DNA of 64,000 nt from Gammaproteobacteria bacterium (GTDB taxonomy: Bacteria; Pseudomonadota; Gammaproteobacteria; CBDBNL01; JAAOII01): the NCBI GenBank assembly GCA_965215225.1, contig OZ244039.1:2000864-2064863 (forward strand), in the 5' to 3' direction. The translations under genes were made by a program, and so were the position numbers. Each line of letters begins with the position of its first letter. Positions within the stretch are counted from its first letter, which is position 1. The notes under the pieces were generated by a model that had not been told where the DNA came from, made no database searches, and saw only the letters and a list, made by a program, of their open reading frames with translations. Shown piece after piece: positions 1-64,000 of this stretch.

Positions 1-2691
1 AAACAACTAGTCATAGTCCTGTATCAAGATTTAGAAAGGAAACAACAGCTTGGCAACCAAGAACTCAATGCCATGGTAGAAGCCTTACAAAATTATAAAA
101 ATGAGGCAGCCAAGCTAATGATTGCACAAGAAAGACTGGCGCTGAAAGAAAAAGATGGCATGGCTTCATTACAAGGCTTTAGCACTAAACAACAAGAATT
201 AAATAATCGTCTAGTAGTCCTTGAAACCGACCAAAAGCATAGGAATCAAAGAAAAATTGAAAAACAACAACAGCTTGAAGTCCTGCAAACCGAAGCTGAA
301 AAAAATCAAGAAGAGCTCCTAGGCGAACAAGAAGAACTGAGCCTACTAACTACACAACTCAAGCAAGAATCAGAAAAAACCAAAGGAATAATAGTAAGAG
401 AATCACTGGCCAACCTCACTGACGAACACAGTAAGGTGGATACAGGTTGGCAGAATTTCCTTGCCCAAATCAATAAGAAAGAGGTATCAAAACAAGAACT
501 GAGAGTTCGTTTAGACAAGCTTCAGCAAGAAGTCTCCCAGTTAGAAACAGCCCCACCTCCACCTCTGCCTAAAACTCCTCCCAGAAGTCGCCTGACTAAG
601 CTAACAAACAAAATAGCTAGGTTAAAGGATAGTCTAAACAAAATAGAACAGGCTAGAGACAGAATAAAAACAGAAGTGCTAACCGCTGAACACAGGCTTC
701 ATCAGATAGAACAAGAGCTAACCCGTATCAATACCCTGTTAGGCGAGCTATCTCAATCAGCTAAAGACCTAGAACCTATGAAACAGCTATGGATAGATAA
801 GGTCAGCCTGCCAGCCAAATGGGAAAGAGCAATGGATCTAGTAGCCCATAGGTTCAAGCAAGCAAGAACTTCTCCTAATCTGCCTGATGAGGTTGAAAAA
901 ATAGCTAAGAAGCAAAACTTTATCCTAGTCACAAACATGCCAACAAACGAAGAAACCTTCAATGGTTTAACCTCTCTAGGAACCATGTTAAAGGGAAAAT
1001 ACATTCCAAGTTTGCTTTATCATATCTATGCATGTCCTGACCTTGCTACCGCATTAAGCTTACAACCTCAACTAAAGAACTATCAGAGCCTTATTACCCC
1101 TGAAGCCGAATGGCTAGGAAAAAATTGGCTTATTTCAAACCTTGATAAAGAAAAAAGCACAGAGCTATTCACCCAAAAAAGAAGGCTCTCTGCCTTGCTG
1201 AGTGAAAAAGAAGAAATCGAAAAACAAAAAAGAACCCAACTACAACAAATTAAATCACTAGAACAAAAGCACCAGGGTTATAACCACCAGATCCATAAGC
1301 ATACCAATGAGCTAAGGGATTCTGAACTAGACCTAGCCAAACTAAAAGAAGAAATTGCCAAGGCACAAGAAGCTGAAAACCGCCAGCGTGAAATCCTCAT
1401 AGCAATTCGCCTTAAGAGCCAAAGAAAGACTGAAGTTGATAAGGAGATGGTAAAAGTAAAAGCAGCGCTTAAAGAGCTGCTAAAAGATCTACAAAAACAG
1501 GAAAAGCAAAAATCCTATTGGCAACAAAGAAGAACCGAACTGCACCATAGAATTCAGAAATTAGAACAAGAAAGTGCTCAAATGGATATGGCTTTATCAC
1601 AATCTGAGCGCGAGAAGCTTCTTACTAGCATAGCTAAGTTAGAAAAGAGTCTTGCCGACCGCCAAGAACGTCATAAACAACTCATGCAACAGAAAGAAAA
1701 ACTTATTCGCCAAGAATCTAAGGAAGACCTTAAACAAAAGACAGAGCAAAAGAATATGGCGAAACTGCTAAGGGAACTGGATCGACTAAAGACAAGGATA
1801 TCCCATCAGAACAAGGAAATCAAAAATTGCAATGACGAAAAAGGAAAATTAGGCAATCAATTAGCCAGACTAGAAAAGAACATAGCCGTCCTAGAAAGAG
1901 ATATCAGCCAACGCCATTCTGAAAACGAACAGCTAAGTTTGGATATTTCAGATATGATCAGTCGTAGTAAGGATCTAAAAGAGCCGCCTCAGCAAGAGAT
2001 AACTATGGATCAACGAAGCTTGAAAGAGAGAATTAGCCAACTAGAGAGGCGAATTGAACGAAGTGAAGGGATTAATCAACTGGCTTTACGAGATTATCAG
2101 AAATGTAAAGCGGAATACGAACAACAAGAAGCTCAACGCGTAGAAGTATCGCAAGCATTAAGAATTTTAGAAAAATCTATTCGCAAAATGGATAGACAAT
2201 CAAAGAAAAAATTTGACATGACTTTCAAAAAGATAAATGATAAGTTTCGCCTTATCTTCTCTCAACTGAGCGATGGTGGGCGAGCCTATCTAGAAGAAGA
2301 ACTGGCAAATGAAGACCCTAAGGGTATTCGGATTATCGCAAACCCACGCGGCCGGCGCAAAACTAACCTGGCTTCATTATCTGGTGGGGAAAAAACAGTC
2401 GTTGCCATTGCTTTGATAATGGCAATCTTTCAACTGAACCCATCCCCTTTCTGCTTGATGGACGAAGCCGACGCCATGCTTGATGATGATAATGTCTTAC
2501 GCTTTAATAAAATGATAACGGACATGACTGCCAATACCCAGTTCATCCTTATCACCCATAATAAAGCTACTGTTCGTAATGCCGAACACCTCATAGGTGT
2601 CACCATGGCTGAACCTGGCTCATCACAAGTGGTTTCAGTAGATATGAATAAAGCCCTAGAACTCAGTCTCCAAGTGGAAGCAGGGGCATAG
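1..2691 (+). CDS. smc: Chromosome segregation protein SMC (5' end cut by window edge)
   Basis: Frame 1 is open from nt 1, with no stop before the listed Met at 73. Long K/E/Q/L-rich coiled coil with a hinge-like middle segment. C-terminal ABC signature LSGGEKTVVAIAL and Walker B FCLMDEADAMLD. Confidence 0.9.
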   Translation, partial: KQLVIVLYQDLERKQQLGNQELNAMVEALQNYKNEAAKLMIAQERLALKEKDGMASLQGFSTKQQELNNRLVVLETDQKHRNQRKIEKQQQLEVLQTEAEKNQEELLGEQEELSLLTTQLKQESEKTKGIIVRESLANLTDEHSKVDTGWQNFLAQINKKEVSKQELRVRLDKLQQEVSQLETAPPPPLPKTPPRSRLTKLTNKIARLKDSLNKIEQARDRIKTEVLTAEHRLHQIEQELTRINTLLGELSQSAKDLEPMKQLWIDKVSLPAKWERAMDLVAHRFKQARTSPNLPDEVEKIAKKQNFILVTNMPTNEETFNGLTSLGTMLKGKYIPSLLYHIYACPDLATALSLQPQLKNYQSLITPEAEWLGKNWLISNLDKEKSTELFTQKRRLSALLSEKEEIEKQKRTQLQQIKSLEQKHQGYNHQIHKHTNELRDSELDLAKLKEEIAKAQEAENRQREILIAIRLKSQRKTEVDKEMVKVKAALKELLKDLQKQEKQKSYWQQRRTELHHRIQKLEQESAQMDMALSQSEREKLLTSIAKLEKSLADRQERHKQLMQQKEKLIRQESKEDLKQKTEQKNMAKLLRELDRLKTRISHQNKEIKNCNDEKGKLGNQLARLEKNIAVLERDISQRHSENEQLSLDISDMISRSKDLKEPPQQEITMDQRSLKERISQLERRIERSEGINQLALRDYQKCKAEYEQQEAQRVEVSQALRILEKSIRKMDRQSKKKFDMTFKKINDKFRLIFSQLSDGGRAYLEEELANEDPKGIRIIANPRGRRKTNLASLSGGEKTVVAIALIMAIFQLNPSPFCLMDEADAMLDDDNVLRFNKMITDMTANTQFILITHNKATVRNAEHLIGVTMAEPGSSQVVSVDMNKALELSLQVEAGA

Positions 2692-2741
2692 ATAAGAGCC
2701 TGTATTCTCGTCCGTTGTATATTGCTATATATTAATGCTTA

Positions 2742-5270
2742 TTAAAGCATATCCTTAAGGTGATAGAGCTCGGTCAGGGCTTTCTTAGGGGTTAGCTCGT
2801 CCAAATTTAATTCTTCTAATCTGTCCCTTAATCTGTCTTGGTTAAATAACTCCTCTTGATCACTGACCTTGGGTCTTGGTTCAATAATGGCAGAACGATT
2901 CTGCATTGTCGCAAGGATTTCTTGGGCGTGATCTATAACCCGTTCAGGAACACCGGCTAATTTTGCAACCTGTAACCCATAGCTGCGATTAGTTGGCCCA
3001 GCCTTGATGAGATATAGAAATATCACTTCTCCATCATGTTCCTTAGCTGCCAAATGAACATTCGCCACCCCTTTAACTTCGTTAGCCAAGCGAGTCAATT
3101 CAAAATAGTGGGTCGCAAATAGAGTGTAGGACTTTACTTCAGTAGCAAGATAATAGGCAACTGCCCAAGCAAGAGACATACCATCATAGGTGCTAGTGCC
3201 TCGTCCTATTTCATCCATTATGACTAGACTATCCTCTGTCGCATTACTTAAGATGTTGGCAGTCTCAGTCATTTCTATCATAAAGGTAGATTTGCCGGCG
3301 GCCAAATCATCGGCTGCTCCTATGCGAGTGAAGATACGATCCACCCGTCCTATATGAGCCTTCTTGGCTGGAACGAAACTACCTATATAACTCAATAGGA
3401 CTATCAAGGCGGTCTGGCGCATATAGGTAGACTTGCCTCCCATATTAGGTCCAGTAATAATGAAAGTCCGCTGATTATTATCCAACAAAATATCATTAGC
3501 GACGAAAGGATAGGTAGAAAACTCTTCAACCAGAGGATGCCTTCCTTGTTCTATTTCGATAGAATGAGACACATTTAACTGTGGTCGATTCCAGTCTAAG
3601 GCAATGGCGCGTTCGGCTAAGGTTGTGAGAAAGTCGAGCTGAATTAAACAGCGGCACACAATGTCTAGAGAATCTCTATAATCATCCACTTTGGTAAAGA
3701 GTTCTTCATAGAGTTGCTTTTCGCGTGCCAAAGCACGACTCTTGCTACTTAATACCTTGTCTTCATGCTCCTTAAGCTCTGGAGTTATGAATCGCTCGGT
3801 ATTTTTAAGGGTCTGACGGCGAATATAGTTTGAAGGAACCGAGGGCGATTGCAAACGACTGGTCTCAATATAAAAACCAAAGGTGCGGCTAAAACCTATC
3901 CTCAATGTAGATAGTCCTGTTTTCTTTTTTTCTCGCAACTCCATATTCAGCAAATAATCACTATTTGCTTTGCCAATATTGCGTAGTTCATCTAATTCCT
4001 TATCATAGCCTTCCGCTATCACACCACCATCCCTAATAGTTGCCGGTAGCTGTTCTGCTAAAGCCTTCTTAAGTAGTTGGAATAACGGTTGATGGGGGTC
4101 TAGCTTTGCCATTATCTTTTTAAGGTGGTAGGACTTAAAATCCATCTTCTCCTTTAGTTGACTGACAGATCTCAATCCCTCAGCTAAGCGAGTAAAGTCT
4201 CGTGGTCTGGCATTGCGAAGAACAATACGTCCTAGCGCTCTTTCAAGGTCTCCGATAGGCTTTAGTAATCGGCGTATCCATTCATAGCCTCTTTGTTGGC
4301 ATAGTTCTTCAATAGCATCCAATCGCCTATTTGCAACATCCAAATTTCTAATAGGCGCATGAAGCTGCCTTCTTAAAAAGCGCGCGCCCATAGGAGTGCT
4401 AGTAGTATTAAGTAAGGTAAAAAGATGATTTTGCTCGTCATCTCTGCCATCTATAGCAAGATGGTGACGACTGGTTGGGTCAATAATAATTAACGCCTGT
4501 TCGTTGATGATGCTAATTTTTTGAATGTGTTCTAAGTCCCTAAGTTGGGTTCCTTGCACATAAGACAAGAGGGCGCCAGCTGCACAAAACCCAGCTAGAT
4601 AAACTGAATCATTAGACTGGGGTGGTAAGCCATCGGCAAAAAAATTCTGTAGCAAAGGCAATGCCTGTTTCTCATTAAAATAGCTACTCCGATAAGTTCT
4701 TACATTGGCGAGCCTAGCCGACCAATCTCGTTCTTCATCACTGACTAAGAGTTCGTTAATTTGTAATCTGGCTAACTCATTGTCAAGACTGGTCAAACTA
4801 TTCACAGCCTCCACAAAAAAGTCTCCACTACTAAGATTGATCCAAGCTATGCCAATTCTATTGGAATGAAAGCACAGAGCGCCCACTAGGTTCTCCTTGA
4901 TATCACTGATAAGCCCCTCTTCTAAAGCAGTGCCAGGTGTAATGACCCTTACTACCTTTCGTTCTACCGCCCCTTTACTCAGCGCTGGATCTCCTATCTG
5001 TTCACAAACTGCAACGGATTCGCCTAGCTTTATTAGTTTTGCTATATAAGAATCCACTGCATGATATGGAACCCCTGCCATAGGAATGGGCTGGCCTCGC
5101 GACCTACCGCGCGCAGTTAAGCTAATATCAAGTAAGCTGGCAGCCTTTTTGGCATCATCAAAAAACAGTTCATAAAAATCGCCCATCCGATAAAATAACA
5201 GTACATCTGAGTAATTCTTCTTGATTCTCAGATATTGGCTTATCATCGGAGTTTCGGTTGCTGATGACAT
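2742..5270 (-). CDS. mutS: DNA mismatch repair protein MutS
   Basis: [14 protein letters not shown]-terminus, Walker [26 protein letters not shown]. The ORF track extends to a GTG at 5333, but the ATG at 5270 ([14 protein letters not shown]) fits the usual MutS N-terminus better. Confidence 0.93.
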
Positions 5271-5334
5271 TAAATAAAGTTTGTCATATTTCCTTATTCC
5301 ATTATAACTTGTTCTGACCTCATATGCACTCACT

Positions 5335-5901
5335 ATGATTAAGAAGCCTGATTTCTATTATAAAAAAGCACGCCTAGAAGGCTACCGAACTCGGGCGGCC
5401 TACAAACTAATTGAACTTGATAATAAATTGTCTTTTCTTGCCTCATCCCGCTCCATTATTGAGCTTGGCGCAGCTCCGGGGGGCTGGACCCAAGTCATTC
5501 GAGAACATGCTCCTCAAGCTCAGCTAATTGTTTGCGATATCCAGCCTATGAAACCCATTGAAAAAGTAACATTCATCCAAGGAGATTTTCGTCTTCCTGC
5601 CGTCCAACAACAAATCCTATCATCAGTCAAAAAGACCGACCTAGTGCTATCAGATATGTCCCCCAATATAAGCGGACATAAGAGCCGGGATCAAGCAGCT
5701 ATGGCCGAACTATGTTTGGCTGCTCTTCAATTTGCCCATCAAGCAATTAATAAAGGAACTTTCGTGGCAAAAATGTTCCAAGGAGAAGAAGGCAAAAATG
5801 TTATAGCTAGGGCCAATGAGTTCTTTAATAGGGTGAGAGTCATTAAACCTCGGCCATCACGTAAAAATTCCAATGAAGTTTACCTCTATATGAAAAGATA
5901 G
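5335..5901 (+). CDS. rlmE: 23S rRNA (uridine-2'-O)-methyltransferase RlmE/FtsJ
   Basis: [15 protein letters not shown]-binding [20 protein letters not shown]. Lies directly upstream of ftsH, the classic rlmE-ftsH arrangement. Confidence 0.9.
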
Positions 5902-5984
5902 GCATGCTTTGCTCTCTTATATCTACATTTATATCCATATTTATATTCCTCATATATTCCCTGTCAACTGGAAAAATCTCAGTC

Positions 5985-6014
5985 TTGCCCTATATTCAAT
6001 ATTTAAGGTATAAT
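5985..6014 (+). promoter_or_regulatory. Candidate sigma70 promoter for ftsH (TTGCCC - 18 nt - TATAAT)
   Basis: Hexamers read directly from the sequence: TTGCCC at 5985-5990 and TATAAT at 6009-6014, about 30 nt upstream of the ftsH ATG. Motif match only. Confidence 0.3.
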
Positions 6015-6043
6015 AATAGAATCAAAACTTTATTTAATCATTT

Positions 6044-7960
6044 ATGACAAGAAATCTTTTCTTATGGCTAGTTATCATTGCATTTTTGGCAGCTATATTC
6101 AGTAATGGTTTTAAGATAGCACCGCCAAATCCTGCAATCACCTATTCCACCTTTATAAAGGAGGTTAATCAAGGATTAGTGTCCAGTGTCACTATAGATG
6201 GCTATACCATTCGCGGTATATATAAAAATGGTGATACTTTCACCACGACTCGCCCAGCTGCTCAGGATGGCAAACTCATTGACGATTTGTTTCGCCATAA
6301 TGTCGAAATTAAGGGAGTAAAACCAGACCAACAAAGCCTAGTTAGACAACTAGTAGTAGCTTCTTTCCCCGTTTTGCTCCTATTAGCAATTCTCTTTTTT
6401 GCAATGAAAGGTGTGCAAATGGGAGGAAGAGGAAACCCAATAAGCTTTGGGCGTAGCAAGGCAAAAATGCTGTCGCGCGAAAACATTAATATCACTTTCA
6501 AAGATGTCGCAGGCATTGAGGAAGCAAAAGAGGAGGTCTCGGAATTGGTTGATTTTCTACGCGAGCCAACTAAATTTCAAAAATTGGGCGCGCGAATTCC
6601 GCGCGGCATACTAATGTGCGGCGCACCTGGCACAGGGAAGACCTTGCTTGCTAAAGCAATAGCTGGTGAAGCAGGTGTTCCTTTTTTTACTATCTCTGGC
6701 TCGGATTTTGTTGAAATGTTCGTTGGGGTAGGCGCATCAAGAGTTCGCGATATGTTTGAACAAGCCAAACGACATTCCCCCTGCATCATATTCATTGATG
6801 AAATAGATGCAGTAGGCCGTCATCGCGGTGCTGGACTAGGGGGAGGTCATGATGAAAGAGAGCAAACTCTCAACCAACTACTAGTAGAAATGGATGGATT
6901 TGAAGGGAAGGAGGGTATCATAATTATTGCCGCCACCAATAGACCAGATGTGTTGGACCCAGCATTACTTAGACCAGGCAGATTTGACCGTCAGGTGGTT
7001 GTTCCTCTACCTGATATAAAGGGGCGCGAAAGCATTTTTAAAGTGCATATGAGGAAAGTGAAAAAAGAGACAGATATTAATTTAGAAGCTCTGGCGCGGG
7101 GAACGCCCGGATTTTCTGGTGCTGATATTGCTAATTTAGTTAATGAGGCCGCTCTATTTGCCGCTCGTAATAACAAAAAGAAGGTCTCACAACTAGAGCT
7201 CGACCTTGCCAAAGATAAGGTGATGATGGGAGCCGAAAGAAAATCTATGATAATGAGTGAAAAGGAAAAGAAACTTACCGCTTATCATGAAGCTGGCCAC
7301 GCTATTGTCGGATTAAGTGTCCCCGAACATGATCCAGTCTATAAGGTCACTATTATTCCTCGCGGCCGTGCCCTAGGAGTAACTATGTTTCTCCCAGAGG
7401 ATGATAAGTACAACCACAGCAAGGCTATGCTATTGAGTCAGCTATGCAGTTTGTTCGGCGGGCGCGCTGCCGAAGAAATAGTTTTTGGTAAGGAACACAT
7501 AACCACTGGAGCCTCAAACGACATAGAAAGAGCCACCTCTATGGCACGGGCTATGGTAACCAAGTGGGGTCTATCTGACAAATTAGGACCACAAAAATAC
7601 GATGATGAACAAGATGAAGTATTCCTTGGTCGCCGAGTAGCTACTCAATCTTCTAACAGTCTTTCCATTGAGACCACTCGTCAAATTGACGAAGAAGTCC
7701 ATAAGGTAATTGCCAATAGCTATAATAAAGCAAAAACCATCTTGAAAAAGCATATCAAAAAGCTACATCTCATGGCGGAAGCGCTCATAAAATACGAGAC
7801 ATTGGAAGAGGCGCAAATAAAAGATATCATGGCAGGAAAGGTTCCAACACCCCCTCAATACTGGAAAGAAAAACAAAAGGGAAGGCAAAAGGAGGCTAAA
7901 AAGAAGAGTAAGGTAAAAAAATTAAAACCATCACCTCAACCAGCTCAGGGAACAGCCTAG
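6044..7960 (+). CDS. ftsH: ATP-dependent zinc metalloprotease FtsH
   Basis: N-terminal TM segments, Walker [14 protein letters not shown], Walker [10 protein letters not shown], zinc site HEAGHA, Lys-rich tail. Confidence 0.97.
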
Positions 7961-7996
7961 GGATATCATAAAGAGATAAAGGCTTCCTCTATCTGT

Positions 7997-9091
7997 CTAT
8001 CTGTTGGCTGGTTGTAGTCTCAATAGCCTACCATCAGCATAGTCAGTCAGCACATAAATATAGCCATGAGAATCCTGCGCCACTTCGCGAATACGCCCCT
8101 CTCCTTTTAAGAGTTCTTCTTGTATCACTTCAGCCTGTATCTCTCCAACTCGGCGAAGATGTTGACCAGCAAGAGCACCGATAAATATATTCCCTTGCCA
8201 TTGAGGAAACCTAGTGCCATCATAAATAATCATACCAGAAGGAGCAATAGAAGGAACCCAATAGACTAAAGGTTGTTCCATTCCATCTTTATGAGTCCCT
8301 TCTCCTATCTTAAAACCGCTATAGGCTCTGCCATAGGTGATGACTGGCCAACCATAGTTAGCGCCTCTTCGAATAATATTAAGCTCATCACCGCCACGAG
8401 GACCATGCTCATGAGTCCAGAGCCTATCAGCATAAAACACACAACCCTGTAAGTTGCGATGACCATAGGAGAAAATCTCTTCACGAGCATCCGCCACTCC
8501 AACAAACGGATTGTCTGGTGGAGTGCTACCGTCATCCTTAAGACGCAAAATTGTTCCTTTATGATTCGCTAAATTCTGTGCCTCATCCCTTTCACCACGA
8601 TCCCCAAGACATAAATAGAGATAACCCTCTTTATCGAAAACTATACGGGAACCAAAATGCCTACTACTGGATCCCAGGTTATCAGCGGTAAAGACGGTTT
8701 CCTGTTTCGTCACCTTTCCTTCATCAATGCGAAACCTGCCTATTGCCGTGCCATAAAGTCGGTTAGATTTATAGGTGAAGGAATAATAGACCAATTTATT
8801 TGCTCTAAAATTCGGATGAAGGGTCAAATCCATCAACCCCCCTTGACCTATCATATGAATAGCTGGAAGTTCGATAGGAGAAGACACTTCTCCATTTGGG
8901 CTAATTAATCTTAAAGTTCCCCTCTTCTCTGCCACTAAGATAGCTTGGTTCGGAAGAAAAACTAAGGACCAAGGATAGTTAAGACCAGTAGCAACAGTTG
9001 TTACATAGTAAGGCTGAGATGCTTCTTCATCAGCAAAAGTAGTTTCGAGCAAAAAGAAGCAAACAAAAATGGACAGAGCTTTTACTCTCAT
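7997..9091 (-). CDS. PQQ-dependent (soluble) sugar dehydrogenase, YliI/GSDH family, secreted
   Basis: Signal peptide MRVKALSIFVCFFLLETTFA. Beta-propeller GSDH-like blocks (GLNYPWSLVFLP, GEDGYLY-type DKEGYLYLCLGDRG, SYGHRNLQG, GPRGGDELN, NYGWP). Confidence 0.8.
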   Translation of the reverse strand: MRVKALSIFVCFFLLETTFADEEASQPYYVTTVATGLNYPWSLVFLPNQAILVAEKRGTLRLISPNGEVSSPIELPAIHMIGQGGLMDLTLHPNFRANKLVYYSFTYKSNRLYGTAIGRFRIDEGKVTKQETVFTADNLGSSSRHFGSRIVFDKEGYLYLCLGDRGERDEAQNLANHKGTILRLKDDGSTPPDNPFVGVADAREEIFSYGHRNLQGCVFYADRLWTHEHGPRGGDELNIIRRGANYGWPVITYGRAYSGFKIGEGTHKDGMEQPLVYWVPSIAPSGMIIYDGTRFPQWQGNIFIGALAGQHLRRVGEIQAEVIQEELLKGEGRIREVAQDSHGYIYVLTDYADGRLLRLQPANR

Positions 9092-9134
9092 ATCATTTAA
9101 TTATAAATAAAAGCAAACTAAAATTACAAGATAT

Positions 9135-9919
9135 CGAAGATGAATATAAGAGATGAGAGATGGGAGATGGGAGATGGGAGATAAGAGATGGAAGATAAGA
9201 GATGGGAGATGGAAAATAAGAGATAAAAGATGAGAGATGGGAGATGGGAGATGGGAAGTAAGAGATGAGAGATGAAAGATGAGAGATGAATGAGAGATGG
9301 GAGATGGAAAATAAGAGATGAAAGATAAGAGATGAAAGATGAGAGATGAATGAGAGATGGGAGATGGAAAATAAGAGATGAAAGATAAGAGATGAGAGAT
9401 GGGAGATGGAAAATAAGAGATGAAAGATGAGAGATGGGAGGTAAGAGATGAGAGATAAAAGATGAATATGAGAGATAAGAGATGGGAGATAAGAGATGGA
9501 AGATGAATATGAGAGATGAGAGATGGAAAATAAAAGATGGGAGATAGAAAATGAGAGATGAAAGATGAGAGATGAAAGATGAGAGATGGATGAGAGATAA
9601 GAGATGAATATGAGAGATAAGAGATGGAAGATGAATATGAGAGATGAGAGATGAATGAGAGATGGGAGATGGGAGATGGGAGATAAGAGATGAGAGATAA
9701 AAGATGAGAGATGGGAGATGGAAAATAAGAGATGAGAGATGGGAGATAAGAGATGGAAGATGAATATGAGAGATGAGAGATGGATGAGAGATAAGAGATG
9801 GAAAATAAAAGATGTGAGATAGAAAATGAGATATGAAAGATGAGAGATGAATGAGAGATAAGAGATGGAAAATAAGAGATGAAAGATGGGAGATGAATAT
9901 GAGAGATGAGAGATAAATG
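9135..9919. repeat. Heptanucleotide satellite, consensus RAGATRR on + strand (roughly a hundred units)
   Basis: Units GAGATGG, GAGATGA, GAGATAA, AAGATGA and AAAATAA, with ATGA and ATATGA spacers. No C on the + strand anywhere from 9135 to 9919. The stretch 9271-9335 recurs exactly at 9331-9395. Confidence 0.97.
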
Positions 9920-10450
9920 CAAGGAAGCTCGCAAGTGAGGCTGGCTGTTAAGGCTTTTATGCTATTCACAACCATCCTATTCATTCAGGTTTGCTGGGCT
10001 GATGATTTCAGCAAAGTCAAGAAAAATCTTATTGCTAAGTATCCTTCAGTTGTTATGATGGATGCAAACGAGCTATACCAGGAGCTAAATTCAAAGGGGG
10101 AATACTATCTTCTGTTGGATGTCCGCTCACCACAAGAATATGCGGTCAGTCACATCTATCAAGCCCAGAATGCACCAAACATTGAAAAGGCAATGGCAAT
10201 TCTACAAACCAAGAGTCGCCAAACGCCCATACTGGTCTATTGCTCATTAGGATATAGATCTGCCGAATTGGCATTAGAACTCCAAGAAAGAGGGTTCTCT
10301 CAGGTGACCAACCTGGCGGGGTCCTTATTTGAATGGGCGGACAAGGACTATCCTATCTATCAAGGTGATAATCAAGTGAAAAAGGTGCACCCATACAATT
10401 TATGGTGGGGCCGTTATCTTCGCTCGGATTATCGCTCTTATCGTCCTTAA
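9917..10450 (+). CDS. Rhodanese-domain sulfurtransferase, probably exported
   Basis: Hydrophobic N-terminus (FMLFTTILFIQVCWA). Rhodanese core LLLDVRSPQEY and active-site loop YCSLGYRS. The start could instead be the Met at 9959. Confidence 0.75.
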   Translation: MQGSSQVRLAVKAFMLFTTILFIQVCWADDFSKVKKNLIAKYPSVVMMDANELYQELNSKGEYYLLLDVRSPQEYAVSHIYQAQNAPNIEKAMAILQTKSRQTPILVYCSLGYRSAELALELQERGFSQVTNLAGSLFEWADKDYPIYQGDNQVKKVHPYNLWWGRYLRSDYRSYRP

Positions 10451-10466
10451 ATCAATTTTCAATTCG

Positions 10467-11039
10467 CTACTTTCTCATTAAAAGTTCATCTAGTTGGCGA
10501 TGGAACCTATCCCACTGAAAGTTCCAAGGGTCGTCTTTTCTTAAGCTTCCATCTTCATTCTTTCCTCCAATATCCCTATGACCTACGATAGATTCAATTG
10601 TTGGAAATCTCCTCATCAGTAAAGCGCAAAGAACCGCAAGCTGCTCATACTGAATAGATCTATAGTCGTCAGCACGCCCACCTTCCAGCTCCACACCTAT
10701 AGAAAAATCATTACAATTTGCTAATTCTTTATAACGGGATCTGCCTGCATGCCAAGCACAGCGGTCAAAAGGAACAAACTGGAGCAACCTGCCGTCGCGG
10801 CGAATAAAAATATGCGCTGATACTTTCAAAGCGCGCAAATCATGGAATGCTGGATTGCTATCACAATCTAACTCCCCTAAAAACAGCTGGCGAACACAAT
10901 CTGTCCCATACTCTCCTGGTGGAAGACCTATAGAATGGACAACAATAAGAAGCACTTGGGTCCCTGGTGGTCTTTTAGCCTGATGAGGAGAAGGGTAGAA
11001 TACCGCCTCATCTACTAACTGATGCTCATTGATATGCAT
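10467..11039 (-). CDS. ampD: 1,6-anhydro-N-acetylmuramyl-L-alanine amidase AmpD
   Basis: Amidase_2 pattern (VVHSIGLPPGEYG, WHAGRS, NDFSIGVELEG, GHRDI) at AmpD-like length. Confidence 0.85.
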   Translation of the reverse strand: MHINEHQLVDEAVFYPSPHQAKRPPGTQVLLIVVHSIGLPPGEYGTDCVRQLFLGELDCDSNPAFHDLRALKVSAHIFIRRDGRLLQFVPFDRCAWHAGRSRYKELANCNDFSIGVELEGGRADDYRSIQYEQLAVLCALLMRRFPTIESIVGHRDIGGKNEDGSLRKDDPWNFQWDRFHRQLDELLMRK

Positions 11040-11040
11040 A

Positions 11041-11496
11041 CTAATATTCTGTCATGGCATCTCTTAGCTGGCGACACAATTTTTCTAGTTCAATCAACCA
11101 TTTAGATAGATCTGCTATGGTTAAAGGCTCATCCTCTATCAGTTGTATAGCAGCAAGCTTGTCAAATGACTTGTTCTGCTTGCGGCGCATCTTGTTTAAC
11201 CAAGAAGAGCTGTCCTCCTCCAGTCGAGTCAATAGGTTAATTTCAGCTGCATAGCTACCAGCCTGTTTAAGGATAGGCACAATAGCCAGTAGATTGGGTT
11301 GTGGTATTCTATTCAAACGGGCTTGAATTTCATTTACCAAAGCATCATAAGCTTGTATCAAATGCCAAAGACAGGACTCCTTTAAAGCGGCAATATAGGG
11401 TTCTTCTACCTGTTCAATCAGTTCCAATGACAGGCGGGCATAGAGTAGTTTCTTATTGGTTTCCTCTTGGTATCGGGATAGTAAAGCAGTTTGCAT
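11041..11496 (-). CDS. Hypothetical helical protein, co-transcribed with ampD
   Basis: 151-aa ORF ending 1 nt before the ampD start. No motif recognised. Confidence 0.5.
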   Translation of the reverse strand: MQTALLSRYQEETNKKLLYARLSLELIEQVEEPYIAALKESCLWHLIQAYDALVNEIQARLNRIPQPNLLAIVPILKQAGSYAAEINLLTRLEEDSSSWLNKMRRKQNKSFDKLAAIQLIEDEPLTIADLSKWLIELEKLCRQLRDAMTEY

Positions 11497-11619
11497 ATAT
11501 AGTAGGCTTTAATCTATGTCAATCTATGTCATTATACTATTGACTGATTATCTCTAATGACAAGTAAAAATATCAAGGGTGATGTGATTTTATAATAGCA
11601 AAGATAGTAGGAAAGCCTT

Positions 11620-12528
11620 ATGAGAATTGCTTATCTAATAGTAGCACATGAACACCCAGAAAGACTAAGGACATTAGTTGAAGCCATTGAAGCGCCCTGG
11701 GCTGATATTTTTATCCATATAGACAAAAAAGAACCCCTAGCTCCTTACCAGGAGTGCTTAAAGGATAAGAATGTTCGTTTTATTGAGAACAGGATAAAGG
11801 GAAACTGGGCAGGCTGGTCTCTTGTCACAATTCACCTCAGACTACTCCAAACCGCCTATTCACCTGATTACAAATACTACAAGCTGCTCAGTAATAGTTG
11901 CTATCCGGTTAAAAGCAAATCCCATATTTACGATTTTCTTGCCAAGCACAATGAAAACTTTGTCTGCTATTGGAGCATTACCGGTAAAGGCAAAATAACA
12001 AGAGAAAGTGAGAATACAGTCAAGTATTATCACTTTATTGATACCATTAATATAGAAAACTTTCTTCGCCGAGAACGCTTTCGCTCCCACCCCATTAAGT
12101 ATTTTCTCCTCCATCCCATCCAAATTAGCTATTGGTCTTTGTTCTACTTGCTATTTCATTCAAAGAGACGTCACCTAATAAAGAGATTAATTCCGGTTAG
12201 AAGGTTTCCCCCTGGCTTGGAGATACACATAGCAGATGATTTTTGGTGCTTAAGAGGTTCTTTTGTTGCCTATTTATTAAAGTTCGTAAATGAGAATCCC
12301 GATACTATAAGATTCTTCAAATATATCCTATCCCCTGCTGAACACCTAGTTCCCTCTTTGTTAATCGCGGCTAAAATGCCCTATAACAGAACACCAATCC
12401 ATGCTAATATGATGTCAAAACCTTTGAATGCTGAAAAAATTCTGGAACTACTAGACAAACCGAATATACTATTTATCCGTAAAGTAAAGGATGCTCATCT
12501 CTCATTACTAAAAAACATCAACAAATAG
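11620..12528 (+). CDS. Glycosyltransferase, Branch/core-2-I-branching (GT14)-like, copy 1
   Basis: N-terminal MRIAYLIVAHEHPERLRTLVEAIEAPWADIFIHIDKK fits the Branch-domain pattern (AYLI.aH...p..l.rLl..l......ifIHiDkk). Bacterial Branch-family length of about 300 aa. Confidence 0.7.
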   Translation: MRIAYLIVAHEHPERLRTLVEAIEAPWADIFIHIDKKEPLAPYQECLKDKNVRFIENRIKGNWAGWSLVTIHLRLLQTAYSPDYKYYKLLSNSCYPVKSKSHIYDFLAKHNENFVCYWSITGKGKITRESENTVKYYHFIDTINIENFLRRERFRSHPIKYFLLHPIQISYWSLFYLLFHSKRRHLIKRLIPVRRFPPGLEIHIADDFWCLRGSFVAYLLKFVNENPDTIRFFKYILSPAEHLVPSLLIAAKMPYNRTPIHANMMSKPLNAEKILELLDKPNILFIRKVKDAHLSLLKNINK

Positions 12529-12545
12529 GTCGATAGTTTTTCATA

Positions 12546-13454
12546 ATGAGAGTCGCTTATCTAATAGTAGCCCATAATCACCCAGAAAGACTAAGAAGGC
12601 TAGTTGAGGCTATTGAAGCACCTTGGGCGGATATTTTTATCCATATAGATAAAAGAGAACCCCTAGCTCCCTACCAAGAGTGCTTAAAAGGGAAGGATGT
12701 TCGCTTTGTTGAGAACAGGATAAAGGGAAACTGGGCAGGTTGGTCTCTTGTCACAATTCACCTCAGGCTACTTCAAACTGCCTATTCACCTGATTACAAG
12801 TACTACAAACTACTTAGTAATAGTTGCTACCCGGTTAAAAATCAATCCTTCATTTACAACTTTTTTGCCAAACATAACGAAAACTTCGTCTGCTATTGGA
12901 GCATCAGCGAAAAAGACAGAATAACAAAAGAGAAGGCAAGCACAGTTAAGTATTACCATTTCATTGATGCTATTAATATAGAAAATTTCCTCCGCCCCGA
13001 ACGCTTTCGCTCTCATCCTATTAAATACTTTTTGCTCCATCCCATCCAAATTAGCTATTGGTCTTTGTTTTACTTGCTTGTCCATCCCCCCAAAAGACAC
13101 TTAATAAAGAAATTAATCCCGGTCAGAAAGCCCCCTCCCGGTTTAGAGATACACATAGCAGATGATTGGTGGTGCTTAAGAGGTCCTTTTGTTGCCTATC
13201 TATTAAATTTCATAAATGAGAATCCCGATACCATAAGATTTTTCAAATATATCAAAACTCCTTCTGAATACTTAATCCCCTCTTTGTTAGCCGGGTCTAA
13301 AATGCCTTACAACAGAACCCTAATCCATGCCAATATGATGTCAAATCCATTGAATGCTAACAAAATACTAGAACTATTAAACAACCCAGAGATGCTATTT
13401 ATCCGTAAAGTGAATGATGATTCCTTCGCGCTACTAAAAAATATCAACAAATAG
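12546..13454 (+). CDS. Glycosyltransferase, Branch/core-2-I-branching (GT14)-like, copy 2 (tandem paralogue)
   Basis: 302 aa and collinear with copy 1. By eye most positions are identical. Lies 17 nt downstream of copy 1. Confidence 0.7.
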   Translation: MRVAYLIVAHNHPERLRRLVEAIEAPWADIFIHIDKREPLAPYQECLKGKDVRFVENRIKGNWAGWSLVTIHLRLLQTAYSPDYKYYKLLSNSCYPVKNQSFIYNFFAKHNENFVCYWSISEKDRITKEKASTVKYYHFIDAINIENFLRPERFRSHPIKYFLLHPIQISYWSLFYLLVHPPKRHLIKKLIPVRKPPPGLEIHIADDWWCLRGPFVAYLLNFINENPDTIRFFKYIKTPSEYLIPSLLAGSKMPYNRTLIHANMMSNPLNANKILELLNNPEMLFIRKVNDDSFALLKNINK

Positions 13455-13471
13455 GTTTATAATTTTTTACT

Positions 13472-14947
13472 ATGTTATCTATCAAAGGAAATTCACTGAC
13501 TTTTGACGACCTGCTTCTTATTCCGAAATACACCGATGTTTTACCAATAGAAGCCCAAACTCACACCTATCTAACTTCCTCTATTCAGTTAAGTATTCCT
13601 TTGCTATCGGCTGCAATGGATACGGTAACTGAGTCTAGTATGGCAATAGCCATGGCAAAAGCGGGAGGGTTGGGTGTGATTCATAAGAATATGTCAATTG
13701 AAAGGCAATGTTCTGAAAGCAATAAAGTAAAAAAACACGAGAGTGGTATAGTCCATAATCCCATCACCATTCATCAACAAGCGAGTCTAGATACTCTCCG
13801 TCAACTTACCAGTCGTCATGGCATATCTGGAGTGCCAGTAACCGAAAAAGAAAATTCGACTAGATTAGTAGGGATTGTCACCTCACGCGATTTTCGTTTT
13901 GTTGATAAACCAGCACAAAGAGTTGAAGATGTGATGACCAAATTTGACAAACTGATCACTGTCCCACCAGATATAGAACCAGAAAAGGCGCGTCAAATAA
14001 TGCACGAACATCGGATTGAAAAGCTGTTAATTGTGAAAAAAGATAAGAGTCTCCAGGGCATGATGACATTAAAAGACATTGAGAATGAACAAAAATATCC
14101 CAATGCATGTAAGGACAGTGACGGTCGGCTGAGAGTGGGAAGTTCAATAGGAACAGATGATAGCTGCATAGAAAGAGCAGAGGCCCTAGTATCGACTGGT
14201 ATAGATGTTTTGGTAATGGATACCGCTCACGCCCATTCCAAAAAGGTTCTAGATACCCTAAAAATCTGTCGGCAAAAATTTCCTAAGACTCCGATAATGG
14301 CAGGTAATATAGCAACCGCAGAGGCAGCGGAGGCCCTGGCAGAAATAGGAGTAGACTCAGTAAAAGTAGGCATAGGTCCAGGAACCATATGCACCACCAG
14401 AATAGTAACTGGTGTAGGCATAGCGCAACTTAGCGCCATTGCCGAGGTGGCTGAGGCATTGCATAAGAAATATCCCAATATTACAGTTATCGCAGACGGA
14501 GGAATTCGCTATTCTGGCGACCTTGCTAAGGCTCTCGCCGCTGGTGCCCACGCAGCCATGGCAGGTAACCTCTTTGCTGGCACGAATGAGGCTCCTGGTG
14601 AAGTTGTTCTTTATCAAGGGAGATCCTATAAAAAATATCGCGGCATGGGATCTCTCAGCGCCCTCAAACAGGGTTCAGGTGATAGGTATTTTCAACAAGA
14701 ACAACGCAGTGAGAAATTGGTGCCAGAAGGTGTAGAGGGTATGGTACCAAATCGCGGGCCCGTCAATATGGTAATAGAACAACTAACCGGTGGGCTGCGC
14801 GCCGCTATGGGCTATGTGGGCTGCAACACTATTGAAAAATTACGTCATCAAGCAGAATTTATTCGTATCACCAATGCAGGAATTCAAGAAAGCCATGTCC
14901 ACGATGTTCACATCACTAGCGAAGCCCCCAATTACCACAGAGAATAA
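13472..14947 (+). CDS. guaB: IMP dehydrogenase
   Basis: LTFDDLLLIP start, internal CBS pair, catalytic loop GIGPGTICTTR, GGIRYSGD. Confidence 0.96.
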   Translation: MLSIKGNSLTFDDLLLIPKYTDVLPIEAQTHTYLTSSIQLSIPLLSAAMDTVTESSMAIAMAKAGGLGVIHKNMSIERQCSESNKVKKHESGIVHNPITIHQQASLDTLRQLTSRHGISGVPVTEKENSTRLVGIVTSRDFRFVDKPAQRVEDVMTKFDKLITVPPDIEPEKARQIMHEHRIEKLLIVKKDKSLQGMMTLKDIENEQKYPNACKDSDGRLRVGSSIGTDDSCIERAEALVSTGIDVLVMDTAHAHSKKVLDTLKICRQKFPKTPIMAGNIATAEAAEALAEIGVDSVKVGIGPGTICTTRIVTGVGIAQLSAIAEVAEALHKKYPNITVIADGGIRYSGDLAKALAAGAHAAMAGNLFAGTNEAPGEVVLYQGRSYKKYRGMGSLSALKQGSGDRYFQQEQRSEKLVPEGVEGMVPNRGPVNMVIEQLTGGLRAAMGYVGCNTIEKLRHQAEFIRITNAGIQESHVHDVHITSEAPNYHRE

Positions 14948-14981
14948 TAGCCTGTTAGAAGTCTAAGACAATTTGTTGGAC

Positions 14982-15028
14982 AAAAAAGAGGGGCTAGTTG
15001 AGAAAGATTCTCAACTGCCCCTTTCGTT
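14982..15028. terminator. Bidirectional rho-independent terminator between convergent guaB and amtB
   Basis: AAAAAA, then stem GGGGCTAGTTGAGAA (14990-15004), loop AGA, stem TTCTCAACTGCCCC (15008-15021), then TTT. One bulged base in the stem. Confidence 0.7.
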
Positions 15029-15083
15029 TAGTTAATTGCTAATAAAAGAAATATAAGCGAATATAAACTCACTTTTTAATTTC

Positions 15084-16358
15084 CTATAGCCTATAACCAC
15101 TCTCCTCATGCTGCGAAATATCTATCCCTTGATTTTCTTCGTCTTCACTTACTCGTAAAGGCGTAACAAGACCAACCAACTTCAGACAAATATAAGCAGC
15201 TACACCAGTATAGACAAACACATAGGCTGTGCCTAGTATCTGATTCATCAGTTGTTGTCCAAGCGTAACCCCATCTAACCCTACTCCGCCAAGAGCTTGG
15301 CTAACAAATATTCCGGTAAGAACGCTTCCTAGTGCGCCGCAAACTCCATGCACCGGAAAAACATCCAAAGAGTCATCTATCTTGAGCACTCCTTTTACCA
15401 GATGCAATACGCTATAACAAACAATGGAACTAATTACACCTATTGCTAAAGCACCCATAGGACCAACAAAGCCACAAGCAGGCGTAATAGCAACCAAGCC
15501 AGCAACCATACCTGTAACTATGCCTAACATGCTGGGTTTACCGTGTCTCCACCACTCAATAAACATCCAGGTTAGAGCAGCTGCAGCCGTTCCTACCTGA
15601 GTGACTAGAATAGCCATGGCAGCATCGCCATTAGCCGCTAAAGCGCTACCTCCGTTAAAGCCAAACCAGCCTACCCACAGAATTCCAGCACCAGTAACCG
15701 TCATAGTCATATTATGAGGGGGGCTGGGATGCTGAAAATCGCGCCGAGGACCTATAACCAAAGCGGCTACCAATGCAGTAGTGCCCGCGGTAAGATGAAC
15801 TACCATGCCACCAGCAAAGTCCAATATCCCAAGTTGGGCTAACCAACCGCCGCCCCATACCTGATGGGCAATGGGAAAATAAACTACTATCAACCATAGG
15901 ATACTAAACAACAGGATAGCTGAAAAACGCATCCGTTCAGCAAATCCTCCAACAATCAGAGCAGGTGTAATCGCAGCAAAGGTCAGTTGAAACATAATGA
16001 ATAGACTCTCTGGTATAGTCCCTTCCATTGATTCTCTTCCTACTCCATTAAGGAATAGCTTACTTAGCCCACCAACAAAGGAATTGATGCCACCTCCATC
16101 GGTAAATGCAAGACTATACCCAATCACTACCCATAGGATAGAAGAAAGGCATACTATCATGAAACACTGCATCAAAACGGACAAGACATTTTTACTCCGC
16201 ACCAATCCAGCATAGAATAACGACAGACCAGGCAGCACCATAAATAACACAAAAGCTGAAGCAACCAATATCCATGCAGTATCGCCCGCTTGAAGATCCT
16301 CAGCTGCAACAACCATGGGGAAGAACGCAACGAGCCCTAATAATAATTTTGTTTTCAT
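15084..16358 (-). CDS. amtB: Ammonium transporter AmtB
   Basis: Signal-like N-terminus and about 11 TM helices. Amt signature blocks (DFAGGMVVHLTAG, GILWVGWFGFNGGS, VHGVCGALG). Overlaps glnK by 4 nt. Confidence 0.95.
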   Translation of the reverse strand: MKTKLLLGLVAFFPMVVAAEDLQAGDTAWILVASAFVLFMVLPGLSLFYAGLVRSKNVLSVLMQCFMIVCLSSILWVVIGYSLAFTDGGGINSFVGGLSKLFLNGVGRESMEGTIPESLFIMFQLTFAAITPALIVGGFAERMRFSAILLFSILWLIVVYFPIAHQVWGGGWLAQLGILDFAGGMVVHLTAGTTALVAALVIGPRRDFQHPSPPHNMTMTVTGAGILWVGWFGFNGGSALAANGDAAMAILVTQVGTAAAALTWMFIEWWRHGKPSMLGIVTGMVAGLVAITPACGFVGPMGALAIGVISSIVCYSVLHLVKGVLKIDDSLDVFPVHGVCGALGSVLTGIFVSQALGGVGLDGVTLGQQLMNQILGTAYVFVYTGVAAYICLKLVGLVTPLRVSEDEENQGIDISQHEESGYRL

Positions 16359-16693
16359 AATGCCTTGTCTCCTTCTTCTTGCGTTCTAATACGCAGAGCA
16401 TTTTCTAATGGTAAAACGAAAACCTTGCCATCACCTATATTACCGGTTGAAGCATTCTCGCTTATAGCTTGAGTAACCTGTTCTACTTGCTTATCCTCCA
16501 CCGCTATCTCTAACTTTACCTTTGGTAATAGATCAACAAAATACTCGGTTTCACGATATACCTCCTTATAACCCTTTTGGCGGCCAAACCCTTTCACCTC
16601 AGTGACTGTCACGCCCTGAACACCCATATTCTTTAAAGCATCCTTGACTTTCTCCAATCTATGAGGCTTGATAATTGCCATTATCATCTTCAT
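16355..16693 (-). CDS. glnK: Nitrogen regulatory protein P-II (GlnK)
   Basis: 112 aa. IIKPHRLEKVKDAL, T-loop GRQKGYKEVYRETEY. Upstream of and overlapping amtB. Confidence 0.93.
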   Translation of the reverse strand: MKMIMAIIKPHRLEKVKDALKNMGVQGVTVTEVKGFGRQKGYKEVYRETEYFVDLLPKVKLEIAVEDKQVEQVTQAISENASTGNIGDGKVFVLPLENALRIRTQEEGDKAL

Positions 16694-16820
16694 ATATATC
16701 TCCTCATTGAAATAATAATATTAAAATAACACCAAGAAATCATACGTGGCTTGATCACGTCGTTCTATGGTGAAAGAAAATTTTTGATAAAAAAATTATA
16801 TCAGTGTTTGATTATATCAG

Positions 16821-16852
16821 TTTTTTAAAATAAAAGGCATTTAATATGCCTT
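16821..16852 (-). terminator. Rho-independent terminator of the L,D-transpeptidase gene
   Basis: Perfect 7-bp stem AAGGCAT/ATGCCTT (16834-16840 and 16846-16852) with a 5-nt loop containing the stop codon. Followed on the - strand by TTTTATTTT. Confidence 0.5.
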
Positions 16853-17329
16853 AATATCTACCCTAGTGCCTAATCTTAACAGCTCGAACAGTTCAATCAC
16901 ATCCTCATTAGACACTCTTATACAACCATGAGAAGCAGGAGAGCCCAACAAATGAACATCCGGCGTCCCATGAATATAGATATATCTAGCCATAGTATCT
17001 ACCGAACCACCTTTATTCACTCCAACTTGACAACCACTAAGCCATAAAATACGGCTGAGTATCCAATCTCGCCCCGGCATTTTGGCAGCCAAAGACTCGT
17101 CATATATTTCATTGGTCCAGCGCCGAGCTATAAAGACAGCACCAAGCGGCAACCCTTTTCCTATCTTTGCTCTTATAATATGTCTGCCAAGTGGAGTGCA
17201 GTAAGAACCTTTCTCATTACCAGTCCCTCTAGCCGCTGTAGATACCAAATAAGCCTTAAGAAGACTATCACTATTAAAAGTGAGTAGCTTCTGCTTGGCA
17301 ACATTTATAATAACCCTATCAACTAACAT
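16841..17329 (-). CDS. L,D-transpeptidase (YkuD domain)
   Basis: Catalytic motif IHGTP...SHGCIRVSNEDV. Confidence 0.85.
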   Translation of the reverse strand: MLVDRVIINVAKQKLLTFNSDSLLKAYLVSTAARGTGNEKGSYCTPLGRHIIRAKIGKGLPLGAVFIARRWTNEIYDESLAAKMPGRDWILSRILWLSGCQVGVNKGGSVDTMARYIYIHGTPDVHLLGSPASHGCIRVSNEDVIELFELLRLGTRVDIKAY

Positions 17330-17331
17330 AT

Positions 17332-18114
17332 ATGGTTCTTAACAAGATCATAAGCGCGTTCTTCCAACCCATGCCCTTAGCCTTTATAGGCTGTGTCTTG
17401 GGGCTTATATTACTGTTCTCTTTTCGCCGCACTGCAATTTATATCATTAGCTTATCTTTACTACAATTATGGCTTTTTAGCCTCTCGCCGGTTGCTAATC
17501 TTCTCTATTATAACTTGACGAAACGACATCCTCCAGTAGCTTTTTTAGACCAACAGGTAGATTACATAGTAGTCCTAGGTTCTTCCAGCCACAATAACGC
17601 TCATCCCTCAATTTTTAATAAGCTATCATCTACGGCTATCCTAAGACTATTAGAAGGCGTCCGATTACTTAAAAATCAAACTACCGCTCATCTATGGTTC
17701 AGTGGAATCAACCGGTTCAATATAAGTCACCCTGACTTAATGAGGGAAGCAGCTATAGAATTAGGAGTTCCTGCCGAGCGAATCCTCTCATATGAAGATG
17801 TTCACAACACCCGCACTGAAATCAAAGCTCTGAAAGAAAATACAGCTCTTGGAGATAATATCGTAATAGTGTCTTCCTCTTACCATCTACCCCGTGTTGC
17901 TTTGTGGGCTAAATTCTATCAGCTCTACCCTCTTTATGCGCCTGCCGACAATTTCGCTCCGCCATCGCTACCTCTCAATGGTATTAAGCTATTAAGATCA
18001 CTAGTGCCAAGTCCAGGTGCCCTTGGTACCAGTAATCTAGCTATCCATGAGTACCTCGGTATTGCACACTGGTACATGCTCACTCGATGGCGGCTGTTGA
18101 ATGAGAATAGTTGA
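17332..18114 (+). CDS. DUF218 (YdcF/ElyC family) envelope protein
   Basis: N-terminal TM helices. DYIVVLGS, GVPAERI, NTRTE, IVSSSYHLPR. Confidence 0.75.
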   Translation: MVLNKIISAFFQPMPLAFIGCVLGLILLFSFRRTAIYIISLSLLQLWLFSLSPVANLLYYNLTKRHPPVAFLDQQVDYIVVLGSSSHNNAHPSIFNKLSSTAILRLLEGVRLLKNQTTAHLWFSGINRFNISHPDLMREAAIELGVPAERILSYEDVHNTRTEIKALKENTALGDNIVIVSSSYHLPRVALWAKFYQLYPLYAPADNFAPPSLPLNGIKLLRSLVPSPGALGTSNLAIHEYLGIAHWYMLTRWRLLNENS

Positions 18115-18661
18115 GAAAAATATGGAGGGGGTTATTGCCGCGCTTCAAAGCGGTCAAATAATAGCCCATCCCACCGAATCCAGTTGGGGACTGGGCTGTG
18201 ATCCCTACAATCTTGAAGCGGTCAATGAACTACTTAAATTAAAAAAACGCAACCAAGAAAAAGGATTGATCCTAGTAGCAGGCAACTGGCAAGAACTTGC
18301 TACTAGGTTTCCCCATTTAAAACAATCTCAAATTGACAAGATAACGGCACAGCAAGACCATCCTTGCACTTGGCTGGTGGAAGACAAACGAGCCAATTTT
18401 TCATCCTTGATAAAGGGTAATCACTCTAAGGTAGCCATCCGAATCACACACCACCAACCACTAATAGAACTAACCAAAGCCTATGGTAGCCCCATTGTTT
18501 CCACTTCTGCCAATCCAGCCAATCGTCCTCCTGCCTTTACGATTAAACAAGTAGTGAAATATTTCGGACCTCAATTATGTATCTTCAAAGGACAGCTTGG
18601 TGGCTTGACCAAATCCTCTCATATCCGTGACCTGAGTTCGGGAAAATTCATAAGATACTGA
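18101..18661 (+). CDS. tsaC: L-threonylcarbamoyladenylate synthase TsaC (YrdC)
   Basis: IIAHPTESSWGLGCDP, IVSTSANPANRPP. The start may be the Met at 18122. Confidence 0.85.
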   Translation: MRIVEKNMEGVIAALQSGQIIAHPTESSWGLGCDPYNLEAVNELLKLKKRNQEKGLILVAGNWQELATRFPHLKQSQIDKITAQQDHPCTWLVEDKRANFSSLIKGNHSKVAIRITHHQPLIELTKAYGSPIVSTSANPANRPPAFTIKQVVKYFGPQLCIFKGQLGGLTKSSHIRDLSSGKFIRY

Positions 18662-19563
18662 TGGGAAAAATACCTGATTTTCAGCATGCTGAGGAGCTAT
18701 TTACTAGACTACAAAAAGAGTTCTGTCATAGATTTGCATCACTTGATAATAATTCTTTCCTCATTGACAAATGGCAATCCAATGGCAAAAAAGGGAGCAG
18801 CAATATCTTACAAAATGGATCCGTATGGGAAAAAGTAGGAGTAAATTTCTCTTCTATCAGCGCAACAAGCCTACCTCCAGCTGCCAGTGTAAAAGCAGCG
18901 CCCAATTCCCCTTTTAAGGCCTGCGGTATTTCCGTTGTTGCTCACCCGCGCAATCCCTATATCCCTGCTAGTCATCTAAATCTACGCTTTTTTTACCAAG
19001 AGAGCAAGAAAAACCATTGGTGGTTTGGCGGAGGAATGGATCTCACTCCCTATTATCCGCAAGTTGAAGACTGTGTCTTTTGGCATCAACAAATAAAGTC
19101 CGTTTGTGATCAATTTGATGCTAGTATTTACCAAGAATTTAAGAAAAACTGCGACGAGTATTTTTATCTCCCTCATCGACAAGAAATGCGTGGAATCGGC
19201 GGTATCTTTTTTGATGATCTAAATCGCTGGGAGCCCAGCCGTTGTTTTGCTTTTGTCACCAAAATTGCCCGTTGCTACTTAACCAGCTATATGCGCTTAG
19301 CAAAAAAATATAAAGATAAAGACTATAGTGATAAAGAGCGTAATTTCCAACTACATAGGCGGGGTCGCTATGTTGAATTCAATCTCCTCTATGATCGCGG
19401 CACCCTTTTCGGTCTTCAGTCAAAAGGACGGATAGAATCCATCTTTATGTCCTTGCCTCCTTTGGTCAGCTGGGAATATAACTATTCAGATGATACAGCT
19501 CAGACCCATTTAGCAAAATTCTTACAACCACACGACTGGACAGCAAAAGATGGAATAGTTTGA
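18661..19563 (+). CDS. hemF: Oxygen-dependent coproporphyrinogen III oxidase
   Basis: HPRNPYIPASHLNLRFF, WWFGGGMDLTPYYP, RRGRYVEFNLLYDRGTLFGL. TGATG overlap with tsaC. Confidence 0.93.
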   Translation: MGKIPDFQHAEELFTRLQKEFCHRFASLDNNSFLIDKWQSNGKKGSSNILQNGSVWEKVGVNFSSISATSLPPAASVKAAPNSPFKACGISVVAHPRNPYIPASHLNLRFFYQESKKNHWWFGGGMDLTPYYPQVEDCVFWHQQIKSVCDQFDASIYQEFKKNCDEYFYLPHRQEMRGIGGIFFDDLNRWEPSRCFAFVTKIARCYLTSYMRLAKKYKDKDYSDKERNFQLHRRGRYVEFNLLYDRGTLFGLQSKGRIESIFMSLPPLVSWEYNYSDDTAQTHLAKFLQPHDWTAKDGIV

Positions 19564-19685
19564 TATAATAAACATTCAATTATTAGAGGTTCCGATAACT
19601 TCTACATTGATAAAGAACTAAAAAACAATAAAAATAATGAAAGAATCAATAAGAACAAACTATCGGCAAGATAGATATATCAAGG

Positions 19686-19745
19686 CTCTTATTAAGCCCC
19701 CTATTAAGACTCCTATTAGGTCTCTTATTAAGGTCCTTATTAGGG
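19686..19745. repeat. Five tandem 12-bp repeats (YYCYTATTARGN) upstream of comM
   Basis: CTCTTATTAAGC CCCCTATTAAGA CTCCTATTAGGT CTCTTATTAAGG TCCTTATTAGGG, ending 43 nt before the comM ATG. Confidence 0.85.
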
Positions 19746-19788
19746 CACAGATCAGCAACCAAATTAACCAGTCTAGGAGTCAATTCAT

Positions 19789-21282
19789 ATGAGTCTTGCT
19801 GCCATCACCTCTCGCATCAGATATGGAACAGATGCCCTTCAGATTAGAGTAGAAGCCCATCTGCTGGCAGGACTGCCGGCTTTCCATATAGTTGGATTAC
19901 CAGAAAAGGCTGTAAATGAAAGTCGCGAACGGGTGAGAAGCGCGATTATAAACGGTGGCTTCCTTTTCCCCAACCGCCGCATCACCATAAACCTATCTCC
20001 TGCTGATCTTCCTAAAGAAGGCGGCGGACAATTAGACCTCGCCATAGCTATGAGTATATTAGCTGCATCTGAGCAAATAAGAACAGCTAGGATATCAGAA
20101 TACGAATTCTTAGGTGAGTTGGCGCTAAGTGGTGAAGTTCTTCCTATCAGGGGGTTCATCCCAGTTGCTTGGGCCGCTACCAAGGCAAAAAGAAGGCTCA
20201 TCATAAGTCACGGCAATAGCAAAGAAGCAAGTCTAATAAAGGACATTATTGTATATAGTGCCAAACACATTATTCAGGTAGTCGCCCATCTTGAAGGCAA
20301 AGCAGCATTAACAAAAATCTGCCATACCCCCAAACAAATCAAGCAATCAAACTCCTTCATTAAAATGGAAGATATTAAGGGACAGGAAACCGCCAAACGA
20401 GCTATGCTAGTGGCTGCAGCCGGCGGTCATCATCTACTAATGTTTGGTCCTCCAGGTAGCGGTAAAACTCTTCTTGCCTCCTCTCTGATAGGGCTTCTTC
20501 CTCCACTGACCGATGAAGAAGCCTTAGAAGTTACCAGTATTGCCTCCTTAGGCAAAGGAAAAAAGACAGACTGGGGAGAGCGACCCTTTCGCTCTCCTCA
20601 CCATACAGCTTCATCTGTCGCCATAGTAGGGGGCGGCTCTCCGCCTATTCCTGGCGAAATATCGCTTGCGCACAAGGGAGTCCTGTTCTTAGATGAATTC
20701 CCAGAATTTAGTCGCCAGGTTCTAGAAACACTACGCCAGCCCTTAGAAAACGGCAAGATTGTCATAGCCAGAGCAGCTCACCGAATAACTTTTCCCGCCT
20801 CTTTTCAGCTCATAGCTGCAATGAATCCTTGTCCTTGCGGCTACAGTGGAGACAAGGATAAAGAGTGTCGTTGCACTCCTGATCAAATCAGAAGATATCT
20901 TGCTAAGATTTCTGGTCCTCTATTAGACAGAATAGACCTGACAATAAATGTTCCTGCGGTTTCCTACAACCAAATACACAACAATCAAAACAGCATAACT
21001 AGTCTATCTATGCGAAATCAGGTAGCACAAGCATATAGGATTCAACTCAATCGAACCGGTAAGATCAACTCAAGACTTAGTATAAATGAAACAGAGACCT
21101 ATTGTGTTCCTTCCCCACAAGGCAAGAAAATACTTCGTGCTGCCATCGATCGCCTGAAGATATCTATGAGGGGCTATCATCGTTTGATAAGAGTAGCAAG
21201 AACCATTGCTGATATTGAACAAACCGAACAAATTCAAGCAGCTCAGCTGAATGAAGCACTTAGTTATCGTCATATATTCTAA
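19789..21282 (+). CDS. comM: Mg-chelatase-like AAA+ ATPase YifB/ComM
   Basis: N-terminal Lon-protease-like ChlI domain (GLPAFHIVGLPEKAVNESRERV). Walker A GPPGSGKT, Walker B VLFLDEFPEF. C-terminal RGYHRLIRVARTIADIE. Confidence 0.93.
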   Translation: MSLAAITSRIRYGTDALQIRVEAHLLAGLPAFHIVGLPEKAVNESRERVRSAIINGGFLFPNRRITINLSPADLPKEGGGQLDLAIAMSILAASEQIRTARISEYEFLGELALSGEVLPIRGFIPVAWAATKAKRRLIISHGNSKEASLIKDIIVYSAKHIIQVVAHLEGKAALTKICHTPKQIKQSNSFIKMEDIKGQETAKRAMLVAAAGGHHLLMFGPPGSGKTLLASSLIGLLPPLTDEEALEVTSIASLGKGKKTDWGERPFRSPHHTASSVAIVGGGSPPIPGEISLAHKGVLFLDEFPEFSRQVLETLRQPLENGKIVIARAAHRITFPASFQLIAAMNPCPCGYSGDKDKECRCTPDQIRRYLAKISGPLLDRIDLTINVPAVSYNQIHNNQNSITSLSMRNQVAQAYRIQLNRTGKINSRLSINETETYCVPSPQGKKILRAAIDRLKISMRGYHRLIRVARTIADIEQTEQIQAAQLNEALSYRHIF

Positions 21283-21404
21283 ATATCTGATTCCTTCATC
21301 AGACTATTCCTAGCGGGTAAGTTGATAATAAAGAGCCCGATTAAAAAGACAAGAAAATCTATAATAAAGTTAGGACCCTAAATTTTTATAAGCTTAACCA
21401 AATT

Positions 21405-22544
21405 ATGAAGAAAACTCTCCACATCTATAGATATGGTAAATATAGATATGGTAAACGGAATGTGCCCTATTTTGAGTCTTATTTTTTACCGGATTGGGAC
21501 ATTGTTTATAATTCGCCAACCCCTCATATAGTATTTTTTTCAAGTGAGGGGGCTCTATCCAAAATTCTTGATGCCCGTATAAAATTTGGCTGGAGGCCCT
21601 TATTGTGCATGCGTCACGGTGAAGCATGGCTACCATCAAGCCACTTAATAGACTATTCTTTTTCTTTTGCCCCAACAGATAGTAAAAATTCCTGTACTAG
21701 TGGAATCCCAGGAAGGATACGGAACTTATTTACACCTGATAAACTATCAGATGATAAAGCCTGCGATCCTAGCCCTAAAATCAGAAATAGCGGCTTTTCT
21801 TCTCCAAACGACTTCAATACAAAACATTCTTTATCAACCCGTACCAAAACAAACTTTTGTAACTTCATTTATAGTGCAACACGTTTCGATAGAGAAGTTC
21901 GCGAGGACTTCTGCAAACTCCTAATGGAATACAAAAAAGTGGATTGCCCAGGAGCAGTTCTTAATAATATGAAACGAATAAGAAAATGGCAAGACAAAGG
22001 CGGCGAGCAAGCAAAATTAAAATTTATCTCCTCTTACAAATTCACCATCGCCTTCGAAAATACTTCCACCGATTACTATATTACCGAGAAAATTTTTCAT
22101 CCTCTGATGGTAGGCAGCATACCTATCTATTGGGGCTGCCCCAAAATAGAAGAATATATCAACCCAAATGCTATTATCAACTGCCATAACTACAACTCCT
22201 TCAATGAGGTAATAGAAAGAGTAAAAGAAATAGACAATAACCCAGATTTATATCAACAATATATCAATGCAAAACCTGTCCTACCTAACTCTCGTTCCTA
22301 TCAAGTTGAAAAAGAATTAAAACAAAGAATCCAACATATCGCAACAGAAGCATTAGAAAGAGGTAGGCTGCCAAAAATAAACAAACTGGCAAACCTATGG
22401 AAACTCTCTTGCTTTATTTGGCAAAATAGAAACGCGCTTTTTATCGACTTTAATATACCACCAATGCTTCGCCAAAATACGAGGCGTCGAAAACTGATTC
22501 TTCTAGTTCGTGATATAAAAAGGGCAATTGCGCAAGGTGATTAG
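21405..22544 (+). CDS. Alpha-1,3/4-fucosyltransferase-like glycosyltransferase (GT10), copy 1
   Basis: GT10 core FCNFIYS ... KFTIAFENTSTDYYITEKIFHPLMVGSIPIYWG ... NPNAIINCHNYNSF. Basic amphipathic C-terminal tail. Confidence 0.85.
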   Translation: MKKTLHIYRYGKYRYGKRNVPYFESYFLPDWDIVYNSPTPHIVFFSSEGALSKILDARIKFGWRPLLCMRHGEAWLPSSHLIDYSFSFAPTDSKNSCTSGIPGRIRNLFTPDKLSDDKACDPSPKIRNSGFSSPNDFNTKHSLSTRTKTNFCNFIYSATRFDREVREDFCKLLMEYKKVDCPGAVLNNMKRIRKWQDKGGEQAKLKFISSYKFTIAFENTSTDYYITEKIFHPLMVGSIPIYWGCPKIEEYINPNAIINCHNYNSFNEVIERVKEIDNNPDLYQQYINAKPVLPNSRSYQVEKELKQRIQHIATEALERGRLPKINKLANLWKLSCFIWQNRNALFIDFNIPPMLRQNTRRRKLILLVRDIKRAIAQGD

Positions 22545-22679
22545 TTATCGTCATATATTCTAGGCATCCCTTCATCAGACTATTCCTAGCGGGTAAGTTG
22601 ATAATAAAGAGCCCGATTAAAAAGACAAGAAAATCTATAATAAAGTTAGGACCCTAAATTTTTATAAGCTTAACTAAAT

Positions 22680-23801
22680 ATGAAGAAAACTCTCCACATC
22701 TATAACCGTGGTAAATCAAGCACAAGAGAATTTGAGCCCCGTTTTTTACCAGACTGGGACATCATCTATAATTCATCAACCCCTCATATAGTATATTTGT
22801 TCGGCGATTCTGGATTAGGCAGCATTCTGAAAGCGCGTATAAAATTTGGTTGGAACCCCCTATTGTGTATGTATTACGGTGAACCAGGCCCATTAAGGTA
22901 TGGTCACCTGGTAGATTATTCCTTCTCCTTTGCCCTAACAGATAGTAAGAATTGCTGTATTAGTCAAATCCCAAGAGAGATACGGAACTTGCTTGCATCT
23001 GATAAAGACTACCATGTGGCCATAAAATCAGAAAATAGCAGCTCTTTTTCTCCAAACGACTTTAATACAAAACACTCTTTGTCAACCCGCGCCAAAACGA
23101 GCTTTTGCAATTTCGTTTATAGTAGAGAAATAGGCAATGACAGAAAACTTCGCCGCGACTTTTGCAAACTTCTAATGAAATACAAAAAAGTAGATTGCGC
23201 CGGAGCAACTCTTAATAATACAAACCGCCTAAGAAAATACGAGGAAAGAATGGCTCCCTACCAAGCAAAACTAAACTTCATCTCCTCTTACAAATTCACC
23301 ATCGCCTTTGAAAATGCTTCCAATGATTACTACATCAGTGAGAAAATCTTTCATCCTCTAATGGTAGGCAGTGTGCCTATTTATTGGGGCTGCCTTAAAA
23401 TAGAAGAATATATCAATCCAAATGCTATTATCAACTGCCTTAACTACAACTCTTTTAATGAGGTAATAGAAAAAGTAAAAGAAATAGACAATGACCCAGA
23501 TTTATATCAAGAATACATCAACGCAAAACCTGTCCTACCAGACTCTCGTTTCTATCAGGCTGAAAGAGAATTAAAGCAAAGAGTCCAACATATTGCAACC
23601 GAAGCATTAGAAAGACGAAGGACTGTAAGAATAAACAAATGGACAGGTCTATGGAAACTCTCTTCTTTTATTTGGCAAAATAGAAAGGCTCTTTTTACCG
23701 ACTATAAAAAAGCTCTGTTATCTCGCCAGAATAAGATGCGACAAAAATTGGTTCTTCTCGTTAGTAATATAAAAAACAGAACCAAGCCACATCAAACCTA
23801 A
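22680..23801 (+). CDS. Alpha-1,3/4-fucosyltransferase-like glycosyltransferase (GT10), copy 2 (tandem paralogue)
   Basis: Same GT10 core (KFTIAFENASNDYYISEKIFHPLMVGSVPIYWG). Preceded by an almost exact copy of the leader upstream of copy 1. Confidence 0.85.
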   Translation: MKKTLHIYNRGKSSTREFEPRFLPDWDIIYNSSTPHIVYLFGDSGLGSILKARIKFGWNPLLCMYYGEPGPLRYGHLVDYSFSFALTDSKNCCISQIPREIRNLLASDKDYHVAIKSENSSSFSPNDFNTKHSLSTRAKTSFCNFVYSREIGNDRKLRRDFCKLLMKYKKVDCAGATLNNTNRLRKYEERMAPYQAKLNFISSYKFTIAFENASNDYYISEKIFHPLMVGSVPIYWGCLKIEEYINPNAIINCLNYNSFNEVIEKVKEIDNDPDLYQEYINAKPVLPDSRFYQAERELKQRVQHIATEALERRRTVRINKWTGLWKLSSFIWQNRKALFTDYKKALLSRQNKMRQKLVLLVSNIKNRTKPHQT

Positions 23802-23841
23802 GAGAGCCATCTGATGTAGAAACTATTCACTTAAAAAGAAT

Positions 23842-23974
23842 AAAATGCTTAGGCTGCAATCAACCGCTTCATCTATGCGGGGCTCCTGCTAAGACTAGCA
23901 AGAACTATTGCTGATATTGAACAAATTCAAACAACGCAGCTAAATGAAATGCTGATTATCGTCATATATTCTAA
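23842..23974 (+). pseudogene. Decayed duplicate of the last ~50 codons of comM
   Basis: Aligns by eye with comM 21125-21282 (for example ...ctattgctgatattgaaca...ttatcgtcatatattctaa) but carries indels. The first ~45 nt of the comM downstream spacer follow it. Confidence 0.75.
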
Positions 23975-24048
23975 ATATCTCATCCCTTTATCAGACTATT
24001 TCTAGTGAGCAGATTGATAATAAAGCCAACGGCTGATATAATAACCAA

Positions 24049-24459
24049 ATGATTGTATATCTTCTACTTCTCTTCATTGTCCTACCCTTGGTAGAAATCT
24101 ATATCTTTATCTTGATAGGCAGTGCTATAGGAGGCTTCACTACTATTGCCCTTATTATTCTCACCGCATGCCTAGGGGCAATTATGATGAGATCCCAGGG
24201 AATAAAGATATGGACCAAAATTAGATCTCAGCTCAATAACCATAGTCTTCCAGCCCAAGCGCTCTGGCATGGACTGTTAATTTTAATATCTGGTGTTCTC
24301 CTTATAACACCGGGGTTTATTACTGATACAGTTGGCTTTTTGCTCTTTATTCCTCAAGTGAGAATCTGGTTATTAAGAACCCTAATACATAGATGGTTGC
24401 AAAAGAAATTCACAGCCAAAATCCGCTTCATTAATGGCGAATACGACATCATAGACTAG
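24049..24459 (+). CDS. fxsA: Inner-membrane protein FxsA (UPF0716)
   Basis: PLVEIYIFILIGSAIGGFTTIALIILTACLGAIMMRSQG and ITPGFITDTVGFLLFIP are typical FxsA blocks. Confidence 0.85.
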   Translation: MIVYLLLLFIVLPLVEIYIFILIGSAIGGFTTIALIILTACLGAIMMRSQGIKIWTKIRSQLNNHSLPAQALWHGLLILISGVLLITPGFITDTVGFLLFIPQVRIWLLRTLIHRWLQKKFTAKIRFINGEYDIID

Positions 24460-24468
24460 AATCCCCTC

Positions 24469-26904
24469 ATGGAAATATTGAATTATAGAAAGCAATTCAA
24501 CCCAATAGCCATATTAGGCACCGGGACCATGGGCGCTCAACTAGCCGCCCACTTAGCAAATTGTGGAGTAGATTGTCTGCTCTTTGGTCTCACTGCCGAA
24601 GAAGATCCTCAAGCAACCGCTCAAGTAGCTCTCAATAGATTGACGAAAATGACCCCTCCTCCCTTAGTTCTACCAGAGCAAAGCCAGTATATTCAAGCAG
24701 CGGATTATAGCAAGGATCTCCAATTACTTTCCGACTGTCCACTCGTTATTGAGGCAATCAGTGAAAGCCTAGCCATAAAACAGCAACTCTACCAACGAGT
24801 AATGCCCCATCTTAGTGAAGATGCCATTCTTGCTTCTAATACTTCCGCTTTAAGCATCAACTCTCTTAGTCAACAATTAAAGCATCCCGACCGATTCTGT
24901 GGCATTCATTTTTTCAATCCCCCTAGATTTCTTCCGCTAGTAGAACTTATTGGGCACAAACACAGCAATGAAAAAACTCTCCATCTACTAGAAGGTTTTC
25001 TAACCACCGTCTTAGGCAAGGAAGTGGTAAGAGCAGAAGACAAGCCAGGTTTTATTGCGAATCGCTTAGGTATGTTCTCAATGGCGGCAGTCTTTCACTG
25101 GATGGAAAAATTCAATCTTGCGCCAGACACAGTTGACGAACTTACTGGCACCTTAATAGGAAGAGCTAAGAGCGCTTGTTTTCGCACTGCAGATTTGGTA
25201 GGTCTTGACATCTTAGAATCAGTGATGAATACGCTCGCTGAACAGCTGTCACATGATCCATGGCAAGAGCATTTCCGTCTTCCTAGCTGGCTAAAATCAT
25301 TAAAAGAACAGGGATTCCTCGGCCAAAAAACTGGTAAGGGTATTTATCACAAAACTAAAGAAGGCATACTCGTCTTTGACAAGCAACAAGGAGATTACCG
25401 TCCCATAACAAAAAACAAGAGTAAGGAAATCAAAAACATCTTCGCCGATCAAAAGAATTTTGCCGCTAGCTTAACTGCACTTGCCAATTCATCAGACCAC
25501 CAGGCCCAATTTCTTTGGTCAGTTCAACGAGACATCTTCCACTATAGTGCAGTTCATTTGGCTGACATAGCCAAGGATGTCCGTGCCATTGACAGAGCCA
25601 TGCAAAGTGGATTTGGTTGGCAAGGAGGAGTATTTGAGCTTTGGCAAAAGAGTGGTTCTGAGCTAGTTCACCAACTGATTAAAAGGGACATTAAAGAAGG
25701 CAAAACTACAGCAGACATCAGCTTGCCAGACTGGGCGAGCAAAGATTTTTATCGCGGCGATAATGCATGGTCACCACAAGAGAGAAAATACATTGCCCCG
25801 TCTTCACATCCTGTCTATAGGCGCCAACTTCTAAAGAAAACCAGTCCAACCACTTCTATTCCTTTTAATATTATCTACGAGGATGACAACCTTAGGATAA
25901 TAGATATTAAAGACAATATAGCTGTGCTGAGTTTCAAAACCAAAATGGGCACTTTGAGTTATGAATTACTCAAAAGCCTAGACAAACAACTAGATACTAT
26001 TGAAAAAGAATTCTCCGCTCTCATCATATGGCAGCCAAAGCCGCCTTTTTGCGCTGGTGCCAATCTCTATCAAATCCTGGCTGCAGCTAGGCTTGGCAAA
26101 ATAACGAAAGACAGTCTGATTAGCGATATCAAGCAAAAAGCCTTTGAAACCTTAAATCCCAAAATGCCGAAACTAGGCGATCTACCTCCTATTCAGGACA
26201 TCATCGTGGATTTACAAAATCTCTTTATGCGTCTAAAACATGGCCCTATACCAACTATTGCGGCCGTTCAAGGTCTTGCCTTGGGCGGTGGTTGTGAGCT
26301 TCTCCTCCATTGCGATAGGGTCGTGGCAGAAATGAACAGCTATATAGGTTTAGTAGAAATGGGAGTAGGAATCATCCCGGCAGGTGGTGGCTGTAAAGAA
26401 ATGGCGCGACGAGCTGCCGAGGTGCCTGGTCCTCTTTTCACCCGCCTAGCTCAATTCTTTGAACAGATAGCCCTTGCCAAGGTCTCTACCAGTGCCCAAC
26501 AAGCAAGTCAGATGTCCTATCTGCGCGCCAGTGATAAGATTATTGCAAATCCTAATGAATTACTTTATATTGCCAAAAACGAAGCCTTTAGTCTTATTGA
26601 AGCCAACTATCACCCACCGCCTCGCCGCAAAAATATACCTGTTGTGGGACGAGCTGGCAAAGCTAACTTCTTAGCCCAACTCATTAATATGAGAGAAGGG
26701 AACTTTATTTCTTCCCATGACCATCTATGCGCCCTCACCTTAGCAAACATTCTATCTGGTGATGAGTTGGATGAGAATGAACAGGTTGATGACGAATGGT
26801 TCTTGCGTCTTGAAAGAGAGGCCTTTATCAAATTGTTAAAAACAAAACTCAGTCAAGATAGAATGGAACACATGCTGAAAAAGGGCAAACCCTTAAGAAA
26901 CTAA
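24469..26904 (+). CDS. Bifunctional 3-hydroxyacyl-CoA dehydrogenase / enoyl-CoA hydratase (dehydrogenase-first, FadN-type order)
   Basis: N-terminal Rossmann motif ILGTGTMGAQLA and HFFNPP block. C-terminal crotonase motif ALGGGCELLLHCD. Confidence 0.88.
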   Translation: MEILNYRKQFNPIAILGTGTMGAQLAAHLANCGVDCLLFGLTAEEDPQATAQVALNRLTKMTPPPLVLPEQSQYIQAADYSKDLQLLSDCPLVIEAISESLAIKQQLYQRVMPHLSEDAILASNTSALSINSLSQQLKHPDRFCGIHFFNPPRFLPLVELIGHKHSNEKTLHLLEGFLTTVLGKEVVRAEDKPGFIANRLGMFSMAAVFHWMEKFNLAPDTVDELTGTLIGRAKSACFRTADLVGLDILESVMNTLAEQLSHDPWQEHFRLPSWLKSLKEQGFLGQKTGKGIYHKTKEGILVFDKQQGDYRPITKNKSKEIKNIFADQKNFAASLTALANSSDHQAQFLWSVQRDIFHYSAVHLADIAKDVRAIDRAMQSGFGWQGGVFELWQKSGSELVHQLIKRDIKEGKTTADISLPDWASKDFYRGDNAWSPQERKYIAPSSHPVYRRQLLKKTSPTTSIPFNIIYEDDNLRIIDIKDNIAVLSFKTKMGTLSYELLKSLDKQLDTIEKEFSALIIWQPKPPFCAGANLYQILAAARLGKITKDSLISDIKQKAFETLNPKMPKLGDLPPIQDIIVDLQNLFMRLKHGPIPTIAAVQGLALGGGCELLLHCDRVVAEMNSYIGLVEMGVGIIPAGGGCKEMARRAAEVPGPLFTRLAQFFEQIALAKVSTSAQQASQMSYLRASDKIIANPNELLYIAKNEAFSLIEANYHPPPRRKNIPVVGRAGKANFLAQLINMREGNFISSHDHLCALTLANILSGDELDENEQVDDEWFLRLEREAFIKLLKTKLSQDRMEHMLKKGKPLRN

Positions 26905-28085
26905 TGAACCCAGCCTATATTATTGATGCAATAAGAACACCAGTAGGCAAGTATCTCGGTGTTTTTCGCCATACCCGCCCAGACGATATGTTCGCTCTGC
27001 TTATCCAAGAATTAGCTAAGCGGAATCCAGCAATCCCTTTAGCCAAAACCGAAGACGTTATAGTAGGCTGCGCTCTACAGGAATCAGAACAGGCCTTTAA
27101 CATTGCTCGTATTGCTTTACTATTAGGTAAGCTGCCAGCATCAGTGCCCGGTTTCACTGTCAACCGACTATGCGCTTCTGGGCTTCAATCCATTGCATTG
27201 GCTGCCGAGAGAATTAGTTCAGGGCATGCCGACCTTATCCTAGCTGGCGGATTGGAAAGCATGAGTCTTGTCCCCATGCTAGGAAATAGACCAGCGTTTA
27301 ACCCGAGTATATTTGAACAAGATGATGTCGCTATAGCCTATGGCATGGGTATTACCGCAGAGAAAGTGGCAGCTAAATACAAGATCAGTCGGCAAGACCA
27401 AGATGCCTATTCACTAAGAAGTCATCAAAGGGCTTGTAAAGCACAGGAACAGGGTGATTTTAGTGATGAGATCATGCCTATCTCAGTAATCAAACGCCAA
27501 GCAGACTTAAAGGAAGGAAAGCTAAGAGAGATAGAAGAAAAGATAGCCAAAGACGAAGGACCCCGCCCAGATACCAATCTAGAAAAACTGGCTCAATTAC
27601 GCACGGTTTTTGCTGCCAAAGGATCAGTAACTGCTGGCAGCAGCTCACAAATGAGCGATGGGGCAGCCGCTCTACTACTTGCCAGTGAGAAATTAGTAAA
27701 GCAGCATCAGCTCAATCCCATGGCAAGATTTTGTGGTTTTGCCGTAGCTGGTGTTCCACCTGCTATCATGGGTATAGGGCCAATTGAAGCCATTCCACAG
27801 GTGCTCAGTCAAACCGGCCTAAGACTAGATGATATAGATTGGATTGAACTTAATGAGGCCTTTGCTGCCCAGACTCTTGCTGTTAAACGCCAACTCAACC
27901 TTGATGAAGAAAAGGTGAATCCACTAGGCGGAGCCATTGCCTTAGGTCATCCCCTTGGTGCAACCGGCTCTATTCGTTCGACTACTCTTCTGCACCAAAT
28001 GCAAAAGCGGCAACTATCTTATGGCATGGTAACCATGTGTATAGGAACCGGCATGGGTGCAGCTGGCATCTTTGCCCGTCAATGA
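26904..28085 (+). CDS. fadA: Acetyl-CoA C-acyltransferase (3-ketoacyl-CoA thiolase)
   Basis: Active-site [42 protein letters not shown] overlap with the upstream gene. Confidence 0.93.
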
Positions 28086-28097
28086 TTCAATAAACTA

Positions 28098-30836
28098 ATG
28101 AGTCACTATAATATCTTGTCTTTAGATGGCGGTGGTATTAAGGGGGTCATGACTACCCGCCTTCTTAGCTGGATGGAAAAGAGATTGCAACAGCTAGCCT
28201 CAGACCCAAATGCGCGGCTGCTAGACTTCTTTGATTTCTTTGTTGGCACCTCCACTGGCGGACTTATGCTAGCCTGCTATCTTATGCCTAGCAAAGATGG
28301 CAAGTCCTCTTTTTTCACCGCCCAAGGTGTAGAGGACCTCTATCTAGCCACCGGCGATGAAATCTTTTCGCTTAACATCTGGGAAAAAATTCTGCGTGGT
28401 CATGGGATGACTTCTGCTAAATACCCAGCTGCCAGCATCGAAAAGGTGCTGAATAAGCATTTTGGTGATATGAAATTAGACCAGTTGCTTAAGCCCTGTC
28501 TCATCACTTCTTATGATCTAAGTACCAACACTAGGCTATTTTTTCGCCAACACCGGGCGCAAAAACAACCAAAAAACAACTTCTATTTGCGCGACATCTG
28601 CCGCGCCACCACCAGCGCGCCCACCTACTTTCCGCCCGTATCAATTAAGAGCATGACTAAACAAGAGTATTTGTGCATAGACGGTGGTATCTTCGCCCAT
28701 AACCCATCTATTTTTGGATATGCTGAGTTAAGACGATTGGATAATGAAGCAGGCGCGCGCAATATGCTAATGTTTTCAATAGGGACAGGTGAGTTTCTCG
28801 ATAAATTTGATGAGAAAGAAGTAAAGAGTTGGGGCAAATTGGAATGGTATAGACCCTTAGTGGCTCTTATGTCTAATGGTCATACCGGAAATACCGATTT
28901 CCAAATGGAAATGATCTTCCGCGAACACAGTGATCACTATCTAAGAGTAGATCCAAACCTGACAAATAAGCAAACAAGTAGTTTAGATCTAGCAACAAAA
29001 GAAAATATTGACAATTTGCTTGCAGCAGCAGATAACTATATTACAGAAAATGAGGTAGAGCTTATGGACTTCATTGAAAGGCTATATAGAAGAAAACTTC
29101 AGCGCCCAAGCAGTGTCTTTGATAAGATAGCCGATATTTCCATTAGCCCTTTCTGGCGCCAAAGCTACCCACCTGAGGTGCCACATGCTATCAATCCAGA
29201 TGCCTATCCAAATATTCTTGCTATGATGGAAGAAGCCTGTTCAAAATATAGCAATCGCATCGCTTTGGAACAGTTCGGTCATTCTTTCACCTATGGTCAA
29301 TGTCATAAATATATTAACTATCTAGCTGCCTGGTTACAAACTGTTGCTGATATTCAACCAGGCGATCGGGTGGCAATCATGATGCCTAATTGTCCACAAT
29401 ATATCATTACTGCCTTTGCTGCCCTCAAAGTAGGTGGAGTAGTTGTTAATGTCAATCCTATATATACTACGCCAGAATTAGAGCACCTGCTTAAACAATC
29501 CGCGCCAAAAATTATAATTTGCTGGGATGGGGCTGCCCACATAGTTTCTGGCTGCTCGGCAGAATTAATTCCTAATCATCAACTCATTACCAGTCTAGGA
29601 GATATGCTCCCTGCATATAAAGGAACTTCCATCAATGTTCTATTAAGGGCGCGTGGCATGATCAAATCACATGGACGCCTCAGCCGGGTCACCAAATGGC
29701 TAAGGGCGCTCACTAGAGGAAGGCACTTAAATCTCTACCGCCCGATAGTCAAGAATGAAGACCTTGCTTTCCTCCAGTTCACTGGCGGCACCACTGGCGA
29801 CCCCAAAGCGGCTATGCTTACTCATCGTAATCTCATTGCCAATATGCTACAAGCAAAGGCTTGCCTTAGTGAAGAATTTCTTAGCCAGGATAAGGAACAG
29901 CGAGTTTCCATTACTGCCCTACCTCTTTACCATATATTCGCTCTCATGGCAAATGGGTTACTTTTCTTTCATCTAGGAATGAAGAATGTGCTAATAGCCA
30001 ATGCACGCGACATTGATACCTTAATAACGGTTATGAGCAAACATCCCTTTCATGGCTTTGCCGGTGTGAACACCTTATTTAAGGCGCTCCTTGCTCATCC
30101 TAAATTTTCTTCCATCAATTTTGACAAGCTGTTGTTGACTCTCGGTGGAGGCATGGCAGTACAAAAATCCGTTGCCGAAGAGTGGCACCAGATAACCGGT
30201 TGCCATCTTTCTCAAGCCTACGGGCTAACCGAGGCATCTCCCGCGGTTACAATCAATCCCTTTACTGTTGCTAAGTTCAATGGCAGTATTGGATTAGCCA
30301 TTCCCTCTACCGAAGTAGCCATAGTAGATGACAAATATAGTCCTTTGCCGATTGGAGAAGTAGGATTGCTTTTTGTTCGCGGCCCTCAAGTAATGGCAGG
30401 CTACTGGAAAAAAACAGACGCTACCAGCATGGACCTTAGTCTAGACGGCTGGCTAAATACCGGCGACCTTGCTTACATAGACCAAAAAGGATTTGTCTAT
30501 TTGGTGGATCGCGCTAAAGACATGATTATTGTATCTGGTTTCAATGTCTATCCCAATGAAGTAGAAGAGGTGGTAGATGCCCATCCTAAGGTAGTAGAGA
30601 GTGGCTGTATTGGGGTGCCAGACTCACAAAGTGGTGAGGCAGTAAAAGTATTTGTTGTTATCGAACCAGGCATGAGCTGTACCAAAGAAGAAATACTAGC
30701 ACATTGTAAAAAGTCTCTGACTGCTTACAAAATACCTGACCAGATAGAATTTGTAACCAGCCTGGCCAAGAGTCCAGTAGGAAAAATTCTCAGAAAGGAA
30801 CTTCATAAATTAGAACAAACTGGTAACAAATCATAG
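28098..30836 (+). CDS. Fusion protein: N-terminal patatin-like phospholipase + C-terminal long-chain-fatty-acid-CoA ligase (FadD-like)
   Basis: Patatin motifs LDGGGIKG, GTSTGG (GxSxG) and IDGGIFAHNP (DGG). From about aa 345 it is FadD-like: YPPEVPHAINPDAYPN, FTGGTTGDPKAAMLTHRNL, AYGLTEASP, TGDLAY, SPVGKILRKEL. One uninterrupted 912-aa ORF. Confidence 0.85.
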   Translation: MSHYNILSLDGGGIKGVMTTRLLSWMEKRLQQLASDPNARLLDFFDFFVGTSTGGLMLACYLMPSKDGKSSFFTAQGVEDLYLATGDEIFSLNIWEKILRGHGMTSAKYPAASIEKVLNKHFGDMKLDQLLKPCLITSYDLSTNTRLFFRQHRAQKQPKNNFYLRDICRATTSAPTYFPPVSIKSMTKQEYLCIDGGIFAHNPSIFGYAELRRLDNEAGARNMLMFSIGTGEFLDKFDEKEVKSWGKLEWYRPLVALMSNGHTGNTDFQMEMIFREHSDHYLRVDPNLTNKQTSSLDLATKENIDNLLAAADNYITENEVELMDFIERLYRRKLQRPSSVFDKIADISISPFWRQSYPPEVPHAINPDAYPNILAMMEEACSKYSNRIALEQFGHSFTYGQCHKYINYLAAWLQTVADIQPGDRVAIMMPNCPQYIITAFAALKVGGVVVNVNPIYTTPELEHLLKQSAPKIIICWDGAAHIVSGCSAELIPNHQLITSLGDMLPAYKGTSINVLLRARGMIKSHGRLSRVTKWLRALTRGRHLNLYRPIVKNEDLAFLQFTGGTTGDPKAAMLTHRNLIANMLQAKACLSEEFLSQDKEQRVSITALPLYHIFALMANGLLFFHLGMKNVLIANARDIDTLITVMSKHPFHGFAGVNTLFKALLAHPKFSSINFDKLLLTLGGGMAVQKSVAEEWHQITGCHLSQAYGLTEASPAVTINPFTVAKFNGSIGLAIPSTEVAIVDDKYSPLPIGEVGLLFVRGPQVMAGYWKKTDATSMDLSLDGWLNTGDLAYIDQKGFVYLVDRAKDMIIVSGFNVYPNEVEEVVDAHPKVVESGCIGVPDSQSGEAVKVFVVIEPGMSCTKEEILAHCKKSLTAYKIPDQIEFVTSLAKSPVGKILRKELHKLEQTGNKS

Positions 30837-30920
30837 AGAAGCCATAAAAAAATAATAAACTTCTTCTTTCTTTATAAAACTAATCTCTTCTTATAATATC
30901 GCCGACAAATAAGCTTGCTT

Positions 30921-33113
30921 ATGAATAAACGCGAACTTCGCAGGTACATACTAGACAAGACCATTGAACAAATCATACGGCTTGGGGGACTCAGTATTGT
31001 TATTTTTCTTATCCTGGTCTTTATCTATCTCATTCGTCAGGTCATTCCTCTTTTTTCTCCTGCTGAAATTCAACTACTAGGGCAACAAAACATCCCCTCT
31101 GAACAGCGTCTAATTCATCTGAATATGGAGAAACAGAACGAGATCCTAACCAAATTTTACCGAGATGGAACTGTTCTCTTCTATGATATTAATCGCCGCC
31201 TAGTAGTGGATGAACAGCGGCTGACCAGCCAACCTATTCTATCCTATGGCATTGATACCCCAACTCGCCGTATCATTGCCTTGAGTGAAAGAGCTGGAGA
31301 GGTCTCGCTTGTCCAACATAACTACAAAGAGGATTTCTCCAGTGGCGTTATTCAAGTTAAACCAGAGCTATCTTTCCCTTATGGCAGAGAAGCCATCCCC
31401 CTTTCTCAAGCACCCCTCATAAAAATAGCCCTGCTAAGTGATGAAAACTCTCTTACCCTCATAGGTTTAGATAGCAATGGGATCCTAAAAGGCAAAAAAT
31501 TGTCACGCCAAGTTAACTTTCTTAGTGGGGTTATTACTAGAGAAGAGAAGGATTTACAACTGCCTCCAATTGAACAGTCGGTAGACTTTATTAAGATATT
31601 TAACAAACAAACCGCGCTAATAATAGCTAGTCGTTCTGGCAAGGCGCAGCTCATTGATCTGCGGAAGGGAAGCATAGAACAGACCCTCTCGCTCACTCAA
31701 AACAGCGAGATAACTGCCATTGGTAGTTTGACTGGTGAGCTCTCTCTCATAGTGGCAGATACCAACGGAGACTTGAATCAGTGGTTTATCCCTCAAGCTT
31801 CAGAAAGGAAGGCGCGCTTAATCCTAGCTCGTTCCTTTCACACCCCTTCACCAGCTCAGAAATTAGTCCAAGTAGAAAATAGTAAGAGTTTCATTGCTAT
31901 AACTGAGACAGGTAACCTTCACTTTTTTAATGCTCCAGCTCAACGAGAAAGTATCAATTATCCCCTTAGCCAGACAAGTAATGATATTATTGCTTTTGCC
32001 TTATCACCTCGCGCTAATGGGCTAGTGGTAATAGAAAGGAATGGCTTACACAAAATCTATGCAGTGGAAAATCCATATCCAGATATTTCACTACACCGTT
32101 TATTTGCCCCTATTCTCTATGAAGGCTATGCTAAAAAAGATTTTGTTTGGCAATCAACCGCTGCCAGCGATGATTTTGAGCCAAAATATAGTCTAATTCC
32201 CATTAGTTTCGGCACCTTAAAAGCAGCCTTCTATGCTATGTTATTTAGCGCTCCTTTGGCAGTAGCAGCTGCTATATTCACTTCTTTCTTCATGGGGCCG
32301 GGATTGCGTCGTCGCGTTAAGCCTATTATAGAAATGATGGAAGCCTTCCCAACCGTGATACTGGGTTTTATTGCTGGACTGGTAATGGCTCCCTTCTTTG
32401 AAAAGCATCTCCCTGGTATATTCACTATTATGATACTACTTCCTATCGCAATCATCCTCCTAGGGTTTCTCTTTACGTCGCTACCAAGTTCAATTCGCCG
32501 TTTTCTCACTAATGGCTGGGAAGGCATTCTACTCATTCCAGTTGTCTTATTGATAGGTTATCTACTTCTTGAGCTCAGTCCCTATCTAGAACTCGTCTTC
32601 TTTGATGGTGATATGAGAGTCTGGCTATCTGACCGTGGTATTGACTACAACCAACGAAACGCTCTTGTGGTCGGCATAGCCATGGGATTAGCCGTAATTC
32701 CTACTATATATTCCATTTCAGAAGATGCCCTCTTTGCCGTTCCTTCCAGTATGGTGCAAGGAGCCTATGCCTTAGGGGCTACTCCTTTGCAAAATGTCAT
32801 AGGAGTCGTCTTGCCGGCCTCAATGAGTGGTATTCTCTCAGCCTTAATGATAGGTTTGGGGCGCGCCGTAGGAGAAACCATGATTGTGCTCATGGCAACC
32901 GGCAATACACCTGTAATGGATCCCAGTTTGTTCACCGGCCTTCGCACCCTAGCAGCCAACATCGCGGTAGAGATACCAGAATCGCCGGTGGGCAGTTCTC
33001 ATTTCCGTGTCCTATTCTTATGCGGATTAGTCTTATTTGGCTTCACCTTCATAGTCAATTCTATTGCCGAAATTATCCGACATCGCATCAGAAAAAGATA
33101 CGCTCATGTCTAA
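30921..33113 (+). CDS. pstC: Phosphate ABC transporter permease PstC (long form with large extra-membrane N-terminal domain)
   Basis: C-terminal BPD-transporter core with the LGRAVGETMIVLMATGN motif. About 400 aa between TM1 and the permease core. The ORF track starts at TTG 30915; an ATG is at 30921. Confidence 0.85.
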   Translation: MNKRELRRYILDKTIEQIIRLGGLSIVIFLILVFIYLIRQVIPLFSPAEIQLLGQQNIPSEQRLIHLNMEKQNEILTKFYRDGTVLFYDINRRLVVDEQRLTSQPILSYGIDTPTRRIIALSERAGEVSLVQHNYKEDFSSGVIQVKPELSFPYGREAIPLSQAPLIKIALLSDENSLTLIGLDSNGILKGKKLSRQVNFLSGVITREEKDLQLPPIEQSVDFIKIFNKQTALIIASRSGKAQLIDLRKGSIEQTLSLTQNSEITAIGSLTGELSLIVADTNGDLNQWFIPQASERKARLILARSFHTPSPAQKLVQVENSKSFIAITETGNLHFFNAPAQRESINYPLSQTSNDIIAFALSPRANGLVVIERNGLHKIYAVENPYPDISLHRLFAPILYEGYAKKDFVWQSTAASDDFEPKYSLIPISFGTLKAAFYAMLFSAPLAVAAAIFTSFFMGPGLRRRVKPIIEMMEAFPTVILGFIAGLVMAPFFEKHLPGIFTIMILLPIAIILLGFLFTSLPSSIRRFLTNGWEGILLIPVVLLIGYLLLELSPYLELVFFDGDMRVWLSDRGIDYNQRNALVVGIAMGLAVIPTIYSISEDALFAVPSSMVQGAYALGATPLQNVIGVVLPASMSGILSALMIGLGRAVGETMIVLMATGNTPVMDPSLFTGLRTLAANIAVEIPESPVGSSHFRVLFLCGLVLFGFTFIVNSIAEIIRHRIRKRYAHV

Positions 33114-34797
33114 TAAGTCTAAGGATAAAACAATGACCAATCCATCTATACGCGCAAGGATAAATTCCTATTTCACTGAGGGGAATTATGTCATATGGCT
33201 TCTAGCCGGCGCCCTAGGTTGCTGTCTTCTTTTGGTTGGTTCTTTTATGTTACTCATAATTATTAAAGGAATCACCTCTTTTATCCCCCAAAGTCTTTAC
33301 TACCTAGAAACCACAACTAGGGGATCCTTGATAGGTGAAATCACCTCGCGCGAACAAATTACCTATGCAACCTTAACAAGTAGTGGAATTGAACCAGAAG
33401 AAAAGAAGGATCTTTATTCTCGTATCCTAGTCAAAGTTGGTAATCGTGAATTCGGTAGTGATTTTGTCTGGCTATTAGAAGACAATATCCTATCTCAAGA
33501 TCAACCAGCTAATCTTATGCTGATAGAAAGACGCGAATATGGCAATTTTTATGGTATCCCTCTTTTCATTGAATCCAATAATAATCAGATTTTCTATGGC
33601 GATGACAACTGGAAGAATGAACTCAAAACAAGGCTTAACCGCGCCTTGCAATTATTTTCAAACGGACATAGGCTAGAAAAGAATGCTATAGGACAGATCA
33701 ATTATCAAACAAATAGGCTAAGACTACAAGAGAGAAAACTGCAATTAGACAAACAGGCTATACCCTCTGAGCTTGCTAAGATAGCAGAACAACGAGAACA
33801 ACTGGCACAAGAATATAGTCGCCTCACTTCTGAACTGCAAGAAATCAATACCGCCTTAAACCGAGATAGCCTGATAATGAGAACTGCAAGCAACCAAGAA
33901 GTTGTCATCCCCTTTGCTAAGATAGTTCGTCTCTACCAAACCAACCAATTAAATTTCTGGCAACGAAGTGGAATCTATCTTGGTCGCCTATGGGAATTCA
34001 TCTCAGCCGAACCACGCGAGAGCAATACTGAAGGAGGCGTGTTACCAGCTATGTTTGGCACAGTGATGATGGTGCTGCTCATGACCCTATTTGTCCTCCC
34101 CTTAGGAGTTCTCGCTGCCATATATCTTGCTCTCTATGCCCGTCAAAATATATGGACTCGCTGCATTCGTATTGCAGTTAACAACCTAGCTGGGGTCCCT
34201 TCCATAGTCTATGGTATGTTTGGCTTAGGTTTCTTTGTTTATACTGTTGGCGGTAGTATTGACAGACTCTTCTATCCTGAAGCCTTACCTTCCCCTACTT
34301 TCGGTAGTGGCGGAATATTATGGGCTTCTCTCACTCTTGCCTTACTTACCCTACCAGTAGTTATCATAGCCACTGAAGAAGGCTTGACTCGTATTCCAGC
34401 TAATCTCTCCGAAGGAAGCATGGCCCTAGGAGCAACAAAATTTGAGACTCTAATAAAAATATCTATTCCTATTGCAACCCCAGCAATTATGACTGGCATA
34501 ATACTTGCTATAGCAAGAGCTACTGGTGAAGTGGCCCCCCTTATGATAGTTGGGGTAGTTAAATTAGCCCCCTCTTTACCCATTGATATGAATGTTCCTT
34601 TCATCCACCTTGAACGCAAATTCATGCATTTGGGCTTTCATATTTACGACATGGGCTTCCAAAGTCCTAATGTAGAAGCTACCCGTCCTTTGGCTTACTC
34701 TACCGCCGCCTTGCTGCTACTTATTATAGTTACCCTAAATGCAACCGCTGTTTATCTTCGTAACCGATTACGTGAAAAATATCGCAATCTTTCTTAA
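33106..34797 (+). CDS. pstA: Phosphate ABC transporter permease PstA (long form)
   Basis: Permease core with the IARATGEVAPLMIVG motif. ATG at 33106 overlaps the pstC stop (ATGTCTAA). The ORF track TTG at 33064 is less likely. Confidence 0.85.
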   Translation: MSNKSKDKTMTNPSIRARINSYFTEGNYVIWLLAGALGCCLLLVGSFMLLIIIKGITSFIPQSLYYLETTTRGSLIGEITSREQITYATLTSSGIEPEEKKDLYSRILVKVGNREFGSDFVWLLEDNILSQDQPANLMLIERREYGNFYGIPLFIESNNNQIFYGDDNWKNELKTRLNRALQLFSNGHRLEKNAIGQINYQTNRLRLQERKLQLDKQAIPSELAKIAEQREQLAQEYSRLTSELQEINTALNRDSLIMRTASNQEVVIPFAKIVRLYQTNQLNFWQRSGIYLGRLWEFISAEPRESNTEGGVLPAMFGTVMMVLLMTLFVLPLGVLAAIYLALYARQNIWTRCIRIAVNNLAGVPSIVYGMFGLGFFVYTVGGSIDRLFYPEALPSPTFGSGGILWASLTLALLTLPVVIIATEEGLTRIPANLSEGSMALGATKFETLIKISIPIATPAIMTGIILAIARATGEVAPLMIVGVVKLAPSLPIDMNVPFIHLERKFMHLGFHIYDMGFQSPNVEATRPLAYSTAALLLLIIVTLNATAVYLRNRLREKYRNLS

Positions 34798-34800
34798 CTA

Positions 34801-35616
34801 ATGAAAATCAAAAAACCAGCTAAGAGTCTGCTATCTAAGGAACCCCTATCAATGAAAAACGAGAAGATCTCTATTCGTATTGAAGGTGTCTATATCTACT
34901 ATGATGATGTCGCAGCGCTCAGTAATATTAGCTTAAAAATTCCCGCATACAAGGCAACCGCTTTTATTGGCCCCTCTGGCTGCGGCAAGTCTACTCTATT
35001 AAGGTGCTTCAATCGTATGAATGATATGGTAGATAGCTGCAAAATTGAAGGCAAAGTCTTTCTTGAAGACCAAGACATCTATAGCCATGAGGTAAATACT
35101 TCACAACTAAGGCGCAAGGTGGGCATGGTATTTCAAAAGCCTAATCCTTTTCCCAAATCTATATACGAAAATGTTGCCTATGGATTAAGAATCAAAGGTA
35201 TAAAAAACAAAAAGACTCTTGACAACATAATAGAAAAAGCGCTCAAAGACGCAGCTCTCTGGGATGAGGTGAAAGATCGCTTAGATGCAAATGCCTTAGG
35301 TCTGTCTGGCGGGCAGCAACAACGCCTTGTCATAGCTCGCACTATTGCAGTAGAACCTCATGTTATTCTTCTTGACGAGCCTGCCTCAGCCCTTGATCCT
35401 ATTTCTACCCTAAAAATAGAAGAGCTAGTCCATAAATTGAAAGAGAAGTATACTATTGTTATAGTGACTCATAATATGCAACAAGCAGCTAGAGTATCTG
35501 ATTATTCAGCATTTTTCTATCTTGGCAAACTAATAGAATTTAATAGCACCCAAAAAATATTTACCAACCCTAATGAAACCATGACCGAAGACTATATAAC
35601 TGGGCGTTATGGTTAA
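34801..35616 (+). CDS. pstB: Phosphate ABC transporter ATP-binding protein PstB
   Basis: Walker [10 protein letters not shown], signature LSGGQQQRL, Walker [12 protein letters not shown], PstB-type [15 protein letters not shown]. Confidence 0.96.
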
Positions 35617-35621
35617 GAACT

Positions 35622-36347
35622 ATGAAACAAAATATACATATATCAGAAAATTTTGAAAAAGAGCTTAGTCAGCTCAAACAGCGTCTTCTTGAAATGGGAG
35701 AGATACTTGCTCACAATCTTGATAACACCATAAGCGCGCTAACTGAAAATAAGATTCGTACCGAATCAGTAGAAACCATTGAAAAAAAGATCAATGATCT
35801 AGAAATCTTCCTTGATAAAGAATGTGTTCGAATACTCGCCATCCACACACCAGCCGCATCCGATTTGCGTTTTATAATCAGCGCGAGCCGTATAGTGAAC
35901 GATATAGAGAGTATCGGTGATGAAGTGACTCGGATGTCTTATGCTATGAATAGTCTATTAGCTGGCTTAGACAAGAATGAAAACGTGGCTTTTCTTGCCG
36001 ATATCTTACAGATCAGTAAGACTCTCTCTACACTACTAAAAGATACCTTAAAAGCCTATCAGGATGATGACTACAGCCAAGCAGCCCATTTGATAGTTGC
36101 AGAGAGAGAAATGGATCCACAATATGATAATGCCGTTCGATCACGGATAACACTGATAGTGGAAGAACCGCGCAATCTTAAAAACGCGGTGCATTGTTTT
36201 TGGATACTACGTTCTTTAGAAAGAATTGGTAAATGCATTCGACAGATAAACAACCATATCATCTACCGAGCTCATGGAACCGATGTCCGCCATATGAGTA
36301 GTGATTGGGTCAAGGAAGTATTTATGAAAAATAAACCAAAATCATAA
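35622..36347 (+). CDS. phoU: Phosphate signalling complex protein PhoU
   Basis: Two PhoU repeats (ASDLRFIISASRIVNDIESIGDE and ILRSLERIGKCIRQI). Lies directly after pstB. Confidence 0.9.
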   Translation: MKQNIHISENFEKELSQLKQRLLEMGEILAHNLDNTISALTENKIRTESVETIEKKINDLEIFLDKECVRILAIHTPAASDLRFIISASRIVNDIESIGDEVTRMSYAMNSLLAGLDKNENVAFLADILQISKTLSTLLKDTLKAYQDDDYSQAAHLIVAEREMDPQYDNAVRSRITLIVEEPRNLKNAVHCFWILRSLERIGKCIRQINNHIIYRAHGTDVRHMSSDWVKEVFMKNKPKS

Positions 36348-38768
36348 ATGGCTAAATTCATCTACTGAGATTACTTTCTTAATAGCTTGATCAGCTCTTA
36401 GCCAAACTGACTTCTCATTTCTGGTAAGCTGTTTCTCCTCAACAAGATCATCAAGGAAAGCCGTCAAGGTTTGATATGGTTGTTTCCTATAACCTTCTTT
36501 CTTGATTTTCTTTCTTAGTTGACGAGCCTGGTAGTTAAGTGAGAAGGCAGTGCTTAACTGAAAAAGGGGACCATCCTTTCCTATATAAAGATCCGGCTTT
36601 AACTTTGCTGCCATGCCTTCTGGGAACTCTAATTTCTTTGCCAAATTCAGCAACTCCTTATCCTTAGGCCGTTTATAATTACACCCGAAAGGAAAGAAAG
36701 AAACCCACTTCCACAAAACCCGCAAAGGGGATGGGACAGGAAAGTTATCTAATATTCCCACTAATGCCTCTTGCGCTTCTGATTCTAAGAGCTTTAATGT
36801 TATATCTGCTAATTGAAAGTCTATCTCAGGTTCTTCATCCTGAATAAACCTCCTCAAGGTTGCCATGGCAGCAAAAAGACTTACCCAAGCATCGGCAAAT
36901 CTTGCCGATAGAGCCTCTCTTCGTTTAAGCTCACCACCTAGAAATACCAACGCCGAATCAGCAAGATAGGCAAACTGGGCGCTTAGTATAGCTAAGCGGC
37001 GGTAATGATGGCTCCACAATCCGGAAGGATAGTCCAACAATATTCCTCCAGACCAACTTCCAATTATAGCAGTTGTTTTTATCTTTATAATGCGAATATA
37101 GTGTTGCCAAAGCAACCGAGAAAACTTCTCTTTATCTTTTTGCATAAGTGCCTCTGTTTCAGCGCGTAAGAAAGGATGGCAACGCATAATGCCTTGACCA
37201 AAAACAATCATATTGCGCGTCAGGATATTAGCGCCTTCAACCGTAATACCTATGGGAACGCTACGATACAACTCTTCCAAATAATTGCTCTCTCCCTTCA
37301 TAATCGCCTTGCCCCCATGAACATCCATCGCGCGAGAAACCGAGTCGCGTAGTCTTTCAGTGGTAAGCAACTTAGCCATAGCCGATGCAAGCGCCGGCTT
37401 ACAACCAGCATCCACCATATCGGCAGCTGCCAGACGAACTGATCTAACCATATAGCTATTGATGGCAAGATGAGCAATGTTTTTTGCCACTCCTTCAAAC
37501 TGGGCAATCGGTAATCCAAACTGTTCGCGCACCTGAGTATAGGCTGTAGCAGTCCAAGCACTAAGCTGACAACCAGCATCTGCCAACGAAGGGAGGGAAA
37601 TTCCCCTTCCTACCGCCAAACATTCCATTAGCATCCGCCAGCCTTGACCAATCATCTTTCTCCCGCCTATGACATAGTCTAGAGGAATAAAGACATCCTC
37701 TCCTTCGATAGGACCATTATGAAACATCAAATCAAGAGGATTATGCCTTTTGCCTATGATTACTCCTTTAGTATCTCGTGGAATTAAAGCACAGCTAATG
37801 CCTAGCTCCCCCTTCTTCCTGGCCTTTCCGGTGGAGAGCAATCCGTCTGGGTCATAAGCCTTAAACGCTATACCTATAAGTGTGGCAATAGGCGCCAAAC
37901 TTATATAGCGCTTACGCCAGTGCATACGAATACCTAGGGTCTTCTTGCCTTCAATAGTTCGCTGACAGACTATGCCATAGTCTTCTAATCCTGAAGCATC
38001 AGATCCCACCACCTCGGAGGTAAGAGCAAAACAAGGAATTTCCTTACCAGAAGCAAGGCGTGGCAAATAGTATTTTTTCTGTTTTGCTGTTCCATAACGC
38101 AATAAAAGCTCGCCAGGTCCCAGTGAGTTGGGAACCATGACCATCACCGCCAAGATAGGAGAACGACTGGCTAGTTTGGTAATCACAGCCGCATGAGCAT
38201 TGGCTGAAAAGCCCAAACCACCATGAGAGCGAGGAATGATCATTCCCCAAAACTTCTTATTCTTAATGAAATTCATCACCTGAGGTGGTAGTTCCTTGTG
38301 TTTAGCTATGTCGGTTGGTCTACATAAACGACAGAGCTCTTCGGTTTCATTTGCAAGGAATTTTTGTTCTGCTGTGGTCAACTTAAAGCGCGGTGCTTCC
38401 TCCAGCATAGGACCCGAACAATTGCCTAAGAATAGCTGTTTTTCCCATGATAGGTCTCCCGCATCAATGGCTATTCTTTCAGTATCACTAATAGAAGGCA
38501 TAGCTTTTTGCATGAACCCATAAACCCTTCCTACCACGAAATGACGAACCGATGGCAATCGATGAGGAATAAAAATGGCAAGAAAACCAAGTCCTATAAT
38601 AATGGCAGGCAAATAAGGGAAAAATGGGACGAATATTGCTGCCAACAAATTAGCCACGAACAATATGCCAGCGCTAATCTCCATCCCACTGGCGGTTTGG
38701 GCTAATTTAGCTAAGCACCAAACATAAACCAGTAAAGCAAAAATAGTTATAACAATGGCTATAATCAT
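36342..38768 (-). CDS. fadE: Acyl-CoA dehydrogenase FadE (long, membrane-anchored type)
   Basis: 808 aa. N-terminal TM helices and an ACAD core (FALTSEVVGSDA, TVEGANILTRNMIVFGQG), collinear with enterobacterial FadE. Confidence 0.9.
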   Translation of the reverse strand: MIIAIVITIFALLVYVWCLAKLAQTASGMEISAGILFVANLLAAIFVPFFPYLPAIIIGLGFLAIFIPHRLPSVRHFVVGRVYGFMQKAMPSISDTERIAIDAGDLSWEKQLFLGNCSGPMLEEAPRFKLTTAEQKFLANETEELCRLCRPTDIAKHKELPPQVMNFIKNKKFWGMIIPRSHGGLGFSANAHAAVITKLASRSPILAVMVMVPNSLGPGELLLRYGTAKQKKYYLPRLASGKEIPCFALTSEVVGSDASGLEDYGIVCQRTIEGKKTLGIRMHWRKRYISLAPIATLIGIAFKAYDPDGLLSTGKARKKGELGISCALIPRDTKGVIIGKRHNPLDLMFHNGPIEGEDVFIPLDYVIGGRKMIGQGWRMLMECLAVGRGISLPSLADAGCQLSAWTATAYTQVREQFGLPIAQFEGVAKNIAHLAINSYMVRSVRLAAADMVDAGCKPALASAMAKLLTTERLRDSVSRAMDVHGGKAIMKGESNYLEELYRSVPIGITVEGANILTRNMIVFGQGIMRCHPFLRAETEALMQKDKEKFSRLLWQHYIRIIKIKTTAIIGSWSGGILLDYPSGLWSHHYRRLAILSAQFAYLADSALVFLGGELKRREALSARFADAWVSLFAAMATLRRFIQDEEPEIDFQLADITLKLLESEAQEALVGILDNFPVPSPLRVLWKWVSFFPFGCNYKRPKDKELLNLAKKLEFPEGMAAKLKPDLYIGKDGPLFQLSTAFSLNYQARQLRKKIKKEGYRKQPYQTLTAFLDDLVEEKQLTRNEKSVWLRADQAIKKVISVDEFSHL

Positions 38769-38888
38769 AAAGTCATTATAAGCATTCTTATACTAGGCAA
38801 TAAGTGAAAATAACAGCTAGAACAGAACTATAGACATTTCAAACAGACACCATAGAATTTACTTTTTTTGGTGTTACGGTTATCTCAG

Positions 38889-39974
38889 CTATCTAAATAG
38901 AAAAGCCCTTCTTTTCTTACGTCTTACTTGAACTAAAAAATTAACAAGTGATCGTAAATATCTAGACACACCTAATCTTCTAACTATAGTAAGTAGAAGG
39001 TTCTTAATTTCTAAATCTAAATTTCTTGCCACTAAACCAATCAACCTAATCTTAGCTAGTAAATAGTCCTCCTTTTTGTTACGTCTTGCTAAAGCCTCTT
39101 CAACAATCAAAATACACCTCTCTCGAATTTTTCTTTCCATCAGATAAAGATGAGAGCTAGGAAGAATAGGCCGAGCTTGTCGATAAGATTCATATAGATC
39201 AGGATCCGTATCTATTTCTCTAACTTTATCTACCACATCAGCAAAAGAATCATAATCATGGCAATTTATAAAAGCCGCTGGATTAAAAAAGTTTGCTATC
39301 TTAGGATTCCCCCAGTAAATTGGAACAGTTCCCGCTAGGAAAGCATGGAAAATCTTTTCAGTTAGGTAATAATCTGATGAAGTATTTTCAAAACATATGG
39401 TGAATTTACATTCTGCTATAAAGTTTAGTTTGTCATTTTGGCCAATAGATTTTATACGCGGCATATTATTTAAACTGTATCCAGGACAATCTACTTTTTT
39501 ATATTTAGACAAGAGTTTACAAAAATCCCTTCTTACCCAGGTATCCTTCTTTTCATTTCTATAAATAAAATTGCAAAATCGGGTTTTCCTGACCCTTCCC
39601 CACTTCCTCATATCTTCATCCTCCTTATTCATTAACATACCGCGTACTTTGAAGTTTGCCAAATGAAATATCCAAAAACAGTTCTTCTTACTGTCGCGAC
39701 TGTAACCAAACGAATAATCTACGCCTGAAAGGACGTTGTGTTTTTCGCCTGAAGACAAACATAGGATCGGTCGCCAGCCAAACAAAAAACGTATTCGTAA
39801 TATCTTGCGATAATTCCGCCATAGGCTCCCGGGACCCGTTATATAATTCATCCATAAAATATCAGGAGAATGATCGCCTCGCTGAAATCTATAGGGCTCC
39901 CCTTTTAGAGCATCATCTAAGAAATAGCTGCTCTTCTTATCACCACACACATAAATTTCCTTTCTATTAGACAT
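38889..39974 (-). CDS. Alpha-1,3/4-fucosyltransferase-like glycosyltransferase (GT10), divergent copy 3
   Basis: FCNFIYRN ... KFTICFENTSSDYYLTEKIFHAFLAGTVPIYWG ... NPAAFINCHDYDSF. Strongly basic C-terminal tail. Confidence 0.85.
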   Translation of the reverse strand: MSNRKEIYVCGDKKSSYFLDDALKGEPYRFQRGDHSPDILWMNYITGPGSLWRNYRKILRIRFLFGWRPILCLSSGEKHNVLSGVDYSFGYSRDSKKNCFWIFHLANFKVRGMLMNKEDEDMRKWGRVRKTRFCNFIYRNEKKDTWVRRDFCKLLSKYKKVDCPGYSLNNMPRIKSIGQNDKLNFIAECKFTICFENTSSDYYLTEKIFHAFLAGTVPIYWGNPKIANFFNPAAFINCHDYDSFADVVDKVREIDTDPDLYESYRQARPILPSSHLYLMERKIRERCILIVEEALARRNKKEDYLLAKIRLIGLVARNLDLEIKNLLLTIVRRLGVSRYLRSLVNFLVQVRRKKRRAFLFR

Positions 39975-40037
39975 AAACAGAATTATAAGTGGTAATAAAG
40001 CATCACTCCTCTTAGCAGTTCACCAGCAATAAAAATC

Positions 40038-41408
40038 TCAATCTATCGCCAAATCATTATGAAGGATTTCCAAGCGCGCCAGGAGGACTTCATCTGTATT
40101 CACCTCTTGTTTTGCAAGTTGGTAATTAATCTCAGCACTCCTAGTTTCCCCAGTGAGTAGCTGATATGCCATACGGGTGCGGAAGGTATTATACTCGTCG
40201 TCTGATTTTTCATAATAGCCTTGTAGTAACTGCCATGGATGTTCATCATGAGGACGATTCTTCGTAACCACTTCCATGCTTCTGATAGCCTTTTCATAGC
40301 TCCCTTCGGCCGCATAGGCTAAGGCTAGGTAATAACTCCAGACTATATCATCATCCCTTTTATAGCGTTTCTCTTTAAGAAGCAAGTCTATTGCCAGCTT
40401 GGTTTGTTTCGCGTGAATTAAGGCTTCCACATATGAAAGGAACAAAAAATCTGACAGCGGATAAGTATCAGAGACCTTCTTAAGTAAGATGGCTGCTTCT
40501 TTATCCTTGCCATTGTTTATTAGTTTCATTGCCTGAGCATACTGAGCAAGAGTGCCTCCCATAGCCAAGTAATTATGAAGGATGGGTAAGCCTAATTGAG
40601 CAGCAATATAAATTCTAGTATAAGGATAATCACTATAATGAGAAGCTGAAATCCGTTCCTCACCTAAGGCTCGTAATTGAGCAGCATTTATTCTATCAGC
40701 TAAAAAAGGATGGGTTCTCATATATTCAGCACCAGATTCCTCCCCTCCTGCTTGTAATAAGCGGCGATAAAGATTAGCCGCATCGGAGGGAGAAAACTGT
40801 CCTCGCCTCATAAACAATATCGCCTGACTATCCGCCTCAGTTTCAAAACGACGAGAGGTCCTTAGCTGAGACTCAATTTGAAAGTTGGCAGTCCCATAAA
40901 TGGCAAGTATGCCAGCTGGTATATTGCCGCTCATCACAAGTCCCAGCCCGGCAAGAGCGCCAGCAAGAGAAACATCATTCCTTTGTTGTGCATCTTCTAG
41001 CATACGGATAAAATGGCGTTGACTAAGATGAGCCAACTCATGAGCCAAAACGGAAGCAAATTCGCTTTCGGTTTCAGCCAAGCGCCATAAGCCTAAGTTA
41101 ACTCCAACTATTCCCCCCGGAGCAGCAAAAGCATTAAATTCTTGTGAAGATAGTATGCGAATGTTCATCTCATAATGCGCCAGCTCTTCCCCCTGCCGTA
41201 GACGCGCCACAAGATCTTCCAAATAGTGTTGAAGCAAAAAGTTATTATAGGGCTCTAGCAAAGAATAGTTCTGTCGCCACCATTTAGTTCCTATACGTTC
41301 TTCCTCTGCCACTGAGATAGAAGACCCTATGGTTAGATCAGCAATCTCATCCGCATAGCAAAAGGGTGCCAATGCAATCAAAAATGACAATAGCCAGTAT
41401 CTCATCAT
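40038..41408 (-). CDS. bepA: M48 family periplasmic metalloprotease with TPR domain (BepA/YfgC-like)
   Basis: Signal peptide, zinc motif HELAHLSQRH, C-terminal TPR-like helices. Confidence 0.8.
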   Translation of the reverse strand: MMRYWLLSFLIALAPFCYADEIADLTIGSSISVAEEERIGTKWWRQNYSLLEPYNNFLLQHYLEDLVARLRQGEELAHYEMNIRILSSQEFNAFAAPGGIVGVNLGLWRLAETESEFASVLAHELAHLSQRHFIRMLEDAQQRNDVSLAGALAGLGLVMSGNIPAGILAIYGTANFQIESQLRTSRRFETEADSQAILFMRRGQFSPSDAANLYRRLLQAGGEESGAEYMRTHPFLADRINAAQLRALGEERISASHYSDYPYTRIYIAAQLGLPILHNYLAMGGTLAQYAQAMKLINNGKDKEAAILLKKVSDTYPLSDFLFLSYVEALIHAKQTKLAIDLLLKEKRYKRDDDIVWSYYLALAYAAEGSYEKAIRSMEVVTKNRPHDEHPWQLLQGYYEKSDDEYNTFRTRMAYQLLTGETRSAEINYQLAKQEVNTDEVLLARLEILHNDLAID

Positions 41409-41414
41409 AAACTA

Positions 41415-41488
<74 letters not shown>

Positions 41489-41496
41489 ATCTAAAA

Positions 41497-42366
41497 TCAT
41501 TTCAATCTCTTAATAAGACTTGAAGTATCCCAACGGCCACCTCCTTGCTGTTGTAATTCGGCATAAAAACTATCAACCATTTGAGTAACTGGCAAGGATA
41601 CTCCAATCCGACTTGCTTCCTCCAATGCCATTGCCAAATCCTTGCGCATCCAATCAACGGCAAAGCCAAAATCAAACTTATCTTCAAGCATAGTTTTATA
41701 ACGGTTTTCCATCTGCCAAGACTGTGCCGCTCCTCTAGAAATTGCCCTCATTACCTTTTCCATATCTAGCTGAGCGCGAGAGCCAAATTCAATTCCTTCA
41801 GCCAATGCCTGAACCAATCCAGCTATACATATTTGATTGACCATCTTGGCCAACTGGCCACAGCCCACAGCACCAATCAGTTCAATGGTAGAAGCATAGG
41901 CCATAAAAATCGGTTGGGCAAAACGAAAAACCTCTTCTTCGCCGCCGCACATTACAGTCAACAGGCCCCTTTCTGCCCCAGCTTGCCCTCCTGAGACAGG
42001 TGCATCAAGGAAAAAGAGGCCTCTTCGTTCGGCGCTCTTAGCTAGTTCGCGCGCCAAAATAGCCGATGCAGTCGTATGATCAATAAGAACCGCCCCTTTC
42101 TTCATAGTAGCAAAGACCCCTTCTGCCCCCTGACTTACCTCACGAACATCCCTATCACCACCAACACAAATCAAGACAAAATCCGCGTCCGCCGCTGCCT
42201 CTGCTGGACTATGACATAGACTGCCTGAATATTCTGACACCCATTCTTCAGCTCGTTTAGTTGTTCTATTGAATACACTAAGAGCAAACCCTTTCCTAAC
42301 AAGGTGTCCTGCCATAGGATACCCCATTGTCCCCAGACCTATGAAAGCTAATTTATTCTTGCGCAC
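41497..42366 (-). CDS. NAD(P)-dependent oxidoreductase, 3-hydroxyisobutyrate dehydrogenase family
   Basis: N-terminal FIGLGTMGYPMAGHL Rossmann motif, GGQAGAERG block, 289 aa. GTG start. Confidence 0.85.
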   Translation of the reverse strand: MRKNKLAFIGLGTMGYPMAGHLVRKGFALSVFNRTTKRAEEWVSEYSGSLCHSPAEAAADADFVLICVGGDRDVREVSQGAEGVFATMKKGAVLIDHTTASAILARELAKSAERRGLFFLDAPVSGGQAGAERGLLTVMCGGEEEVFRFAQPIFMAYASTIELIGAVGCGQLAKMVNQICIAGLVQALAEGIEFGSRAQLDMEKVMRAISRGAAQSWQMENRYKTMLEDKFDFGFAVDWMRKDLAMALEEASRIGVSLPVTQMVDSFYAELQQQGGGRWDTSSLIKRLK

Positions 42367-42405
42367 CTCTTTTCCTCTTTTCCTCTTTCCTCTTTTCCTC
42401 CCTTT
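42366..42405. repeat. Tandem octamer CCTCTTTT x ~5 (AAAAGAGG on the - strand)
   Basis: CCTCTTTT CCTCTTTT CCTCTTT CCTCTTTT CCTCCCTTT, abutting the GTG start of the dehydrogenase gene and just downstream of atpG. Confidence 0.9.
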
Positions 42406-42434
42406 ATATGATAGAGAAAAATCATTTCATAATA

Positions 42435-43295
42435 TCAGAGCGCCTCAGAACCTCCAACGATTTCAGAAATCTCTTGAGTAATGACCGCTTGACGCGCCTT
42501 GTTATAAACAAGCTGTAACTGGTCAATCAACTCGCCGGCGTTATCTGTTGCATTTTTCATCGCGATCATACGCGCTGCTTGTTCACATGAGACATTCTCC
42601 ACTACAGCCTGATACAGAATTGATTCGGTATATCTATGCATTAGGCGGGCTAAGATCTCTACTGGTTCTGGCTCATAGAGATAATCCCATTTTCCCTTAT
42701 CCTCCTCTTCTTCTTCATCTATCAAGGGCAAAAGCTGCTGTAAAGTAGGATTCTGTGTCATGGTATTGACAAACCTATTAAAAGCAACATAGAGAATATC
42801 TATCTCTTTATTTAGATATAGATCCAGCATCACCTGTAGACTGCCGGCCAGATCCTTAACCTCTACTGCTTCACCCAGCTGAGTCTGGGCTGCATCCACT
42901 TGCTTTTTCATTACCTTAAAAAAGGCATTGGCTTTCTTACCTAATACAGCATAACGAGCGCCTATTCCTTTTCCCTTCCATTCCTGCTCAGCCTGTAGAA
43001 CCTTTCTAAATAGGTTATAGTTAAGCGCGCCGCACAACCCCCTATCACTAGAAACCACTATGACCCCTGCATTGTGTAGCTGCCTTGTTTCGGTAAATGG
43101 ATGGCGATATTCAGCAGATGCCCCCCCTATATGTCTGATTAATCCCAACATATTATCACTATAAGGACGACTGGCAGCCATCCGCTCTTGAACCTTACGC
43201 ATCTTACTTGCAGCCACCAGCTCCATCGCGCTGGTTATCTTTTGGGTGCTCTTTATGCTGCGTATCTTATTTTTTATCTCTTTACCTATTGCCAT
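42435..43295 (-). CDS. atpG: ATP synthase F1 subunit gamma
   Basis: [34 protein letters not shown] start and C-terminal [11 protein letters not shown]. Confidence 0.96.
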
Positions 43296-44833
43296 CCGCT
43301 CTTATTCTTAAAGTCTTCTAAGGCTCTCTTCAAACGAGCTGCTATATCATCATCATAAGCCCCCTCCTTGTTAATATCATCCATTAGTTCTTGCTGCTGC
43401 GTATTCATATAAGAATGAAGAGCCATCTCATAATCTACCACCTTATCTTGTGGGACATCCGCAACAAACCCCTCATTGGCAGCAAAAAGGCTCACCGCTA
43501 TATGAGCAACACTCAAAGGAGCATATTGCTTTTGCTTCATTAGCTCAGTGACTCTGAGCCCATGTTCTAACTGTTTGCGAGTCGCCTCATCTAGATCTGA
43601 GGCAAACTGAGCAAAAGCGGCCAATTCACGATACTGCGCCAAAGCAAGACGAATACCACCGCCTAGTTTCTTAATAATTTGGGTCTGAGCTGCTCCTCCC
43701 ACCCGAGATACAGAAAGACCCGCATTAATGGCCGGCCGGATACCTGCATTGAAAAGATCAGTCTCCATATATATCTGACCATCAGTAATAGATATGACAT
43801 TAGTAGGAATGAAAGCAGACACATCGCCAGCCTGTGTTTCTATGATTGGCAATGCGGTTAGAGAACCGGTTCTATCCTTTACTTCCCCATTCGTTTCTTT
43901 GACAACATATTCGCTATTGACTCTTGCTGCCCGCTCCAACAAACGAGAGTGAAGATAAAAAACATCGCCTGGATAAGCCTCCCTTCCTGGTGGTCGCCGC
44001 AGCAACAATGAAATCTGGCGATAGGCCCAGGCATGCTTTGTCAAGTCATCATAAATAATAAGCGCATCCTCTCCCCTATCGCGAAAATATTCGCCCATCG
44101 CGCAACCAGAATAAGCAGCAATGAACTGCATAGAAGCCGGGGCAGCAGCCGGGGCGGCCACCACAATAGTATGGGCTAGAGCACTGTGTTCTGCTAGCTT
44201 AGTTACTATGTTTGCAATAGAGGATTGCTTTTGTCCTATTGCCACATAGATACATTTAATGCCGGTTTGTCTTTGATTAATAATTGTGTCTATAGCCACA
44301 GCAGTCTTGCCGGTCTGGCGGTCGCCAATGATTAGCTCTCTTTGCCCTCTTCCTATGGGAACCATCGCATCCAGAGCCTTATAACCAGTTTGAACTGGTT
44401 GAGAGACAGATTGCCGGCTAATGACCCCAGGAGCCACTCTCTCAATTGGTAGGCTAGCAGCCGCCTTAATTTCGCCTCGCCCATCAACTGGCACACCCAA
44501 TGCATCCACCACCCTGCCTAATAACTCTTCTCCCACTGGAACTTCTAATACCCGACCAGTGCACCGCGCCTTATCCCCTTCTTGTAGATGCTCATAGTCG
44601 CCAAGAACCACCGCGCCAATAGAATCCCTTTCTAGATTCAATGCCATGCCATAAGTATTATTAGGCAACTCTATCATCTCCCCATATTGAACATCGTGTA
44701 ATCCGTAGATTCTTAGTATTCCGTCAGAAACCCCAATTATCGTCCCTTCGCTCGCAGCCTCAGCAGTGAGCGAAAGATCGGCTATCTTTTTACGGATGAC
44801 ATCGCTTATTTCTGTAGCATTTAATTTTTCCAT
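43286..44833 (-). CDS. atpA: ATP synthase F1 subunit alpha
   Basis: Walker A GDRQTGKT. Typical alpha blocks ([33 protein letters not shown]). Confidence 0.98.
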
Positions 44834-44838
44834 TTGAC

Positions 44839-45360
44839 TTAAAAGATATTCTTTAATTTGTTTACTTTTTCTTTAATGGAGTAGTTGAATGATTCATTGT
44901 CCAAGTCAATCACAACCCCTGCCTTCAAATCACGAACCACCTTCTCCTTCAACAAGATCTTCTTGCCACTAAGATGAGATAGGTAGCCTATTAGTTTGTG
45001 CCTTTCCCCTTCTTCTAAGGGGAAAGCAGTTTGAACCTGGGCAATCAGTTCATTTTCCTTCTTTAGTTTCATCTCCTCAAAGAGATTGGCAATCGTAGGT
45101 AAAAAAGCTATTCGCCCATTAGCTAGCAATAGTTGAAGAAAATTACTCTGTTGATCATTAGCTGGCTCACTCAATAGGTTAAACAATAGAGATATCTTAT
45201 TTTTCCGGCTGACAGTAGGATTCATAAGATGCTGGGCTAGTCTTTGTTCCTTTAAGCTAGTTGCCAAAGAAAATAGAAAGTGAGCCCACGAGCCGATTTC
45301 TCCTAGCTCTTCGGCAAGTTGAAAAGCAGCCCGAGCATAGGGTCGCGCAATGGTTTCCAT
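44839..45360 (-). CDS. atpH: ATP synthase F1 subunit delta
   Basis: [10 protein letters not shown] start, 173 aa, positioned between atpF and atpA. Confidence 0.88.
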
Positions 45361-45362
45361 AT

Positions 45363-46171
<809 letters not shown>

Positions 46172-46257
46172 CTATTATAAAAGCAATCGTTCAATATAGT
46201 CATAAATAATTTGATAATCTTTGATTTTGAATGAAAAAAATCTAAATTAAGGTCTGT

Positions 46258-47097
<840 letters not shown>

Positions 47098-47163
47098 TTA
47101 CAATTAGTTATAAATGAATTAATTTTATCCATTTTGGGCAGCTATACCAAGAAAAATTCAAAG

Positions 47164-47538
47164 TTAATGCATAAAAAACACATTAACAATACTATGTAAT
47201 AAATGCATAGAGACAATGCCGCTTATTAAACCTAAGGGATGGACTTGCTCTACATAATAAAGTAGCAGTGAGCTGATAACAATAACTATGCCAAATTTTA
47301 TTGCCATCCCCCATCCTAGGGCAGCAAGCATTTTGGGTGCCTCCGCTGAACCCCGATAGAGAAAGTAATAGCCTCCTTGGGCCAAATGAGCAAAACCATG
47401 AATTAGCCCTCCAACCAGAAGCCATAGCCCAAGCGCCCAGCCAAACCCTAAGCCCACTAGCCAAGAAAAGACAGCCCATATACCAACTAGATAGAGGGTA
47501 ATATTGAAGAGACGAATTTGATTAGCGGAAAGACGCAT
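47164..47538 (-). CDS. atpI: ATP synthase protein I
   Basis: 124-aa protein with 4 TM helices, immediately upstream of atpB. Confidence 0.7.
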   Translation of the reverse strand: MRLSANQIRLFNITLYLVGIWAVFSWLVGLGFGWALGLWLLVGGLIHGFAHLAQGGYYFLYRGSAEAPKMLAALGWGMAIKFGIVIVISSLLLYYVEQVHPLGLISGIVSMHLLHSIVNVFFMH

Positions 47539-47684
47539 GATGCTTGAATACGAACAAAGTAATAATCAGCTATTATAGAAGATACAAAGCAGCTGTGAAA
47601 TCAGATTCTTACTATTTGTAGATACAATAAAATTATAGCTACAATTTGCGTTTAATGTATCTGAGATAAAATCTACACTAGACT

Positions 47685-49070
47685 ATGAAACAAAAAGTAA
47701 AGATTCAAACCTATCATCCATTATACTTGCCTAAGGGTATAGAAAGAGAGATTCCTTCTGATGCTGGCGAACTGAGTGAACATCGAAAGCAATCCTACGA
47801 TTACAAAACCCTGTTCTATGATATATTCTTTCAATCCAATCGACTAGTCTGTATAGGACCTCCTTTCTTAAATATTGGAACTCCCCTAGCCATCAGGTAC
47901 AAGCATAAAGGGAAAAACATTAGGGCAGCATGGGATAGATACCCCAAAAAAGGTGCTATCAGGTTTACCATGATATATATTGACATTAGCCCCAAGAATG
48001 CGCCTTTAGAGTTAGAATTCATATTCAAGGATTTCACCACTAAAATAACAGTCTCACGTCCAAATACTATTCCTCTATCCAAAGTAGACCTCTCTTTAGT
48101 CACTGTGCAAAAAGACAATCCATTAATATGGATAAAAGACTTTTGTATCTGGCATACAAGAGCACATGGTATCAAAAGGATAGTTTTATACGATAATGGC
48201 AGCAGCTATTTTTCTGATTTAAGTAAATACCTAACTGAACTAAACGAAGAGTTCGAACTTGTCCTAGTTCATTGGCCCTTTCCTTTTGGATTATTAGAAG
48301 CAAAAAATGATTCATACCAGGATTGGTTTAGAATGGGGGCGCTCAATCACTTTCATTCCTTTTTCGGCGAGAATACTACCTGGGTCATTTCCTTAGATAT
48401 TGACGAATTTGTTTATTGCAATAGCCCCTTACCATTATTTTTATCCCTCCCCAAAGCGCTCGGACAACCAGAATGGCTTCTTAAGCAGCGTAGATTCCCT
48501 GCTCCCTTCTTCTTTAGGGACCAAAAAGATTTGGACCAAATCCGTTTCTACCATCACCAGATAAGAAAAAAACAGTATCCTCCAGTGTATCCTAAATACA
48601 TCTGCCAACCTCGGTTAGTCAAATCAATGGGTATTCATACCAGCCAACGTTCTCTGAAACTAATTGCCAAAGCCATCTTCCAGTCACACCCCTATGTTTC
48701 GATAAGATTAATAGAATACTTATTAAGTGTGGTATTTGGAAAGGCATTCGGAAAGATAAGAAGAGCTATTGGACGGCTAATTAAGATTGGAAGAAAAGAA
48801 CAGCTGAATCCAAGACAGAAGAAAATGCCTTGGCCTGACCACTTTCCAGATGAAAAGAATATCTCATTAGTTCTTTATCACTTTCTTGGTCTCTATACTG
48901 GTTGGCGTGATCCTAATCATTCAAATAAGATCAAAAAACCTAAAAGTCATCTTCAGCTATATCCAGCCGAGGAACTCGTCCTAGATAAACGGATAGTGGA
49001 TAAGGCTATTGAGATAGGAATGGTGACTGAAGCTGAGATTCCATCTATGGACGAGTCTATACTTACATAG
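47685..49070 (+). CDS. GT92/DUF23-like (Glyco_tranf_2_4-like) glycosyltransferase, divergent family member
   Basis: Shares the family layout with 59662-63865: N-terminal Y.PLYLPKGIEREI...LFYDIFF...CIGPPFLNIG, then WIKDFCIWHTRAHGIKRIVLYDNGS, LVHWPFPFG and the DxD-type motif SLDIDEFVY. Confidence 0.65.
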   Translation: MKQKVKIQTYHPLYLPKGIEREIPSDAGELSEHRKQSYDYKTLFYDIFFQSNRLVCIGPPFLNIGTPLAIRYKHKGKNIRAAWDRYPKKGAIRFTMIYIDISPKNAPLELEFIFKDFTTKITVSRPNTIPLSKVDLSLVTVQKDNPLIWIKDFCIWHTRAHGIKRIVLYDNGSSYFSDLSKYLTELNEEFELVLVHWPFPFGLLEAKNDSYQDWFRMGALNHFHSFFGENTTWVISLDIDEFVYCNSPLPLFLSLPKALGQPEWLLKQRRFPAPFFFRDQKDLDQIRFYHHQIRKKQYPPVYPKYICQPRLVKSMGIHTSQRSLKLIAKAIFQSHPYVSIRLIEYLLSVVFGKAFGKIRRAIGRLIKIGRKEQLNPRQKKMPWPDHFPDEKNISLVLYHFLGLYTGWRDPNHSNKIKKPKSHLQLYPAEELVLDKRIVDKAIEIGMVTEAEIPSMDESILT

Positions 49071-49173
49071 TATTAAGAATTAAACTGCTGCGATAGAATT
49101 TCTTATTTTCTCATTCTATAAAAATTTCTCGCTATTTTATGCCAAAGGGCTTAAAATAGAAATCCCTAATATG

Positions 49174-49246
49174 GGGCGCTTAGCTCAGCTGGGAGAGCAC
49201 CGCCCTTACAAGGCGGGGGTCGCAGGTTCGATCCCTGCAGCGCCCA
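49174..49246 (+). tRNA. tRNA-Val (anticodon TAC)
   Basis: GGGCGCT-TA-GCTC/AGCTGGGA/GAGC-A-CCGCC/CTTACAA/GGCGG-GGGTC-GCAGG/TTCGATC/CCTGC-AGCGCCC-A. Confidence 0.95.
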
Positions 49247-49247
49247 T

Positions 49248-49325
49248 GGGGCAGTAGCTCAGTTTGGTTAGAGTACCGGCCTGTCACGCCGGGGGTCGCG
49301 GGTTCGAGTCCCGTCTGCCCCGCCA
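49248..49325 (+). tRNA. tRNA-Asp (anticodon GTC), CCA encoded
   Basis: GGGGCAG...CCGGC/CTGTCAC/GCCGG...GCGGG/TTCGAGT/CCCGT-CTGCCCC-G-CCA. Starts 1 nt after tRNA-Val. Confidence 0.95.
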
Positions 49326-49328
49326 TTC

Positions 49329-50393
49329 TTATTGGCATTGCTGATAAGTATGGCTTTGCATTTCTTTTAATCTACTGAGAGTCCGTCCTTTCTCACCCCC
49401 TTCCTTCCCAGTATAGAGTTGATGCAAAGGGGCAGCCGCACTGAGTATCAGGTTGGTCTTGTTATCATACAAAATATCAATCAACCAGGTGAATCGCCTT
49501 GCTGCATCATCATTATCAGCTAGCTGTGGCACATCCGATAAGAACAGGGTGCTAAAACGCTCGGCTAATCTTAAGTAGTCCAAATGCGAATAGGCTCCTT
49601 GACACAGGGTATTGAAGCTGAACCAAACTGCATCAGAGCTTCTTTGGACAGCTTCTATCCTCCTTCCTTGGACTATCACCTTAGGCTCTAGCCATATTCC
49701 ACAAGCTAACCGAGCAAAAGATGTTTCCATAGATTTTTGGGTTTGTTGATTAAGAGGATAAAAATACAGCCCATCCTTGCTAAGTTGCAGTTGGCGATAA
49801 TCTTGATAACCACAGAGGTTAAAAACCCGGCAATTCTCCTCTAATAGGTCGATCGTAGGCAAAAAGAGATGGCGTGCTAAACCATTTGGGTAAAGATCGG
49901 CAGGTGAATAATTAGATGTCATAACAAATTTCATTCCATACCGAAACAATTGACGCAAAAGCGCTCCAAGTATCATTGCATCTGCTATATCCGATATATG
50001 AAATTCATCAAAACATATCAGGCGATACTTCTTACTGAGATTGGCCGCTATGGTACTGATCTTATCCTCTTTGTTGATGTCACCCATCTGACTCATCTCC
50101 TGATGAAAGTGGCGCATAAACGAATGAAAATGAACACGCCACTTTTGGGTTATGGAGGTGTTCAAGTAAAAACCATCCATCAATAATGTCTTCCCCTGTC
50201 CTACACTTCCATAGATATAGACCCCCTTAGGCACATTCGGTTTGAACAGCCTTGTTATATTCTTTATATAGGCATTCTCATTGTTAAACTGCTGCAGCAA
50301 GAGCGCTGCCTTCTTTTGTCCTTGATCTTCTAATAGCTGATTGGAGGATCGCAAACCCTCATACCAATCAAGAATCTTCCCTTCGCCCCTCAC
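49329..50393 (-). CDS. zapE: Cell division protein ZapE (AFG1-like ATPase)
   Basis: Walker A GSVGQGKTLLMD, Walker B LICFDEFHISD, AFG1-family length. GTG start overlaps the upstream GT2 stop (GTGA). Confidence 0.85.
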   Translation of the reverse strand: MRGEGKILDWYEGLRSSNQLLEDQGQKKAALLLQQFNNENAYIKNITRLFKPNVPKGVYIYGSVGQGKTLLMDGFYLNTSITQKWRVHFHSFMRHFHQEMSQMGDINKEDKISTIAANLSKKYRLICFDEFHISDIADAMILGALLRQLFRYGMKFVMTSNYSPADLYPNGLARHLFLPTIDLLEENCRVFNLCGYQDYRQLQLSKDGLYFYPLNQQTQKSMETSFARLACGIWLEPKVIVQGRRIEAVQRSSDAVWFSFNTLCQGAYSHLDYLRLAERFSTLFLSDVPQLADNDDAARRFTWLIDILYDNKTNLILSAAAPLHQLYTGKEGGEKGRTLSRLKEMQSHTYQQCQ

Positions 50394-51364
50394 TTAGCTA
50401 CCCGAGTATAGAAGAGTCGCAAGTAGATCCTGGTTAGAAATAGCAAAATTTTGATAATGCGAACAACATTTTGCCCTCTATAAGAAGACCTAAGCATGCG
50501 CAAGCTATATTTCAATGCTCTATGATAATAATCCCTTGCATTATCTATTCTGTCACTTTTATCTGCATTGCGAGCAGCCCCATACCATAAAGAAGTTATG
50601 ATGGCAAGAAAAACAGGTTTGTTTTTATCGTCTGTCGATAGTAAGTCATTGACAACATGCTCACGCACCCTAGCCCAATCAGCAAAACGATTCCAATAGG
50701 CCTCTGATAGATTGGCTGCTTCTTCAGTTTCAGATTGATCTCTATACATAAGAGAGGGGCTACCTTCAAGAATTTGCCAGATCCCACGAAGATATATACG
50801 GACAAACAAGGTTAAGTCATGACCACTAACTATATGCTCATCAAATCCACTGGCAGATCTAACCGTCTCCAATCGGAACAAGGAACAAGAAGCAATTCCA
50901 GCGCCGCGCTGAAACATCCATAGGATAGGGTTTTTATCAAACTCCTTCATATCATTGAAGATAATGTCTTTCCCTCTAAATATAACTCGGGGAATTGAAA
51001 CTGCAACCGTCTTTTCTTCTTTGGCTAAGATTGGAACTGTGCGGGCAAAAAAATCTGGTGGGATCTCGTCATCTGAATCCAGAAAGAGGACTGAAGCGCA
51101 ACCCTTAGCTGCTTCTATTCCCCTATTGCGCGCCGCGGCTGCACCACTATGCTTCGCCCTTATTAGCTTTTTAGTAAATGAAGTCTTGGTCGTCTCACAC
51201 CAGTGTTCAATTTTGGCTGCGGTCTCATCGGTAGAACCATCGTCTACAATAACCAGATGATCAGGCGGGTGGGTTTGTTTTATCAGACTTGCCAGAGCAC
51301 GAAAAACACTAATCGGTCTATTATAGACAGGGATGATAACGGCGATTGGGAAAGTAGAGGACAA
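50390..51364 (-). CDS. Glycosyltransferase family 2
   Basis: VIIPVYNRPISVFRALASLIKQT, VIVDDGSTDET, AAARNRGIEAA, LFLDSDDEI (DxD). Confidence 0.85.
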   Translation of the reverse strand: MSSTFPIAVIIPVYNRPISVFRALASLIKQTHPPDHLVIVDDGSTDETAAKIEHWCETTKTSFTKKLIRAKHSGAAAARNRGIEAAKGCASVLFLDSDDEIPPDFFARTVPILAKEEKTVAVSIPRVIFRGKDIIFNDMKEFDKNPILWMFQRGAGIASCSLFRLETVRSASGFDEHIVSGHDLTLFVRIYLRGIWQILEGSPSLMYRDQSETEEAANLSEAYWNRFADWARVREHVVNDLLSTDDKNKPVFLAIITSLWYGAARNADKSDRIDNARDYYHRALKYSLRMLRSSYRGQNVVRIIKILLFLTRIYLRLFYTRVAK

Positions 51365-51482
51365 GTTCCTTATGGGATTAACAAAATCAACTTTTGGTAT
51401 TATAGTATCAACAACACTTGGATAAATCTATGGCAAAAACTTCAATTAAAAAGGATAAAAAGATTAAGTATAATTTCTATAT

Positions 51483-52901
51483 ATGAACCCACGCACTCTC
51501 TATGACAAGCTATGGGATATGCACCTGGTTGCCGCCCGCGATGATGGTTATGCGCTTCTCTACATTGATCGTCATCTGATCCATGAAGTCACTTCTCCTC
51601 AGGCTTTTGAAAGCTTGAGAATACAAGGACGGCCACCTTGGCGAATAGACTCTATTCTAGCAACTGTGGATCACAATGTTCCTACTGTAAATCGTGACCA
51701 GGGTATTGATGGCATAAGAGACGAAGTATCTCGAATACAGGTGACTACTCTAGATAACAACTGCGCCAGCTATGGTATAAAAGAATTTGGTATCACTTCT
51801 ATTGAACAGGGTATAGTTCATACCATAGGACCTGAACTAGGCGCCACCTTACCCGGTATGACTATAGTTTGCGGGGATTCTCATACCTCAACCCATGGAG
51901 CCTTTGCTACTCTTGCTCAGGGTATAGGGACTTCAGAAGTAGAGCATGTCCTAGCCACCCAGTGTTTGTTAACTAAGAAAACCCAGAACATGCGCGTTCA
52001 AGTAGAAGGGGCATTAGGAGTTGGAGTCTATGCAAAAGATGTTATCCTTGCCATTATAGGAAAAATAGGAACCGCTGGAGCTACTGGCTATACATTGGAA
52101 TACGCCGGTTCAACCATTCGCAATCTTTCTATGGAAGGAAGAATGACCATATGCAATATGTCAATTGAGGCAGGCGCCAGAGCTGGACTCATCTCAGTAG
52201 ACGATAAAACGATTGAATATGTTAAGGGCCGTCGTTATGCTCCTCAAGGTAGTAACTGGGAAAGAGCGGCAAGCTTCTGGCAAGAAAATTTGTTCAGCGA
52301 TGAAGGAGCTTTCTTTGAACGAGAAGAACAAATTGATGCTAACCAGCTAAAACCTCAAGTCAGTTGGGGGACCTCACCTGAAATGGTAGTATCCATAGAG
52401 GACAAAATTCCAACTCTACAAGAAGCCAAAAGTGAGATTCAGCAAAAATCTTGGCAACGAGCTTTAGAATATATGGGTCTCAAATCCGGCACTTCTATAC
52501 AAGACATAAAACTTGACAGAGTATTTATAGGCTCATGCACCAACTCTCGCATAGAGGATTTGCGAGTAGCAGCCCAACTAGTTAAGGGTAAGAAAGTAGC
52601 CTCTAATATAAAAGAAGCCTTGGTGGTTCCCAGTTCTGGCTTGGTTAAAAGACAAGCAGAAGAAGAAGAGTTAGACAAGATATTTATCCAGGCCGGCTTC
52701 CAATGGCGAAGTCCCGGCTGTTCTATGTGTCTAGGAATGAATCCTGACCAACTGGGGAAAAAAGAACATTGCGCTTCTACTTCTAATAGAAACTTTGAAG
52801 GAAGGCAAGGCGCTTACGGCAGAACCCATTTGGTAAGTCCTGCTATGGCTGCTGTTGCCAGTATAGCTGGTCATTTCGTTGATGTGCGCGAATTTATTTA
52901 A
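51483..52901 (+). CDS. leuC: 3-isopropylmalate dehydratase large subunit
   Basis: [27 protein letters not shown], Fe-S ligand blocks GDSHT and [11 protein letters not shown] ... GCSMCLGMN. Confidence 0.92.
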
Positions 52902-53031
52902 TGGGCTGTAATAGCTGTTCGGGCACAATTCGGGCTGTCAAGATTTAATTGCATAGCCCTGTTTATTAAGTTGCGGTTATCAACTTCTCTCTTTCATTCA
53001 GCATATTAAAAATCTATGAGTTTTTGTAAAT

Positions 53032-55750
<2,719 letters not shown>

Positions 55751-55758
<8 letters not shown>

Positions 55759-56971
55759 CAATTAGCTGCCCAATCTCAGCAAGACGGGCGGCGCGAATAG
55801 AAGCTGCCCTTTCTTGTTCTGCTACGCCAGCAATAGCCTGCTGAACATTCACTTTACGAGCCGCTCTTGCTAACTGTTCGGCAATTTCTTTTTGTTCATA
55901 GATCGTCTTCTCAAATCCCAATCGCCCTCGTATATCTGATTGACAGACAAGAAGGAACTCAGCAAAACGTTGCGGCCTACGCCACAAATCAAAAGCATCA
56001 AATACTTTCAAAATAGTTTCCGCTTTCAGCTCCTTTATCCGATGGATATGAGTATGGTAACGACAGGCTAAACAAGCCAGCTGCTCTATTTCTTTGGGCA
56101 CTCGTAAGCGCTCACAAAGAGACCTTACCAATGGCACTCCCCTTTCTTCATGGCCATGATGAGAAGGCAGATCTTTTTTGGGTGTTTTGCCTTTACCTAG
56201 GTCATGGCATAGGGCTGCAAAACGAGTGCTTAGCTCCTGAGATACCAAAGCTGTTTGTTCTAATACCATTAGTGTATGCACTCCGCAATCAATTTCTGGA
56301 TGATGACGAGCTGGTTGAGGGACACCAAAAAGAGATGCCAGTTCCTTATACCAATAGGTCAACCCACTACAATTTTGGAGTGCTTCAAAAAATTTATGAG
56401 GCGACTTCTCACCAAGCGCCTTTGCCGTTTCTACCCATATTCTTTCCGCGCTTAGAGTTTCTATCTCCTTAGACCCAGTCATTCGGCTTAATAGCCGCTG
56501 AGTTTCTGGAGCTATTGAAAAACCATAGGAATGAAATCTAGCAAGGAAACGAGCGCACCTTAATATTCTTAACGGGTCTTCAGTAAAAGCTTCAGAGGTA
56601 TGACGCAAGATGCCCGCCCTGATATCCTCTTGCCCCCCATAAGGATCTATAAGTCGCTCATTCTCTGCATCATAAGCCATGGCATTGATAGTCAGGTCGC
56701 GCCGCCTTAGATCCTCCTCTAGCGAAACATCTGGCTCACTATAAAAAACAAATCCTCTATAACCAACCCCTTTTTTTCGTTCAGTGCGTGCTAGAGCATA
56801 TTCCTCTTTAGTATCAGGATGAAGAAAAACCGGAAAATCCTTTCCTATAGGCTGAAATCCTTTTTTTATCATCTGTTGAGGAGTAGCACCCACTACAACC
56901 CAATCTCTATCCTTAGTGGTCAAACCTAAGAGTCTATCGCGAACTACTCCTCCTACTTGATAATATTCCAT
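55751..56971 (-). CDS. cca: Multifunctional CCA-adding enzyme (tRNA nucleotidyltransferase with HD domain)
   Basis: YQVGGVVRDRLLG...KDRDWVV head domain, RDLTINA, and an HD domain (HHPEIDCGVHT ... CHDLGK). Confidence 0.92.
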
Positions 56972-57009
56972 AGCCTAAGCTAAAAGAACCCTCTCCTGTT
57001 TGATTCAAA

Positions 57010-57990
57010 TTAATTCAACAGACCCTTAACCGCATCTCTTTCTTCAAGTAGTTCCTTTTCTGTTGCTTTCATCATCTTATGACTAAAGTCATTTATCGCA
57101 AGCCCCTCAACCACTGTGCATTCCCCCTTAGAACATACAACTGGGAAAGAATAAAAGATGTCCCTTTGGATACCATATTGACCTTGACTATAAATAGATG
57201 TGCTAGTCCAATCATTTTGGCGGGTAGTATTTAACCAATCTCTCATGGTGTCAAGAGCTGCATTGGCTGCACTGGCTGCGCTTGATGCACCGCGCGCCTT
57301 AATGATTGCAGTCCCTCTTTGTTGGACAGTAGCAATCATCTCATCATGATACCACTTCTCATTCACCAGATCCAAAGCCTTAGTATTATTTATCAAAGCA
57401 TGATGAATATCCGGATACTGAGTTGCCGAGTGATTCCCCCAAATAATCACTTGATATATATCACCCGGATGAGTTTTGGTCTGTAATGCTAGCTGGGCAA
57501 TTGTCCTGTTGTGATCCAGTCTAGTCATGGCAGCAAAACAATTAGCATCCAAATCTGGCGCGCTATGGCGAGTTATTAATGCATTGGTATTAGCTGGATT
57601 GCCTACCACCAAAACTCTCACTTGCGAAGAAGCGCTTTCATTAAGCGCCTTGCCTTGAACAGAAAAGATCTGTGCATTTGCATTGAGCAGATCCGACCTT
57701 TCCATATCAGCAGAGCGCGGCCTTGCTCCTACCAAAAAAGCGCAATCTACATCACCAAATCCTTTGTAAGGATCATCAGTGCAAATAACATCGTGAAGAG
57801 TGGGGAAAGCACAATCTTCTAACTCCATCTTCAATCCAGTCAAGTGTGGAAGTGCCTGAGGCACTTCTATTAAGTGCAAAATAACAGGATGGTCTTTACC
57901 GAACAACTCTCCTGCCGCCAAACGAAAAACCAATGCATAGCCAATCTGGCCACCAGCACCGGTCACAGCAATCTTATAAGGTTTTGTCAT
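57010..57990 (-). CDS. mdh: Malate dehydrogenase (LDH-like, ~326-aa type)
   Basis: [34 protein letters not shown]. Confidence 0.93.
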
Positions 57991-58068
57991 AATTCTATTA
58001 GTTTATAGGTTAATAATATATCAGCAAGATTCAGATAAACAAGACCTTATTATAATCTGCTTGTCTTT

Positions 58069-59019
58069 TCATAATCTTAATCCGCTTATAATTATGGCTC
58101 CTATATATAAGCAATAAATAGATAGCAAAAGACCTCCTCCAGGGCGACTTAATTTTCTCTGTCTATTCCAAGAAAAACACAGAAAAAGAAACAGCAGGGT
58201 CGTTAGTATTAAAAAGCTTCCATCTCGTTGTAAATCTAATACGGTCAGGTGAATAGGACTAAAAAGACAAGCAACCGCCACTACTAACAAGAGGTTGAAT
58301 ATATTAGAACCAAGAATATTCCCTATGACGAGTTGCGGTTCTTTATGCATAGCCGCTCGAATCGTAACTACCAGCTCGGGCAAACTAGTCCCCAAAGCAA
58401 GCAACGAGAGGCTAACCAGTTGAGAAGGCACCCCTAAATTTAATGCTAGCATGCTTACCCCATGCACAGTTAAGGGCGCGCCCACAAAAACACATCCAAA
58501 ACCCGCAACCAAGTTAAAAGCCTGCTTAGATTTTTTGATAGCCGGGTGACTCTTTTGCCACGGGTCCTTCCCACGCGCTATTATCCATAATGAAACCATC
58601 AAAAGCAGAATAAGTGCTAAGCCCTCGCCAAAAACCAGTTGGCTATCCAGCGCCAAAAAGAGAAATAACAAAGTGCTTGCAGTCATCAAGATGAACTGCC
58701 AACGAACAGTCTTGCCAGTAAAAAGGATAGGACTAATAAGAGCCGCAATGCCGAGTATCAATCCAACATTGGCGATGTTAGAACCTACTGCATTGCCATA
58801 GGCTATCAAAGACTCGTTTGCCAAACCAGCGGCAATAGAAACCGCGAGCTCAGGTAAAGAAGTTCCTATACCTAAAATAATAGCGCCAGCTGCTAAGGGC
58901 GAAATGCCAATAGTCCTTGCTAAGGTCGGAGTTACCTGCACAATGGCTCCCGCGCCCCATATCAAGCTAGTTAAACCAATAACTATCAGTAGAATGGAAA
59001 AAAAGAACGCCATTAACAA
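58069..59019 (-). CDS. Ca2+/Na+ antiporter, CaCA (YrbG) family
   Basis: Two alpha-repeats, GTSLPELAVSI and GTSLPELVVTI. About 10 TM helices. Confidence 0.88.
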   Translation of the reverse strand: MLMAFFFSILLIVIGLTSLIWGAGAIVQVTPTLARTIGISPLAAGAIILGIGTSLPELAVSIAAGLANESLIAYGNAVGSNIANVGLILGIAALISPILFTGKTVRWQFILMTASTLLFLFLALDSQLVFGEGLALILLLMVSLWIIARGKDPWQKSHPAIKKSKQAFNLVAGFGCVFVGAPLTVHGVSMLALNLGVPSQLVSLSLLALGTSLPELVVTIRAAMHKEPQLVIGNILGSNIFNLLLVVAVACLFSPIHLTVLDLQRDGSFLILTTLLFLFLCFSWNRQRKLSRPGGGLLLSIYCLYIGAIIISGLRL

Positions 59020-59073
59020 AGAAAACCACCACAGGACAATTCCAGTGGTGGTTTTATCGGCAAGTTATAAGAA

Positions 59074-59520
59074 TTACTCTGCCAGTATCTTCTTCCAATT
59101 AGCGTCTGCCTGAACTATATGGTTATCTATATCTGCATTGAATCTATCACTGATACGACGATTATAGTTCAAATATAGCTTGCCATCCTTAATGGTAAAT
59201 TGGTTTGGATCTATCTTCACCTTATCACCATATTCGGACATAGCATAAGCGCAATAACCACCATATTGAGGCACATATTTATCAGGTGAAGCGGCAAATG
59301 CATCTCTGTTTTCTGGAGAAGAAAAGAACCATTGGACTCCTTTGTAGTCATAGGAAAAGTCCTTTTGTCCCTTTACCGCTCGTCCTTGATTAAAATAAGC
59401 TACCACATCATACCCCTTAATAACAGCAGGAGACCTTCCAGTGTAAAAGCTTTCTTCAGCAAAAGCCATCATAGCTACTCCCATCAGAAGAACACTAAAG
59501 CATACTTTTTTCATAATCAT
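59074..59520 (-). CDS. Exported YHS-domain protein
   Basis: Signal peptide MIMKKVCFSVLLMGVAMMAFA. GYDVVAYF ... F.SPENRDAFAASPDKYVPQYGGYCAYAM pattern. Confidence 0.75.
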   Translation of the reverse strand: MIMKKVCFSVLLMGVAMMAFAEESFYTGRSPAVIKGYDVVAYFNQGRAVKGQKDFSYDYKGVQWFFSSPENRDAFAASPDKYVPQYGGYCAYAMSEYGDKVKIDPNQFTIKDGKLYLNYNRRISDRFNADIDNHIVQADANWKKILAE

Positions 59521-59661
59521 TACTCCTTATAAGTTAATACATACACACATTATATCATAAGTGCGAAATCTTTGAACGAAAGTAGCAGAAGAAGAACATG
59601 GTTCTTTAATTTTAAAGCAAGATCAAATATCTGTCTATGCAAAATAATAACTATGGAGCTT

Positions 59662-60888
59662 CTATAGGGATTCTTCCAACAACCCTTTATTTCTTGCCAT
59701 ATCCCTAAGCCGAGTGTCAAGAACATTATTCCCCTCATAATTTCTTCTATATTTCTTATATTTCCAAAGTGTATTTAAGTTGCTAAGATGATAGAAAAAT
59801 ACAGTTCTCTGCCTCCCTACTCTTATTACCTTTATCCCAAAATAAGAACCAAGCCTTACAACAAGCCTCCCTGCTTGTCTCCAATAAAAATTAAGGTCCC
59901 CATAATGCAAACGGTGCCGCCAAAGAGCCTTCGAACGACATATGAATTTGTGCCCAAACCAAGAAAGCTCTGGTGGTCTTTCAGTATGGTCAAAAAATCT
60001 TGACAATCTCTTGTCATGACAATTAGCATCCATAACTCCAACAGGATGCATAATATAATTGGGTAAGTAGGTAATCGGGAAAACCTTGAATTTTAAGTAA
60101 TCTATAAGGGGTTTCTCACCTTCCACATAGAGATATTCATCCAAATCCAAAAATGTAAACCATCGGGTTCTTTTAGCACAAAACAACAAATGGCAATGAT
60201 TCACACCGCCTTCTTGACTATATTGATTATCATGAGATCTTGTAGGACCAAAAGGAAAGGACCAATGGACTAAGAGAATCTCAATGTCCTCATCCAGTTG
60301 AGAAAGACTGTGTTTTAATGCCATGAAATTCTTACTTCCGTTATCATAAATGACTATTCTCTTAACATCATGCACCCTTCGATGCCATCTACACCAATCT
60401 TGAATCCATAAGATTGGGTAGTCTTTTTGCATAGTAGCTAAGGTTAACTTAGTTTTTTCCATTGGCATAATTGGTTGCCTAAAGTAAGAGACGGTTAAGT
60501 TGAAATGGGTAAATCTAAACCTCAAAGTCAGCTTATTATCTTGAATAGAAAAAGGAATTTTTATACGAATAATAAATAATTTGATAATTGCATGCCCTTT
60601 CCGCATTTTTGTTATTGAGAATTTAAGCGGCCTATCCAAACAACTAATACTTAGAGGGTCTCCTAAATTCAATAAAGGCGGCCCTATACAAACAAGATGC
60701 CTTTCATTGTCGGTAAGGAACATATCATAAAAAAGAGTCTTAGAATCATATTGTTGCCTCTTTTCCCGTTCCGTTAACTCACCGTCACCCATATCTACCC
60801 TATGAGATCGAATATTTCTTTGAATCTTATCAGGGAGAAGGACAGGTTGTGGAAAGTAAGAAGAAATCCTTACCCTATGACTAACCAC
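59662..60888 (-). CDS. GT92/DUF23-like glycosyltransferase, tandem copy A
   Basis: 408 aa, GTG start. WIQDWCRWHRRVHDVKRIVIYDNGS, LVHWSFPFG, FLDLDEYLYV. Ends ...RNKGLLEESL. Confidence 0.7.
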   Translation of the reverse strand: MVSHRVRISSYFPQPVLLPDKIQRNIRSHRVDMGDGELTEREKRQQYDSKTLFYDMFLTDNERHLVCIGPPLLNLGDPLSISCLDRPLKFSITKMRKGHAIIKLFIIRIKIPFSIQDNKLTLRFRFTHFNLTVSYFRQPIMPMEKTKLTLATMQKDYPILWIQDWCRWHRRVHDVKRIVIYDNGSKNFMALKHSLSQLDEDIEILLVHWSFPFGPTRSHDNQYSQEGGVNHCHLLFCAKRTRWFTFLDLDEYLYVEGEKPLIDYLKFKVFPITYLPNYIMHPVGVMDANCHDKRLSRFFDHTERPPELSWFGHKFICRSKALWRHRLHYGDLNFYWRQAGRLVVRLGSYFGIKVIRVGRQRTVFFYHLSNLNTLWKYKKYRRNYEGNNVLDTRLRDMARNKGLLEESL

Positions 60889-60904
60889 TAATATATAAAG
60901 CTCT

Positions 60905-61054
60905 TTATATGCTGAGCGCTAAAATCAGACCTTGCCTTGCCAAGGAACCATCGCTTTCAATATAGCGCATTATCATATCAAAGGCATGGGCTATAAAACC
61001 TATGACAACCATCCCCATCAAGAGAGCACTAAACCATAGCTTTTTCACAATCAT
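60905..61054 (-). pseudogene. Remnant copy of the promoter-proximal part and signal-peptide codons of the YHS-domain gene
   Basis: 61054-60996 reads MIVKKLWFSALLMGMVVIGF, compared with MIMKKVCFSVLLMGVAMMAF in the intact gene at 59520. The upstream flank also matches (61055-61080 vs 59521-59546). Homology then stops and the conserved glycosyltransferase leader begins. Confidence 0.65.
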
Positions 61055-61195
61055 CACTCATTATAAATTAATGCCTAAACATTTTATATTACAAGTACAG
61101 AATCCCTGAACAAACGCAACATCAGAAGAACATGGTTCTTTAATTTTAAAGCAAGACCAAATATCTGTCTATGCAAAATAATAACTATGGAGCTT

Positions 61196-62422
61196 CTATA
61201 GGGATTCTTCCAACAACCCCTTGTTTCTCGCCATATCCCTAAGCCGAGTGTCAAGAACATTATTTCCTTCATAATGTCTTCCATATTCCTTAATTTTCCA
61301 AAGTGTATTTAAGTTGCTGAGATGATAGAAAAATACAGTTCTCTGCCCCCTTAGTGTTCTTGTCTTCATCCCAAAATAAGAACCAAGCCTTACAACAAGC
61401 TTCTCAACTTGTCTCCAATAAAATGTAACAACCCCCCAATGCAGACAATGCAATAAAAGTCCCTCTGGGCGGCATATGAATTTGGGCGTAGACCAAGAAA
61501 GCCTTGGTGGTCTTTCAATATGGTCAAAAAATCTTAACAATACCTTTTCATAACGATTAGCATCCATAACTCCAGTAGGATAGATCATATAATGAGGGAA
61601 GTCAATAATCGGGAAAACCTTAAATTTCAAGTAATCTATAAGGGATTTCTCACCCTCCACATAGAGATATTCATCCAAGTCCAAAAACGTAAACCATCTA
61701 GTTCTTCTAGGACAAAACAACAAGTGGCAATGATTTACACCGCCTTCCTGGGTATATCTATTATCGGGAGATCTTATAAGACCATAAGGAAAGGGCCAAT
61801 GAACTAAGAGAATCTCAATGTCCTCCTCCAGTTGAGAAAGACTGTGTTTTAATGCTATGAAATTCTTGCTTCCGTTATCATAAATGACCATTCTCTTAAT
61901 AGCATGCACTCTTCTATACCATCTACACCAATCTTGAATCCATAAAATCGGGTAGTCCTTTTGCATAGTAGCTAAGGTTATCTCAGCTTTTTGTACTGGA
62001 AGAGTTGGTTGCTTAAAGTAAGAGACAGTTAAGTTGAAATGGGTGAATCTAAACTTCAAAGTCAATTTATTATTTTGAACAGAAAAAGGGATCTTTATAC
62101 GAACAATAAATAATTTCATCATTGAATGCCCTTTCCGCAGTTTTGTTATTGAAAATTTAAGCGGCCTATCCGAACAACTAATACTTAGAGGGTCTCCTAA
62201 ATTCAATAAAGGCGGGCCTATACAAACAAGATAATTTTTATTGTCGGTAAGGAACATATCAAAAAAAAGAGTTTTGAAATCATATTGTTGTCTCTTCTCC
62301 CGTTCCGTTAACTCGCCGTCGCCTATAGCTGCCCTATGAGATCGAAGCTTTCTTTGAACCTTATCAGGGAGAATGACAGGTTGTGGAAAGTAAGAAGAAA
62401 TTCTTGCCCTATGACTAGCCAC
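61196..62422 (-). CDS. GT92/DUF23-like glycosyltransferase, tandem copy B
   Basis: 408 aa, collinear with copy A and mostly identical by eye. GTG start. Confidence 0.7.
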   Translation of the reverse strand: MASHRARISSYFPQPVILPDKVQRKLRSHRAAIGDGELTEREKRQQYDFKTLFFDMFLTDNKNYLVCIGPPLLNLGDPLSISCSDRPLKFSITKLRKGHSMMKLFIVRIKIPFSVQNNKLTLKFRFTHFNLTVSYFKQPTLPVQKAEITLATMQKDYPILWIQDWCRWYRRVHAIKRMVIYDNGSKNFIALKHSLSQLEEDIEILLVHWPFPYGLIRSPDNRYTQEGGVNHCHLLFCPRRTRWFTFLDLDEYLYVEGEKSLIDYLKFKVFPIIDFPHYMIYPTGVMDANRYEKVLLRFFDHIERPPRLSWSTPKFICRPEGLLLHCLHWGVVTFYWRQVEKLVVRLGSYFGMKTRTLRGQRTVFFYHLSNLNTLWKIKEYGRHYEGNNVLDTRLRDMARNKGLLEESL

Positions 62423-62596
62423 TAATATGTAAAGTTCTTTATATGCTGAGTGCTAAAATCAGTCTTTGCCTTGCCAAAGAACCACAACTTTTTATATCCA
62501 TACGACCCTTGAACAAAAGCAGCATCAGAAGAACATGGTTCTTTAATTAAAGCAGACTTAAATATTCATCTGAACAGAATAGTAACTATAGAGATT

Positions 62597-63865
62597 CTAT
62601 AGAGACTCTTCTAACAACCCCTTGTTTCTTGCCATATCCCTAAGTCGAGTGTCAAGAACATTATCCAGCACAGGAACAGCCTTTTTCTTTGGATCTGTTC
62701 CACTTTTTTGTTTATGATATCTTCTATATTCCCTATCCTTAAATCGCCAAAGCGTGCTTAAACTTTTAAGATGATAGAAAAACACAGTTCTTTGGTTCCT
62801 TATTCTTATTACCTTTATCCCAAAATAAGAATTAAGCCTCACAACAAGCTTCTCGACCTGTCTCCAATAAAAATTAAGAATCACAAAATGTAAATAATGC
62901 AGCCAAACACCCTTCGGGCAGCATATGTATTTTATCGAGCTCCAAGAAAGCTCTGGTGGTCTTTCAACATGGTCAAAAAATCTTGACAACTTCTTTTCAT
63001 AACGATTAGCATTCATGACTCCAATAGAAGGCATAACATAACTGGGTAAGTCAATAATAGGAAAAACCTTAAATTTTAAGTAATCCATAAGGGGCTTCTC
63101 GTCCTCCACATAGAGATATTCATCCAAATCCAAAAATGTAAGCCATCTAGTTCTTCTAGGACAAAACAACAAGTGGCAATGATTCTCACTGCCTATTTGA
63201 CTATATTGATTATGATAAGATCTTACAGTGCCAAAAGGAAAGGGCCAATGGACTAAAATAATCTCAATGTCCTCCAGCTGAGAAAGACTATGTTTTAATG
63301 CTATGAAATTCTTACTACCGTTATCATAAATGACTATCCTCTTAATAGCATGCACCCTCCTATACCATCTACACCAATCTTGAATCCATAAGATTGGGTT
63401 ATCTTTTTGCAAAGTAGCTAAGGTTAACTCAGTTTTTTCCATTGGAAGAGTTGGTCGCCTAAAGTAAGAGACGGTTAAGCTGAAACGGACGAATCTAAAT
63501 TTCAAAGTCAGTTTATTATTTCGAATAGAAAGAGGGATTTTTATACGAATAATAACTAATTTCATAGTCGAAGCCCCTTGCCGCAGTTTTGTGATTGAAA
63601 ATTTAAGCAGCCTATCTGAACAACTAATACTTAGAGGATCTCCTAAATTCAATAAAGGCGGGCCTATACAAACAAGATATTTCTTATTGTCGGTAAGGAA
63701 CATATCATAAAAAAGAGTCTTAAAATCATATTGTTGTCTCTTTTCCCGTTCCGTTAACTCGCTGCCTATAATCATCTGACGAGTTCGCATGTCCCTTTGA
63801 ACTTTATCAGGGAGAATGACAGATTGTGGGAAATAAGAAGAAATTCTTACCTTATAACCAGCCAT
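62597..63865 (-). CDS. GT92/DUF23-like glycosyltransferase, tandem copy C
   Basis: 422 aa, collinear with copies A and B, with a 14-aa basic insertion near the C-terminus (KQKSGTDPKKKAVP). ATG start. Confidence 0.7.
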   Translation of the reverse strand: MAGYKVRISSYFPQSVILPDKVQRDMRTRQMIIGSELTEREKRQQYDFKTLFYDMFLTDNKKYLVCIGPPLLNLGDPLSISCSDRLLKFSITKLRQGASTMKLVIIRIKIPLSIRNNKLTLKFRFVRFSLTVSYFRRPTLPMEKTELTLATLQKDNPILWIQDWCRWYRRVHAIKRIVIYDNGSKNFIALKHSLSQLEDIEIILVHWPFPFGTVRSYHNQYSQIGSENHCHLLFCPRRTRWLTFLDLDEYLYVEDEKPLMDYLKFKVFPIIDLPSYVMPSIGVMNANRYEKKLSRFFDHVERPPELSWSSIKYICCPKGVWLHYLHFVILNFYWRQVEKLVVRLNSYFGIKVIRIRNQRTVFFYHLKSLSTLWRFKDREYRRYHKQKSGTDPKKKAVPVLDNVLDTRLRDMARNKGLLEESL

Positions 63866-64000
63866 TAGTATACCGCCAGTATATAAAGTTCTTTATATGT
63901 TGAGTGCTAAAATCAAGCTTCACCTTGCCAAGGAACCGCCACTCTTTCAATATAGCTCATTATCATATCAAAGGCACCTTCCCATCAAGAGAACACTAAG

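Follow-up and report, generated by a model that had tools for sequence, protein, structure and literature searches.

An uncultured gammaproteobacterium with a small genome of 2.3 Mb encodes, within the 64-kb stretch of DNA analysed here (hereafter, the window), ten intact glycosyltransferases that may decorate a lipid-linked surface glycan. According to this reading, to which we assign a probability of roughly one half, the enzymes are cytoplasmic and membrane-peripheral, their genes are scattered like the LPS genes of Helicobacter pylori, and the paralogues among them diversify acceptor specificity. The genes, and two junctions between duplicated units, are as follows.

11620..12528, + strand: Br1, GT14/Branch-family glycosyltransferase, 302 aa (Pfam PF02485, E 1.1e-17)
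12546..13454, + strand: Br2, tandem GT14/Branch paralogue (Pfam PF02485, E 1.8e-17)
21283..21404, + strand: upstream junction/leader of F1, 98–100% identical to the F2 upstream region (alignment, sliding-window identity)
21405..22544, + strand: F1, GT10 alpha-1,3/4-fucosyltransferase-like, 379 aa, with C-terminal basic amphipathic helices (PF00852, E 3.7e-21)
22545..22679, + strand: upstream junction/leader of F2, the duplicated unit boundary (alignment, sliding-window identity)
22680..23801, + strand: F2, tandem GT10 paralogue, 373 aa, 67% identical to F1 (PF00852, E 5.5e-19)
38889..39974, − strand: F3, GT10 paralogue standing alone between bepA and fadE, 361 aa (PF00852, E 6.1e-21)
47685..49070, + strand: G1, GT92-like, with two domains, 461 aa, flanked by atpI and tRNA-Val/Asp (PF01697, E 7.3e-11)
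50390..51364, − strand: GT2-family glycosyltransferase, 324 aa (PF00535, E 5.7e-28, 98 bits)
59662..60888, − strand: G2, GT92-like, 408 aa, first array copy after the YHS gene (Pfam PF01697)
61196..62422, − strand: G3, GT92-like, 408 aa, the copy modelled (Pfam PF01697; AF2 model)
62597..63865, − strand: G4, GT92-like, 422 aa (Pfam PF01697, marginal)

All ten ORFs that the earlier note had reported were found in the sequence with their coordinates exact, and Pfam profile searches upheld its family calls: two GT14/Branch, three GT10, four GT92 and one GT2 protein, all scoring above the curated gathering cut-offs (23.4 bits for PF02485, 23.9 for PF00852, 23 for PF01697 and 23.3 for PF00535). As it also described, the genes stand singly or in tandem, each site flanked by housekeeping genes (ampD/guaB, comM/fxsA, fadE/bepA, atpI/tRNA-Val-Asp and zapE/leuC), and the window ORFs, across all 64 kb, include no wzx, wzy, wzz, waaL, ABC glycan exporter, initiating transferase or sugar-nucleotide gene. 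Apart from the ten glycosyltransferases, every gene in the window is a housekeeping gene. The co-located partners of a conventional O-antigen or capsule cluster, whether of the Wzx/Wzy or the ABC type, were found neither in the 64-kb window nor in the flanks of related arrays in other genomes. The layout itself, scattered and without export genes, is no argument against a role in LPS, because the LPS genes of H. pylori show an equally ‘scattered organisation’, including futA and futB, which encode GT10 enzymes (PMC6892558). There, as here, each locus sits between housekeeping genes and apart from the genes for export (PMC6892558). The window and the visible array flanks hold no gene for an acceptor, a precursor, a flippase or a ligase, so these enzymes are tied to LPS or capsule by analogy only. 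As Leloir glycosyltransferases they would act on a lipid-linked LPS O-chain, LOS outer core or capsule/EPS prior to export, and the genes for precursors, flippase and ligase would be expected elsewhere in the genome.

Corroborating the earlier note, a hydropathy scan reveals no signal peptide or transmembrane helix in any of the ten proteins. The maximum 19-residue Kyte-Doolittle mean is at most 1.3, except in the C-terminal tail of the GT2 protein (1.66), which is hydrophobic, basic and clearly amphipathic. All ten proteins are strongly basic. The basic amphipathic tails claimed for the GT10 proteins are borne out in part: the last 50 residues carry a net charge of +7 to +11 (+11 in F3), and the tails of F1 and F3 are amphipathic (hydrophobic moment 0.64–0.67, the higher value in F3), but that of F2 is not (0.29). 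The ten enzymes are therefore likely cytoplasmic, and likely associated with the inner membrane at its periphery.

Among the GT10 proteins, F3 shares 39–43% identity with F1 and F2, and all three score 69–76 bits against PF00852. The best PDB match of F1 by sequence is the H. pylori fucosyltransferase (FucT; 2nzw, E 1e-15), and an AF2 model of F1 (pLDDT 87), of GT-B fold, again finds this enzyme first in Foldseek (2nzx, E 1.7e-17, TM 0.59/0.64); 18 of 18 top matches are GT10 enzymes, with that of H. pylori nearer than those of plants or humans. KFTIAFENTSTDYYITEK aligns onto the H. pylori FucT motif (the alpha-1,3-FucT motif FxxxFEN...YxTEK). Residues E73, R166, E218, Y225, E228 and K229 are kept in 14 of 14 GT10 copies and vary little or not at all across 47 homologues; we equate residues among them with E95, R195, E249 and K250 of the published H. 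pylori structure, the N-domain glutamate presumably being the proposed catalytic base. FutA and FutB belong to the same CAZy family as F1–F3, share with them the FEN...YxTEK and IPIYWG motifs, and likewise combine a C-terminal basic helical tail with the lack of an N-terminal anchor. They differ in that identity to the window proteins is only about 20–23%, in the poly-C tracts and heptad-repeat region for phase variation that the window genes lack, and in the tandem arrangement of GT10 copies in this lineage, where relatives carry up to six; moreover, no host is known for the window organism, an uncultured gammaproteobacterium. F1–F3 would transfer fucose from GDP-Fuc.

The GT92-like proteins fall into a divergent G1 and the tandem copies G2–G4, which share about 34% identity with it. 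Their PF01697 scores are modest (42.6, 30.0, 35.4 and 24.3 bits for G1–G4; E 7e-11 to 3e-5), and all four also match Glyco_tranf_2_4, on which G4 scores higher than on PF01697. A sequence search of the PDB gives no match. The AF2 model of G3 (pLDDT 86.9, pTM 0.90) matches the poplar GT92 enzyme GalS1 best (8d3z, E 3.4e-14, TM 0.55, 444 columns including the N-terminal beta-sandwich), and the matches after GalS1 are seven orders of magnitude weaker. GalS1 consists of a CBM95 domain and a GT92 GT-A domain with a histidine base (PMC11062476). This beta-1,4-galactan synthase, known from poplar and Arabidopsis (8D3Z), is matched by G3 over its full length, and the two proteins share a bipartite build in which a beta-sandwich, the CBM95 of GalS1, precedes the catalytic GT-A domain. 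The family alignment shows YDNGS, H231, D248-x-D250-E251 and K314 to be invariant; the DxD(E) motif and histidines conserved in this way are a further likeness to GalS1. GalS1 nonetheless has a type-II membrane anchor and stem, both of which the probably cytoplasmic bacterial proteins lack, and 12% identity to G3 is too low for reliable inference of donor or linkage. The CBM-like N-terminal domain would hold a glycan acceptor, to which a beta-linked galactose-type sugar may be added.

That domain also bears on the idea that the enzymes make a product that never reaches the surface, for example oligosaccharides of the cytoplasm or periplasm, glycolipids, or small molecules carrying sugars. Export genes are indeed not nearby, the enzymes are all soluble or peripheral, and lipid-metabolism genes adjoin some of them (fadBA, fadE, patatin-FadD), though the arrays of relatives are not consistently so placed. 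We consider such a product quite improbable: the CBM-like domain suggests a polymeric acceptor, the lineage-specific diversification described below is more typical of surface structures, and the characterised GT10, GT14 and GT92 members known to us act on glycoconjugate glycans.

Br1 and Br2 score 64–65 bits against PF02485, the match spanning positions 1–208 of the 250-position model. They are 82% identical to each other (dN/dS 0.15), and Br1 is 98% identical to its orthologue in the sister genome, L001. Only 17 nt separate Br2 from the end of Br1, and again from the start of guaB, as read from the sequence, so the pair is probably co-transcribed with guaB. The best PDB sequence match of Br1 is xylosyltransferase 1 (E 3e-6), followed at a distance by C2GnT (E 0.007). 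The alignment of SPAEH in the Br proteins with LPAES of xylosyltransferase 1 is confined to a second, weak HMMER segment (i-E 11), and the C-terminal FIRKV recalls what we take to be the GT14 ‘ARKF’ motif. The likeness to animal GT14 enzymes (core-2/I-branching GlcNAc-transferase and xylosyltransferase 1) lies in these matches and the Pfam Branch match; the Br proteins, at 302 aa, have no stem or transmembrane segment, and their identity to the animal enzymes is weaker than that to plasmid-borne bacterial homologues (21–26%). Unlike these homologues, the Br pair is wedged directly upstream of guaB. Distant Branch homologues in free-living bacteria, some annotated as beta-1,6-N-acetylglucosaminyltransferases, are located in ordinary O-antigen/EPS loci; for instance, those of Hymenobacter and Shinella, only 23–25% identical to Br, adjoin a flippase, an O-antigen ligase, an initiating sugar transferase and rfbABCD. 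We know of no characterised bacterial GT14 enzyme. A branching sugar would come from the Br pair and one further sugar from the GT2 protein. The gene of the latter has host-like GC and overlaps zapE by 4 nt, and each NCBIfam match of its product falls below the equivalog cut-off of the model.

The match to xylosyltransferase 1, a GT14 enzyme that acts on core proteins, raises the alternative that the ten enzymes modify the cell's own proteins directly (pili, flagellin, adhesins, S-layer or general O-glycosylation) by fucosylation, galactosylation or glycan branching, and not LPS or capsule. The protein O-fucosyltransferases FUT10 and FUT11 likewise belong to GT10 (PMC11949838), and an apparently cytoplasmic location with no polysaccharide genes nearby would suit protein substrates. 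This alternative is nevertheless unlikely, given that F1 is nearest in both sequence and fold to an oligosaccharide-acting enzyme, that the G family carries a CBM-like domain as in the polysaccharide-acting GalS1, and that no candidate target or oligosaccharyltransferase gene adjoins any array.

The families had been described as eukaryote-typical, and the evidence does not support such an origin. The nearest homologues that could be placed come from contigs of bacterial size, and their source names are bacterial without exception. The GT92-like family comprises 977 representative clusters at E<=1e-30, bacterial and annotated ‘hypothetical protein’, and the fold of F1 and the loci of the distant Branch homologues point the same way.

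The bacterial homologues weigh in turn against a role in host interaction, either as translocated effectors (e.g., type IV) that glycosylate host targets or through Lewis/LacNAc-like mimicry of host glycans for immune evasion. Genomes across the lineage are small (1.66–2.3 Mb), and paralogue expansion is common among effectors. Together, GT10, GT92 and GT14 enzymes could in principle make fucosylated, branched LacNAc-type structures, and host membranes are an equally conceivable target of the basic amphipathic tails. We still give such a role little credence. Those homologues that stand nearest are bacterial rather than eukaryotic; neither the window nor about 150 kb of flanking sequence in relatives shows a gene for a secretion system, an ankyrin or any other host-interaction factor; the array genes resemble the host in synonymous-site composition; and the Pfam search of the ten proteins shows no similarity of the GT88/Lgt type (the Legionella Lgt/SetA effectors). 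Moreover, an autonomous metabolism is suggested by the retention in the window of leuC, hemF, amtB, the fad genes and transport of the pstSCAB type; with leuC, hemF and fad, the atp genes make up its housekeeping complement for biosynthesis and respiration.

Relatives of the window organism carry tandem arrays of their own between housekeeping genes, a new result of this analysis: three and six copies of GT10, and two, two and seven copies of GT92-like genes. The array copies cluster by genome, and each cluster is genome-specific. The window genes behave as accessory insertions: relatives whose ValS is 69–71% identical keep the leuC-valS-cca-mdh-Na/Ca-exchanger backbone without the GT2 gene or the GT92-like trio, and copy number at the trio site runs from 0 through 2 to at least 3. 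Among GT10 copies the N-terminal (acceptor) domain and the tail are more divergent than the donor domain; the N-terminal domain of F2 is 78% identical to its sister-genome orthologue, compared with 97–99% for the flanking genes. Under the surface-glycan reading, tandem duplication followed by divergence chiefly in the acceptor-binding domain would yield paralogue sets peculiar to each lineage. These sets would broaden the range of glycan structures or make them vary, with phages, grazers or hosts as the presumed selective agents.

Neutral amplification could instead have left redundant or decaying duplicates with no distinct function. Paralogue dN/dS is higher in the F and G families (0.31–0.44; 0.39–0.44 within the G2–G4 array) than in housekeeping genes (0.06–0.19), and both G copies of one relative, L091, are frameshifted. 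These ratios are, however, well below 1 and indicate purifying selection. All ten window ORFs and all 20 translated array ORFs (from L085, L087, L089, L090 and the sister genome) are intact, and the 18 aligned F/G copies among them keep every conserved residue. The L091 frameshifts, at the same site of a T-run (T7 vs T6), look like long-read homopolymer errors. We therefore regard redundancy as very unlikely. Every F and G copy, in the window and in relatives alike, retains the presumed catalytic and donor-binding residues, and dN/dS among paralogues is 0.15–0.44, so the enzymes are likely to be catalytically active.

Further observations count against the surface-glycan reading. Arrays of six or seven enzymes of nearly identical family exceed known LPS pathway use; the evidence of association for Branch comes from the homologues of 23–25% identity; and neither the window genes nor the relatives' arrays contain simple-sequence repeats of the type that drives phase variation in H. 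pylori and Neisseria LOS genes. No poly-C/G tract of 7 or more lies in or near the window glycosyltransferase genes, where the only tract is an A8 inside G3, and repeats in the relatives' arrays are limited to (AT)5–6, (GA)5 and isolated C7/G7 runs. The Neisseria lgtABCDE LOS locus offers a partial parallel, in which tandem paralogous glycosyltransferases outside a classical O-antigen cluster make variable outer-core structures. Its enzymes belong to other families (GT2/GT25/GT8) and phase-vary via poly-G tracts, whereas we find no such tracts here and single-family arrays of up to seven copies.

The duplication scars reported earlier are real. The junction motif TTATCGTCATATATTC... is common to the regions upstream of F1 and of fxsA (about 23950–24040) and recurs upstream of F2, and F1 contains a 15-bp tandem repeat at 21426–21455. 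Contrary to what had been supposed, the amplification is not recent: paralogues are 67–82% identical with dS of 0.25–0.69; the sister genome, from which housekeeping genes differ by dS of only 0.04–0.15, already carries both the GT14 pair and the F1/F2 pair; and third-position GC of the glycosyltransferase genes (GC3 0.357) lies inside the housekeeping range (0.379 ± 0.029). The G2–G4 array repeats with periods of 1534 and ~1446 nt, conserved spacers included. The spacer at 63866–64000 resembles that between G3 and G2, so the array probably continues past the window; a protein of 415 aa, P0135, is encoded on that same contig.

All ten open reading frames that the earlier note had described as glycosyltransferase genes appear in our ORF list with identical boundaries, and each of them scores above the Pfam curated cut-off for its family:

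11620-12528 and 12546-13454, + strand: Br1 and Br2, the Branch (GT14) pair upstream of guaB, E ~1e-17
21405-22544 (+), 22680-23801 (+) and 38889-39974 (-): F1, F2 and F3, Glyco_transf_10 (GT10) genes, E 4e-21 to 6e-19
47685-49070 (+), 59662-60888 (-), 61196-62422 (-) and 62597-63865 (-): G1 to G4, GT92-like genes, Glyco_transf_92 at E 7e-11 to 3e-5 and also Glyco_tranf_2_4
50390-51364 (-): a classical GT2 gene, E 6e-28

As had been reported, a hydropathy scan finds neither a signal peptide nor a transmembrane helix in any of the ten proteins. All are very basic, with net charges of +8 to +31. In the GT10 proteins the C-terminal 50 residues have a net charge of +7 to +11 and are predicted helical by the AF2 model; the basic amphipathic C-terminal tail previously ascribed to all three of them is clear for F1 and F3 but weaker for F2. 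With dN/dS values of 0.15-0.44 and the putative catalytic residues kept in every F and G copy, the enzymes are probably functional, and we regard it as very improbable that the extra copies are redundant or decaying.

The top PDB sequence match of F1 is the Helicobacter pylori alpha-1,3-fucosyltransferase 2nzw (E 1e-15), in an alignment spanning the FEN...YxTEK and IPIYWG motifs. The AF2 model of F1 (47-homologue alignment, pLDDT 87) likewise superposes best on an H. pylori structure, 2nzx (E 1.7e-17, TM 0.59/0.64), with mango FUT13, human FUT9 and Arabidopsis FUT11 ranking behind it, and the family shows no or almost no variation at residues E73, R166, E218, Y225, E228 and K229. G3 has no match in the PDB by sequence. 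The best match of its AF2 model (37-sequence alignment, pLDDT 86.9, pTM 0.90) is to poplar GalS1, the one GT92 enzyme with a solved structure, and extends across the whole length (E 3.4e-14, TM 0.55), the next matches being generic GT-A folds that are about seven orders of magnitude weaker. GalS1 is described as combining a CBM95 module with a GT-A domain of the GT92 family that uses a histidine as its base (PMC11062476), and the G family has the same beta-sandwich plus GT-A layout. Invariant in the G family are YDNGS, D-x-D-E, K314 and H231, and a second histidine, H328, is nearly so. Br1 gives weak matches to xylosyltransferase 1 and C2GnT.

NCBIfam, Pfam and synteny with one relative confirm the housekeeping frame in which these genes are set:

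Part 1: smc, mutS, rlmE, ftsH, ampD; Br1, Br2, guaB; amtB-glnK ... hemF, comM; F1, F2
Part 2: fxsA, fadBA, patatin-fadD, pstCAB, phoU, fadE; F3; bepA, tRNA-Arg ... atpGAHFEBI
Part 3: G1; tRNA-Val, tRNA-Asp, zapE, GT2; leuC, valS, cca, mdh, Na/Ca-exchanger, YHS; G2, G3, G4

The window holds no gene for a flippase, polymerase, ligase, glycan ABC exporter, initiating transferase or sugar-nucleotide enzyme, in agreement with the earlier note. Promoter and terminator scans gave counts not above shuffled controls and are uninformative on operon structure, an Rfam scan returned three tRNAs only, with no riboswitch in the conserved F1/F2 leader, and phase variation through simple repeats, in the style of H. 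pylori or Neisseria, is unsupported in the glycosyltransferase genes.

By analogy, we favor, at about even odds (roughly 0.5), a reading in which the ten enzymes decorate a lipid-linked surface glycan from a scattered, H. pylori-like layout with acceptor-diversified paralogues. H. pylori is the closest analogue: the ‘scattered organisation’ described for its LPS genes extends to those for FutA and FutB, both GT10 enzymes (PMC6892558). The enzymes would be cytoplasmic, membrane-peripheral Leloir glycosyltransferases acting on the lipid-linked glycan before its export, and the paralogues would supply differing acceptor specificities. The analysis itself demonstrates family, fold, intactness, selection and layout, from which we infer the donor sugars (GDP-Fuc; UDP-Gal or similar), an acceptor and an association with the membrane. 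Glycosylation of proteins by the same enzymes seems unlikely, and the manufacture of non-surface products somewhat less likely still. The roles proposed at first, translocated effectors or mimicry of host glycans, are as improbable as the latter, for although the genome is small, no secretion or host-interaction gene was seen in the window or in the relatives' flanks, and the neighboring gene content looks autonomous.

The GT10 paralogues have diverged more in the N-terminal (acceptor) domain and in the tail than in the donor domain, and F2 shares 78% identity with its sister-genome orthologue in the N-terminal domain and 93–95% elsewhere. The leaders of F1 (21283-21404) and F2 (22545-22679) are 98–100% identical over ~110 nt, with a related stretch at about 23950-24040, whereas the two coding regions are 65–90% identical. 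Because these near-identical leaders precede diverged genes and both differ from the sister-genome leaders, they suggest either recent gene conversion or strong constraint, possibly on a conserved regulatory element.

The window lies on a contig of 2,317,988 bp. In a protein search its ValS shares at most 56% identity with named organisms, which are various free-living Gammaproteobacteria (Oceanicoccus, Halioglobus and Sulfurivirga at 53–56%), and a scan of GTDB species genomes gave none above 54% among the matches listed. Metagenomic relatives share 95, 86, 76, 71, 69, 61 and 58% ValS identity, and the source organism remains an uncultured deep-branching gammaproteobacterium. Several relatives with GT10 homologues are represented by contigs of 1.66–2.3 Mb; the names of the two contigs that were looked up end in ‘_c’, and these are presumably circular. 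In some distant relatives (P0196, P0198; 1581–1588 aa) ValS is fused to a long TPR-repeat region.

The eukaryote-typical character first attributed to the glycosyltransferases is not supported as to their origin: the closest homologues found all lie on bacterial-sized contigs and every source-supplied name is bacterial. At E<=1e-30 a G-family profile search yields 977 representative clusters, nearly all of full length, and the family's named distant members (Bauldia, Humibacter, Arthrobacter) are annotated ‘hypothetical protein’. On plasmids, the G-family matches are very distant (a Streptomyces ‘CapZ’ and an Alloyangia hypothetical protein), and the Azospirillum record (H5) looked at for the context of GT10 and G-family homologues carries no annotation. 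Distant Branch homologues come from Paracoccus, Shinella, Hymenobacter and Rhizobium, and the annotated ones sit in ordinary O-antigen/EPS loci beside a flippase, an O-antigen ligase, a sugar transferase and rfbABCD. On this evidence the window enzymes form bacterial branches within families whose better-known members are eukaryotic, and they are not recent eukaryotic imports.

The genes had also been taken as acquired and recently amplified; their accessory status stands, and the recency does not. Relatives with 69–71% identical ValS keep leuC-valS-cca-mdh-exchanger-YHS but have neither GT2 nor the G trio there. In a closer relative this exact site, occupied by three G copies in the window, holds two. 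The last 135 nt of the window resemble a further inter-copy spacer, and a fourth close G paralogue, the 415-aa P0135, lies on the same contig. Br1 and Br2 are 82% identical (dS 0.69), F1 and F2 67% (dS 0.59), and G2–G4 71–78% among themselves (dS 0.25–0.35), while F3 and G1 share only 34–43% identity with their family mates. These dS values, 0.25–0.69 overall, argue against recent amplification, as does the sister genome (housekeeping dS 0.04–0.15), which has the same Br and F pairs in the same places. Recent horizontal transfer, judged by composition, was rejected: GC3 is 0.357 in the glycosyltransferase genes and 0.379 +/- 0.029 in housekeeping genes, codon positions 1–2 account for the lower overall GC of the former, and the relatives' arrays follow host GC from 36% to 49%.

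These arrays are likewise placed between housekeeping genes. One relative's locus (L085) has three tandem GT10 genes, and another (L087) has six between pckA and ygjP, two genes away from the patatin-fadD/fadA/fadB/fxsA block that in the window follows F1/F2 and fxsA; a third (L089) has seven GT92-like genes, and two more (L090, L091) have one GT92-like pair each. In identity matrices the copies group strictly by genome, at 69–95% within an array and 28–50% between genomes, which points either to independent expansion in each lineage or to gene conversion homogenizing each array. We found no description in the literature searched of GT10, GT92 or GT14 arrays in such bacteria. The enzymes themselves are new members of known families, and their organisation varies on the scattered layout known for LPS genes; what is new and unusual is the recurrence, across an uncultured clade, of tandem arrays that hold as many as seven intact copies from one family. 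A more speculative and rather doubtful extension is that this small-genome (1.7–2.3 Mb) clade repeatedly and independently amplified GT10 or bacterial CBM-plus-GT92 genes into arrays of 2–7 intact paralogues outside polysaccharide loci as a dedicated glycan-diversification system, producing eukaryote-like epitopes of Lewis/LacNAc type, fucosylated and galactosylated, that may serve in interactions with a eukaryotic host or predator.

Were the analogy true, the closely related GT10 and GT92-type enzymes of the lineage, dozens in number and differing mainly in their acceptor-binding domains, would serve as a natural library for decoding and engineering acceptor specificity in fucosylation and galactosylation. 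The GT92-like family (~1,000 clusters, ‘hypothetical’ only) would then be a bacterial counterpart of the plant CBM95-GT92 galactan synthases, of which we know of no earlier description. Parallel lineage-specific expansion of single families in streamlined genomes would point to strong recurrent selection on surface-glycan diversity in this uncultured group. If these are merely ordinary LPS-decorating enzymes, the case is an unremarkable, though well-documented, example of an H. pylori-style scattered layout. The bacterial CBM-GT92 family and the natural GT10 specificity series are of moderate interest to glycobiology.

Several further features were observed. In L091, from a close relative, a +1 frameshift interrupts both GT92-like copies (10001-11228, 11399-12644) at one shared T-run in the RFFDH codons, T7 there versus T6 in all three window copies G2–G4; the cause is either systematic homopolymer error in long reads or slippage at this site. 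A TnpB/Cas12f-like gene (18151-18876) lies ~6 kb from the L085 array. In the window, the GT2 gene and the start of zapE share 4 nt (49329-51364, - strand), an overlap that suggests translational coupling of GT2 with this cell-division gene; the pair is not beside leuC in the relatives with 69–71% identical ValS. Directly 3' of fadBA, a 912-aa fusion (28098-30836, +) joins an N-terminal patatin-like phospholipase domain to a full-length FadD long-chain fatty-acid-CoA ligase, and it is kept in relatives (L001, the sister-genome locus, 16666-19401; L087, 14723-17443). The ATP synthase operon atpI-B-E-F-H-A-G (41497-47538, - strand) has no atpD/atpC after atpG, so the beta and epsilon subunit genes must be elsewhere; atpG is followed by a CCTCTTTT x4.5 repeat (42366-42400) and then by a 3-hydroxyisobutyrate/tartronate-semialdehyde-reductase-like gene (41497-42366).

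A 777-bp degenerate heptamer tandem array (9138-9914; AGATGRR, ~115 copies, 70% match), in which we read no C on the + strand, separates a glucose/sorbosone-dehydrogenase gene from a rhodanese-domain gene. The array gives rise to two spurious ORFs at 9101-9984 (-), of 277 and 286 aa, and to a strong skew spike; it is absent from the relatives' loci compared, none of which spans the equivalent site. The rhodanese-domain gene (9917-10450, +) is 1.2 kb from the Branch pair, and the best NCBIfam model for its product is ‘rhoda_near_glyco’, at 115 bits under a cut-off of 145.
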